From: a virus
Taxonomy: Duplodnaviria > Caudoviricetes
Strand: one strand, 5' to 3'
Length of the DNA: 42,221 nucleotides
IMG/VR virus record: IMGVR_UViG_3300037722_000144
Coordinates: 1 to 42,221 of that record
The notes beneath the pieces are model-generated. The model saw only the letters and a list, made by a program, of their open reading frames with translations. It was not told where the DNA came from and made no database searches. Below are positions 1 through 42,221 of this stretch, piece by piece. Made by a program: the position numbers and the translations under genes. Positions within the stretch are counted from its first letter, which is position 1. Every line of letters starts with the position of its first letter.

Positions 1-208
1 GTAATGTTCCAGTAACCGATGCTATTTCAACTGTTATTAATATTCCTGCGGGTGAAATTGCAATTAAATTTAATGGTCCGGATCCAAAACTTCCAGATGA
101 TTTGATAGAAATTCAAAAACTTTGGGAAAGAGAGGAAGGAATTGACCCTTATTTTCCTATGACTAGAGTTAATTCTCTTTCTCAACAATTAGCTGGAACT
201 GAACTTAG
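1..208. repeat. Terminal direct repeat, copy 1 (circularisation overlap)
   Basis: 1-208 matches 42014-42221 except position 82 (A) vs 42095 (G); it lies inside a CDS. Confidence 0.95.
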
Positions 209-548
209 TCAGTTTGGAGTATATGTTTGGGAATCTCAAGAAATTAAGTTTCTTCCTGCAAGTCGAGATAATGATATTAAAATTGAATACATTAGAAATT
301 TATTCTCACCCGCAGTAGATGCAAATTCTCCGATTAATGTTGTAAATGCTGCATCATTTTTAGAATTTAAGAATGCAGCGTTATGTGCTAGATATATAGG
401 TGAAAATACAACGCGTGCGGATTCGTTAGATGGTCAGGCTATTTTAGCACTAGATATGGCAACAGGGATTAGTAGTAAAGGGAGGCAAAGTATTATTACG
501 CGTCGTAGACCTTTTCGTGCGACTTATAAAAGAAGGTATGTTGGTTAG
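1..548 (+). CDS. Putative head-tail adaptor/connector protein, 3' part (gene starts at 41875 and wraps; about 228 aa)
   Basis: Frame is continuous with ATG at 41875 (MQLLAGEIFDISAALLND...) through the overlap; position between capsid and tail-stabilisation genes; function inferred. Confidence 0.6.
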   Translation, partial: NVPVTDAISTVINIPAGEIAIKFNGPDPKLPDDLIEIQKLWEREEGIDPYFPMTRVNSLSQQLAGTELSQFGVYVWESQEIKFLPASRDNDIKIEYIRNLFSPAVDANSPINVVNAASFLEFKNAALCARYIGENTTRADSLDGQAILALDMATGISSKGRQSIITRRRPFRATYKRRYVG

Positions 549-605
549 TTTTTAGTTAAACTCTCTGGCGTAGTAATACGCTGGTTATAGAACTGGAGAG
601 ATACA

Positions 606-1460
606 ATGTCAATTCCTGGAGTTTGGAATTCACTTAGACGTGGCGCGTATAATGGTGCAGCAATTGGTTATCCTTTTGCAGGTAGAAGTTATTATGTAGG
701 TGCGGGAGCACCTGTAGGAGTTGGAATTGAAAGAGTTAATACTATTCAAGATGCTGTAAATTTAATGATTGCTAAAGATGTCCTAACTTTAGGACCAGGA
801 AGTTATGACGAAGCTGTTGTAATTCCTGTGGGGTTGGATAATATTACGATTATGGGTGCAGGTAATCGTGGTGACATTGGTATTGCACCTGCGGCAACAG
901 ATGCAATTGCATTAGTTATCGAGGGTAGTGCAGCAAATAGGACACAGGGAATTACTCTTATTAATGTAGGATTAGAAGGTAATGGAGATGGTGGTGGTTT
1001 ACACGTTCTAGGAAATATTCGTAGAATTCGCGCATATGGTTGCAAGTTTGAGGGTGGTGCTTTTGCTGTTAAATTAGAAAGTAGTGCTGCTGGTTCAATT
1101 GGAGATACAATTTTTGATGATGTTGAATTAGCATGGACTACGAAGGCATTTCTATTGACAGTATCCGGCGGAGGCGACCCTGTTACGCAAACCCTCTTGA
1201 AAAATAGTTTACTTCACAACTATTCATCACATGGAGTTGATGTGGATGCAACTTTTGCTGCTGATTTGTGGATTGTGAATAATGATTTTATGGACCAAGA
1301 GGACGGGTCTGAACCTTCAGCTTTTTATGTTGATGCTGCTGAAGCTGGAACTACTGGAGGACTTTACAATAATAGGATTCCAGATGTTACAGCTAAAATT
1401 TCAGTAGCAGCGGGAGTTGAGAGAGTTGGAAACAATTACCAAGATGGAACATTAACTTAA
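606..1460 (+). CDS. Virion protein with right-handed beta-helix (pectin lyase-like) fold
   Basis: TIQDAVN...DVLTLGPGSYDEAVVI N-terminal motif followed by G/N-rich beta-strand repeats; GGAG RBS. Confidence 0.65.
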   Translation: MSIPGVWNSLRRGAYNGAAIGYPFAGRSYYVGAGAPVGVGIERVNTIQDAVNLMIAKDVLTLGPGSYDEAVVIPVGLDNITIMGAGNRGDIGIAPAATDAIALVIEGSAANRTQGITLINVGLEGNGDGGGLHVLGNIRRIRAYGCKFEGGAFAVKLESSAAGSIGDTIFDDVELAWTTKAFLLTVSGGGDPVTQTLLKNSLLHNYSSHGVDVDATFAADLWIVNNDFMDQEDGSEPSAFYVDAAEAGTTGGLYNNRIPDVTAKISVAAGVERVGNNYQDGTLT

Positions 1461-1500
1461 TTTTTAAAGTGGGGCGCGTATACTTTATCACGCGTATATA

Positions 1501-1659
1501 ATGCCAGTAGAATATAATTGGTTTATCTATGACCGTAAGATTGAAATTATTTCTTTTCCCGAGTGGCTTACACAAAAGGATAATGAGAATTGGGAATTAA
1601 TTACTACTTGTGGTTTATGGGACATTTCTATTAGATGCATCTTCAGACGTAAAATATAA
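1501..1659 (+). CDS. Small hypothetical protein (52 aa, DUF4177-like WEL...IFRR pattern)
   Basis: ATG 1501 to TAA 1659 fills the gap and overlaps the next ATG; not in the ORF track. Confidence 0.5.
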   Translation: MPVEYNWFIYDRKIEIISFPEWLTQKDNENWELITTCGLWDISIRCIFRRKI

Positions 1660-3170
1660 TGCCGCTACGTGACCACAAACCAGTGATTTTAGACCAGTTT
1701 AATGGTCTTTGGGAAAGGGGAGACCCTGATAATACACCTAAAGACCATTTTCAAGATTGTAATAATATTAAATTCATAGGAACTAATAAATTTGGAACTA
1801 GGGATGGAATAGATGTTCATCAATCTGTTGCTGTTCCGTTATTAGATATATTAAGAATTTATAATTATCCTACTTCTACCGGTAATACACTTTTAGTTTT
1901 AGCAAGAAATGGTAGTAATGGGGAAATTTATCATGTAGTTGATTCAGCAACAATTTTTGGTCCTATTTTAACTATAGCTGAAATGACGGATTTTGGATTT
2001 GTTCCTTACGCGGGACGCGCTTATATTACTCCTTTTAATACAGTAGTTGAAGGTGAATTAAATTTAGAAAAAGGAATTGAAGGTGAATTTCTTTATGTTT
2101 ATTTGGGTGCAGGTGCTGCTGCTAGGAAAGCTGCTTTAGCACCTTTAACTGGTTCATTAACAATTGCTTTTGGTGCGGCAGGTAATACAGACCCCGGATT
2201 CCATCTCTTTGCTTTTGTAGCTGAAACAGACTCAGGATTTTTAACTGCTCCTGGTGCTATTACAGGATTTACAACAGTTGCTGCATCGTCTGTATCATTT
2301 TCAGTAATTCCAACATCTGGTAGTCCTACAGTAACTAAAAGACATTTAGTTGCAACTAAAGTAATTACAGATTATAATAATAATACAACAGGTTATCAAT
2401 TTTTCTTTGTTCCAAATGCAACGATTGAAAATGATACCGATACATTTTTAAATGACATTTCTTTTTTCGATGCTGATTTATTGGATGATGCTTCTCATTT
2501 AATTGATAATTTTAGTGAAATTTCAGCAGGAGTATCATTAACATTATATCATAATCGTCTTATTCTTACTACACAGTTTGATGATATATCCCTTGTTAGG
2601 GTATCAGAAATAGGAGAACCTGAAGCAATTAGTCAAATTGATGGATTGTTAATTGTTCCTCCTGACGGTAATCCTATAACTAATGCACAGGAACTTCGTG
2701 ATGTTCTTTATGTAACAAAACGAGCTAAAACTGTTGCATTTGTAGATAATGGAGATGTTCCTTCTAGCTGGCCTATGACATTTATTGATAATGCTCTAGG
2801 TTGTCCTGTTCATGGAATTGCAACAGTTTTAGATTCTGGAGCTTCTAGTATTGATTATTTACTTGTTACTACTTATAAAGGAATAAATATTTTTAATGGT
2901 CGTTATGTGATTCCTGAATTATCATGGAAAATTCAAGACCTTTGGTTTAATCAAGATAAAAATGAATTTAGAATGATTCAAATAGTTAATGAACCTATTA
3001 GTCAACAAATTTTATGTGTTCTTCCTGATAGGAGAATATTAGTAGGTAATTATACTAATGGAATGGACCCTAAGAATATTAGATGGGCACCCTGGTCATT
3101 TTTTATAACTATTAATAGTATAGCTATTGTAAATATTGATGAAATAATAATTGGAGCTGATTTAGTATAA
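1659..3170 (+). CDS. Putative tail/DNA-stabilisation protein (P22 gp10 / tail tubular B-like)
   Basis: 503 aa, beta-rich; N-terminal QFNGLW...DCNNIKF...TRDG pattern; position after the adaptor gene. Confidence 0.55.
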   Translation: MPLRDHKPVILDQFNGLWERGDPDNTPKDHFQDCNNIKFIGTNKFGTRDGIDVHQSVAVPLLDILRIYNYPTSTGNTLLVLARNGSNGEIYHVVDSATIFGPILTIAEMTDFGFVPYAGRAYITPFNTVVEGELNLEKGIEGEFLYVYLGAGAAARKAALAPLTGSLTIAFGAAGNTDPGFHLFAFVAETDSGFLTAPGAITGFTTVAASSVSFSVIPTSGSPTVTKRHLVATKVITDYNNNTTGYQFFFVPNATIENDTDTFLNDISFFDADLLDDASHLIDNFSEISAGVSLTLYHNRLILTTQFDDISLVRVSEIGEPEAISQIDGLLIVPPDGNPITNAQELRDVLYVTKRAKTVAFVDNGDVPSSWPMTFIDNALGCPVHGIATVLDSGASSIDYLLVTTYKGINIFNGRYVIPELSWKIQDLWFNQDKNEFRMIQIVNEPISQQILCVLPDRRILVGNYTNGMDPKNIRWAPWSFFITINSIAIVNIDEIIIGADLV

Positions 3171-4150
3171 TGCCTGTTTATAGTGTTGTAATTGAATCGG
3201 GCGCTACTGGTGATGATGTAATTGTTCCTGTTGTTGGAACTGATGGGTGGGTTAGCACTGACCAAACTCCACCGGTTCCTACAGTTTATGATACTTTAGT
3301 TGATAGTGGTGATGGAAAAGCTGCAACTACTACTTCATGCGTAGGAGCAACTTGTGCTCCACTTGGTGCTCATACTTTACTATGTAGACCTGATAAACGG
3401 CAAATTGTTCTTGATGGCGCGCCTGCAATAGATTTCTTTTCTTTACCTGCTGGATTTCTTCTCGAAAGTTTAGATATAATAGCAGTTAGGAATCAAGTCT
3501 TAATTACTAGTGGTGCTACGGTAGAGATTTTTCAGGATGGTTTTCTTGTTGCAACATATGTTATTACTAATGGATGGCCATTAGCTACTAATGTATTTGA
3601 AGAAGTGGATGTAGTTCCAAATAGTCTTTATAGAGCTTTTAATGGTCAAATTAAAATTGTTAATACATCTACTATAAATGGTAGTTTAACTATAAATATA
3701 GATAAAATTAGTATTTCTGGAGATTATTCTATTTGGTCATCCCAATTAACATTAGCTTCTGATGGAAATAAAATAACTATAACTGATGGAGCCGGACAAT
3801 TAGAAGAATTAACAGACGTTCAAGTTAGTTATCTTGACCCAAATACTGGAGAAATATTTAGTTTTACTGGACAAATAATTTTTCAGAATGCATTTGAACT
3901 AATTTTTATTATTCCATTATTTATTCCTATATATTATCAACTTTTATTTACAGGTATTGGAAATGGGGTTCAATTTAGTGGAAGTGTTGTTCTTGGTTCT
4001 TTGAATACTTTATTAACTGATGGTTCTGGAATATATACATTAGTTCCTGGTAAAACTTCTGATACTTATTATGATAGGTCAACCGACCCTGTTACTACAA
4101 TTGAAATAAAGATTCCAGACCCATTTGCTAAAATAGGATTTATTCCCTAA
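3170..4150 (+). CDS. Hypothetical virion protein (beta-rich, 326 aa)
   Basis: Long ORF coupled by TAATG overlaps to both neighbours; T/S/G/V-rich. Confidence 0.6.
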   Translation: MPVYSVVIESGATGDDVIVPVVGTDGWVSTDQTPPVPTVYDTLVDSGDGKAATTTSCVGATCAPLGAHTLLCRPDKRQIVLDGAPAIDFFSLPAGFLLESLDIIAVRNQVLITSGATVEIFQDGFLVATYVITNGWPLATNVFEEVDVVPNSLYRAFNGQIKIVNTSTINGSLTINIDKISISGDYSIWSSQLTLASDGNKITITDGAGQLEELTDVQVSYLDPNTGEIFSFTGQIIFQNAFELIFIIPLFIPIYYQLLFTGIGNGVQFSGSVVLGSLNTLLTDGSGIYTLVPGKTSDTYYDRSTDPVTTIEIKIPDPFAKIGFIP

Positions 4151-4431
4151 TGGCTAGTGAAGGCTTAATACATCATTTCGGAGCAGTAAGATTGCGTCTA
4201 ACTGGTAGTGGTAATCTAAAAATGAGATTACTAAGTTTAGATAGTGTCATTACTCAAACATTAACTAGTCTAGCAATGTCATCTACTACTAATAGAGAAC
4301 CTACAAGATTATGTAATTTTAATGAACAACGCGCGCAATTAGAAGTTAAAACTACTGAAATTAATGAAACATTTGGAATATCTAAGATTGTAGTATATAT
4401 TAAACCTGTAGCATCAGAATTTCCCGGATAA
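4150..4431 (+). CDS. Hypothetical tail protein, possibly the detached C-terminal domain of the stabilisation protein
   Basis: 93 aa with alternating beta-strand pattern; translationally coupled. Confidence 0.5.
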   Translation: MASEGLIHHFGAVRLRLTGSGNLKMRLLSLDSVITQTLTSLAMSSTTNREPTRLCNFNEQRAQLEVKTTEINETFGISKIVVYIKPVASEFPG

Positions 4432-5423
4432 TGACAACTAGATTTGATATTATACAACCTGATTTAAGTCGTCTGAGATCACAATTAATGGTCTCAGATT
4501 TGAAAACTAAGGATAATCCTACTTTTCAAGTTATAGACCAATTAATTGCTGCTATAAGTCGTATTCAAGAATTAATAAATGAAGATGTTGATGTTATTAA
4601 TAATTTAATTACAAATCCATCTAATAATGTTGTAGGATATCCATATTTTGGAGAGGTTCTTGATAATGATTTAGATAGTTTTATTCCCGGTCCTACTGGT
4701 CCTATAGGTTCCAAGGGTGAAATTGGTCCTATAGGTCTACCTGGTATAGATGGTAATGATGGAGAGGATAGTTTAATTCCTGGTCCTATTGGTCTTACAG
4801 GATTATCCGGTTCTATTGGTCCTACAGGTGAAACAGGTTCTATTGGCTCTCCGGGATTAGATGGATTAGACGGGGAAGATAGTTTTATTCCTGGTCCCGT
4901 CGGATTATCTGGAGCTACTGGACCTACAGGTTCTACAGGAGCTACTGGATTAGCAGGATTAGCAGGTTTACCAGGATTAGATGGATTAGATGGAGAAGAT
5001 GGGATTCCTAATCCTGTTGCACTTCCTCCAGTTATTGATGGAGTATGGACAGATGTTCCATATGCGTCTGGTAATTTCACAGGAAGTAGTGGAACATGGA
5101 CAGTAGATTTAGGAGACCAGACCACATATGCATTTATGCGTATAGGAAAGACTTTATGGATTACGTTTCGTATTGAAAGCACAAGTGTTAGTGGAAGTCC
5201 TGCTGTGCTTCAAATTACTCTCCCTAATAGTATGGTCGCCAAAAAAACAATTGAGGTGCCGTATTCCTTCAATAATAATAATACTGGATGGACTATTGGA
5301 ACTGTGAATGTTATTGCAGGTCAAACAATCATTCGATGTCTACGAGATTCATCTGGCACGCCGTGGTCTGATGCTACCAATTTAACTGGTGTTATTGGCA
5401 CGTTAGTCTTTGAGATTCAATAA
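4431..5423 (+). CDS. Collagen-like tail fibre protein
   Basis: Long Gly-X-Y runs (GPTGPIGSKGEIGPIGLPG...) interrupted by DGxDGEDSxIPGP units; C-terminal fibre-tip-like beta domain. Confidence 0.8.
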   Translation: MTTRFDIIQPDLSRLRSQLMVSDLKTKDNPTFQVIDQLIAAISRIQELINEDVDVINNLITNPSNNVVGYPYFGEVLDNDLDSFIPGPTGPIGSKGEIGPIGLPGIDGNDGEDSLIPGPIGLTGLSGSIGPTGETGSIGSPGLDGLDGEDSFIPGPVGLSGATGPTGSTGATGLAGLAGLPGLDGLDGEDGIPNPVALPPVIDGVWTDVPYASGNFTGSSGTWTVDLGDQTTYAFMRIGKTLWITFRIESTSVSGSPAVLQITLPNSMVAKKTIEVPYSFNNNNTGWTIGTVNVIAGQTIIRCLRDSSGTPWSDATNLTGVIGTLVFEIQ

Positions 5424-5785
5424 TGGCTGCTTTTTATCATACATTTACAACAATTAACCAACCTGACCCATTTCTATTGGTTGCAGCCCTTCGTTTAAAT
5501 GACCCCGTTATCGGGTATGCCTACTTTGACCATACGTATCGTTTAAAGAAGAGCACCTCATGGACATTTAGACAAATTAATGAAGCCCAGCAAATACTAG
5601 ATACAACTGTTAAATCAACACCTCAGTTATTGGCACAGCAACGTATAGATATATGGCCTCTTGAATTTCGCGCTCTTGTTATGACATTTCTTGATATAAT
5701 TAATGAGTTACGAATAGAGTTAAGATTACCCATTATCACCTTAAACCAAACTCTTAATTCTATTCGAATTAAGGCCGGACAATAA
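5423..5785 (+). CDS. Hypothetical protein (possible fibre chaperone)
   Basis: ORF coupled to the fibre gene. Confidence 0.55.
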   Translation: MAAFYHTFTTINQPDPFLLVAALRLNDPVIGYAYFDHTYRLKKSTSWTFRQINEAQQILDTTVKSTPQLLAQQRIDIWPLEFRALVMTFLDIINELRIELRLPIITLNQTLNSIRIKAGQ

Positions 5786-5796
5786 TAGGATAACCA

Positions 5797-6141
5797 ATGG
5801 CTAGAACACCTAAGCGTCTTTACGGTCCCGCGCAAGTTGCAACTGGTCCTGCTACAGTATATACTGTTCCGGCTTTGACGAAAACAATTATTCGTCAATT
5901 GCATATATCAAATCCTTCTGCATCTGCTGTAACTATTACTCTATCAATTGGTGCTGATGCTGCTGCAACACGACTATTTTCAACATTTAGTATTCCTGCT
6001 GCTGCTGCGGGTGTGACTAATTCTGTGCAGGATTTCTTTTGGTATCAGATTATGGATGCTGCTGAAATTCTTACACTTAGCGCGGGCACAAATAATATTC
6101 TTGTGATAGTAATTAACGGTGATGAAATTACACTTGGATAA
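5797..6141 (+). CDS. Small virion structural protein
   Basis: AGGA RBS; A/T-rich beta-sandwich-like sequence (TVYTVPA). Confidence 0.6.
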   Translation: MARTPKRLYGPAQVATGPATVYTVPALTKTIIRQLHISNPSASAVTITLSIGADAAATRLFSTFSIPAAAAGVTNSVQDFFWYQIMDAAEILTLSAGTNNILVIVINGDEITLG

Positions 6142-6547
6142 ACCATCAAAACATTTAAGTTGGAATGAACTTAAATGTAAAGATGGGTCTCGCTATCCTC
6201 AAGAATATATAGATGATGGTCGATGTGAAAGATTGGTTGAATTATTTGAAGATATTAGAACTTTATGTGGTAATATTCCTATTAAAGTTTATTCTGCTTA
6301 TAGAACAATTGAATATAATAAATTAATAGGTGGAACATTGCATAGTCAGCATGTTCAGGGTAGGGCATTAGATTTACATCACACTTCATTAACTAATAAT
6401 GAATTTTATAAACTTATTCGAATTAATGCTAAACTATTAGGAATTGGTGGATTGGGTAGATATAAAACATTTGTTCATGTAGATATTAGACCCGGTAATA
6501 GAATTGCATACTGGGCAGCTAACGGAGTTAAAGATTCACCTGCTTGA
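6119..6547 (+). CDS. Peptidase M15 (D-Ala-D-Ala carboxypeptidase/YcbK-like), putative endolysin
   Basis: SAYRT..YN..IGG...SQHVQGRALD and GLGRYKTFVHVDIR zinc-ligand motifs; exact start uncertain. Confidence 0.88.
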   Translation: MMKLHLDKPSKHLSWNELKCKDGSRYPQEYIDDGRCERLVELFEDIRTLCGNIPIKVYSAYRTIEYNKLIGGTLHSQHVQGRALDLHHTSLTNNEFYKLIRINAKLLGIGGLGRYKTFVHVDIRPGNRIAYWAANGVKDSPA

Positions 6548-6569
6548 ATTATAGAAAGATAGGAAGATA

Positions 6570-7457
6570 ATGCCTAGTAGATTCGGTTCAGCTGAACAAA
6601 CTTATACTCCCCAACGCGCATATCCCGCTGCAATAAAACAACAAGCAGGAGATTACGATGAATTAATGGGGCGTTACAGAGGTGCATTAAATACTCCTAC
6701 TCCATCATATACTCCTTATGCTACTCCAGAACAAACTTTTAATCCTACTACTGGATATGGTGACCTTCAAGAACTTGCAGAAACTGGAGGTTTGGGTGAA
6801 GCTGGAATTTCATCTTTAAGAGAAAGAGGAATATCACCTATTCGTTCTGTTTATGCTAATGCAATGAGACAAATGCAGAGGCAACAAGCATTACAGGGAG
6901 GATATTCTCCTAATGCGCCTGCTGCACAAGCTAGAATGGCTAGAGAATTATCAGAACAAATAGGTGGAACAACTACTAATGTAAATGCTCAAATTGCTCA
7001 AATGGTTCAACAAGGTAGATTACAAGCTGCACCTGCACTTGCTAATTTACAACAATCTGAAGCTGCGCGTCGAGATTCAATTAATCAGATTAACATTGCT
7101 AATCAACAAAGAGCTGCTGAATTTAATAGACAAATGATGGCTCAAATGCAACAATCTCAAACAGGAAGAGAGGCTGAACTATTAGGTGGTATGCGACAAA
7201 TGTATGGAACTACTCCGGGACTTGTGCAAACTTTTGGTAATCAAGCATTGCAAGCAGAACAAATGGCTAGAACACCTATTCCTGTTCGTGGAACTCTTTC
7301 TAGTCCTAGAAGTTCTGGAATTTCTTTTTCTTCACCTAGTAGAACATCTGTTAATACCCAACCATCTAAATTACCTGTTAATACTCAACCATTTGCAGCG
7401 ACATCTTCGACATATGCGCCAAATCCAGCTTATGCTGCAATGGCTAAGAAATATTAA
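6570..7457 (+). CDS. Putative internal virion / DNA ejection protein
   Basis: Q/A/G-rich helical low-complexity protein; first of three consecutive genes ending the structural operon. Confidence 0.6.
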   Translation: MPSRFGSAEQTYTPQRAYPAAIKQQAGDYDELMGRYRGALNTPTPSYTPYATPEQTFNPTTGYGDLQELAETGGLGEAGISSLRERGISPIRSVYANAMRQMQRQQALQGGYSPNAPAAQARMARELSEQIGGTTTNVNAQIAQMVQQGRLQAAPALANLQQSEAARRDSINQINIANQQRAAEFNRQMMAQMQQSQTGREAELLGGMRQMYGTTPGLVQTFGNQALQAEQMARTPIPVRGTLSSPRSSGISFSSPSRTSVNTQPSKLPVNTQPFAATSSTYAPNPAYAAMAKKY

Positions 7458-7469
7458 GGAAATAAATAA

Positions 7470-8528
7470 ATGCCTAACAGTTTTCTTGGCGGAATTAGAA
7501 TGGCAAATATGTTTCGGGTTCCTAGAACCTATGATTATATTAATGATGATGATGGAAGAAGTGGGGAGGGAACTTCGCGCGTTTCTCAAATTGGAAGACA
7601 AGTTGCTAATCAGCAATCCCAACTCCCGGTTAATACTCAACCTGCCATGAATGTAGTTTATAAATCAAATTCTGAACCAGGAACTGAAATTCTTAGACAA
7701 TCTTCAGTTAGAGCATCTCCTGAACTTGAGTTAGAAAGGGAGAAAATTGCAGCTACTGCTGGATTACGTCAACAAGATATAGGCATTAGACAGCAACGCG
7801 CGGATGTTTATCAATTTAAGGCTCAAAATCCTAACATGAGAGTTTTAGTTGGTAAGGATGGGATGACGCGCGCTGTTAATCCTATTACTGGAGAAATACA
7901 GGAACTTGGTCAAACTGGATTAAGTGATGAAGAAGCTGCTAAATTAAATCAAACTTATCAAATGGAAAGAATAGAAGGACGTGGTAATATTCAAAGAGAA
8001 CTTCAAGAAACTCGTGGTAGACAGGAAATGGAACAAATTAATGAACGCGCGCGTTCTGGTATTGGTAGTTCTAGAGGATTATTACCTGCTCAAGAAGCCC
8101 AACAGTATCAAAATAAATATAATATTCTTATTAATCAAAGACCTGAATTGAGAGAATTTATAGAACTTGATTTTAATGGAATGCCTATTGTTGCTCCGTC
8201 AAGAGGACCATTAACTATATTTGGACGGGAAATGACTGGACCAAGAGGACCAACTGAAGAACAACGTAGGGAAATTAATGAATTTATTTTTGGTAATTCT
8301 GCTGGTCCTTCTGTCACTACTCCTACAATTACTAATCCTACAATGGAAACTGGAATAGGTACAGTAAAAATGAGAACACCCGATGGTAGGGAAATTGATA
8401 TTCCTGCTAATCAAGTTGATGAAGCTAAGAAACGTGATGCTATTATTATTTCTACTTCTTCAAAAATGTCAAAAATTAAACCTATGACTTCTTCACCAAG
8501 ATTTACTGCTGAACAAGTTAGAAGATAG
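7470..8528 (+). CDS. Putative internal virion / DNA ejection protein
   Basis: Charged helical protein of 352 aa; AAGGA RBS; synteny. Confidence 0.55.
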   Translation: MPNSFLGGIRMANMFRVPRTYDYINDDDGRSGEGTSRVSQIGRQVANQQSQLPVNTQPAMNVVYKSNSEPGTEILRQSSVRASPELELEREKIAATAGLRQQDIGIRQQRADVYQFKAQNPNMRVLVGKDGMTRAVNPITGEIQELGQTGLSDEEAAKLNQTYQMERIEGRGNIQRELQETRGRQEMEQINERARSGIGSSRGLLPAQEAQQYQNKYNILINQRPELREFIELDFNGMPIVAPSRGPLTIFGREMTGPRGPTEEQRREINEFIFGNSAGPSVTTPTITNPTMETGIGTVKMRTPDGREIDIPANQVDEAKKRDAIIISTSSKMSKIKPMTSSPRFTAEQVRR

Positions 8529-8530
8529 AA

Positions 8531-10825
8531 ATGGCACAACAAGATTGGTTTTCACAATTTGAGACTAAACCTGAACCTATAGTTCCCGAAACAGATTGGT
8601 TTTCACAATTTGAGACTAAACCTGAACCTATTATTCCTTCCATAGAACCTACTGAAATTCCAGAAATAGAACCGGAAAGAAAATTAGGACTACGTGATAT
8701 TGCTGCAATGGGAATTAGAGGAATATCAGCATTTGTTCCAGGTGGACCTGCTGGAGCATTAGCTGGCGGATTAGGAGAAGCACTTGCACAAACTGTAGGA
8801 GGTGAAGATTATAATTTTCCACAAATGGGAGTTCAGGCAGGATTAGGTGCAATTCCATTTGGGCGTGTTGCTAGTATTGGTAGAGGAATGTTAAAAGGTG
8901 CTGCATTAGGAACTGCCGGTGTAACTGGAACTGAATTAGCTGAAACTGGAGAATTACCATCTGCTGAAAGATTAGCATTAGGTGCCGGACTTGGAATAAT
9001 TGGCGGTGGAATTGGTGGAAGGACAACTAGGGCAAGTAGACGCGCGCCTGATATTCTTCCTTCTGTAACAAAACCTAAAATGAGAATAAGACCCGATGGA
9101 ACATTTCAGAATACAGAAACCGGAGAAATATTTGATAAGATAGGTAATAAAATAGAAACTCCAATTGATAAATTAGTATCAGCAATTAAAGAAGCTAAAC
9201 CTCTTACTAGGAAACAAGCTGAAATTTATAAAGCTGAACGCTTACCTAAATTTGAACGTGCTAGAGAAGTTGTAGTAGAATCTGAAGAATCTGCTGGTAA
9301 ATTTCTAGGAACTTTGGGAGGTAAGCATACTAAAGTTCAAATGACTCCGTTAAAGATGGAACAATCTGATGTTGATTCCCTTTTTGGAATTATTGGTAAA
9401 GAAGTTCCAGATGTTCCTACTAAGGCTCATGCTATTACAGGATTGAATAAAATTCTTAATGGTCAAGTTCCACAAGATAATGAATTGCGCGTTCTTTCTG
9501 ATATTTTTGGTTCGTCTGCAATAGGAAGATTACGTTCCGTATTACCAAAAGTAGATATTAAGCGTAGTAGAATTTTAGAGTCTTTAAATCTACCTCGTGC
9601 AGTTCAAGCTGCATACGATATTTCTGCACCCTTTAGACAAGGATTAGGATTAATTCATACTAAAGCGTGGTGGACTTCCTGGGGTGATATGCTCAAGTCC
9701 TATGGAAGTGAGAAATCATATCAGGGTGTAATTGATTCTATTCTTGAGAGACCGAATTATCAAAGAATTCGTGATGCTAATGGGAGAATGCAAGTTTCAT
9801 TTTCAGAGAAAGCGGGATTAAAACTTACTGACCTTCTTGATTTAAGTAAGAGAGAAGAAGCAATAATGTCAACATGGGCTGAAAAGATTCCTGGTATAAG
9901 AGCAAGTAATCGTGCTTATACCGCATTTCTAAATAAACTTCGTGCTGACAATTTTGATTCACTTATTAAGCAAGCTGAAAAGATTCATGAAACAGCGCGC
10001 ATTGCTGGTAAGTTACCAATAGGAGAAATTGAAAGATTAAATCCCCGTAAGAACTTATTACTTGCTAGGGAACTTGCTAGTTATGTTAATAATGCTTCTG
10101 GTAGAGGTTCATTAGGTAAATTAGAACGTAATGCTGTAGCTCTTAATACTATGCTATTTAGTCCTAGATTAATTGCTAGTAGATTACAAATGATGAATCC
10201 TAAAAATTATACGAGAACTTCTCCATTAGTTAGAAAACAATATCTCAAGAGTATGTTAGGAATTGCTGGAACGTGGACTACACTTGCTACACTTGGTAAG
10301 ATGGCCGGTGCAGACGTTTCACTTGATGCAAATTCAGCAGATTTTGGTAAGATTAAAATTGGCAATACTAGATTAGACCCTGCTGGAGGTTTTCAACAGT
10401 ATTTAGTTTTAGCTAAGAAACTTGCAGAGTATGGTACAACTCTTGGTAAAGGTGAATATGCTGTCTCTACTACGGGTGAAAGACGAAGATATGGTATGGG
10501 ATTCGGAGCGCGCACTCCCGGTGAAGATATTATTAACTTTATTAGAAATAAATTAGCGCCTGTTCCATCCTATGCTACCAGTCCATTTTTTGCTAAAGAA
10601 TATTTTCCATTTGAAGCTGGTGATAGAGCTGTAAGACTTTTTACTCCTATTATGATTCAAGATTTAACTGAATTAATGCAAGAAGACCCAGAATTACTTC
10701 TTGGAATTATCCCATCTGCTGTTGGACTTGGAGTTCAACAGTATGGTGAAAGAGGGGAACAACAAAGAATACTTCCTGAAAGTATATTTCCCAGAGAAGC
10801 TGATATTAGATTTCCTGCGCGTTAG
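8531..10825 (+). CDS. Large internal virion / DNA ejection protein
   Basis: 764 aa; Gly/Ala-rich membrane-like segments near the N-terminus; last structural gene. Confidence 0.6.
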   Translation: MAQQDWFSQFETKPEPIVPETDWFSQFETKPEPIIPSIEPTEIPEIEPERKLGLRDIAAMGIRGISAFVPGGPAGALAGGLGEALAQTVGGEDYNFPQMGVQAGLGAIPFGRVASIGRGMLKGAALGTAGVTGTELAETGELPSAERLALGAGLGIIGGGIGGRTTRASRRAPDILPSVTKPKMRIRPDGTFQNTETGEIFDKIGNKIETPIDKLVSAIKEAKPLTRKQAEIYKAERLPKFERAREVVVESEESAGKFLGTLGGKHTKVQMTPLKMEQSDVDSLFGIIGKEVPDVPTKAHAITGLNKILNGQVPQDNELRVLSDIFGSSAIGRLRSVLPKVDIKRSRILESLNLPRAVQAAYDISAPFRQGLGLIHTKAWWTSWGDMLKSYGSEKSYQGVIDSILERPNYQRIRDANGRMQVSFSEKAGLKLTDLLDLSKREEAIMSTWAEKIPGIRASNRAYTAFLNKLRADNFDSLIKQAEKIHETARIAGKLPIGEIERLNPRKNLLLARELASYVNNASGRGSLGKLERNAVALNTMLFSPRLIASRLQMMNPKNYTRTSPLVRKQYLKSMLGIAGTWTTLATLGKMAGADVSLDANSADFGKIKIGNTRLDPAGGFQQYLVLAKKLAEYGTTLGKGEYAVSTTGERRRYGMGFGARTPGEDIINFIRNKLAPVPSYATSPFFAKEYFPFEAGDRAVRLFTPIMIQDLTELMQEDPELLLGIIPSAVGLGVQQYGERGEQQRILPESIFPREADIRFPAR
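8542..8631 (+). repeat. Tandem 39-bp direct repeat (period 51) encoding DWFSQFETKPEPI twice
   Basis: agattggttttcacaatttgagactaaacctgaacctat at 8542-8580 and 8593-8631. Confidence 0.95.
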
Positions 10826-11095
10826 TTTGTTATAATTATCATTCGCATTCCAGATATTGTAATTGTTGTTGAGGTAATCATAGTATGAATATTGATATGA
10901 ATAATATCTATTTAACTTTGGCCATTTCCAAGGAGTTTCACTATACTTTATAGTAAAAGACTTGGGTCCGTCATAAGTTGGAGTATAAACATATTGTCTA
11001 GCTACCAATCCTGTCCATGTTTCAGAACTTATTTGAGCTTGGACTAGTGTTGACGTAGTTGATAGTAGAATAATAATTAGAATTTTTATTATCAT
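10694..11095 (-). CDS. Hypothetical exported protein (signal peptide, Y/N-rich)
   Basis: MIIKILIIILLSTTSTLVQA signal-like N-terminus; AAGGAGG upstream; 3' end overlaps the convergent gene. Confidence 0.55.
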   Translation of the reverse strand: MIIKILIIILLSTTSTLVQAQISSETWTGLVARQYVYTPTYDGPKSFTIKYSETPWKWPKLNRYYSYQYSYYDYLNNNYNIWNANDNYNKLTRRKSNISFSGKYTFRKYSLLFPSFTILLNSKSNSRWDNSKK

Positions 11096-11146
11096 TTCAT
11101 CCCCTCCTTAAAAATCAACTCTACATTTTTGAACATTATTCCCTTG

Positions 11147-11275
11147 TTAGCCCTTTTCAAAAATGGCTTGACACACATTTACATATGTTTCAGCATTTAC
11201 TTCATATGTAGCAGGCCATTTTTCTTTTAATCCAAAAGTATTATTAAAATAATTTCGTAATTCATTTGAAGTCAT
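11147..11275 (-). CDS. Small hypothetical protein (42 aa), possibly truncated
   Basis: ATG overlaps the stop of the upstream gene (ATGA); MTSNELRNYFNNTFGLKEKWPATYEV... Confidence 0.45.
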   Translation of the reverse strand: MTSNELRNYFNNTFGLKEKWPATYEVNAETYVNVCQAIFEKG

Positions 11276-12561
11276 TTCATCTTACCTTCCATAAATCTTT
11301 TATATTCTTCATATACTACATCAGGCATTCTAAAAAGTATATTATTACCAACACTTTCAATTTTTACAACGCCTGCAACTTCCATACTCGCAACACATTC
11401 ATCCCAATCATTTGCATTACCTTGCATCCAATATTTTTTATTAAGTCCAGCGCGAGTTATCATATGATTGTCGCGTCGCATTAATTCTTCGATTAGTAAA
11501 GTCTTTCTAACTGCATTTGAAGCATCATTATTATCAGCACTTTTACCGAGAGTCGCGCGTCTGACATTACCTACTAATTTCTCACAAAGTGTAATTGCTT
11601 CTTCAAGAGCTTCTAAACTTATTTCTAATTTAGGTTCTGCTGCTAAAGAAATTAAAATAGCAACTTTTAATACAGAATCTCCGAATCTACCAAGAATTCC
11701 TGTTGTATCTTCTATTAATGATTCATCCCAATCTTTTATAAATCCTTCATACCAATTATCGTATCTTAATCCAACTTCTGAAAAGAATACATCACGTTCT
11801 TTCTTTCTACCACGTTTAATTCTTTTATATTTAAATATTCCCTTTTCTTCAAGAGATGAAAAAGGTTCAATAGCTCCCCTAAGTTTTGCAAGTTCATGTA
11901 AATATCCTGCTGAAGCCTTATAATCAATCGGTTCATCTAAAGGATATGCAAGACTATTAATTTGATTTCGTTGTTCTTCATAAATGATAAAAGTGCGCGC
12001 GAAATATCCCCCCTTGACTGCAATTCTATCTATAAATCCTTCTGCCATTGCTTCATTAGTAGCAGTAAGCATTGTTACTGTTGGTGCTTTAATATCGAAT
12101 GTTTCCATTTTCAAAAGACTTCGCCATTCTGCTACATTATAATTTCTATCATATAAATCAGTAAGAAGTTTAATTGCTGTAGGGTCTTCAACGATACTAG
12201 AAGTTAATTCAGAAGAACAAATAAAAATAGTAGATTTACTTTGTATTTTTCCTCCTGGCATGGACTTAGCTTGTCCCATTTCCTTGAGAATACCTTGAAT
12301 ACTGGAACGTCCTGAAATAATTTCAGTATTATTTACAGCTTGCACCATTTGTTTTGCCATAGATACGGCCGGACCCTTTTTTAAACCCGACCGCGCATGT
12401 AGCATTACATATATATTTGGATAAAGATTATAAATTTGACGACCTAACCATATATTATCTTTTAAAATTGCTGATATTGCTGCTAATGCTGACCAGCGCC
12501 AAAAAGAAAGAGGTGTTTCTAACTCTGAATGTTGGTCTACGAGGTCTGATAACCAGCTCAT
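11272..12561 (-). CDS. DUF3987/YfjI-like P-loop protein, putative replicative helicase
   Basis: ETPLSFWRWSALAAIS...LYPNIYVMLHARSGLKK, SSEL, TMLTAT, GGYFAR motifs; adjacent to the polymerase. Confidence 0.7.
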   Translation of the reverse strand: MSWLSDLVDQHSELETPLSFWRWSALAAISAILKDNIWLGRQIYNLYPNIYVMLHARSGLKKGPAVSMAKQMVQAVNNTEIISGRSSIQGILKEMGQAKSMPGGKIQSKSTIFICSSELTSSIVEDPTAIKLLTDLYDRNYNVAEWRSLLKMETFDIKAPTVTMLTATNEAMAEGFIDRIAVKGGYFARTFIIYEEQRNQINSLAYPLDEPIDYKASAGYLHELAKLRGAIEPFSSLEEKGIFKYKRIKRGRKKERDVFFSEVGLRYDNWYEGFIKDWDESLIEDTTGILGRFGDSVLKVAILISLAAEPKLEISLEALEEAITLCEKLVGNVRRATLGKSADNNDASNAVRKTLLIEELMRRDNHMITRAGLNKKYWMQGNANDWDECVASMEVAGVVKIESVGNNILFRMPDVVYEEYKRFMEGKMK

Positions 12562-12950
12562 GAATCATATTTCATAATCGTGTTCGTAATTTTTTTGATG
12601 ATGGCATGAATTTCTTCATCATTATAAGGAAGATATTCATGTTCGAAAATACGGAAAAGAGCTTTTAATTCTTTAAGAGATAACCATAATCCTGGTTCAG
12701 GACTTCTATCAGATGTTATAATATTAGATTGTTTTATTTCCTTATTATAAAGTTCTAATTTACTTTCAGGATAATACCAATAGTCAGGTGCCCAATCTTC
12801 CTCAAATATTACTTTACAGATTATTGCACCATTTGGAATATTTCTAATAAATTGGTCATTTGTTCTAACAATTGTTATTAATCCATGACAGTATCTATCT
12901 CCATCTAACATTTTAATTCTGTCACCTGGTTTCATTGTTTTATCTCCCAA
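12558..12950 (-). CDS. Hypothetical protein
   Basis: ORF coupled to neighbours; probable start at MKPGDRIK (12935). Confidence 0.6.
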   Translation of the reverse strand: MGDKTMKPGDRIKMLDGDRYCHGLITIVRTNDQFIRNIPNGAIICKVIFEEDWAPDYWYYPESKLELYNKEIKQSNIITSDRSPEPGLWLSLKELKALFRIFEHEYLPYNDEEIHAIIKKITNTIMKYDS

Positions 12951-15900
12951 TCCCTATAAATTATATTAGTTAATTGAGATTCTTCCTTCCTTTCTTGATA
13001 TAAAAATTCTTCTGTCATATTACGTGGTATACTTAGAGATTCTATTACTTTAGGTGTAGTAGGAATTATAACTTCTCGAATTTTAAATTTATTTAGTTCC
13101 TGATAATTATAACCTAATTCAATTTCACATGGAATAACAAGTGGATTACGTGGTAATGAACAGAATTCAAAATCAATAGGCTTTTCAAATTCTTCTTTAA
13201 TTTGTGGTGCTATTTCATTTATAAAACGTTCTTCTATTTCGTATAGTAATGAATCGTGGGATTCAACAATTGGAATTAATTTAAGTTTATTACGAATACG
13301 TAATGCTGAGGCTTTAGTATTATCACTAATTGTGCGTTGGGGAATATATGAAAATGCCATTCTAAATAATTCATCACCCCATCTTTCAAAAAACTGACGT
13401 TTACCACCTGTTTTAGAATCTATACCATAAGGACGCGGAGCAGTAAGATATCGTTTATCGACTTCCAAACATTTGATAATTCCAGCATGGAATACCGAAC
13501 GTATTCTAGGTTGCTTCATATGGAAAATCTTAAGCGCGCGGTCTGCTACTGCTTCTGTAATTGCAATTGGAATTTTATATTTTCTTGCTTGAGTATTAGT
13601 TTCTACAGCAGCTCGTCTTTTTCCGGCTCCAAGGTGTCCCGCGTGTCTTAAAGTATTATGTGTTATAATAAAATCATCTGTAATATAACAATGGTCTTCA
13701 GAATCCACTGAAATACATTGACATTCTATCTCACGTGTCTTTTCAAGAGAAATAATATTTCTTGCTAAATTATATTTAGTTTTTGCGTTCCATCTTTCCC
13801 ATCTTTCTGCTTTTCTAGATAATTTAAATGGATTTAATTGTCTTATATTTATAAATATTCTATTAGATTTTCTGCCCTCTTTTATTTCTCCTTTATAAGT
13901 GTATTTGGGTATTCTATTAGTTTGATTAGCTACTCCCCCTAACGATCTTACTAAGTTAATTACATCTGTTGCTAATAAATTTGAAGAAGTTGAAAATTCT
14001 AATCCATTACCAAATTCTTGTATAGTTCCATCAGTATCTAATAAGCCCCTAAGTATTTCTAATCTAATTTCAAGAGAATTAAATTTATATATTTCTGGTA
14101 TAAATTTTTCATGGGAGTGCTTACCACCTAAACCTAATTCATTTAAAATTGGTCTAATGCCTGATATTCTAATAGATTTATCATCAGAACTGCCAAGTTT
14201 TTCATATCCTAATTTAGTTATTAATTCTTGAATGATTTCTTCATCAACTGAAAATAAACTACATTGATGAGGAGAAGTAAAGTTTCCATCTCCTATTAAA
14301 AGTCCTAAAATATAGGGGTCTATTGGAACTTCTTGGTAACTAAACCACATTGCATTATTCATTAATAAGGAATATTTAGGATTGCCCCTACTATTTTTTA
14401 ATTTTAGATTAAGAATATCCTTAAGTTCTTTAATTTGATAAATTTCTCGTGGTCTTTCCCAAATTGCTTGAATAGGCCAAAGATGTTCCTTACATGACTC
14501 AACTTCAGAGCCATCACTAAGTTTAATTTTATATACTTCTTTAATTCCCTGTGAGAATATTCCAGTTACTAATGAAATACCAAACCGAGAATTACATATT
14601 TCATCTCCTATTTGAATATCTTTCATTAATTTCCAACCAATAGGTGTTAAAATCTTACTATCTAATGGTTGAGCCTTGCCAAGAAATCTTTCTGGACATT
14701 CATAACCTAATATTTTTTTAGAATACTGTTCTTCAGTTCCACCTAAAAACCATGATGTAGTATAAGCATGATAATCTTTAATATCAATATCTATTAAAGC
14801 CTGTTCATCATTAGCAAGTCTAAAAACTACGCGCGCTTCCGCTTGTGCGGAATCAGCTTGAATAAATATATTACCTCGCGCGGGAACGTATTGTGACCTA
14901 ATATCCTGACCGATATCTCCGTGTTTAGTTATTGTTTGAAATGCTGTTCCTAATGCTTTTCTTTTTTTCTTATTCTCATCATCTCTATATTCAAAATATG
15001 GTCTAATAGGAGGTTCTAATTGTCCTGTGCTAGTTCTACCAGTTTCAAGACAGAGAAAATAAGTAGTTTTCATTTTGCCATCATAATCAGGCATTGCCAT
15101 TAAGTAAGTGCTTATTGTTTTTTCTACTCTTCTCTTTTCTAAAATAATTTCTACAATTCTACGTTTTTTAGAATCTGTAAATGATTGTAAGTTTAATAAA
15201 CTTGTAAGTTCTTCTTCACCTGTTCCACTTCGTATAGGACATTTGAGATTCTCAAATAATAATATTTTAACTTGCTTAGGTGAATTCACATTAACATGAT
15301 CACCTACTAATGAGAATAATTCATGCTGAAGATTTTCTGACCATGTAATGTATTTTTGAAACAGTGCTTCTTTCTTTTCATTATCAATATGAAAACCTTG
15401 AGATTCTATTTCTAAGTAAAGACCATGAAGGTGCATTATGAAATTTTCGTAGTAATCTTTTAAGTTTAAAGTGTCTAAATCAATATCCATTGCTAAGTCA
15501 ATTTCTTTAGTCACGCAAGCATCGCGCGCGTTATATTTATATAAATCGTCTATACTTTGCTTAGTAATATCAAAGTTTGCTCCTTCGTCTTTATAGTATG
15601 GTTCTCGGGTATAGATAGAAGTATTGAATGCAAGATTTTTGGGAAGTTCTGGATTAATTGCGAATGCTTTTAACATTGTATCTGATGTTAGTTTCTTAAT
15701 AATGAATCCCAATCTTTTAATTTTATCTTGATCATATTTAAAGTTCTGTCCCACTATTTCGTGTTTTGCTAATAATTCTGATAACATTATCCAGATATTG
15801 ATTAATTCTGAACTATGAATATTAGAGATACCGCGCACATTCCAGAGGGGAACTGAGATTCCTTCATATGGAGTAAAAGCAATACCAATGCAGGAAGGAA

Positions 15901-16564
15901 TACAATCAATAGCTTCAATGTCTACCGCAGGTTTATCATAATTCTTGTATCTTTTAATAAAATCATCAAGTTGAAAGGATGATTTACAAACTGTTAATGT
16001 TCGTTTTGGTAAGTCTAATTCAGATGATTGGGACTCGATAAGCGCGCGTTTAAAGTCGCATACCATTACCTGTTTATTCCAATATCCTTTTAATTCCCTT
16101 CCTGTTGTATTGTATAATAAATGCTCAGGATGATATGTTGGTATAAATTTACAACCCATACCATGAAGAATTGAACCACGATAATTAGTAATATTAGTTT
16201 TTCCTGACAATGCCCAAAGTGCTGAACTTCCTAATGCTAAAATGACATTAGGTTTAATAGCATTAATTTCATTTTGTAGGTCTCTTAATTGTTCGTTAAT
16301 GTCAATTCCATATTGTTCCGCGCGAATGTGAAATGGAGTTTTATCTTTTGAACTGGTTAGTGGAACAAAATATTTACAAACATTACTTATCCAGCATTCA
16401 TGCCTATTGATACCTGCATCTGTTAAAAGTTTATTTAGTTCTCTTCCAGAGTTTCCGACAAAGGGTTTTCCTGCTTCTAATTCTTGGTGATTTGGTGATT
16501 CTCCGAGAATCATTAGACGCGCGTGGGGTGGTCCACTTGCTGGAATGTAACTTTTATCGGTCAT
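12932..16564 (-). CDS. polA: Family A DNA polymerase with N-terminal uracil-DNA glycosylase-like domain, 3'-5' exonuclease and an intein
   Basis: UDG: ILGESP..QE...GKPFVG.SG, PTYHP; exonuclease: DIE, GQNFKYD, YNARD; polymerase: TGRTST, DSAQAEAR (A), RFLGK/TLRHAGHLG (B), HDSL (C). Confidence 0.93.
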   Translation of the reverse strand: MTDKSYIPASGPPHARLMILGESPNHQELEAGKPFVGNSGRELNKLLTDAGINRHECWISNVCKYFVPLTSSKDKTPFHIRAEQYGIDINEQLRDLQNEINAIKPNVILALGSSALWALSGKTNITNYRGSILHGMGCKFIPTYHPEHLLYNTTGRELKGYWNKQVMVCDFKRALIESQSSELDLPKRTLTVCKSSFQLDDFIKRYKNYDKPAVDIEAIDCIPSCIGIAFTPYEGISVPLWNVRGISNIHSSELINIWIMLSELLAKHEIVGQNFKYDQDKIKRLGFIIKKLTSDTMLKAFAINPELPKNLAFNTSIYTREPYYKDEGANFDITKQSIDDLYKYNARDACVTKEIDLAMDIDLDTLNLKDYYENFIMHLHGLYLEIESQGFHIDNEKKEALFQKYITWSENLQHELFSLVGDHVNVNSPKQVKILLFENLKCPIRSGTGEEELTSLLNLQSFTDSKKRRIVEIILEKRRVEKTISTYLMAMPDYDGKMKTTYFLCLETGRTSTGQLEPPIRPYFEYRDDENKKKRKALGTAFQTITKHGDIGQDIRSQYVPARGNIFIQADSAQAEARVVFRLANDEQALIDIDIKDYHAYTTSWFLGGTEEQYSKKILGYECPERFLGKAQPLDSKILTPIGWKLMKDIQIGDEICNSRFGISLVTGIFSQGIKEVYKIKLSDGSEVESCKEHLWPIQAIWERPREIYQIKELKDILNLKLKNSRGNPKYSLLMNNAMWFSYQEVPIDPYILGLLIGDGNFTSPHQCSLFSVDEEIIQELITKLGYEKLGSSDDKSIRISGIRPILNELGLGGKHSHEKFIPEIYKFNSLEIRLEILRGLLDTDGTIQEFGNGLEFSTSSNLLATDVINLVRSLGGVANQTNRIPKYTYKGEIKEGRKSNRIFINIRQLNPFKLSRKAERWERWNAKTKYNLARNIISLEKTREIECQCISVDSEDHCYITDDFIITHNTLRHAGHLGAGKRRAAVETNTQARKYKIPIAITEAVADRALKIFHMKQPRIRSVFHAGIIKCLEVDKRYLTAPRPYGIDSKTGGKRQFFERWGDELFRMAFSYIPQRTISDNTKASALRIRNKLKLIPIVESHDSLLYEIEERFINEIAPQIKEEFEKPIDFEFCSLPRNPLVIPCEIELGYNYQELNKFKIREVIIPTTPKVIESLSIPRNMTEEFLYQERKEESQLTNIIYRDWEIKQ
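13655..14674 (-). mobile_element. Class 3 intein with LAGLIDADG homing endonuclease in polymerase motif B (340 aa)
   Basis: Starts AQPLDSKILTPIGW, ends ITHN before T; HLW, CQCISV; LGLLIGDG and LRGLLDTDG. Confidence 0.92.
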
Positions 16565-16716
16565 TCCGGTTCTTTTATATCTATATTCGTAATAAGTATA
16601 CCATGCATTTGATATATGATATAAATTACGAAGTCCTTATCAGATAGATGAATAGTTTTCTCAAGTATAGAATCTATAAAAGACTTGAGAAATTTTCTAC
16701 GATTCATTGGTGCCAT
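16561..16716 (-). CDS. Small hypothetical protein (51 aa)
   Basis: MAPMNRRKFLKS...; stop overlaps the polymerase ATG; not in the ORF track. Confidence 0.45.
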   Translation of the reverse strand: MAPMNRRKFLKSFIDSILEKTIHLSDKDFVIYIIYQMHGILITNIDIKEPE

Positions 16717-16738
16717 ATTTAGGGTTTAGGTTTATCTG

Positions 16739-16888
16739 TTACTTTGAGGGACCGAAAAATCTTTCTATCAACTTTTCTATTTCGTCCAAAAAATCTACTA
16801 CATTATCTTTTCTTAAATCATGAGGTTGCATAATTTCTAACAGTCTTTTTTGTTGGCCGTCTACAATCTTGATATGTATTATTGCCAT
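16739..16888 (-). CDS. Small hypothetical protein (49 aa)
   Basis: MAIIHIKIVDGQQK...; ATG overlaps the upstream stop. Confidence 0.5.
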   Translation of the reverse strand: MAIIHIKIVDGQQKRLLEIMQPHDLRKDNVVDFLDEIEKLIERFFGPSK

Positions 16889-17073
16889 TATAACACTACA
16901 TAAGGAACATTCTTAGGAAGAGTTATAAACGCTGTTCCAGTATAGTAGTTAGAATCAAACTCAAAGATTCTTATATGGGGAGAAGGTTCATCCGTATCTT
17001 CTGGATTTTCACAGACTACCACTAAATTTTCATCTAACTTTTTTAGTTCTTCAATTAGTTCTTTAACAGTCAT
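16888..17073 (-). CDS. Hypothetical protein (MTVKELIEELKK-type)
   Basis: Common phage small-protein N-terminus; translationally coupled. Confidence 0.65.
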   Translation of the reverse strand: MTVKELIEELKKLDENLVVVCENPEDTDEPSPHIRIFEFDSNYYTGTAFITLPKNVPYVVL

Positions 17074-17255
17074 TCATCTTCTTCCTCTTCACTTTCAGAT
17101 TTTCTATTACGTTTCTCTTCTTTAGATAAACCCATTGAATCGCGCGTTTCCTTGCATATTGGATAATTTGGACAACCCCAAAATTTTCCGAATTTACTAT
17201 TGCGCGGAATCATTTTAATTTTACAGGATGGGCAAAGTGTTTCTTCTATCGACAT
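17070..17255 (-). CDS. Stand-alone topoisomerase-type C4 zinc ribbon protein
   Basis: CPSCKIKMIPRNSKFGKFWGCPNYPIC matches the zf-C4_Topoisom pattern. Confidence 0.8.
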   Translation of the reverse strand: MSIEETLCPSCKIKMIPRNSKFGKFWGCPNYPICKETRDSMGLSKEEKRNRKSESEEEEDE

Positions 17256-17476
17256 GGTTTTCCACTACCTATTTGTGCTCCGCAATCTTTACAGAATGAG
17301 CCGTTCATGTAAAACTCCCATTTATGTTGCTTAGACTCTGGCTCGTTTAGTATCCCAATTAACTTATCCTTAACTTCCTTCCTAACATTATCGTCCCAAT
17401 CACCATAGTCTGTATTATCAGATAGCCAAATCAGAAATTTATCTACAACTTGAACACTAAGGAATCTATCCATCAC
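17246..17476 (-). CDS. Hypothetical protein with C-terminal H/C cluster
   Basis: HKW...CKDCG....C. Confidence 0.55.
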   Translation of the reverse strand: MMDRFLSVQVVDKFLIWLSDNTDYGDWDDNVRKEVKDKLIGILNEPESKQHKWEFYMNGSFCKDCGAQIGSGKPCR

Positions 17477-17634
17477 GGCCCCCCAACTCTTGACTTGATT
17501 GACGCTATGAGAAAGTCACCTTGGGCTTTAGTAAGTTCATAAGACAATATCCATAAAGTCCACTGTTCTAAATTCCTCCATGTTAAATCATCAGCTTTAT
17601 AATATCCAAAGTAAGCTAGAATATGTTTTATCAT
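17473..17634 (-). CDS. Small hypothetical protein (53 aa)
   Basis: MIKHILAYFGYYK...; fills the gap with overlapping start and stop. Confidence 0.45.
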   Translation of the reverse strand: MIKHILAYFGYYKADDLTWRNLEQWTLWILSYELTKAQGDFLIASIKSRVGGP

Positions 17635-17915
17635 TAGAGATTAGCTTTCTGTAGAGCCTCCACAAACTTCTCTACTTCAGGTGTCATGGAATCAAGAACA
17701 GATTGTAAGTCTTTAATCTTAGCTTGATGTTGTGCAATCTGGTCCTGCATTTGCTCTCTAAATGTGCGAGGCTTCATTAGCTGTCCTGCTGTTGTTCCCT
17801 CTGCCTTGTTTATATCATATGCTGCCATCTTTTCCTCTCCTGCTCTAGACTGTGCAGTTAATTTTGAAAGTGTTTGAAACGGATTTCGCATTATGTTAAC
17901 CTTTCTAAGTCCCAT
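17634..17915 (-). CDS. Hypothetical coiled-coil protein
   Basis: ORF; likely start at MRNPF. Confidence 0.6.
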   Translation of the reverse strand: MGLRKVNIMRNPFQTLSKLTAQSRAGEEKMAAYDINKAEGTTAGQLMKPRTFREQMQDQIAQHQAKIKDLQSVLDSMTPEVEKFVEALQKANL

Positions 17916-17923
17916 CTGATAGT

Positions 17924-18223
17924 TCAGTCATTATCTTGTTTATTTTCTAAAACCTCAATCTTAATTGCGCGAAATCCTTTATTATCTTCCTGTTCAACTG
18001 CATAAAATTCTACTTCCATTCCCTCTTCTAATTTAGGAAATCGAATAGTATCTTGTTCAAGAGCAGTCCAATGAAAAAAAATCTTTTCGAATGGAATATC
18101 TTTACTAGTAACAAAACCCCATCCTTCATTTGAAAGTTTGAAAATCTTTCCAATAGTCTTTTCATTCTTAATTGGTTCATTTTCAATTGGTATACTATTA
18201 TTAAAACGGTCTAGAATTCCCAT
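17924..18223 (-). CDS. Cold-shock domain (OB-fold) protein
   Basis: GKIFKL..EGWGFV (RNP1-like), IFFHWTAL (RNP2-like), LEEGMEVEF...KGFRA. Confidence 0.85.
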   Translation of the reverse strand: MGILDRFNNSIPIENEPIKNEKTIGKIFKLSNEGWGFVTSKDIPFEKIFFHWTALEQDTIRFPKLEEGMEVEFYAVEQEDNKGFRAIKIEVLENKQDND

Positions 18224-18228
18224 TATTT

Positions 18229-18444
18229 TTATTCTCCTAATTTTTCCACCGTGTTAAAATCTTCTAACATATCTACGCAATAACAATCACCATCTTCTAT
18301 TCTATCCAGCATTTTCTTTGCTAAAAATTTACCAAAGTTTAATAATTCATAATTTCTGGATGTTGTTTGATACTCTTTTTGATAATCATAAATTGCATTT
18401 TTAAGAACCATTTGATTCTTTAACATTGCTTCGTCTATTATCAT
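18229..18444 (-). CDS. Hypothetical protein
   Basis: Coupled ORF. Confidence 0.55.
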   Translation of the reverse strand: MIIDEAMLKNQMVLKNAIYDYQKEYQTTSRNYELLNFGKFLAKKMLDRIEDGDCYCVDMLEDFNTVEKLGE

Positions 18445-18626
18445 GGTTTCTTTCCTAGTTGATTGGTTTGAAACATTACTTTCAGATATTCATTTAGATT
18501 ATTCAGAACCTCTGCTTCTAAAACGATAGTGTTAGTTATTGCAATTCCATTTTTGGTAGTTAATATAATTTCATAATTATTATATTTTACGTATACGCCA
18601 TCTCCAATGTATTGTTTATTAGTCAT
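18441..18626 (-). CDS. Hypothetical protein (YIGDGVY motif)
   Basis: GAGG RBS; ORF. Confidence 0.65.
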   Translation of the reverse strand: MTNKQYIGDGVYVKYNNYEIILTTKNGIAITNTIVLEAEVLNNLNEYLKVMFQTNQLGKKP

Positions 18627-18635
18627 AGTTACCTC

Positions 18636-18694
18636 AAAAACGGGTAGGTGGTAATTTTTACGGCTACTTTGTAGCTAAGTTTTACCACCTACCC
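18636..18694 (-). terminator. Long stem-loop with U-tract (terminator or 3' domain of a structured RNA)
   Basis: GGGTAGGTGGTAA (18642-18654) / TTACCACCTACCC (18682-18694), followed on the - strand by GTTTTT. Confidence 0.6.
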
Positions 18695-18798
18695 TACTCA
18701 TCGGTTAATCCAGTTAGCTTACTTTACTAGTTGGGGTGTATTCTTCTGGTATGAGTCAGTAAATACACCTTATGACCTAAATTTATAGGTCGCGCGTT

Positions 18799-18990
18799 TT
18801 AGCTTTCCTTCTTTTCCGATGAATCTTCTTCTTCTTCTTCTTCTTCTTCTATTTCTACATCCTCATCTACATTTTCTTCAGATTCGCAATCTGATTCAGG
18901 ATTGTCATCATTTACTAAATCTGCCATATCGCCCATCTTGAAATATTCAGACTTGTTAGCCTTCATATCTTCAATTTCAAAAGATGTCAT
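18799..18990 (-). CDS. Small highly acidic protein
   Basis: GGGAG RBS; D/E-rich with a poly-E run. Confidence 0.6.
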   Translation of the reverse strand: MTSFEIEDMKANKSEYFKMGDMADLVNDDNPESDCESEENVDEDVEIEEEEEEEEDSSEKKES

Positions 18991-19026
18991 TTATTTTCTC
19001 CCTTATTACTAAAATTAAAATCAAAT

Positions 19027-19431
19027 TTAGGACCGATTCTTCCTATACTTATGATTTACACGATTTCGAATTCGTCCTTCATAAGTTTCATTCTCTACAA
19101 ATGCCTCAATAGTCTTTCCAGATGCAGATTGCAAATCGTATCGTGCATTTGCTGCAATATCTACTCCAAGACTGGACAAGAATCCTTCAATAAAACCACG
19201 TGCTTTTGGTTTATCGTTGAATTGCAATGTTACAGGAACTCCTGCAATACCCTCGGTTTCATTGGTATCTGCATTGTTGAGAACAATACATTCCATGAGA
19301 CAATTATTTGAATCTCCTGCTTTTGTAGGAGACCACTCGGATACACTATCAATTCGGAGTTTATACCAAGATGGGGGAAGAATTTTGTTACGGAGAAGGT
19401 CTGAGTCTGAGAAAGATACTGTGGTTGGCAT
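19027..19431 (-). CDS. Putative ssDNA-binding protein (DUF669-like)
   Basis: LPPSWYKLRI...GKTIEAFVENETYEGRIRNRV pattern; directly downstream of the Sak4-like ATPase. Confidence 0.6.
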   Translation of the reverse strand: MPTTVSFSDSDLLRNKILPPSWYKLRIDSVSEWSPTKAGDSNNCLMECIVLNNADTNETEGIAGVPVTLQFNDKPKARGFIEGFLSSLGVDIAANARYDLQSASGKTIEAFVENETYEGRIRNRVNHKYRKNRS

Positions 19432-19492
19432 TGTTTGTTTGCTCCTGTTGTGTTGTTAGGTTGTTGTGTTATTGGTTAGAGGTTAAAAACTT

Positions 19493-20305
19493 TTAAAACT
19501 TAGTCACAACTTCTGGACTAAGTTTCATTTTGTCAATTGCCGGTTTTAAAAACGTATCATAAAGAGGTTCATTTCCAAATATAATTTTCTGTGGTAATTC
19601 TAAAGACGTGCGCGCGAAGTCTGAACCCGTATGAACTGTTAGTAATCCATAATTACCTTCTTTTTCCATATCCATTTCTTGTTCAATATTGAAATGATAA
19701 ACTTCGGAACAGTAAGAAGGAATTTTTGCACTGATAATCTGTCCACCCGTAACAATAATACGCGCAAAATGCGTAGAACCCTTAGCAGACTCACCCTGAC
19801 GCGCGCCAATTACATGTGCAATTAGAATAATATTAACTCCGTGAAAGTTATTAATATCTTTTAGTATTGATATTAATTCTTGAAAAGCAGAGGCTTCAGC
19901 TTTATAATCATCCATTGTATTAACAGGAATACCACCGATTGACATTCCTTTTTCACCACCTGATTTATTAGTAGTGCCCATTTTAGAGCGTAGTGTTTGT
20001 CTATTAATTACGTCAGCACTACTAGTTATACTATCAATGATAACTGTTTTATACTTACAATTAACTTGAAATCCTTCAAGTTTCTTTCTAGCTGAATTCC
20101 ATTCATTGTAATCATCGTAATCAATTTTAGTTTTATCTATTCCCCATTTTTTAGATGGGAGAATTAAAGCATCCATTTTTTGGTCAGTTGATACCCAATA
20201 TTGAGGTAATGGAAAGGAAAGCGCGCATGTTGATTTCCTTGTCCCAGGTTCTCCCTTGAAAAGGCAGAATAAATTCTCTACTGTTACACTTTCAAAAGAT
20301 GGCAT
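19493..20305 (-). CDS. Sak4-like / AAA_24 P-loop ATPase (single-strand annealing)
   Basis: GEPGTRKST Walker A, TVIIDSIT Walker B, NIILIAH; next to nuclease and SSB-like genes. Confidence 0.8.
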   Translation of the reverse strand: MPSFESVTVENLFCLFKGEPGTRKSTCALSFPLPQYWVSTDQKMDALILPSKKWGIDKTKIDYDDYNEWNSARKKLEGFQVNCKYKTVIIDSITSSADVINRQTLRSKMGTTNKSGGEKGMSIGGIPVNTMDDYKAEASAFQELISILKDINNFHGVNIILIAHVIGARQGESAKGSTHFARIIVTGGQIISAKIPSYCSEVYHFNIEQEMDMEKEGNYGLLTVHTGSDFARTSLELPQKIIFGNEPLYDTFLKPAIDKMKLSPEVVTKF

Positions 20306-20321
20306 TTAATCTCCTATAATA

Positions 20322-20409
20322 TGGTGCCGAGAACGGGAATCGAACCCGTATGATTGTTAAAATCGACGGATTTTAAGTCCATTGTGTATACCAGTTCCAC
20401 CATCTCGGC
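20322..20409 (-). tRNA. tRNA-Leu (anticodon TAA)
   Basis: GCCGAGA/TCTCGGC acceptor stem, D-loop TGGTA, anticodon arm ATGGA-CTTAAAA-TCCGT, long variable arm, GGTTCGATTCC, encoded ACCA. Confidence 0.95.
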
Positions 20410-20592
20410 CTAATCTTGATATGAAATGTTCTCTGTTTCTATTATTAATTTTCCGTAACAATAAGAAACTTTAATTGGAACATTTAAGTTATCAATTTTA
20501 ACTAATGCTTCTTTTGGTATTTCTTTCAATTCATCTATTAAATCTTGAACAGTCATTCTAATTATTCTTTTTGACATTTGTCTTTCTTTCAT
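20410..20592 (-). CDS. Hypothetical protein (MTVQDLIDELK-type)
   Basis: Similar in pattern to 16888-17073. Confidence 0.55.
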   Translation of the reverse strand: MKERQMSKRIIRMTVQDLIDELKEIPKEALVKIDNLNVPIKVSYCYGKLIIETENISYQD

Positions 20593-20706
20593 ATTAATAA
20601 CACTTTGTTATCCAATCTTTTTTTACTTTAACATAAATATCATGTCTATAGTATTTAAAGTAACGAATTAAGAATCTAATTAGTTTTCTCATTTAGTTAT
20701 CTTCTC

Positions 20707-20883
20707 TCATTCTCTTTCTGGTAGAAATTTTACTAATTCTTTATACTTATTTATATATTCAGGAAACGCTTTTACTAACTTTTTCTTATTATCTTCATCT
20801 GCTTGTCTTATTAGCCTACCAAGTGAAGATACAAAACCTCCACCAAATTTAATCATGGCTTCAGTTATTTCCCATTCAGTCAT
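20707..20883 (-). CDS. Small hypothetical protein (58 aa)
   Basis: MTEWEITEAMIKFGGGFVSSLGRLIRQADEDNKKKLVKAFPE; AAGGA RBS; not in the ORF track. Confidence 0.65.
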   Translation of the reverse strand: MTEWEITEAMIKFGGGFVSSLGRLIRQADEDNKKKLVKAFPEYINKYKELVKFLPERE

Positions 20884-20886
20884 AGT

Positions 20887-21774
20887 TTATTCCTTCTCAT
20901 CATTAGTTACATCCCACTTTTTACCTACTTCAAAAAATTGTTTTAATGTTTCTTCGCGCATATTCCTATCAGATGAACATACATCTTTAAAAGTGCAGAA
21001 TCCATACTTATTTTCACAGTGTGTAAAATTAGGTGGCCAATACTCAGATTCTTGATACATGAGCATAAGTTTGGCATAGTAGGGAACAATGGTAGATTGC
21101 CATTCTACTAATTGGTCATTTGTATAGTTAATCATTAAACGTGTGAACTTTTCTTCAGGTTTCAAAGATTTTTGGAAACCTATTTTATTTACAAACATTG
21201 AACGAACACCTAAAAGGACACATTGTCCCATGAATTGATTATTTAGCGTTAATGTATCTCTTCGTTGACTCATAGTTTTATGGTCAACTGATGTAATTAA
21301 TTGAGTAGTATCTACAATCCAATCATATTTAGCTTTCCACAAAATTCTAATTTCATCATCTTCATATATGACTGCGCCTTTAACGCATTCAACTTCAAGG
21401 GGAATCCAAAAGTCATTCTTGTAAAAGTCTAAATATTCTTCAGAGGTTTTTAATGCTAATTCTACATCTTCAGAGTTAACATTTCTTGCATCATCTGAAG
21501 ATGCATACGCTTGTCCGGCCGCAAGACCAAAACCTACAGCTTGACTACGAGACATTCCACCTATTATACTTTTATAAAAATTCTCTAACACTGCATGAAC
21601 AATACTACCTTTTATCAAACTAGACGACTTACCTCGAATTGATACAAAAGAATGGTTAAAACGGAAGTCAGTCAAACGCGCGCATGACATTAGTGTTGAA
21701 AATGTAGATGCATCTAGAATAATATTCTTTTTAGGAATTAGAATTTCAGGTGCTTGATTTGAAGATTCAATCAT
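20887..21774 (-). CDS. PD-(D/E)XK nuclease (RecB/Cas4-like exonuclease)
   Basis: SCAR, GSIVHAVLE, EVE, KYD...VDHKT, Q, C-terminal C.....C....C. Confidence 0.85.
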   Translation of the reverse strand: MIESSNQAPEILIPKKNIILDASTFSTLMSCARLTDFRFNHSFVSIRGKSSSLIKGSIVHAVLENFYKSIIGGMSRSQAVGFGLAAGQAYASSDDARNVNSEDVELALKTSEEYLDFYKNDFWIPLEVECVKGAVIYEDDEIRILWKAKYDWIVDTTQLITSVDHKTMSQRRDTLTLNNQFMGQCVLLGVRSMFVNKIGFQKSLKPEEKFTRLMINYTNDQLVEWQSTIVPYYAKLMLMYQESEYWPPNFTHCENKYGFCTFKDVCSSDRNMREETLKQFFEVGKKWDVTNDEKE

Positions 21775-22099
21775 TTATTTTTCCCATTCTATTTTTTATT
21801 TTAATCATACTTACAACGGTTCCTTTTGGAAAGTAAATAGATTTAACCCTATAGTCCATATGAGGTAGAATGTATTCAAGTTCTACTATTTCATGTTCAG
21901 ATATTAATTTATTAAGTTCAAAATTGTAATCTGTAGCTTCAAACTTAAGAGGATTAAGTAAATTCATACAATTTAAGACAAGGTCTACATTTTTTATTCC
22001 AGGTCTGTTACTAATTACTGTAAGAATTACTTCTCTAACATCTGTTTCTTTAGTTTTCATTTCAGTCATTTTATTATTTTTCCATTGAAAATGAACCAA
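21767..22099 (-). CDS. Hypothetical protein (possible winged helix)
   Basis: ORF; likely start near 22069. Confidence 0.55.
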   Translation of the reverse strand: MVHFQWKNNKMTEMKTKETDVREVILTVISNRPGIKNVDLVLNCMNLLNPLKFEATDYNFELNKLISEHEIVELEYILPHMDYRVKSIYFPKGTVVSMIKIKNRMGKIND

Positions 22100-22289
22100 T
22101 TATTGTATGAATTTGTTTATCTATCTTTTCTAATGAAACATTAGTAAGACTTAATTCATTACTTAGAACTTCAAGTAATATTGTTAAAATTTTAGTAGTA
22201 TTATAAGGATATCCGCAAAACATTTCAATATCAATTTTATTACTACTTATCTTAATTTTATCTGAGTCACAATCTACTACTATTATCAT
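22074..22289 (-). CDS. Hypothetical protein
   Basis: Coupled ORF. Confidence 0.5.
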   Translation of the reverse strand: MIIVVDCDSDKIKISSNKIDIEMFCGYPYNTTKILTILLEVLSNELSLTNVSLEKIDKQIHTIIGSFSMEK

Positions 22290-24328
22290 GATACTTTCCT
22301 TTGTTTTTGATTATATTTCTTTACAATACCTTCCGTAAGTTCTTTTACAATATCACCTTGTTTCCATACAGGCATTTCACCACTATTCATTGCATTGTGA
22401 AAGAAACTACGTTTTCTTTCTACAATATCAGCAAGAATTTCATCTACTGTTCCTGCTGCTGTCATAAATATTACATTTACTTGAGAATGTATAGAACCAA
22501 TGCGCCTGAATCTACCCGGCGCGGCCTGGTCTTCATTCTGGGGGTTCCATTGTCTTTCATGAAGTATTGCATCGCCACACGTTTGAAGATTTATACCTTC
22601 ACCTGATGCAAGTGTAGAAGCTATCATAAACGCGCGTGGTATAGTCTGAAAATCTTCCTGTAATTTAAATCTTTCAAGTGAATTTAATTCTGCGGTGAGC
22701 TTCATTACAGGAATATCGAACTTATCTTTCATTTGTTGATGGAGAATTTCGCCTACATCTTTATGATGGACAAAGATTACAAGTTTTCTATCAGTTTCTT
22801 CATAAAAATTCTCTGCAAATTCCATCGTTGCAGGGATTTTACTAAGACCTGTAATATGGCGCATTCGTGCTAGCTTTGCGAGAATATTACTACTATCTCC
22901 AAAGCTATTCATTTCTTCACCGCTGATTACTTTGTCATTAAACCATTTTACAAAATCTGAAACTTCATCATCGTATGTAGTTTGTGAAACATTATCCATT
23001 TCTACAAAGTGTAAAGTTCTATTTACTTCGGGAAGTTCCTTCATAACTTCATTTACTTCTCTACGAATTGCAATATCTTGAATGTATTCTTTAAATTCTT
23101 TAACTTTACGAATTCCACCTTGTTTTACACGGTCTCCATGATTGTAAAAATCTACCCAACGATTCAAGAATCCTTGATAAGATGGAAACTTCATGGGCGC
23201 GAGCATGTTAAGAATTGTAAAGAATTCTGAGCCTCTATTTTTCCAAGGTGTTCCTGATAAGGCTATAACTTGGCAATCTTTTGCAAGCTTACGAACTTGT
23301 TGGGTGCGCGAAGCGTCAGGATTCTTAATTTGTTGACATTCATCAATTATAATGGTCTTAATTCCTCTATCAATAAACTTTTGAATATCAAAACCCTGTT
23401 TAATTTCTTTACCATTTTTGCTCTTACGAGTCTTGAATACCATCATATCGTAGCTGATGATATATGCTTTTAGATTAGGAATAACCCAATCATTACTACT
23501 ATTTATTACTTGAGCAAGGTATTCATCGCCACACCATCTGAGAATTTCCTTAAACCATTGAAATTTAATTCCAGATTTTACTATGAATAAAACAGGTAAT
23601 GCTTCATTATGAAATTTTAAATAGGCTAGTGCTTGGACCGTCTTACCTAGACCCATCTCATCAAATACCGCTGCGCCTTTATTTACTGACAATGCTTGTT
23701 CAATAAATCGCGCGCCGTCTATTTGAAATGGATAAAGAGTTTTATCGTCACTAGACTTTAAAGTTTGAAATGGTGTGCCCTTAGGAATCTTTTTAACTAG
23801 TAGGTGACCGCATTCTAAGAAAATGAATTTCTCATTTGGTTTGAAAGGGTCACTGTTAGTTATGAGATTTTCTCGTAAAGATTTAGCAACCTTACCGCAT
23901 ACTTCGCATTTATCTTGTAAACGTGTAATCTGATATTTTGGGCGGTGAATTACTTCTGTTTCGTAACTTACTTCTACAGTTGCGCCTGAACGAATAGCAT
24001 CAATTATTTCAGGTGAAAAACTAAGATGGGAACAGGGTAGAGTATTAGTGCAACCTAACTCGCGTGCTTTTGCTGCCCAAATTTCATTATGTTGTTCACC
24101 CGGACATAGGGCATGTGCAACTTCGTGCCTAACAGTATTTAAAACTTCAATTTCGGGATGTATGTCAAGGTGATGCGCGTTTAGAATAATACATTTGTCT
24201 TTATAAGAGCATAGTCCTAAAAATGTATTACGTCCTTCAATTTTCTGAGTTAAACGAATGTGCCAGTCTGTTAGATTTTGTTTATCTAATTCTTCTCTGC
24301 ACAGTTTGATTGCGTCTTCTCTAATCAT
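22286..24328 (-). CDS. SprT-like metalloprotease / zinc ribbon / SNF2-family helicase fusion
   Basis: LGLCSY...TVRHEVAHAL...HNEIW...ARELG (SprT); CEVC...CGH; DEMGLGKT, IIDECQ, LSGTP, GEGINLQ, WNP...GRFRRIG. Confidence 0.88.
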   Translation of the reverse strand: MIREDAIKLCREELDKQNLTDWHIRLTQKIEGRNTFLGLCSYKDKCIILNAHHLDIHPEIEVLNTVRHEVAHALCPGEQHNEIWAAKARELGCTNTLPCSHLSFSPEIIDAIRSGATVEVSYETEVIHRPKYQITRLQDKCEVCGKVAKSLRENLITNSDPFKPNEKFIFLECGHLLVKKIPKGTPFQTLKSSDDKTLYPFQIDGARFIEQALSVNKGAAVFDEMGLGKTVQALAYLKFHNEALPVLFIVKSGIKFQWFKEILRWCGDEYLAQVINSSNDWVIPNLKAYIISYDMMVFKTRKSKNGKEIKQGFDIQKFIDRGIKTIIIDECQQIKNPDASRTQQVRKLAKDCQVIALSGTPWKNRGSEFFTILNMLAPMKFPSYQGFLNRWVDFYNHGDRVKQGGIRKVKEFKEYIQDIAIRREVNEVMKELPEVNRTLHFVEMDNVSQTTYDDEVSDFVKWFNDKVISGEEMNSFGDSSNILAKLARMRHITGLSKIPATMEFAENFYEETDRKLVIFVHHKDVGEILHQQMKDKFDIPVMKLTAELNSLERFKLQEDFQTIPRAFMIASTLASGEGINLQTCGDAILHERQWNPQNEDQAAPGRFRRIGSIHSQVNVIFMTAAGTVDEILADIVERKRSFFHNAMNSGEMPVWKQGDIVKELTEGIVKKYNQKQRKVS

Positions 24329-24813
24329 TTATAATCTTGCCAATGAATTGTATTAGCATCCCATTGTTTTGCAATTAAATTGATATGATTATTAAATATG
24401 TCAATCCAATTAAGAAATTCTTTTGAACCTACTGCGTCGTGTTTTCGAATTGCAAATAAAGATTTAATTTTCGCGTATTCAGAACGTTGTCCAGTTTTAT
24501 GAATTGCTACTTTTCCGAACTGAAGAATTATTCCTGCTATATGATAATAATTATTATCATAATTATCATAATAATAATTATAATTATTATTATAATAATT
24601 ATTATTATAATAATTATTATGATTATAAGCGTAAAGTCCCGAATTATTGTCTTTAACTAAATGTGGACCTTCAACCTTTGGTTTCCAAATATAATTTTTA
24701 TTTGATGACATTAAATTACTATCATTTTTATAGAAATTTTTCCATGTTCTATATCCTAATAATGCTTCAGATTCTTCTACTTGTTTAAATTGTTCAAAAT
24801 CTGGTAGGCACAT
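24325..24813 (-). CDS. Hypothetical protein with N/Y-rich insertion
   Basis: GYRTW...GLYAY-[N/Y tract]-IAGII..FGKVAIH..G.RSEYA; AAGGA RBS. Confidence 0.7.
   Translation of the reverse strand: MCLPDFEQFKQVEESEALLGYRTWKNFYKNDSNLMSSNKNYIWKPKVEGPHLVKDNNSGLYAYNHNNYYNNNYYNNNYNYYYDNYDNNYYHIAGIILQFGKVAIHKTGQRSEYAKIKSLFAIRKHDAVGSKEFLNWIDIFNNHINLIAKQWDANTIHWQDYK
24541..24627 (-). repeat. Degenerate trinucleotide repeat (NAT)29
   Basis: 29 consecutive AAT/TAT/GAT/CAT codons. Confidence 0.9.
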
Positions 24814-24829
24814 GATTTATTTTCCTTTG

Positions 24830-24871
24830 TTTTTAGTTTTTTTTTTTTTTTTTTTAGTTTTTAGTTTTTAG
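24830..24871. repeat. T19 homopolymer within TTTTTAG repeats
   Basis: T run at 24837-24855, flanked by TTTTTAG units. Confidence 0.85.
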
Positions 24872-24955
24872 TGAATTCAAGTAACGACAGTAAGGATTAC
24901 AAAATCTTCCCTTACCCTTTCTTCTAATACTGTTACAAATTTTACATATCATAAT

Positions 24956-25729
24956 TTACCTCCCAAACATTCCTCTAAGAACATTTGCAGCTTGTTCTAC
25001 ATTCATGTTACGACTAATTACTAAACTCTGTAAGTTGGGCATAATTAAATTTGCAGGAATATGTGGAAATTCTTTACTAATAACTCCTGCAACTTTAATC
25101 AATTCTGCCTTATTGAATTTTTTAATACTTGGAGCTTTAGGTTTGCTAATTTTTTTATCTGGAATCTTATAATTAACATCTTTCAGCTTAATTTCTGCTC
25201 GCTGTTCAATACGAAGTTTATTTGCTAAATCGTTGTAGTATTGTTGTATAGCACGTTGTTTTGACTGAGCTTCAATCATTGTATCGCGCGCAGCACTTAT
25301 TACGTCTTGAAAATGGGAATGTCTTTCTTCAATGACTTTTGCTAAAGTCATATGTTTTTCAACGATAGCTGTATCAGAGTCAATTGCAGATTTAATATCT
25401 ACAATTGCTACAGTTTCAGCATTGAATATGTCTTGAATGATTTGTATGGATTGGTCTACTTGGCTAGCGCGTGTAAGAGTAGCGCGCGTATTTGATTCAT
25501 TTCGCGATTCTTTAACTCGACTTTCCGCTGAGGCTTTTAATTCTATCTGTGCTATCTTTTCCTTTTCCTGACAATCTAAGCACATTAAAATATTACCATG
25601 AACTATATCGCATGTGCCCGAATTTGAACAGACTTCGCAAGTCGCGCGGTTAGTATGGTCTAATTCGGAATATTTACAAATAGTGCAGATAGTAGAATCT
25701 GTAATTGATTGTTGGAAATGGTGATTCAT
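24956..25729 (-). CDS. Hypothetical protein with N-terminal Cys/His cluster and coiled coil
   Basis: HHF..CTIC....H....CEVC...CLDC, then a helical region. Confidence 0.7.
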   Translation of the reverse strand: MNHHFQQSITDSTICTICKYSELDHTNRATCEVCSNSGTCDIVHGNILMCLDCQEKEKIAQIELKASAESRVKESRNESNTRATLTRASQVDQSIQIIQDIFNAETVAIVDIKSAIDSDTAIVEKHMTLAKVIEERHSHFQDVISAARDTMIEAQSKQRAIQQYYNDLANKLRIEQRAEIKLKDVNYKIPDKKISKPKAPSIKKFNKAELIKVAGVISKEFPHIPANLIMPNLQSLVISRNMNVEQAANVLRGMFGR

Positions 25730-26040
25730 TATTCTAGTCTAAGAAGAGGATTCCTCGTCTTGATAAATTTTTCAATACTACTCTTACCGCTTAGTAATAC
25801 TTCTTCTCGATTAGTTCCAGTTCTACAAAATTCGCACACTGGCCTATCTGTTTCCATATTCAGAGGATTTAATTTCATCACCTCGTCACACTCCCAACAG
25901 ATAGACGCGCGACCTTCTACCATATTTTCAAGGTGTTTAGGCATGTAATGATTACAGTCAGCAATCGCGCATCGCCAGACTTTTACATAGCCTAGTATTA
26001 CCTTAAAATATTTATGAATATGCTTTTTACTTCCTGCCAT
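25729..26040 (-). CDS. Hypothetical zinc-finger protein
   Basis: HIHKY...C...C.H...CWEC...CEFC. Confidence 0.7.
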   Translation of the reverse strand: MAGSKKHIHKYFKVILGYVKVWRCAIADCNHYMPKHLENMVEGRASICWECDEVMKLNPLNMETDRPVCEFCRTGTNREEVLLSGKSSIEKFIKTRNPLLRLE

Positions 26041-26116
26041 CTTATATTACCTAGCTAAACATGTCAAAAGATTGACATCCTTGTCCTATTCTGGTGACAC
26101 CTATACACCTACCCAT

Positions 26117-26145
26117 ATACTACACCCTCCCCCGGGAGATGTCAA
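26117..26145 (-). promoter_or_regulatory. Sigma70-type promoter for the replication operon
   Basis: TTGACA-17 nt-TAGTAT on the - strand, upstream of 26040. Confidence 0.6.
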
Positions 26146-26385
26146 GTACCAAAAGTGTAATTGGCTAAGTTAAGAGAGGAAATTTAATATTTATTATAAA
26201 AAAAAAAAAAAAAAAAAAATAAGAAAACTCTTTCCTTCTTTCGCCGTCCTCGGTTGCCCTTTGGAGCTTGGGGAGGGGGGAGGGGGGTATATAGGGATGT
26301 GTATACGTATGTAGGAATTACACTGTTTAGATATTTCTAATAGAACTTTCGATTTAAATTTGAAATTACAGAGACCGTAAATAGA

Positions 26386-26417
26386 AAAAGGCTAGGTCCG
26401 ATTAAGAACCTAGCCTA
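26386..26417 (-). terminator. Intrinsic terminator after gene 26444-26785
   Basis: AGGCTAGGT...ACCTAGCCT stem followed by a T run on the - strand. Confidence 0.7.
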
Positions 26418-26443
26418 TTCCGTAACGCTAGTATACCTAGCTA

Positions 26444-26785
26444 TTACATTCCGAGAGCAGCCTTTGCTACTTGCTCTGCTTCTGTTTCGTTGCGCCCCGC
26501 AGCTACGAGAACCTTGACCATCTGTCGGAGTCTGAAGTCTGCGTCCTCAAGTGTCGGTGCAGAAATTCCAGCTGCCTTGAGCGATTCTGCTTGCGCCTTA
26601 CTACGTGCGCCAGCATTACGCTTGCTGTTCACGAGTGCGCGAATGTCCTCTTCGTCTGGAGTCTCGCGGGCTGGAATTTCATCTCCCTTCTGAAGTTCCT
26701 GATACTCGTAGGCAAATTCCACGGGCTCGGAAAGTGGAATTCCGAATGCCGTAGTGACTGTAGCTGTTTTTGTGACTGACTTCAT
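26444..26785 (-). CDS. Hypothetical early protein (own transcription unit, higher GC)
   Basis: AAGGA RBS, own promoter and terminator. Confidence 0.75.
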   Translation of the reverse strand: MKSVTKTATVTTAFGIPLSEPVEFAYEYQELQKGDEIPARETPDEEDIRALVNSKRNAGARSKAQAESLKAAGISAPTLEDADFRLRQMVKVLVAAGRNETEAEQVAKAALGM

Positions 26786-26826
26786 GTCTGTTTTCCTTTC
26801 GCGCGTTCATTCGCGTTTGATTCCCT

Positions 26827-26855
26827 AGTATTTCATAGGGAAATCGGGATGTCAA
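26827..26855 (-). promoter_or_regulatory. Sigma70-type promoter
   Basis: TTGACA-17 nt-AATACT on the - strand. Confidence 0.6.
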
Positions 26856-26865
26856 AGAGAAATCG

Positions 26866-26908
26866 ACAAACTCACGATATTATTTCGATTACAATATCGT
26901 GAGTTTGT
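26866..26908 (-). terminator. 16-bp perfect inverted repeat (terminator or processing hairpin)
   Basis: ACAAACTCACGATATT / AATATCGTGAGTTTGT downstream of the early genes. Confidence 0.65.
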
Positions 26909-26928
26909 GCTGTGCTGGTGTCATTGCT

Positions 26929-27162
26929 TTAGTCGTGCCGGTGCTCGCAAGCAAGGTCAAACGGATCCGGGCTGGTGTCTAGGCCCACGGAGTGTAGGGT
27001 CACCTTGCGCGGACTTATAGCTTCGCATTCCTGTCGCGTGCCATACCAGCGACCTACGCGGGGATGGTCTCCATAACCGGATCCGTTGTCATCGTCGGTG
27101 TAGACTTCCGCATACCAGCCCCCGTCGTCGCACAGGACGTTCTTTTTCAGTGTCATGGTCAT
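26929..27162 (-). CDS. Hypothetical early protein
   Basis: ORF in the GC-richer early block. Confidence 0.55.
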   Translation of the reverse strand: MTMTLKKNVLCDDGGWYAEVYTDDDNGSGYGDHPRVGRWYGTRQECEAISPRKVTLHSVGLDTSPDPFDLACEHRHD

Positions 27163-27163
27163 G

Positions 27164-27352
27164 CTACTTTCGTGGAAGTGACTGTGCGCGTTTCCAGCCT
27201 TCGTCTGTGACGTAGCAGGCTTCGCACGTGTCAGTTGACGCTGCCTCTCTGCTTTCTCTGGGTAGTCCTACCCATTGGTCGGTATGCGCGCTACTGGCAC
27301 ATACTAGAACGTAGCCGTCTGAGGTTAGTAGCACTTTTCGTGATTCATGCAT
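27164..27352 (-). CDS. Hypothetical early protein
   Basis: Probable start at MHESRK (27352), overlapping the upstream stop; the ORF track extends it to 27397. Confidence 0.45.
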   Translation of the reverse strand: MHESRKVLLTSDGYVLVCASSAHTDQWVGLPRESREAASTDTCEACYVTDEGWKRAQSLPRK

Positions 27353-27521
27353 CGTCCCTGTGCTCCAAGTGATGGTTGATTGTGTCGATAAGGTCATAGG
27401 CTGACTGACGAATAGCTAGGATGCTATCTCGGTCAGTCTTGTTCAGCCATTGCTGCATTGCACTTGCTAAGCTTTGATGGCCAAGACTAAGGTCAAGAAT
27501 CAGACAATACAGTTTATACAT
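27345..27521 (-). CDS. Hypothetical early protein (58 aa)
   Basis: AGGAG RBS then MYKLYCLILDLSLGH...; not in the ORF track. Confidence 0.6.
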   Translation of the reverse strand: MYKLYCLILDLSLGHQSLASAMQQWLNKTDRDSILAIRQSAYDLIDTINHHLEHRDDA

Positions 27522-27576
27522 GTCTTATACTCCTGTTTGTTGAGAGTCTAATACACTGCCTAGAATTGGTAGATAG

Positions 27577-27843
27577 TTACTTGATATTTCTTAGCTTGAT
27601 GTTTCCGAGATGGTCGAATAATTGAGTCAGCATTGCATCATCAAGAGAATATGCAATGATTCGCGCCCAATAAAGTTCATTAGACGCGCAAATGAAATTT
27701 CCGTTTCCCTGTCCATCATCTTCGTAGATAGAAAAACGAAATTCGTCTTCCGTGTTTTTTCCGTTGTCATGAATTGCATAACCTTTTTCGCCACTCAATT
27801 CATGTTGATATTTGTCGAAGTTTTCAGTCCAGTCGTAAACCAT
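27577..27843 (-). CDS. Hypothetical early protein (repeat-flanked cassette 2)
   Basis: AGGAG RBS at the end of repeat A. Confidence 0.7.
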   Translation of the reverse strand: MVYDWTENFDKYQHELSGEKGYAIHDNGKNTEDEFRFSIYEDDGQGNGNFICASNELYWARIIAYSLDDAMLTQLFDHLGNIKLRNIK

Positions 27844-27929
27844 AGCAGACTCCTATTCCCTAGGCAGTCTACTAGACTCTCAATTGGTAAGAGTCTAATA
27901 CACTGCCTAGAATTGAAAGTTACGGTTAG

Positions 27930-28139
27930 TTACTTTGCGCTAACGATGATACCATCCTTTACTACACATGCTGCATACCATCTGTGTGGCTTCGGATAGT
28001 GCGGACCTTCAATCACGATGTTTCCATTTTGAGTGACAGGAAACATTTCATTTGGATTGTAGGGCATCAGATTGTTACCAAGCTTCACTGATATGAGAAA
28101 ATCCTTTTTTGTCGCGTAGTTTGGATTAACGTATGCCAT
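27930..28139 (-). CDS. Hypothetical early protein (repeat-flanked cassette 1; EGPHYPKPHRWYA motif)
   Basis: GAGG RBS then ATG at 28139. Confidence 0.75.
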   Translation of the reverse strand: MAYVNPNYATKKDFLISVKLGNNLMPYNPNEMFPVTQNGNIVIEGPHYPKPHRWYAACVVKDGIIVSAK

Positions 28140-28227
28140 GGGCAAGACCTCTATTCCCTAGGCAGTCTACTAGACTCTCACCTGATATTCAGTTGTCAAC
28201 CGTCGTCAACCGCGATACCAACCATAC

Positions 28228-28244
28228 TGCACTCGCCATGCCAA
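28228..28244 (-). promoter_or_regulatory. Putative sigma54 (-24/-12) promoter
   Basis: TTGGCATGGCGAGTGCA, GG-N10-GC spacing, upstream of the early gene block. Confidence 0.55.
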
Positions 28245-28275
28245 CATTTTCCTAATGTTTTTGAATTTACATATC

Positions 28276-28306
28276 TCAGATTTTCTGAATTTTTCAGATT
28301 TTCTGA
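28276..28306. promoter_or_regulatory. Two tandem palindromic boxes TCAGA-TTT-TCTGA (putative activator/operator sites)
   Basis: Identical 13-mers at 28276-28288 and 28294-28306. Confidence 0.5.
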
Positions 28307-28425
28307 GTTTTTATGGTAGAATGTCAGCCAGGTATAAAATGTTAGGGTATATGCCCGTATACAACACTTTTAGGGTCCTGCTGCATAGTGAACCGGAGGG
28401 GAATATTAACCAAACTTGACGGAGA

Positions 28426-28767
28426 CTATACGGAGTCTATTTTTACTTTAGGATTAACTTTAAGACTACCCTGGGGGGTAGGTTGTAATGTTATTTCAGA
28501 AACTTTTGAACATACATTGCATAAATATTGAGTAGGTCCAATTTGTTCTAATAGATTAGGAGTAGCAGAGGTGGTGCTACAATGCGGGCATTTAAGAATT
28601 TTATGTTCAGTTAGTGGCTTAGAATATCCGCGTAACCTATCATTATGAAAATTTGAACGACATTTATCTGAACAGAATTTCTGTGGATTTTTACTAAATT
28701 GTCGCTTCGGCTCTAGGGGGCCGCCGCAGTTCTCGCATGGAGGGTAAGTCGTTCCTTCGCGTTTCAT
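28426..28767 (-). CDS. Double zinc-finger protein
   Basis: CENCG...KFCSDKCR and CPHC...CNVC; consensus promoter directly upstream. Confidence 0.75.
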   Translation of the reverse strand: MKREGTTYPPCENCGGPLEPKRQFSKNPQKFCSDKCRSNFHNDRLRGYSKPLTEHKILKCPHCSTTSATPNLLEQIGPTQYLCNVCSKVSEITLQPTPQGSLKVNPKVKIDSV

Positions 28768-28781
28768 GCCGTCTAAACGCG

Positions 28782-28810
28782 ATTATACGCCTTTCAAGGG
28801 GGGTTGTCAA
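28782..28810 (-). promoter_or_regulatory. Perfect consensus sigma70 promoter
   Basis: TTGACA-17 nt-TATAAT on the - strand. Confidence 0.85.
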
Positions 28811-28889
28811 GGGAAATCGGTTGTGAGACAATCGGGGAAAGGGGTCGAACCGCGTATTTTATTGTAATGTTTAGTTAGAGAATATTACT

Positions 28890-29432
28890 ATGATGGGCAT
28901 TTGTAACGATGAAGATTTTGAATTAGAAATTAATAGTCTTACTAAGATTGAACCTGAAATTATTCCCATGCCTGATAAGGGTAGAGGTTATGGTAATGGT
29001 CAAGTTCCTGAGTCACTACGAAAAATCATAGGTGAAGAATCTATTGAAGGAAATAGACAATCAGCATTAGAATTAGGGCGCGCGTTTGGTATTTCCGATT
29101 CCTCAGTTTCTGCCTATTCTGCTGGTTCTACTTCGACTAGTTCTTATCAGAGTCCTGTTAGAAGTTTAAATTCTCATCTTAATAAAGTTAAGGAAAAGAT
29201 TCAGTCTAAAGCGAGAAGAAGATTAACTTTAGCACTCGATAGTATTACTCCTGAAAAATTACAAGAAGCTAATTTACGCGAAGCAAGCGGAGTTGCGCGT
29301 GACATGAGTGTGATTATAAAAAATTTGGAACCTGAATCTAATAAGGAGGAAAATAATAATACTCAATTTGTAATCTATGCTCCTAGTTTTCGTGATGAAC
29401 GAAGTTTTGACATTATTCGAGTTAATGAATAA
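28890..29432 (+). CDS. Putative terminase small subunit (HTH)
   Basis: HTH-like ALELGRAFGISDSSVSAY, helical core, C-terminal beta strand; first gene of the late strand. Confidence 0.5.
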   Translation: MMGICNDEDFELEINSLTKIEPEIIPMPDKGRGYGNGQVPESLRKIIGEESIEGNRQSALELGRAFGISDSSVSAYSAGSTSTSSYQSPVRSLNSHLNKVKEKIQSKARRRLTLALDSITPEKLQEANLREASGVARDMSVIIKNLEPESNKEENNNTQFVIYAPSFRDERSFDIIRVNE

Positions 29433-29755
29433 TGCTAGAAGAACCCATTGGAGTTTCATTACTAGCATTACTAATTATTAAAGAATTATTCTCTTACTTA
29501 AAAGCTCATGATGGTAAGGAGCATAGGAAATCAGTAGGAGATGAATTAGAGAGAACATTAAAAGGAAGTATAATACCAATAATGAATCAACAAGTATTGA
29601 TACTAAATGAATTAAAAAAATTAGCCGTAAATGCACATGATGCTCATATTCATTTACAATCAGGTATTGATTCATTAAAGATAACCGACGAACGAATTCA
29701 AACAGATGTTAGTAATATTAGTCATAAATTACAAGGTAGAAATTCAGAATGGTAG
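29432..29755 (+). CDS. Membrane-anchored coiled-coil protein (possibly lysis-related)
   Basis: N-terminal hydrophobic segment plus coiled coil. Confidence 0.55.
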   Translation: MLEEPIGVSLLALLIIKELFSYLKAHDGKEHRKSVGDELERTLKGSIIPIMNQQVLILNELKKLAVNAHDAHIHLQSGIDSLKITDERIQTDVSNISHKLQGRNSEW

Positions 29756-29764
29756 GAGTTTAGT

Positions 29765-30109
29765 ATGAGTCAAGAACGAGTTTCAAGAGTTATTGCAGTT
29801 TTACTAGCTGCTGCAAATTCTACTAAAGTATTAGTAGCTGCTCCTGCTGCTGATTCAGGATTATCAATTTACATTCAAAGAATTCATTGGTCAATTGTAA
29901 CTGCTGCTGCACAACTTACTAAAGTTGGTGAAGATGGCGGTGGAGAAGATGACCAATTGTTAGAATTTGCAGAGTCAGCCGCGGGAAATGGAACGCGTGA
30001 TTTTACGGGTGTAGGATTTAAACTTCCTGCAGAAACTGCTTTATCAGCTAAACCTGCTTCTGCCGGTCCAGCTATTCATTTTGTTGTTGAATATACGATA
30101 GAGTTGTAA
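29765..30109 (+). CDS. Hypothetical virion-type protein
   Basis: AGGAG RBS; Ala-rich beta pattern. Confidence 0.6.
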   Translation: MSQERVSRVIAVLLAAANSTKVLVAAPAADSGLSIYIQRIHWSIVTAAAQLTKVGEDGGGEDDQLLEFAESAAGNGTRDFTGVGFKLPAETALSAKPASAGPAIHFVVEYTIEL

Positions 30110-30151
30110 TGTTTATTAGTCTGTTGGAACATTCTCTAAGACGGAAACAAT

Positions 30152-30493
30152 ATGATTAAAAAAATTCTATTTACAATTTTATTCATTTTAATTAGTTCAT
30201 TAGCATATGCACAAGTATTTCCTATTACTGTTACAGTAGTATGGGATGCTCCAGTAGAAACAGATCAAGTAACTAATCATACTTTAACATTTAATGGTTC
30301 TTCTATTACAGTTCTTCCTGCTAAATGTAATACTACCGAATGTTCCCAACAAATTACAATTCCACAAGCTGGAACTTATTCGGTTGCAGTAACAGCTACT
30401 AATATGTGGGGAACTAGCACTCCTACAGTATTAACTTTTAATGCTCGTTCTCCTGGTAATTCTGGACAACTTCGAATAAGGATTTCACAGTGA
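30152..30493 (+). CDS. Signal-peptide protein with fibronectin type III-like domain
   Basis: MIKKILFTILFILISSLAYA; VTVVWDAP...GTYSVAVTATN.WGTS. Confidence 0.75.
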   Translation: MIKKILFTILFILISSLAYAQVFPITVTVVWDAPVETDQVTNHTLTFNGSSITVLPAKCNTTECSQQITIPQAGTYSVAVTATNMWGTSTPTVLTFNARSPGNSGQLRIRISQ

Positions 30494-30756
30494 TTTGGTT
30501 ATCAGCAGCTTTAAAAATCTTTCCTTTAATCATTGGAGCAATTCATGCAGTTGAAAGGATTGCAGGAGATAAAAAAGGAAAAGATAAGCAAGATGCTGCT
30601 ATTGATGCAATTGGTGCAATGATTAAGTCTGTTGAAGTTGGAATAAGTAAAGAAATCATAGATGAAACTAAATTTCAAGAATTACTTCGTAAACTAATAG
30701 ATGATTATGTAGCTGTTCAAAATTTCATTCGAGATTTTCGGAGTAATAATGAATAA
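30490..30756 (+). CDS. Hypothetical protein
   Basis: Coupled ORF with an amphipathic N-terminus. Confidence 0.65.
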   Translation: MIWLSAALKIFPLIIGAIHAVERIAGDKKGKDKQDAAIDAIGAMIKSVEVGISKEIIDETKFQELLRKLIDDYVAVQNFIRDFRSNNE

Positions 30757-30922
30757 AATTTCAAAAGCTATTGCAGGTGGATTAGGTGCAGCGATTGCTA
30801 AAACTATTATGTTATTTATTCCAGAAATGAATATAGAGTCTAGAGAAGCTGTAGAATATGTAATTTATACTGTTATTACGGGATTAGCAGTTTACATTGC
30901 TCCTGCTAATAAGGGACTATAG
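30749..30922 (+). CDS. Putative holin (57 aa, two hydrophobic segments)
   Basis: MNKISKAIAGGLGAAIAKTIMLFIP...YVIYTVITGLAVYIAPANKGL; GGAG RBS; not in the ORF track. Confidence 0.6.
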   Translation: MNKISKAIAGGLGAAIAKTIMLFIPEMNIESREAVEYVIYTVITGLAVYIAPANKGL

Positions 30923-30950
30923 TTTAGGATTCTTTTTAATAAGAAATAAA

Positions 30951-33548
30951 ATGTTCCCTAGTAGACTAGAAGGATTTAAGCCATCGAAAAGACAAGAGAA
31001 ATTTCTATCTCTACCTACAACTATTCAAGAAGCTGCATATGCTGGAGGCGCAGGAAGTGGAAAAGCTCTAGCTTTAGATACTATTATTCCAACTTCCCAA
31101 GGTTATAAAAAAATAGAAGATGTTCATGTTGGTGATTACGTTTATAACCATGAAGGTTGGCCTACTGTTGTTTTTGCTGAATCTCCAATATTTGTAGACC
31201 ATGAATGTTTCAAGGTAACTCTTGATTCTGGTATAATAATTACAGCAGATGCAGACCATCTTTGGGTAGTTCATAAAAATCAGACAAATAGAAATAAACT
31301 AGGTCGATATTCTATTTTATCTACTAAGCAATTATTTGAAAGTAAAGATAAATGGTCTATCATAGTTTCAGAACCTCTCAAAAAAGAAAATAAAAATTAT
31401 CCTCTAGACCCTTATACTCTTGGTGCTTGGTTAGGAGATGGTTCAAGACAAGGAGCTATAATTACTTGTGCTGACTTGGAAATTGTTAATAGAATAAATC
31501 AAACTCATCAAGTAACTGAACATAATACAAAATATTCATATGGTATTCTAAAAATACTTGAACCTCTTCGGAATTTGAATTTACTCGGTAACAAACATAT
31601 TCCAGATTTATATTTTGAATTAGAATTTGATTTAAGATTAGCCTTACTTCAGGGATTAATGGATACTGATGGAACTATTAATGCTAGTGGAACTGGAATA
31701 GAATTGTCATTGTCAGATGAAAGATTAGCAAAAGATGTTTTAAAATTAATTTATTCACTTGGAATTAAGGCTTCTTGCACAATTAATAAATCTGTTTTGA
31801 ATGGTAAAAATTATAAAAATAGGTATAGAATTAAATTTGCAACTAAAATTCCAGTATTTAGTTTAAATCGTAAGGTTGAAAGACATGAGGTTGTTAGAAA
31901 CATTTCAAATAATAATACAACTAGAAATAAATGGCATTATATTAAATCAATTGAAATAACTGAAACTGTCCCAACAAAATGTTTACAAGTATTAGGTGGA
32001 ATATATTTAGTAACAGAAGCATGTATTCCTACACATAATACCGAAATACTTTTACTTTATGGTATTATTCATAAATGGCATGAATTTCCTACTTTTAAGC
32101 AACTCTTTCTGAGGAGAACATATCCAGAAATACGAGATGAAGTGTGGCCGCGCGCGTCGTTCCTTTATCGTAAGTTTGGTGCTACACCTAATCAACAGTC
32201 AATGACTTGGACTTTTCCATCGGGTGCGCGTATCATTTTTGGTCATTGTGAAAATGATAACGATGTTCACCGATATGATACTACTCAGATTAATCTTTTT
32301 ACTCCTGATGAAGTAACATCACTAAGCGAGTTTATTTATCTTTATATATCATTGCAACGTGTTAGAACTGCTGATTCACGATTACCAGCAATTACGCGCG
32401 GTGCTGGAATGCCTGGGAATATTGGTCACTTATGGTTCAAGAAACGTTTTGTAGACCCTTGTAAGCAGGGTGGAAAAATAATTGTAGGTCGCGCGGGTAG
32501 GAAGAGATTTTTTATTCATTCTACTCTTGCAGATAATCCCGGTATTGACCCTAATTATAAGCAGTCCCTTGAAGCTATACCTGATGCTGCTGAAAGAAAT
32601 GCTAAACTTTATGGTAACTTTGATGCTTATCAAGGTCAAGTATTTGATGAGTTTAGAGATAGATCTATTCCATTAGAGCCTGAAAATGCCATTCATGTAA
32701 TCGAACCATTTGAAATTCCCGAATGGTGGCCTAGAATTATGGTAGGTGACTGGGGCTATGCTGCCATGACCTATCTTGGATTTTTTGCAATTTCTCCTAG
32801 TAAGAGAGTTTATCAATATCGTGAATTAGCATGGAGAAAAACTAAAATTGAAGAATGGGCACCTTCTGTAAAGTCACTATTAGATGGTGAGAATATAAAA
32901 TTAGTAAAATTTTGTAAATCAGCTGGACAAGAAAGAGGACAGGAACATACTATTCAACAACAAATTAGTGAAGCATTAGATAGGGAAATTGAATTAAGTA
33001 ATAATTCTCCCGGTTCGCGCGTTGCTGGTAAGATGCTTATTCACGAGTATCTACGTTGGAAATCTAAGGCTATTATACCAAGTTCAGAGACTCCAACTTA
33101 CAATGATGAACACGCGCGATTCATTCTTCGTAATAAGGGACTTGAACATTATAAGAATTATCTTGCTCAATTTGAACCTCCTGAAGAGGAAATTAATTTA
33201 CCAAAATTTCAAATATTTAAATGTAATGAAGAGAATCACGATGGACATCCCTTTTGTTGTCCTATAATGATTGATACTATTAAGGCTTGTTCTTATGATA
33301 AGAAGAGAATTGAAGATATTCAAGAATTTAATGGTGATGACCCTATTGACACACTTCGTTATGCACTTGATACCGTAGATTCTTACTTCGATGAAGCAAA
33401 TGATGAATTTCAGAAAGTTCAAAAGCAAGAACAACTGATTCAAAGATTGCAAGGTAGCCAAAATTTTACAGCATTTTATAATCAAAGTAGAGCATTAGAG
33501 TCTAATGATAGACCGCGTATGATTAGTCGATATCATAGGAGTAGATAA
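30951..33548 (+). CDS. terL: Terminase large subunit with intein
   Basis: YAGGAGSGK/T Walker A, LRRTYPE, DEVT Walker B, GDWGY and DDPIDTLRY nuclease motifs; likely start ATG 30951. Confidence 0.93.
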   Translation: MFPSRLEGFKPSKRQEKFLSLPTTIQEAAYAGGAGSGKALALDTIIPTSQGYKKIEDVHVGDYVYNHEGWPTVVFAESPIFVDHECFKVTLDSGIIITADADHLWVVHKNQTNRNKLGRYSILSTKQLFESKDKWSIIVSEPLKKENKNYPLDPYTLGAWLGDGSRQGAIITCADLEIVNRINQTHQVTEHNTKYSYGILKILEPLRNLNLLGNKHIPDLYFELEFDLRLALLQGLMDTDGTINASGTGIELSLSDERLAKDVLKLIYSLGIKASCTINKSVLNGKNYKNRYRIKFATKIPVFSLNRKVERHEVVRNISNNNTTRNKWHYIKSIEITETVPTKCLQVLGGIYLVTEACIPTHNTEILLLYGIIHKWHEFPTFKQLFLRRTYPEIRDEVWPRASFLYRKFGATPNQQSMTWTFPSGARIIFGHCENDNDVHRYDTTQINLFTPDEVTSLSEFIYLYISLQRVRTADSRLPAITRGAGMPGNIGHLWFKKRFVDPCKQGGKIIVGRAGRKRFFIHSTLADNPGIDPNYKQSLEAIPDAAERNAKLYGNFDAYQGQVFDEFRDRSIPLEPENAIHVIEPFEIPEWWPRIMVGDWGYAAMTYLGFFAISPSKRVYQYRELAWRKTKIEEWAPSVKSLLDGENIKLVKFCKSAGQERGQEHTIQQQISEALDREIELSNNSPGSRVAGKMLIHEYLRWKSKAIIPSSETPTYNDEHARFILRNKGLEHYKNYLAQFEPPEEEINLPKFQIFKCNEENHDGHPFCCPIMIDTIKACSYDKKRIEDIQEFNGDDPIDTLRYALDTVDSYFDEANDEFQKVQKQEQLIQRLQGSQNFTAFYNQSRALESNDRPRMISRYHRSR
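31065..32039 (+). mobile_element. Class 3 intein with LAGLIDADG homing endonuclease in the terminase Walker A (325 aa)
   Basis: Starts ALALDTIIPT, ends PTHN before T; DHLW, TKCLQV; LGAWLGDG and LQGLMDTDG. Confidence 0.92.
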
Positions 33549-33871
33549 TGTTCTTACTAGATTGGTATCGTAATTATCTTGAACTTCGTAAAGAGTTTAC
33601 GATATGTGATTCATGTGAGACTCTTAAGATAGCATTAGAGCAGTCTAACCATGAAAAACGAGAACTTTTACAATTAGTTATTAGTAATAATAAACCTATT
33701 CAAGAATTACCACGTGATGACAAAGAATTAAAACCAATTAGAAGTTTTGTTCCCTGGTCAATTAGAAAGCAAATGTTAGAAAATGAAGATAAAAAGACTG
33801 CTCAATTAATGAAAGAAAAAGGAATTACAAATTTAGAAGAGGAATTAGAAATTGCCGAGCGAGAAAACTAA
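33548..33871 (+). CDS. Hypothetical protein
   Basis: Coupled ORF; CDSC plus coiled coil. Confidence 0.7.
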   Translation: MFLLDWYRNYLELRKEFTICDSCETLKIALEQSNHEKRELLQLVISNNKPIQELPRDDKELKPIRSFVPWSIRKQMLENEDKKTAQLMKEKGITNLEEELEIAEREN

Positions 33872-34397
33872 AAAACTTAGTATAGAACCTACACCTAATC
33901 TCTTACAGAGAATTTTTGGTTCAAGTTCTATGACTCCAGAAATGGAAGAAGGAATTCGTATTGCTCAGTCTGAAAATCCTAATATGGCAGATGTTCAGCC
34001 TTACGGATTTCTTAGTAGAATGATGTTACCAAGCGCGCAAGGTTATACTTCTCCTGGTAGAACTATTTATTTGAATCCTAAAACTATGATAGGTCAACAA
34101 CCTCAGGAAGTTGCTGATACATTAACACATGAACAAAAACATGTTGAACAAATGAATCAACGTGGTTATAATCCTGTAAGAGAATTTTTACATGAAACTT
34201 TTAGTAGGGAAGGACCTTATAGTCGTAGACCGGATGAAATGGAATCTTTTCAAGCTGAAAAAAGTAGACGAACTAGAATGAATAGAATGCCAACTGCAAC
34301 ACCTAATTTTGATACGGGAGAGTTTCATATGCCTCAAGATATAAGACTTTCTGAAGAAAAATCTAGAATTAATACTGGTCCTCAAGCTCGTAGATAG
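33852..34397 (+). CDS. Zincin-like metallopeptidase (HExxH)
   Basis: GYTSPGRTIYLNP...TLTHEQKHVEQ...PDEMES. Confidence 0.7.
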   Translation: MPSEKTKKLSIEPTPNLLQRIFGSSSMTPEMEEGIRIAQSENPNMADVQPYGFLSRMMLPSAQGYTSPGRTIYLNPKTMIGQQPQEVADTLTHEQKHVEQMNQRGYNPVREFLHETFSREGPYSRRPDEMESFQAEKSRRTRMNRMPTATPNFDTGEFHMPQDIRLSEEKSRINTGPQARR

Positions 34398-34404
34398 GAG
34401 AAAT

Positions 34405-34581
34405 ATGCCTGGAATTGATATTGGTCCTAGTAAGAATGAAAAGTCTTATAAGAAAGTAATTGATAAGATTGGAAAGTATTCAAGGAAAGAGGAACGTGGA
34501 AAAGAGGAAAAAAAACCTAGAGGATTAGCTATGATTTTAGCTAAAATTCGTGGAAAGAGAAAGAATAATCCTAATTACTAA
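34405..34581 (+). CDS. Small basic protein (58 aa)
   Basis: AGGAG RBS; MPGIDIGPSKNEK...; not in the ORF track. Confidence 0.65.
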   Translation: MPGIDIGPSKNEKSYKKVIDKIGKYSRKEERGKEEKKPRGLAMILAKIRGKRKNNPNY

Positions 34582-34582
34582 T

Positions 34583-34729
34583 GTGCCAATAAGTAAATAC
34601 TTTAAAGGCTCGGGTTCAAAAGTAATGAAGTCAATGAAGAAGAAATATGGTGAAAAGAAAGGTAAACAGATTTTCTATGCTACTAGTAATAAAAGGAAAA
34701 GAATAAATACTGGACCGAAAGAAAAATGA
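34583..34729 (+). CDS. Small basic protein (48 aa)
   Basis: GTG start; KVMKSMKKKYGEKKGKQIFYATSN; stop overlaps the portal ATG. Confidence 0.65.
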   Translation: MPISKYFKGSGSKVMKSMKKKYGEKKGKQIFYATSNKRKRINTGPKEK

Positions 34730-37038
34730 AAAAAGAATTATCTGAAAATATTAAACAACGATTAAAAGAACTTGTTCGTAATGCAGAACAAGAAGACCAG
34801 GCTGTGCGCGAACGACAAATTAGACAGTGGAGACAACTTAAATTATTTTGGGAAGGTTTTCAGAAAGTTTATTATAGTGAAGTTGCGCATGATTGGAGAA
34901 TTTATGATGAAACTGCAAATGAACCAACTGACCAAGGTTCATATGATAAACCTATAAATGTATTTAGAGCTTATTTAGAATCATTAATTGCAGCATTATC
35001 GGTTACAGTCCCTTCAGTTAAATGTTATCCTGATGATGCTGATAATACTTTAGATTTAGCAACAGCGCGCGCTGGTGATAAAATTGCTCAATTAATTTAT
35101 CGTCATAATGATGTTACTCTTCTTTGGCTTCATGCTCTTTTTATTTTTATGACTGAGGGATTAGTAGCTTGTTATGCTTATCCTAAGGAAGATAAAGAAT
35201 ATGGAACTTATGAAGAGAAAGAATATAAGGATGATATTGAGAATCATGAGTATTCTCGTTGTCCCGAATGCCAAGAATTACTAGATGATAAATTAATTAC
35301 TCCTGAACAATTAGAAGCTAAGGAGAAAGAATTAGAAGATGAATTCATGCCTGACGAGGAACCTAGAATTGAAAAAGAAGAATACTGTCCAGCCTGTGCA
35401 AAGTTAGTTTTACCGGAAAATTCGCGTGAATCTCTTACAATTACTAGATTAATAGGAATTACTAATAAACCTAAGTCTAGAATTTGCACGGAAGTTTATG
35501 GTGGTCTTTATGTTAAAGTTCCTAACTATGCTAAAAGACAGGAACAATGTCCGTATCTAATTTATTCATTTGAAACTAATTATGCATTTGTATTAGAACA
35601 ATTTCCTCATTTGAAAGATAAACTAAAGACTACAGGTGCAAATGGTGCTTATGACCAATACGATCAATGGGGAAGATTAAATCCACAATATAGAGGTGAA
35701 TATCCTATTAATGTTGTTACGATGAAATATGCTTGGCTTAGACCAGCACTTTTTCATACATTAAAAGATGAAGATGAAACTGAAGAACTTAAGCGTCTTT
35801 TTCCAAATGGTGCAAAAGTAATTTTAGCAAATGATGATTTTGCGGAAGCCTATAATGAGAATTTAGATGATTGTTGGACTCTTTCTCATAATCCATTATC
35901 TGATTATTTGCATCATGACCCACTTGGTTTATTACTTGTTAGTGTTCAAGAAATTACTAATGATTTAATTTCATTGGTTATTCAAACTATTGAACATGGT
36001 ATTTCTTTACTGTTTGCTGACCCAGGCTCTCTTAACTTTAAAGCATTTGAAAATACAGAAGTTACTCCAGGTGGAGTATTTCCTGCTAGCACTAAAACAG
36101 GAAAGAGTTTACAAGAATCATTTTATGATGTTAAACCGGCGCATCTTTCTCCTGAAGTATTACCATTCTTTCAGACTATTCAATCTTTAGGACAAATGGT
36201 ATCAGGTGCGCTTCCTAGTTTATTCGGAGGTTCAATAAAAGGTAGTGATACCGCGTCAGAATATGCAATGAGTCGCGCGCAAGCATTACAGAGATTACAG
36301 ACTACTTGGAAAATCTTTACCATTTGGTGGAAGAATGTTCAAGGTAAAGTTATTCCAATGTATATTAAGGAAGTAAAAGAAGACGAACGGGATGTTCAAC
36401 AGGATGATAGTGGTAATTTTATTAATGTATTCATTCGTAAAGCTGAACTAGAAGGAAAAATTGGTAAAATTGAATTAGAAACTTCTGAAAATCTTCCTAT
36501 TACTTGGGCGCAACAGAAGGATGCTTATATGCAACTTCTTATGACTAGTAATCCAGAAATTCTTAAAATTATTGCTTCTCCTGAGAATCTTCCTATTCTA
36601 CGTCAAGCTATTGGACTTGTTGACCTTTATGTTCCCGGTGAAGATGATAGAGAAAAGCAATATGATGAAATTAAACTTCTTCTTAACTCTGAACCCATCA
36701 TGGAACCTCCAGAGCAGGGAGAAGTTCAAGAAGCATTATTACTAGGAATGCCTCCTCCACAAGAGTTAGAATTACCATCTATTGAACCCGAAGAAATTGA
36801 TAATCATATTGTTCATTATGAAACTTGTAGGAAATGGGCAGTTTCTGAAGCTGGAAGACAGACTAAGACTGATAATCCTTTAGGTTATAAGAACGTTCTT
36901 TTACATGCTAAGATGCATCAGATTATGATGACTCAAACTATTTCTCCGCAAGAGGAAATTGGTGTGGTTCCTGCGGAAAAACCCAATGCAAATCGAAACA
37001 CACCCATAACCGGAGAAGAAAATGTTCAGACTGTTTAA
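34726..37038 (+). CDS. Portal protein
   Basis: 770 aa between terminase and scaffold/capsid genes; largely helical; assignment mainly by synteny and size. Confidence 0.8.
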   Translation: MKKELSENIKQRLKELVRNAEQEDQAVRERQIRQWRQLKLFWEGFQKVYYSEVAHDWRIYDETANEPTDQGSYDKPINVFRAYLESLIAALSVTVPSVKCYPDDADNTLDLATARAGDKIAQLIYRHNDVTLLWLHALFIFMTEGLVACYAYPKEDKEYGTYEEKEYKDDIENHEYSRCPECQELLDDKLITPEQLEAKEKELEDEFMPDEEPRIEKEEYCPACAKLVLPENSRESLTITRLIGITNKPKSRICTEVYGGLYVKVPNYAKRQEQCPYLIYSFETNYAFVLEQFPHLKDKLKTTGANGAYDQYDQWGRLNPQYRGEYPINVVTMKYAWLRPALFHTLKDEDETEELKRLFPNGAKVILANDDFAEAYNENLDDCWTLSHNPLSDYLHHDPLGLLLVSVQEITNDLISLVIQTIEHGISLLFADPGSLNFKAFENTEVTPGGVFPASTKTGKSLQESFYDVKPAHLSPEVLPFFQTIQSLGQMVSGALPSLFGGSIKGSDTASEYAMSRAQALQRLQTTWKIFTIWWKNVQGKVIPMYIKEVKEDERDVQQDDSGNFINVFIRKAELEGKIGKIELETSENLPITWAQQKDAYMQLLMTSNPEILKIIASPENLPILRQAIGLVDLYVPGEDDREKQYDEIKLLLNSEPIMEPPEQGEVQEALLLGMPPPQELELPSIEPEEIDNHIVHYETCRKWAVSEAGRQTKTDNPLGYKNVLLHAKMHQIMMTQTISPQEEIGVVPAEKPNANRNTPITGEENVQTV

Positions 37039-38314
37039 TATTAAATTTCCTCATTATGCTCCTCCTGATTCTCAGGGTGGAATAGAATCAGGTAAAGAAT
37101 TAGGAAAAGAAGAAATTATTAATCTTCTCGGTGAAGATGATGATAAGGAAGAAATTTTAGATTTAAAAGATGAAAAGAAAATAGAATCTAAAGAGGAAGA
37201 GGGAGACGAGGAAAAAGAAGAAGAAGGAGAAGAAAAGAAAGATGAACTAGAAGAAATTGAAGATGAACTAGAAGAACCAGATGAAGAAAAATTAGAATTA
37301 ATGACTCCCGTTCGTAGAAAGGAAATTCTTTCTAAGTATCCTAATGTATTCAAAGATTTTCCTTATCTTGAACGAGCTTATTATAGAGAACAGCAATTTA
37401 CTGAGATTTTTCCAACAATAGCAGATGCGCGTTCTTCAGTTGAAAAGTCTGAAGCTCTTGATAGTCTTGAGAAGGAATTATTGTCTGGTGATACTAAGAA
37501 TATTCTTAAAGCAATTAAAGAAGAGAATTCTGATTCTTTCAATAAATTAGTTGATAATTATCTTCCAAATCTTGCAGAAATTGATGAAAAAGCATATCAT
37601 CATGTAATTGGAAATACAATTAGGCATACAATAGTTGCAATGTTAACTGAAGCGCGCGATTCACAGAATAAAGAAACTGCTGCAACATTACAAGATACTG
37701 CTACAATTCTTAATCAATTTGTATTTGGTTCTTCAATTTTTACTAAACCTTCTAATCTTTCTAAAGAAGGAGAAACTAAGAAAGATGATGATAAAGTATC
37801 AGAACGTGAACGACAATTTACACAGAGACAATTTGAATCTGCAAAAGATGATTTAAATACAAGAGTAAATAATACTATTCGCGCGACTATTGATGGTCAT
37901 ATTGACCCTAAAGAATCCATGACTAACTATGTTAGAAAAAATGCTAGTCGAGAAGCATTAGAAACACTTTCTGATTTGATAGATAAAGATTCAAGATTTA
38001 AGACTCTTGCTGACAGACTTTGGGAGAAAGCATTCCAGTCTGATTTTAGTAAAGAGTCTCTTGATAAAATTCGTTCCGCTTACCTTGCTAAATCTAAAAC
38101 ACTGTTGCCTTCAGTCATTAAAAAGGCTAGGAATGAAGCATTAAAAGGTTTAGGTAAGCATGTTTCTAATGATTCCGACGATGAAAAAGACCGAAAAGGT
38201 CCAGTTCTTTCTGGTAAAGAGAGCAGCCATAGAAGTTCTCCAAGAAACGACAAAGAAAAGTCACAAAAAATTCCTGCAAATATGAGAAGTATTGATTATC
38301 TTATGCAGGATTAG
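37022..38314 (+). CDS. Putative capsid scaffolding protein
   Basis: Very acidic N-terminus, helical body, basic tail; directly before the capsid gene. Confidence 0.65.
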   Translation: MFRLFNIKFPHYAPPDSQGGIESGKELGKEEIINLLGEDDDKEEILDLKDEKKIESKEEEGDEEKEEEGEEKKDELEEIEDELEEPDEEKLELMTPVRRKEILSKYPNVFKDFPYLERAYYREQQFTEIFPTIADARSSVEKSEALDSLEKELLSGDTKNILKAIKEENSDSFNKLVDNYLPNLAEIDEKAYHHVIGNTIRHTIVAMLTEARDSQNKETAATLQDTATILNQFVFGSSIFTKPSNLSKEGETKKDDDKVSERERQFTQRQFESAKDDLNTRVNNTIRATIDGHIDPKESMTNYVRKNASREALETLSDLIDKDSRFKTLADRLWEKAFQSDFSKESLDKIRSAYLAKSKTLLPSVIKKARNEALKGLGKHVSNDSDDEKDRKGPVLSGKESSHRSSPRNDKEKSQKIPANMRSIDYLMQD

Positions 38315-38326
38315 AAGGAGAATGCT

Positions 38327-39583
38327 ATGGCAGTCGTAGAAAGTAATGTTACTGCACTCGAATTGGAACGTGTAATTCCAAAGATTCGTGTGCTTTTTGA
38401 ACGCGATGATAAGTTCTATGCTAATATTCAAAAACGCGATGTAGAGAAGATTAGTAATAGGCAAATGCGTGTTCCACTTGAACTTCGTCCCGGAGGGAGT
38501 TTCCAGTATTTTAATCCTGATGGTGGAGATTTGGGACGTGGCGGTGGGCCACAGTGGGATAAAGCGGTTCTCACTGCTGTATTTGTATCTCAGAATATTG
38601 AGTATACAAAGCTAACCCAATGGTCTACAGATGGAGATAGAAAGGCTATTACTAATGCTGTTCGTCGTTTAACTGCATCAGCATTGGATGAACTTCGTAG
38701 ACAGCTTGACGCGCAAATGATGCAAAGTGGTAATGGTGCTATTGGAACTATTGGAGTAGTTGCCACTGCTGCGGGAGTAGATACTTATACCTTAGATTCT
38801 GATGGTTTTGGTGCGAATCTAATTCGTTTTGGTCAGACTGTTCAGGTATTTGATACTACTCTTGCTACACTTCGTGGAAAGGGTGAGGTTACTTTCTACG
38901 ATAAGGAGAATAAAATAATTGATGTTACTCCTGCAATTGCTGGTGCTGTTGCAACTGATAGGATTGTAACTGACGGTATTAATTCTCCAAATTCCCTGCC
39001 GGGATTGTATGGAATTCCTTACCATCATTCAAATGCTTCTACTGGAACATGGTTGGGTTTTTCACGTAGCACCACACCTGAAATTCGCGCGAATCGTGTA
39101 AATGGTGGTGCTTCTGCGTTGTCACTTCCCTTACCCAGACTTGCAATTAATAAGATTGGCAATAGGGTAGGAATTGATAATAATTTCAAACCATCAGCTT
39201 GGCTACATCCTGCACAAAAGCAAGCATATGAGGATATTGGTCAAGCGTTTACGATGATTCAGAAACAATCTGGAGATATGAAGGAAGGAAATCTGAATCT
39301 TTATTTTGATAAGATGCAATTTGCAGGTGCAACTGACAAGCCATCTTATCAGTGGGATAAGGAAAGGATTGACTTTGTTTCTGATGAAGTATGGAGCCGC
39401 GCGGAACTTCTTCCAATCGGTTTCTATACTACTGATGGTAGAAGAATTTTCGAAATTCGTTCTTCATCCGGTGGTGTAACAACTGCTGACATCTTCTACA
39501 TGGTATGCGGTATGCAGGTTTTTGTCAATAATCCTGCAGCTTGCAGTTACGTTGACAATCTTGCTGTACCAGCTGGATACTAA
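38327..39583 (+). CDS. Major capsid protein
   Basis: 418 aa; strong AAGGAG RBS; position after portal and scaffold; capsid-like composition. Confidence 0.8.
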   Translation: MAVVESNVTALELERVIPKIRVLFERDDKFYANIQKRDVEKISNRQMRVPLELRPGGSFQYFNPDGGDLGRGGGPQWDKAVLTAVFVSQNIEYTKLTQWSTDGDRKAITNAVRRLTASALDELRRQLDAQMMQSGNGAIGTIGVVATAAGVDTYTLDSDGFGANLIRFGQTVQVFDTTLATLRGKGEVTFYDKENKIIDVTPAIAGAVATDRIVTDGINSPNSLPGLYGIPYHHSNASTGTWLGFSRSTTPEIRANRVNGGASALSLPLPRLAINKIGNRVGIDNNFKPSAWLHPAQKQAYEDIGQAFTMIQKQSGDMKEGNLNLYFDKMQFAGATDKPSYQWDKERIDFVSDEVWSRAELLPIGFYTTDGRRIFEIRSSSGGVTTADIFYMVCGMQVFVNNPAACSYVDNLAVPAGY

Positions 39584-39611
39584 TCAGTAGAAAAGAAAAG
39601 GAGAAGAAAAC

Positions 39612-39806
39612 GTGCCAACATCAGATGCAATTCAACACATGTTTGAAGTAGGAGATATCGTAAATCTTCCATGTGAAGTTACAGCAATAGGAGGAACTAC
39701 TGCCGAACCTACCGTATCATTAAAAACAAAGTATGAAAACTTTGCAGGTAGTAGAGTTACAATCACAGAAACTCCTAGTGCAATTCAAGTTGTAAAGGAT
39801 ATGTAA
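39612..39806 (+). CDS. Small hypothetical protein
   Basis: AAGGAG RBS, GTG start. Confidence 0.6.
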   Translation: MPTSDAIQHMFEVGDIVNLPCEVTAIGGTTAEPTVSLKTKYENFAGSRVTITETPSAIQVVKDM

Positions 39807-39807
39807 T

Positions 39808-40122
39808 ATGAGTGACCTTCTTAGTCAGAACTTTGCAACTGTTCAGTCGGATAAACAGCCTTTACCTCCGACAATTGCATCGGCAGCTACAATTGCTCCT
39901 ACTACGAAGTTGACATTTCTTACAGGAACAGTTCAAGTAGCTACAATTACTCCACCTGTTAGTGGATATGGTGAGGTAACTTTATGCTTTACAGATAGTT
40001 CTCCTGGTGCTTTTTTGACATCAGGTAATATTAAAACTGCATATCAACCAATTCAAAATCGTCCAATTGATTTGTGTTATGACCCATCTTCTGCTGATTG
40101 GTGGGTTAAAGCTGTAGTGTAA
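39808..40122 (+). CDS. Putative capsid decoration / virion protein
   Basis: T/A/S-rich; follows the capsid gene. Confidence 0.55.
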   Translation: MSDLLSQNFATVQSDKQPLPPTIASAATIAPTTKLTFLTGTVQVATITPPVSGYGEVTLCFTDSSPGAFLTSGNIKTAYQPIQNRPIDLCYDPSSADWWVKAVV

Positions 40123-40209
40123 TTAAAAAATGTCGGGGCGCGCATGACCTTTGAACGCGCAATTTTAATTTGAATTTAATTTGGAATAGTAAAAAGGAAA
40201 TAACATAAC

Positions 40210-40788
40210 ATGGAACTTACAGAACCGATAGAAAATATAAATAATCAACTTTTAGATCTTTTTGGAATAGATACTATTTCTGGAGAACCTATTTGGCGTG
40301 TAGTTTTTTCAGAAGAGCAGTTTGAAAAACGACACGGAACTTATGATGATTATACTCCTAATGGACTTTTTATAAGAACAGTAACAGAAGTTCGTGAAGT
40401 TCCAAAATATCGTCAATGGGTTCAAGAAAAATATGTTCTTGAAAGATTGGTAGTAATTCCTGCAATTGACATGCCAGAATTACCAGTAACTAAAACTTCA
40501 TATGAACCAATTTTTGTATTTCAAGATGGAAATGATAATTATCTTCCTCCAAAATTAGAAATTGCTAAATTTGTAATTGACTCAATTTATTCAGCTCAAT
40601 ATGGAACTAAGAATTTAGCACGATATAAAGATTCTGAAACTGATAATGAAACTCATATAGAAATGAAGAAAAAGCGAGTTGATGATATTATTGAGTATCT
40701 TTACGGCGATGAGTCTGGATTAATGGGAACTACATTAACAGGTGAATCTGTTATTGTTCCCCGTAATTTTGAAAAGAGGGAGAGTTGA
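40210..40788 (+). CDS. Hypothetical protein
   Basis: AAGGA upstream; 192-aa ORF. Confidence 0.7.
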   Translation: MELTEPIENINNQLLDLFGIDTISGEPIWRVVFSEEQFEKRHGTYDDYTPNGLFIRTVTEVREVPKYRQWVQEKYVLERLVVIPAIDMPELPVTKTSYEPIFVFQDGNDNYLPPKLEIAKFVIDSIYSAQYGTKNLARYKDSETDNETHIEMKKKRVDDIIEYLYGDESGLMGTTLTGESVIVPRNFEKRES

Positions 40789-40789
40789 T

Positions 40790-41479
40790 ATGAGTAGTGT
40801 AGGAGTATTTCCAGGATTTGTTGACCATCGTAGGACCATACGCGCGCCTACTAATCCACTTGATAAATCAACTGTAGTTTCAATTTTTAATAAAGAAATT
40901 AAAGAAGTTAAACCTACTATTCAGCCTGGAATTTTTCATCTTCGTCCAGGTTCATATGAAAAACCTTCTCTTTTAGTAGTAGGAACTTCATCGTGGTGGA
41001 GAGATACTGATGAAAATCAGCCCCTTCTTGAAATTCCTAATTCTTCAATTCAAGTAGCTGATAGTATTGTAAAAGATTATTGTAATGGAATTCTTGCTTG
41101 TGATATGAGTAATAATATGCCGGGACTTTTTTTCATTCCCGGTGAAATTTCTCTTATTGATATTAAAACTAAGCATAAGGTAGCATTAGATACTGCCAAA
41201 AGAAAGCAGGATAATTGGTTCCGCGCGTTAGTGGAATTAGCAGATGGATTGTGGGCGCGCACTAATGGTAATCCACTAACAATTTCAGATGATATGAGAA
41301 CAGCCGCGCGTGAATTGGGACTTATTAGTAAAGAATGGATGAAAAATTTTCAAGCCTATGAACTTATTCGTTGTGCTGCTTGCGGTTCAATGAAAAATGG
41401 TCAATTTCCGATTTGTCCTACTTGTAGAGCAATTGACCAAAGTCATCCAGAAGCTAAGAATCTTAAGTTTGCTCAGTAA
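40790..41479 (+). CDS. Hypothetical protein with C-terminal zinc ribbon
   Basis: Likely start ATG 40790 after GGAG; CAAC...CPTC. Confidence 0.7.
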   Translation: MSSVGVFPGFVDHRRTIRAPTNPLDKSTVVSIFNKEIKEVKPTIQPGIFHLRPGSYEKPSLLVVGTSSWWRDTDENQPLLEIPNSSIQVADSIVKDYCNGILACDMSNNMPGLFFIPGEISLIDIKTKHKVALDTAKRKQDNWFRALVELADGLWARTNGNPLTISDDMRTAARELGLISKEWMKNFQAYELIRCAACGSMKNGQFPICPTCRAIDQSHPEAKNLKFAQ

Positions 41480-41519
41480 TTGTTATGACTTGGAATGATA
41501 TTAAACTAAGAGAAAAAAC

Positions 41520-41864
41520 ATGGCAGTAACATCAACAAGAATTGTAAGGATAGGTTTTTCAGGAGATGTTGTTGCTCCTGATTTAACTTATGCTGCGGCT
41601 GATAATGCTGCATCGCCGGGAATGATTGAAACTAAAGCTCTAGTTAGTGGCTTTAATTCTATTACAGTTCCAACTGATTCTGAATCTGTTACCATAATTC
41701 CTCCTTCTGCTAATGTTGTAACTTTAACTTTAAAGGGTGTTACTGGAGATACTGGAATTGGAATTCATCTGACAGACCCTACAACAATAGGATTAGCAGC
41801 CGCGCAATCCACGATTGGAATTACTACTAGTGATGTAGTTACTGTTAGATTAATTTGGGCTTAA
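41520..41864 (+). CDS. Small virion structural protein
   Basis: T/V/S-rich beta protein in the structural operon. Confidence 0.6.
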   Translation: MAVTSTRIVRIGFSGDVVAPDLTYAAADNAASPGMIETKALVSGFNSITVPTDSESVTIIPPSANVVTLTLKGVTGDTGIGIHLTDPTTIGLAAAQSTIGITTSDVVTVRLIWA

Positions 41865-41874
41865 TAGGAAGAAT

Positions 41875-42221
41875 ATGCAATTATTAGCGGGAGAAATTTT
41901 CGATATATCTGCTGCGCTTCTTAATGATACTGCTAAGACTGTATATACTAATGCTGCCCAATTACCGTATCTTAATTTAGCATTGCAAAATTTGCAGGAA
42001 AATTTTGAACTTAGTAATGTTCCAGTAACCGATGCTATTTCAACTGTTATTAATATTCCTGCGGGTGAAATTGCAATTAAATTTAATGGTCCGGGTCCAA
42101 AACTTCCAGATGATTTGATAGAAATTCAAAAACTTTGGGAAAGAGAGGAAGGAATTGACCCTTATTTTCCTATGACTAGAGTTAATTCTCTTTCTCAACA
42201 ATTAGCTGGAACTGAACTTAG
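41875..42221 (+). CDS. Putative head-tail adaptor protein, 5' part (continues across the junction to 548)
   Basis: AGGA RBS, ATG 41875, open to the window end and in frame with ORF 102-548. Confidence 0.65.
   Translation, partial: MQLLAGEIFDISAALLNDTAKTVYTNAAQLPYLNLALQNLQENFELSNVPVTDAISTVINIPAGEIAIKFNGPGPKLPDDLIEIQKLWEREEGIDPYFPMTRVNSLSQQLAGTEL
42014..42221. repeat. Terminal direct repeat, copy 2
   Basis: Matches 1-208 with one mismatch. Confidence 0.95.

Follow-up and report, generated by a model that had tools for sequence, protein, structure and literature searches.

An Over-Represented GC-Rich Word in an AT-Rich Phage Genome and Its Apparent Link to the Replication Arm

The Genome and Its Replication Genes

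The window—the whole stretch of DNA analysed here, positions 1..42221—is a circularly closed 42-kb genome of a sediment phage with a GC content of 34.9%; a preliminary description had correctly called it AT-rich, with a slightly low estimate of about 33%. Its replication arm includes a DUF3987 protein (11272..12561, minus strand; Pfam PF13148) that resembles an MCM-like AAA+ helicase with a C-terminal winged helix. The structural model (pLDDT 85.5) has its best fold matches in MCM subunits and contains no primase domain, although databases label the protein a "primase". A search of solved structures by sequence returned only weak winged-helix matches for this helicase, and a single-sequence fold (pLDDT 34) was unusable. 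Immediately upstream lies a UDG-fused A-family DNA polymerase with an intein (12932..16564, minus strand; Pfam UDG, DNA_pol_A, LAGLIDADG_3). The polymerase occupies the position usual for a primase, and its priming activity is putative; it is a candidate reader of the GC-rich word described below. Relative G432 has an intein-free version of it. PHROG and Pfam profiles found no primase family among the 61 window proteins.

The same strand carries a conserved small protein that, because of its position and sequence pattern, is probably an ssDNA-binding protein (19027..19431), a Sak4-like annealing protein (19493..20305; PHROG 124), a tRNA-Leu(TAA) (20322..20409), a PD-(D/E)XK exonuclease identified by profile matches (20887..21774), and a SprT-like and SNF2 helicase gene (22286..24328; Pfam). 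On the plus strand, position and alignment suggest that an HTH-bearing gene (28890..29432) is small-terminase-like. TTA is the commonest leucine codon of the phage (499 of 1,089); with the tRNA, this would suit an AT-rich phage infecting a GC-rich host. Atlas searches with the capsid and a zinc-finger protein (25729) yielded no usable match.

A GC-Rich Word in Excess

Short palindromes are expected to be purged by phages. CGCG ranks first among the tetramers of the window (z 16.9), with 159 overlapping copies where base composition predicts 39.1 and dinucleotides 24.3; these fall at 114 loci, in agreement with an earlier count by eye of about 110–115. CGCGCG occurs 45 times against 1.2 expected. 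For the 61 genes we used 300 synonymous-codon shuffles as the null, with per-gene shuffles as a second version. CGCG occurs 148 times in genes versus 37.6 in the shuffles (maximum 50), a 3.9-fold excess, and CGCGCG 43 times versus 1.5, a 28-fold excess; per-gene shuffling gives 3.4-fold and 15-fold. The ratios are far from 1, and the excess that had been claimed is genuine.

The pentamers CGCGC (80 versus 8.7) and GCGCG (74 versus 7.6) are similarly enriched, GCGCG reaching about ten times its chance frequency in genes. Once maximal alternating runs of at least 5 bases are masked, bare CGCG stands at about 2-fold and bare GCGC at 0.9-fold, so the unit of the word is the pentamer GCGCG/CGCGC and not bare CGCG. 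Genome-wide (1..42221), there are 161 pentamers in 86 runs of 5–8 bases, about one run per 0.5 kb; run length saturates at 7 and never exceeds 8. Runs of CGCGCGCG lie in an internal virion protein gene (8046..8053), the polymerase gene (15523..15530), and the large terminase gene (32149..32156), and a run of GCGCGCGC lies in the portal gene (35065..35072). The first three had been quoted as ACGCGCGCGT at 8045, TCGCGCGCGT at 15522, and CCGCGCGCGT at 32147; the first two are in place, as are runs quoted at 14830 and 14876, and the third is found one base further on, at 32148.

Words occur on both strands and in all reading frames (53/45/50 for CGCG in genes), and intergenic DNA, where words had also been described, holds 12 CGCG in 3,377 bases, a density equal to that of genes. 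CGC and GCG codons do supply words, with 62 of 73 CGC and 65 of 108 GCG codons lying in or beside CGCG; a translational or mRNA cause is ruled out by the presence of words in all frames, both strands, and spacers. The signal operates at the DNA level, and it also shifts the use of Arg-Ala and Ala-Arg in proteins.

Words are spaced no more evenly than expected at random (CV 0.93 versus 1.08, P 0.08), and the spacing test showed no excess of close pairs. The window word has no strand bias (78 versus 75), although the strand skew of the window is clear. A polar candidate, CGCGTG (11 versus 1 in the window), was picked out post hoc and did not replicate in class A genomes (P 0.12; classes are defined below).

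Word Dialects among Relatives

Among 31 relatives, each lineage has its own GC-rich word: GCGCG (class A), the strand-polar YGCGWGG (class B), AGCCG, AGCGGC, and others; class C covers several words. Repeating the analysis on related phages, as had been proposed, thus recovers the GCGCG excess in class A, the other lineages using other GC-rich words. Seven annotated phages with the same distant polymerase–helicase pair (20–30% identity) show no CGCG/GCGCG excess.

When word class is placed on gene trees, the replication arm and the adjoining small-terminase-like gene require 2–5 changes, versus 8–11 for capsid, portal, and tail. The tree of the SSB-like gene follows word class best (2 changes), with 3 for the exonuclease, 4 for the polymerase, and 5 for the small-terminase-like gene; an internal virion protein also follows the word (4 changes, 21 genomes). 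Comparison of word similarity with protein identity (21–30 genomes per gene) gives the same picture: helicase 0.65, polymerase 0.64, SNF2 0.66, exonuclease 0.68, Sak4 0.63, SSB 0.66, and small-terminase-like gene 0.67, versus capsid 0.18, portal 0.23, tail 0.04, and scaffold -0.02. Within classes A and B alone, the replication genes reach 0.21–0.34, no better than others (capsid 0.25, internal virion protein 0.51). A supported tail-gene clade of the window (WIN), G443, G407, and G435 carries three word classes, and in nine shared structural gene families the window has 34 GCGCG and 2 AGCCG, G407 has 1 and 25, and G447 has 5 GCGCG and 17 GCGGC. In these gene comparisons, word class follows the replication arm and its adjoining small-terminase-like gene, not capsid, portal, or tail; the earlier deduction that any enzyme involved must be host-encoded does not follow, since the word tracks phage genes. 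No single reader gene is picked out, because linkage ties the genes together and related genomes have labels in common, and a residue scan for specificity positions found no reader, a result that is not decisive. A small HTH family lies upstream of the polymerase in 24 relatives and is absent from the window.

In all 11 class-B relatives, YGCGWGG prefers one strand whatever the gene direction (244 versus 90). The favoured strand is the T-rich strand in 31 of 32 genomes, which is what the lagging-strand template would be. The early arm has a higher density and a stronger polarity of the class-B word (126 versus 22) than the late arm (118 versus 68). The class A word is strand-symmetric (766 versus 762), and polarity is absent from the class-C words of relatives too. 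Between close relatives, substitutions that break the word are reduced whether they are transitions (0.24 versus 0.40) or transversions (0.12 versus 0.22 in class A; 0.09 versus 0.23 in class B). A strain-level SNP comparison covered 40 of 134 differences, too small a set to weigh on the question.

Host

No cultured relative was found by DNA, capsid, or portal. Capsid relatives at 41–44% sit in four Acidobacteriota MAG contigs (three loci from one search and 2 of 401 genomes from another, with one common to both), and 401 genomes searched with window positions 12001–32000 gave no spacer-like match, the matches being mostly tRNA; Acidobacteriota are therefore a lead only. None of the 20 Acidobacteriota genomes or stretches sampled showed a CGCG/GCGCG excess, and the words were neither enriched nor skewed in 400-kb samples from both of two genomes, any of which may not be hosts. 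Word counts in sampled Acidobacteriota range over 8–332 per 20 kb.

Priming Sites as a Tentative Explanation

The GCGCG words are likely read by the phage's own replication arm, and as the best of the explanations we tentatively predict that they are priming sites. This builds on what was observed: the word is over-represented, acts at the level of DNA, is maintained between relatives, and goes with the replication arm, and no recognisable primase is encoded. The MCM-like helicase would unwind the DNA, and the A-family polymerase, sitting in place of the usual primase, would start strands on short G+C-only words, acting with the ssDNA-binding protein—alternatively, a recruited host primase might take the priming role. 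Because an AT-rich genome would offer few such words by chance, selection would write them in at silent and some amino-acid-changing positions, up to the observed frequency of runs. After module exchange, structural genes would come to carry the word of whichever replication arm had been acquired.

Several observations speak against priming. A lagging-strand template bias is seen in class B only, the window word being unbiased; spacing is no more even than chance; the seven phages with the same distant polymerase–helicase pair lack the excess; within classes A and B alone, other genes predict the word as well as the replication genes do; and the terminase-like gene and an internal virion protein also follow the word. 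In addition, the host could co-vary with the replication arm.

Known priming systems offer partial parallels. The T7 gp4 primase recognises 5'-(G/T)2GTC-3' (PMC12839067, PMC8599759), and the NrS-1 primase-polymerase uses TTTGGTTA and GTGG (PMC8718748). Like these sites, the word is short, has a core with graded flanks, and is scattered in genes, with a phage replication protein as its probable reader; in contrast, the window yielded neither a DnaG nor an AEP primase, its word has no strand bias, and the portions of those papers drawn on report no 10–30-fold genomic excess. DUF3987 helicases are described as often preceded by, or fused to, a primase (PMC4889955), whereas that of the window is preceded by a polymerase. 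A-family polymerases can prime with sequence preference (PMC7581432), an example being CCPol-MP, the primase-polymerase of SCCmec, which has a start-site preference (PMC7581432, PMC10061031). Both CCPol-MP and the window system, by its gene content, pair an A-family polymerase with an adjoining replicative helicase and no canonical primase. CCPol, however, is missing the greater part of the exonuclease domain and depends on MP, whereas the window polymerase is full-length and carries a UDG domain, a point against its putative priming role.

A bolder version, which we regard as quite doubtful, is that a large uncultured podophage family has no canonical primase and a UDG-fused A-family polymerase that self-primes on a short GC-only word, each replication lineage evolving its own word and rewriting the whole genome, proteins included. 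If so, a genome's word would predict the specificity of its enzyme.

Alternative Explanations

It is possible, though doubtful, that the words are Chi-like, attenuating a DNA-end-tracking helicase–nuclease—a host enzyme of the AddAB/RecBCD type, or the phage exonuclease, then a candidate reader, with the SNF2 helicase—and channelling ends into recombination. The word is over-represented in the window, as such a site should be, the exonuclease tree is among the best followers of word class, and several words (AGCGG, GCGCGTG) resemble Firmicutes Chi words. The class-B word is asymmetric, seven bases long, and polar with an early-arm gradient, like the end-clustered Chi of phage LLS, and the Chi-rich lambdoid phages LLS and MD8 likewise over-use a short GC-rich word in genes (PMC12315714). 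Polarity, however, is confined to class B, being absent from the window, class A, and class-C words; the window phage carries its own Sak4/exonuclease module, whereas Chi-rich lambdoid phages are described as mostly lacking one (PMC12315714); its word follows phage genes and corresponds to no known host Chi; and the 400-kb Acidobacteriota samples, possibly not from hosts, show neither enrichment nor skew.

A HIP-like drive is unlikely. In Elhai's model, a host CGCG cytosine methyltransferase with G-meC-directed mismatch repair would ratchet in G-CGCG/CGCG-C as functionless words. Some class-C words (GCSGC, CCSGG) look like methylase sites. The model (PMC4390886) predicts GCGCG/CGCGC above bare CGCG and fixation at GCGCGC/CGCGCG; it also predicts equal use of the two strands, randomly spaced words, and resistance to every type of substitution. 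Class A shows all of these. HIP1 and the alternate HIPs of cyanobacteria are likewise GC-rich near-palindromes at about one per 0.5–1 kb, frame-independent and strand-symmetric, with a core extended by a 5' G or 3' C (PMC4390886), as is the window word. The drive nevertheless requires a hypothetical enzyme and a host genome with the same excess, which none of the 20 sampled Acidobacteriota stretches, possibly not from hosts, showed. As the preliminary description had noted, the window proteins include no methyltransferase, and the relatives' accessory proteins, covered by 184 representatives, include no C5 methylase either. The drive accounts neither for the polarity and asymmetry of the class-B word nor for the link to phage replication genes, and word class is independent of GATC/GTAC avoidance, which is likely a host-restriction footprint.

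Selected sites for a protein that marks, protects, or packages the DNA had been offered as a second option. Protein sites in general gain support from three features of the signal: it acts on the DNA itself, it persists between relatives in the face of both transitions and transversions, and it alters how often proteins use Arg-Ala and Ala-Arg. Nothing was found that pointed to marking or protection. Packaging, with the words as dispersed sites through which the HTH small-terminase-like protein or another phage dsDNA-binding protein organises or selects DNA, may keep its standing because the gene at 28890 travels with the word as closely as the replication genes do, and a dimeric dsDNA binder would suit the strand symmetry of class A. 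We consider it improbable all the same: no conserved column of the 28890 protein shifts between classes A and B despite their differing words, and a GC-rich host, judging from the sampled Acidobacteriota, would hold the word more often than the phage, so that it could not mark self.

Vsr-type T:G repair at methylated CGCG, the other option raised earlier, is very improbable. Transitions out of the word are indeed reduced, but transversions are reduced likewise, and this resistance to both largely refutes it. The depletion of single-transition neighbours that had been proposed as a check is not seen, with counts of 0.80–1.04 of the codon null; weak depletion is what an AT-biased genome should show, so counts near normal do not settle the matter by themselves, but transition neighbours of CGCGCG are commoner than transversion neighbours, not rarer, and bare CGCG is at only about 2-fold. 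Z-DNA-prone or hairpin-forming tracts are scarcely credible: runs do alternate C and G, and end neighbours preserving purine–pyrimidine alternation are favoured, but no run is longer than 8 bases, close pairs are no commoner than chance, class B and C words do not alternate, alternating hexamers with 1–4 G/C and no CGCG stand at 0.66–0.83 of the null, and no general excess of long alternating purine–pyrimidine runs was found in the window.

Implications

The Neisseria DUS and Pasteurellaceae USS also come in dialects, each lineage having its form of a single abundant word, and their pull is sufficient to change protein sequences. The phage words are alike in both respects, but they are much shorter and no phage uptake step is known. 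We found no description of such an excess in phages in the literature searched, which covered few subscription journals. Sister capsids with differing words, each matching its replication arm, constitute a natural experiment for locating the reader. Should the polymerase prove to be that reader, it would be a self-priming, sequence-specific A-family enzyme, possibly useful in DNA amplification, and would answer how primase-less DUF3987 phages begin DNA synthesis; a Chi-like or methyl-driven word would instead reveal a new host signal in bacteria of soil and sediment. Under any reading, the word is a hidden constraint on synonymous sites.

The GACCC/GGTCA excess that relatives show was discounted as a side effect of GATC avoidance. 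The window phage purges GATC and GTAC while it hoards GCGCG.

The CGCG excess and its unit

CGCG occurs in the window as 159 copies at 114 loci, matching the 110–115 loci of the preliminary description, and CGCGCG as 45 copies. Against 300 synonymous-codon shuffles, our null for the coding excess, genes hold 148 CGCG vs 37.6 and 43 CGCGCG vs 1.5—far from an observed/expected ratio near 1—and GCGCG and CGCGC each stand at about 9x this null. CGCG is used equally across the three frames and both strands, and its density in spacers equals that in genes. The spacing check proposed in the preliminary description returned near-random spacing (CV 0.93 vs 1.08, P 0.08), with close word pairs slightly rarer than chance (P 0.02).

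Once runs of at least five bases are masked, bare CGCG stands at ~2x and bare GCGC at 0.9x. Candidate word units were compared by a codon-aware maximum-entropy fit: a model with only the pentamer (GCGCG/CGCGC) beats one with only CGCG (negative log-likelihood 10816 vs 10831), and the joint fit reaches 10789 (weights CGCG 3.6, pentamer 3.4, GCGC 1.5), the signal saturating at seven bases. Silently writable places are used 81 times out of 446 for the pentamer and 40 out of 121 for CGCGCG. Z-DNA is an unlikely explanation, as alternating purine–pyrimidine hexamers with 1–4 G/C and without CGCG are not enriched in the window.

In the same genes GATC (10 vs 113 by codon shuffle) and GTAC (3 vs 100) are purged. 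The whole window holds 11 GATC and 4 GTAC, with AAGCTT and CTGCAG also low; many relatives lack any GATC and/or GTAC across 20–46 kb, whatever their word class.

A family of lineage-specific words

A capsid search gave 302 related stretches, 80 of which were kept, and a polymerase search gave 35; from both sets we fetched 31 long records, picked by length and hence not a random sample. Each of these relatives has its own word. By classes set by eye from clustering, 13 genomes including the window (class A) carry GCGCG/CGCGC at 3.0–9.8x; 11 (class B) carry YGCGWGG plus weaker CGCG, with the pentamer at 1.8–4.1x; and eight others carry AGCCG, AGCGGC, GCGGCG, CGGCC, AGCGC/CGATC or a weak word (pentamer 0.1–3.5x). 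G404 is counted with the others in the Mantel, structural-gene/strand-skew and polarity counts, and as class B on trees. An excess of a GC-rich word is present in related phages, where the preliminary description had proposed looking, and the word differs by lineage.

Class-B genomes G414, G443 and G412 have a second enriched word, ACCGGG/CCCGG. The 62 kb record G406 has two DUF3987 helicase genes and is possibly two joined phage genomes; only its 22–62 kb part entered the analysis. Caulobacter phage Kuura (L253) has 30 GAGGGAC where the codon null gives 7 (~4x, on both strands), perhaps that phage's own word.

Association of the word with the replication arm

The excess is genuine and pronounced, extends across the family and goes with the replication arm. 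In Mantel tests, word profile correlates with protein identity at 0.63–0.68 for six genes of the replication arm and for the terminase-like gene next to it; scaffold, tail, capsid, portal and large terminase give -0.02 to 0.31. On quick trees, word class changes 2–5 times for the former genes, 11 times for capsid, 9 for tail, 8 for portal and 7 for large terminase, and about 10–14 times with shuffled labels; kinship inflates all of these measures. Within classes A and B alone the replication-gene advantage is gone and an internal virion protein ranks top (0.51), and G438 and G433 change position among replication-gene trees. Members of a supported tail-gene clade (window, G443, G407, G435) and capsid clade (window, G443, G404, G407) have differing words, each matching its own replication arm; homologous structural genes are written in their own genome's word.

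Maintenance between relatives

Between relatives at 76–89% identity, we compared fourfold-degenerate C/G inside and outside the lineage word; each pair entered the count in either direction, which makes the data non-independent and the P values overstated. Such sites are kept at 44 of 68 inside vs 186 of 494 outside in class A (fragments of relatives, with the window not among them), 124/193 vs 3,188/6,747 in class B, and 89/116 vs 549/1,112 in the GCGGC lineage; control words gave no such effect at fourfold sites. The words are maintained between relatives, and selection or biased repair both fit this test alone. Arg-Ala (558 vs 438, z 6.2) and Ala-Arg (505 vs 439, z 3.5) are enriched in ten class-A proteomes; the remaining proteomes show no such enrichment, and the window taken singly does not reach significance.

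Transitions and transversions are both reduced inside words, the AGCCG lineage (transitions only) excepted, which makes the Vsr-type repair put forward earlier unlikely. Methyl-directed mismatch-repair drive (HIP-like) is doubtful, although the model of PMC4390886 matches the class A shape well. No cytosine methyltransferase was found among the window's genes, as had been claimed, or in 184 representatives of relatives' accessory families of 130–700 residues. G435, a class-A relative showing no GATC avoidance, has a Dam-like adenine methylase gene beside its helicase (L207:1801-2226).

Possible readers of the word

Our tentative reading is that the GCGCG words are predicted priming sites. The window's DUF3987 protein is modelled as an MCM-like AAA+ helicase fold that has a winged helix but lacks a primase domain. 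Kazlauskas et al. assign DUF3987 proteins to the SF6 helicases and describe them as often carrying a fused primase or following one (PMC4889955); the window's gene is preceded by the polymerase. CCPol-MP is a precedent for A-family priming (PMC7581432, PMC10061031). The available portion of Czernecki et al. on UDG-PolAs mentions no priming role (PMC10201439). Seven annotated phages with a distant polymerase–helicase pair (including PaP2) lack the CGCG/GCGCG excess, as does the GC-rich prophage L082; the trait therefore does not come with this module in general.

The reader may be a host primase, its trace hidden in a GC-rich genome. A host enzyme needing GCGCG would put an AT-rich phage under selection for the word, and would leave no trace in GC-rich genomes, where GCGCG is common by chance. 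Acidobacteriota—only a host lead, from MAG contigs containing distant relatives of the window's capsid—served for the proposed host comparison, which gave no CGCG, GCGCG or CGCGCG excess in twenty 20-kb stretches, and no enrichment or skew of the family words beyond about 1.2x in two genomes (400 kb each).

Chi-like control by the word is a lesser possibility. As readings of the window's own word, priming and Chi alike have their chief problem in symmetry: class A words, the window's included, and class-C words show no strand polarity. YGCGWGG prefers the late-sense strand in all 11 class-B genomes whatever the gene direction (118 vs 68 in the late arm, 126 vs 22 in the early arm). In 31 of 32 genomes the silent sites of that strand are enriched in T independently of transcription, which suggests mainly one-way replication. 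That the word marks sites for the terminase or another dsDNA binder is quite doubtful. Assessed for membership as Chi, Vsr site or Z-DNA, the window's feature was rejected as all three; as a HIP or a primase site it is a candidate.

In class B (G405, G406, G409–G412, G414, G417, G418, G438, G443), YGCGWGG recurs every ~1.4–3.8 kb on one strand, with polarity strongest in the early arm; as a candidate Chi or primase site it is more convincing than the word of the window.

Genome and setting

The window is the entire virus record, at 91% estimated CheckV completeness. Bases 1-208 recur at 42014-42221 with one mismatch, an overlap that closes it into a circle although the record is classed linear. 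The plus-strand late arm encodes terminase (with intein), portal, capsid, tail and internal proteins; the minus-strand early arm encodes SNF2 helicase, exonuclease, Sak4, a cold-shock domain, UDG-PolA (with intein) and DUF3987. Searches by DNA, capsid and portal found no cultured relative. All 14 runs among the matches listed are sediment metagenomes, five of them possibly the source.

LAGLIDADG inteins interrupt the polymerase (12932-16564, minus strand) and large terminase (30897-33548) and are absent from most relatives. K-T-L-R-H-A-G-H-L-G immediately follows the polymerase intein; its His would stand at the E. coli Pol I Phe762 position and its Leu at Tyr766. The form in two other sediment runs skips 251 bases at 26909-27161, losing a 77-codon ORF (26929-27162). 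Accessory genes of relatives (L235:1925-2428, L170:3204-3983, L216:4251-5012, L203:8140-9156, L243:1645-2544) encode sigma-70 region 2, ThyX and a PEP-CTERM protein, the other two being weak matches of ADP-ribosyltransferase-like type. Non-coding DNA between early genes at 26040-26444 includes G/C runs and 23 consecutive As and is a possible origin or terminus region.

Follow-up and report, generated by a model that had tools for sequence, protein, structure and literature searches.

Small Early Phage Genes Enclosed by Inverted-Repeat Arms: Probable RNA Stems and Candidate RNase III Processing Brackets

Introduction

Why should two unrelated small genes of one phage each be enclosed by the same pair of inverted repeats? 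The question is raised by a locus on the minus strand of a 42,221-nt record, which was analyzed at its full length and is called the window here. The first-pass annotation of this DNA offered two answers. Either the arms form RNA stems that loop out whole open reading frames for excision in the manner of rRNA processing stems, with the hairpin between the two units as a possible switch, or they are sites of an integron-like system through which genes are gained, lost or inverted. In this work, we describe the array and its relatives, and we weigh these and other explanations.

The whole record (42.2 kb) is phage DNA whose ends overlap by 208 nt. Pfam and PHROGs scans revealed a terminase, a major head protein, a family A DNA polymerase, a primase, a helicase, Sak4, and an exonuclease. 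The array lies near the start of a leftward operon oriented away from the packaging genes, and G+C content at 27-28 kb is 46%, compared with mostly 30-40% in the rest of the window. Its region is present in 18 sequencing runs, as DNA contigs in every one, which has no bearing on expression; the runs listed with most of the region are all sediment metagenomes. A helicase query against GTDB genomes found no relative, and a capsid query found no matching cultured phage. The match of gene 2 in the Atlas to an Acidobacteriota cluster (score 0.82) is a host lead only.

Several other features of the genome deserve mention. At 12932-16564 and 30897-33548, a uracil-DNA-glycosylase domain is fused to the DNA polymerase, and the polymerase and the terminase both carry LAGLIDADG-bearing inserts, which are likely inteins. 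A tRNA gene lies at 20325-20409 on the minus strand, and an AT-rich tandem repeat (24540-24626) encodes an Asn/Tyr run in a 162-aa ORF. A 251-nt stretch (26910-27160) that includes a 77-aa ORF is absent from a co-occurring strain in two runs, and the arms are not its bounds. Finally, 23 of 25 bases are common to 27646-27670 (gene 2, minus strand) and 36258-36282 (a putative portal gene, plus strand; E=1.8e-4); over this match, which could also be due to chance, the mRNA of gene 2 would run antisense to that of the portal gene.

Architecture of the Array

The array consists of two units, each with a 5' arm (A), a ribosome site, a gene, and a 3' arm (B):

28158..28181 (extended; 22-nt core 28179-28158), minus strand: A1, the 5' arm of stem 1, with the G.G mismatch at 28167
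28148..28153, minus strand: Shine-Dalgarno-like site of gene 1, directly inside the stem
27930..28139, minus strand: gene 1, 69 aa, from a widespread phage protein family without known function
27886..27910 (extended; core 27910-27889), minus strand: B1, the 3' arm of stem 1, with the mismatch partner at 27901
27860..27883 (core 27881-27860), minus strand: A2, the 5' arm of stem 2, with the G.G mismatch at 27869
27849..27855, minus strand: Shine-Dalgarno-like site of gene 2
27577..27843, minus strand: gene 2, 88 aa, whose homologue search found only itself
27540..27563 (core 27563-27542), minus strand: B2, the 3' arm of stem 2
27345..27521, minus strand: a 58-aa gene, the first past the array and outside any stem

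The coordinates, a search for further copies, and folding all confirm the 22-bp arm pairs around two genes on the transcribed minus strand that the first-pass annotation had described. The A1 and A2 cores are identical, and those of B1 and B2 agree at 21 of 22 positions, differing at one end base. No further copy of an arm occurs in the 42 kb, where the next best match has 7 mismatches. The cores of the stems measure 24-25 bp, or up to 26-27 bp with wobbles, and A2 starts 2 nt past the extended B1 arm. The fold of the array region has z=-8.7, and none of 20 shuffles was equally stable. In both units, the ATG lies 16-18 nt past the arm and the stop codon 13-19 nt ahead of the 3' arm; as had been noted, Shine-Dalgarno-like sites stand immediately inside the 5' arm. 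The arms also double as direct repeats (43 nt at 88% and 50 nt at 80%).

Two details of the earlier description hold in part. One G.U and one G.G had been counted in each arm pair, which is correct for A2:B2 (22 Watson-Crick pairs, 1 G.U, 1 G.G), while A1:B1 contains one G.U more (22 Watson-Crick, 2 G.U, 1 G.G). The palindrome described inside the A arm exists, but its center measures 1 nt, so it could form a weak 5-bp hairpin at most.

The family of gene 1 comprises 42 proteins, itself included, and no Pfam or PHROG family matched gene 1 above noise. The two enclosed genes had been called unrelated, with paralogy named as one outcome that would speak against the proposal. Blastp between the two proteins gave E=2.2 and paralogy was rejected; because the proteins are unrelated, the array is not a simple paralogue duplication. 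Gene-enclosing arms were found at none of 23 other loci with gene-1 homologues, where the best score was 12.5 compared with 19.9 here. An Rfam scan of 24600-29000 gave no credible match, and thus no known ribozyme cuts the units of the window.

Transcription of the Array

Promoter-like and terminator-like sites around the array are the following:

28782..28810, minus strand: sigma-70-type promoter matching the consensus at 12 of 12 positions, which could read through a 113-aa zinc-finger ORF into the array
28228..28243, minus strand: sigma-54-like site 48 nt ahead of A1 and candidate array promoter
26908-26866, minus strand: terminator-like hairpin ahead of the promoter of the downstream 113-aa gene
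26827..26855, minus strand: sigma-70-type promoter of the downstream 113-aa gene (26785-26444)

No terminator-like site was found between the sigma-70-type site (28810) and the array, or within the array. With promoter-like sites upstream and no terminator-like site inside, both arms of each stem are predicted to lie on one transcript.

In the sigma-54-like site, GG and GC stand ten bases apart, which we take to be the consensus spacing. The motif occurs on the early strand of 17 of 35 loci and on the other strand of 6 of 35, and shuffles gave a mean of 1.6 and a maximum of 6. Such sites lie 319-452 nt ahead of the arrays in three relatives (L075, L081, and L084), and none was found before the array of L102. 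A TGCA-rich sequence lies upstream of the sigma-54-like site in some relatives. A promoter of this type could tie infection to a host activator.

Stem Arrays in Related Phages

Relatives were gathered by the helicase (10 loci), a putative small terminase (57 loci), and the downstream 113-aa gene (6 loci), in overlapping sets; since the 113-aa gene by itself matched nothing, an alignment of three homologues was used instead. Inverted repeats were called with a symmetric procedure that scores G.U and A.C alike (score of at least 17, loop of 150-420 nt). The relatives' early strand (140.7 kb) yielded 21 inverted repeats and their late regions (249.7 kb) none. Among viral loci that were for the most part unrelated (405.7 kb), the same procedure called 6 repeats, none of them around a ribosome site and an ORF; one of the 6 was a relative's own stem (L218, the same as L084b). 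Matches to a relaxed non-coding-RNA pattern were mostly due to chance and were recycled as a control set.

Twelve array stems were chosen by inspection from the 21 called repeats, after seven repeats with poly-T loops and those of L061 and L070 had been dropped. They comprise the two of the window (as L038), two in L075, one in L081 (=L029), five in L084 (=L030), mostly back to back, and two in L102. A metagenome contig, L096, added two more, one around a shared non-coding RNA and one around a homologue of the L081 cargo; it was fetched via a neighboring gene and examined once the pattern had already been set. Without the window, five contigs therefore carry 12 stems around small genes or a ~190-nt non-coding RNA at the same place. 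Eight of the 12 array stems enclose one gene or a pair, the ATG lying 13-29 nt past the 5' arm and the stop codon 7-36 nt ahead of the 3' arm. L102a has the same geometry but a weak ribosome site, and the remaining three stems enclose non-coding RNA. Most neighboring stems are 0-14 nt apart.

The shared RNA of ~180-200 nt was located within stems as follows:

L030, 3701-3924, plus strand: shared non-coding RNA
L075, 4387-4597, minus strand: shared non-coding RNA
L102, 2990-3192, plus strand: shared non-coding RNA
L096, 120-324, plus strand: shared non-coding RNA, found by the RNA model (89 bits)

The inner helices of this RNA covary, and its L030 copy has no Rfam match. The RNA model, applied to 100 sources covering part of the loci, found no copy in the window. 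The relatives reveal a new family of non-coding RNA, whose enclosure in four stems is as expected of a general processing bracket.

Stems occur in only 3 of 34 non-redundant relatives (those with the small terminase and at least 1.2 kb of early strand), a count to which many short or distant contigs contribute. In L029, L030, and L096, the stems are likewise followed by a homologue of the downstream 113-aa gene, and in L097 and L098 the downstream gene is present while the array is absent. From these counts, the stem array appears to be a trait of part of the phage family.

The same early regions hold other elements. L016 (3268-8526) carries ten intergenic repeat elements, of which Rfam recognizes seven as type II hammerhead ribozymes; a gene-1 homologue is bracketed there by two of these ribozymes, without stem arms. 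This suggests another way of cutting such transcripts into single genes. The L030 early region contains a Twister-P1-like element (6439-6513, E=1e-6) and a pistol-like one (5456-5502, E=0.008), both below Rfam gathering scores, and a hammerhead-like motif is visible in L067. Perfect or near-perfect inverted repeats of 17-28 bp surround a conserved early gene region in L061 (897-1318), L067 (1310-2561), and L095 (132-763), where the first two are counted on the early strand; they are without the usual stem geometry.

Evidence for Pairing as RNA

On the transcribed strand, 13 stems (the set leaves out the second copy in the window) contain G.U and A.C pairs in a ratio of 28:3 (p=5e-6), which becomes 29:5 when the set-aside L061 and L070 are added. 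The poly-T-loop repeats of the same phages have 16:12 (Fisher p=0.006 versus the stems). The stems share descent and the caller favors paired arms, so these p values overstate independence. Such a poly-T/A repeat is also present in the window at 26096-26309, as an imperfect inverted repeat around a long tract with two promoter-like sites flanking it; it occurs in ~10 relatives, is without G.U bias, and is likely a DNA-level element, e.g., an origin.

Among the four orthologous stems around the same non-coding RNA, 84 of 84 cells are paired and 13 of 21 columns have changes on both sides; in one column A-U, G.U, and G-C all occur. Arm sequences in the relatives are specific to each unit, also between units within one genome, and they pair over their own cargo and not across the junction: the duplex of arms around one cargo has -33 to -59 kcal/mol, compared with -10 to -22 kcal/mol for the junction duplex, at 6 of 6 junctions. 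The window differs, with a junction duplex (B1:A2) of -35.6 kcal/mol, because the arms of its two units are identical.

We therefore regard the arms as very probably real RNA stems. Given the G.U bias, the covariation, and the pairing over own cargo, the repeating unit is best described as arm, cargo, and arm acting as RNA, which agrees with the unit first proposed. The earlier suggestion of stems that loop out whole ORFs, rRNA-fashion, is likewise well supported by the G.U bias, the covariation, and the fixed geometry in relatives. Among the relatives, cargo varies and the arms stay matched. The suggested switch at the junction has fared less well. A strong junction hairpin is found in the window only and is not a feature of the family; since the relatives do not keep the degeneracy of identical arms, a switch is unlikely.

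RNase III Register and Proposed Mechanism

Thirteen of the 14 stems are built alike, with one 1x1 mismatch that separates 9-14 bp on the inner (gene) side from 11-28 bp on the outer side. The exception, L096b, has a second mismatch, which shortens its inner run to 3 bp. The mismatch is of the type U.U, C.C, A.C, or G.G and is preceded in most stems by C-G, U-A, A-U. When it is set between the cuts, positions D and D' are A-U or U-A in 24 of 26 cases versus 51% overall; this register is the best of 16, with p=1.5e-4 after correction, for stems that are non-independent. One position further out, 10 of 13 stems have C-G. Pair types of the Aquifex box are present at positions 2-4 of the outer half-site in 13, 10, and 6 of 13 stems, and the inner half-site matches the box pattern at D' only.

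These features can be compared with published RNase III substrates. The RNase III footprint comprises 22 bp around a staggered cut, and the enzyme can be limited to a single strand by mismatches (PMC3867540). E. coli substrates strongly favor an A-U pair at each of the positions D and D' (PMC6212723). In the Aquifex 16S stalk, an A.C pair adjoins a cut, and the proximal box has A-U, G-C, A-U at positions 2-4 (PMC3074117); the outer C-G position of our stems resembles position 3 of that box.

Judged by these likenesses, host RNase III probably cuts the stalks as it does those of rRNA and would free end-clamped single-gene mRNAs. One early transcript from an upstream host promoter would span both arms, which would pair into an RNA stalk of ~25 bp with one small gene per loop, and the enzyme would cut both strands beside the single mismatch. 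The predicted cuts, within 1 nt on either side, are near 28167/28166 and 27900/27899 in unit 1, and near 27869/27868 and 27553/27552 in unit 2. The products would measure ~267-269 and ~316-318 nt and would be closed by ~11 bp with a 2-nt 3' overhang, the ribosome site lying just within the helix. Such paired ends might slow decay and uncouple the genes, allowing strong expression directly after entry. An alternative nested fold (A1:B2 with B1:A2) would form the same duplex at nearly equal stability. Whichever fold is cut, the two genes would come apart, with unclamped ends in the nested case.

Some observations do not sit easily with RNase III processing. The stems are restricted to the few relatives counted above and are missing from L097 and L098. 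The two central positions between the cuts are paired in ~90% of E. coli targets (PMC6212723), and few E. coli mRNA substrates have long loops (median of 58 nt between cuts). In the full-length fold of the window, the nested form is better than the looped one by 2-4 kcal/mol; the A1:B1 pairing dominates until A2 is made.

What sets the window apart is that its two units have identical arms, probably through a recent copy. They most likely reflect recent copying or homogenizing of an arm pair with a change of cargo, possibly via Sak4-type recombination, and so illustrate how such arrays may grow. A fuller scenario can be drawn, which we consider improbable as a whole: the first transcript, from a host sigma-54-type promoter, would yield excised, end-sealed mRNAs together with the ~190-nt RNA, ligated into circles by a host enzyme; the bracket would be copied for reuse with new genes swapped in, the window being a snapshot taken just after such a copying event.

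Alternative Readings

The closest competitor to processing by RNase III is that the stalks form and are not cut through. They might clamp or insulate the RNA of each gene, place the stop codon close to the ribosome site, or serve RNase III or a different dsRNA-binding protein only as a place to bind or nick. The RNA-level evidence fits this equally, and a fixed mismatch may indeed limit RNase III to single-strand cutting or to binding (PMC3867540, PMC3074117). On the other hand, the two-turn length, the inner run of ~11 bp, and A-U at D and D' are more in keeping with an RNase III footprint than with a simple clamp, and stems placed back to back, most with 0-14 nt between them, also speak for cutting. 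We therefore rate uncut stalks as unlikely, though ahead of the other alternatives. Ligation of the cut ends, which would turn the single-gene mRNAs and the non-coding RNA into circles, is a still less likely extension of the cutting model. After cuts on both strands, a 5' phosphate and a 3' hydroxyl would lie next to each other on a helix of ~11 bp (end chemistry, PMC3074117), but no data require ligation, and no RNA ligase family appeared among the phage proteins scanned, most of which have no family.

A different kind of explanation places the function in DNA, with the repeats serving mainly as sites of an integron-like, invertible, or mobile cassette system. The arms are also direct repeats that flank unrelated genes, the relatives' cargo differs, and the phage encodes Sak4 and an exonuclease (PHROGs scan); in T4-type phages, PeSL repeats shuffle genes by a like recombination (PMC2839356). 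In addition, the sequence of a 151-nt soil contig (run X17, depth 3) departs from that of the window precisely at the outer edge of B2 and continues into a different ribosome site and ATG, a weak hint that the content beside the bracket turns over. Against this, a strand-specific G.U bias is unexpected for DNA sites, the arms vary between units of one genome, and the loci of the other gene-1 homologues are without arms. The first-pass annotation had seen no site-specific recombinase, and no recombinase of any kind was found (64 proteins in the PHROGs scan and 65 in the Pfam scan), although most of these proteins have no family and may include a novel one. The search that it had called for, of the arms against viral contigs, returned for a 21-nt pattern only an identical copy of the same phage. 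Contigs from 8 of the 18 runs showed no deletion, inversion, or other joint at the arms; coverage was patchy in most, and contigs drop rare variants. Short, loose-ended matches in genes 1 and 2 (X15, X17) and near 27030-27065 (X18) were taken to stem from other organisms. Taken together, an integron-like or inversion system is very unlikely to be the function of the arms, while homologous recombination at the direct repeats may help such arrays to evolve.

The least probable reading, to which we give almost no weight, takes the local B1-A2 hairpin as the functional element, either as a T7-type RNase III site or as a switch, with the outer arms as by-products of duplication. This hairpin does win in a transcript that ends just past A2 and in the full-length fold, but all six junctions of the relatives are far weaker than the enclosing pairs, and L081 has a lone enclosing stem and no junction at all.

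Comparison with Known Systems

The nearest structural parallels to stems cut by RNase III are the stalks of 16S and 23S rRNA and the precursor stem of the B. subtilis scRNA, in which flanking sequences likewise form a long duplex with the unit as its loop (PMC4838370, PMC3074117). The rRNA stalks and the array also share two helical turns and a mismatch beside the predicted cut. The cargo is different: genes of 40-90 aa with their own ribosome sites, or an RNA of ~190 nt, arranged serially in a phage. It is neither rRNA nor a known stable RNA, as it consists of ORFs, and no Rfam match was found in the window array or in the enclosed RNA of L030.

Known splitting of phage early mRNAs by RNase III relies on local hairpins, and the sites of T7 and SP82 other than T7 R1.1 are also local. 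The DicF/dicB operon of an E. coli defective prophage reportedly undergoes RNase III-dependent processing (a 1990 study). T7 R1.1 (PMC8708148) and the SP82 early mRNA (PMC4838370) share with the array a polycistronic early transcript that the host enzyme likely splits into gene-sized, end-protected messages. T7 R1.1, however, forms a local hairpin of which a single strand is cut (PMC8708148), whereas the arms of the array are 180-350 nt apart, on both sides of a gene. A local intergenic hairpin of the T7 type is not conserved among the arrays, being strong in the window only. A literature search of full texts, which included few subscription papers, returned no description of stalks that enclose genes in phage mRNA.

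Cassette systems are more distant. An integron cassette has one folded attC-type site downstream of its gene, whereas each unit here has two arms that pair over the gene, and no attC core motifs were seen by eye near the array. MITE/MPME-type elements have terminal inverted repeats, occur at several sites or in unrelated genomes, and produce a target duplication. A small mobile element of this kind was rejected: the 21-nt pattern lies only in the identical phage copy, no target duplication is visible by eye, and arms are absent at 23 of 23 loci of gene-1 homologues. The PeSL cassettes of T4-type phages are alike in having repeated intergenic elements beside small variable genes that could seed recombinase-free homologous recombination (PMC2839356). 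They differ in being direct repeats of a promoter and a terminator hairpin, while the array arms are inverted across a gene, mostly unit-specific, and contain neither a promoter-like nor a terminator-like site on the transcribed strand.

The locus combines a single-mismatch RNase III register, a snapshot with identical arms, a sigma-54-like promoter, and, in relatives, an enclosed non-coding RNA. If the proposed cutting takes place, bracketing of whole genes would leave both ends of each message protected, and early genes could be tuned or added singly; if the clamp stabilizes mRNA, units of <350 nt would make a compact expression part. As these families are defined, the array stands outside both the rRNA stalks and the T7 hairpins, since its cargo is not rRNA, its conserved element is not a local hairpin, and its cleavage is a prediction. 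By analogy, it likely functions as an rRNA processing stalk applied to mRNA, with a purpose that resembles the processing of T7 early mRNA.
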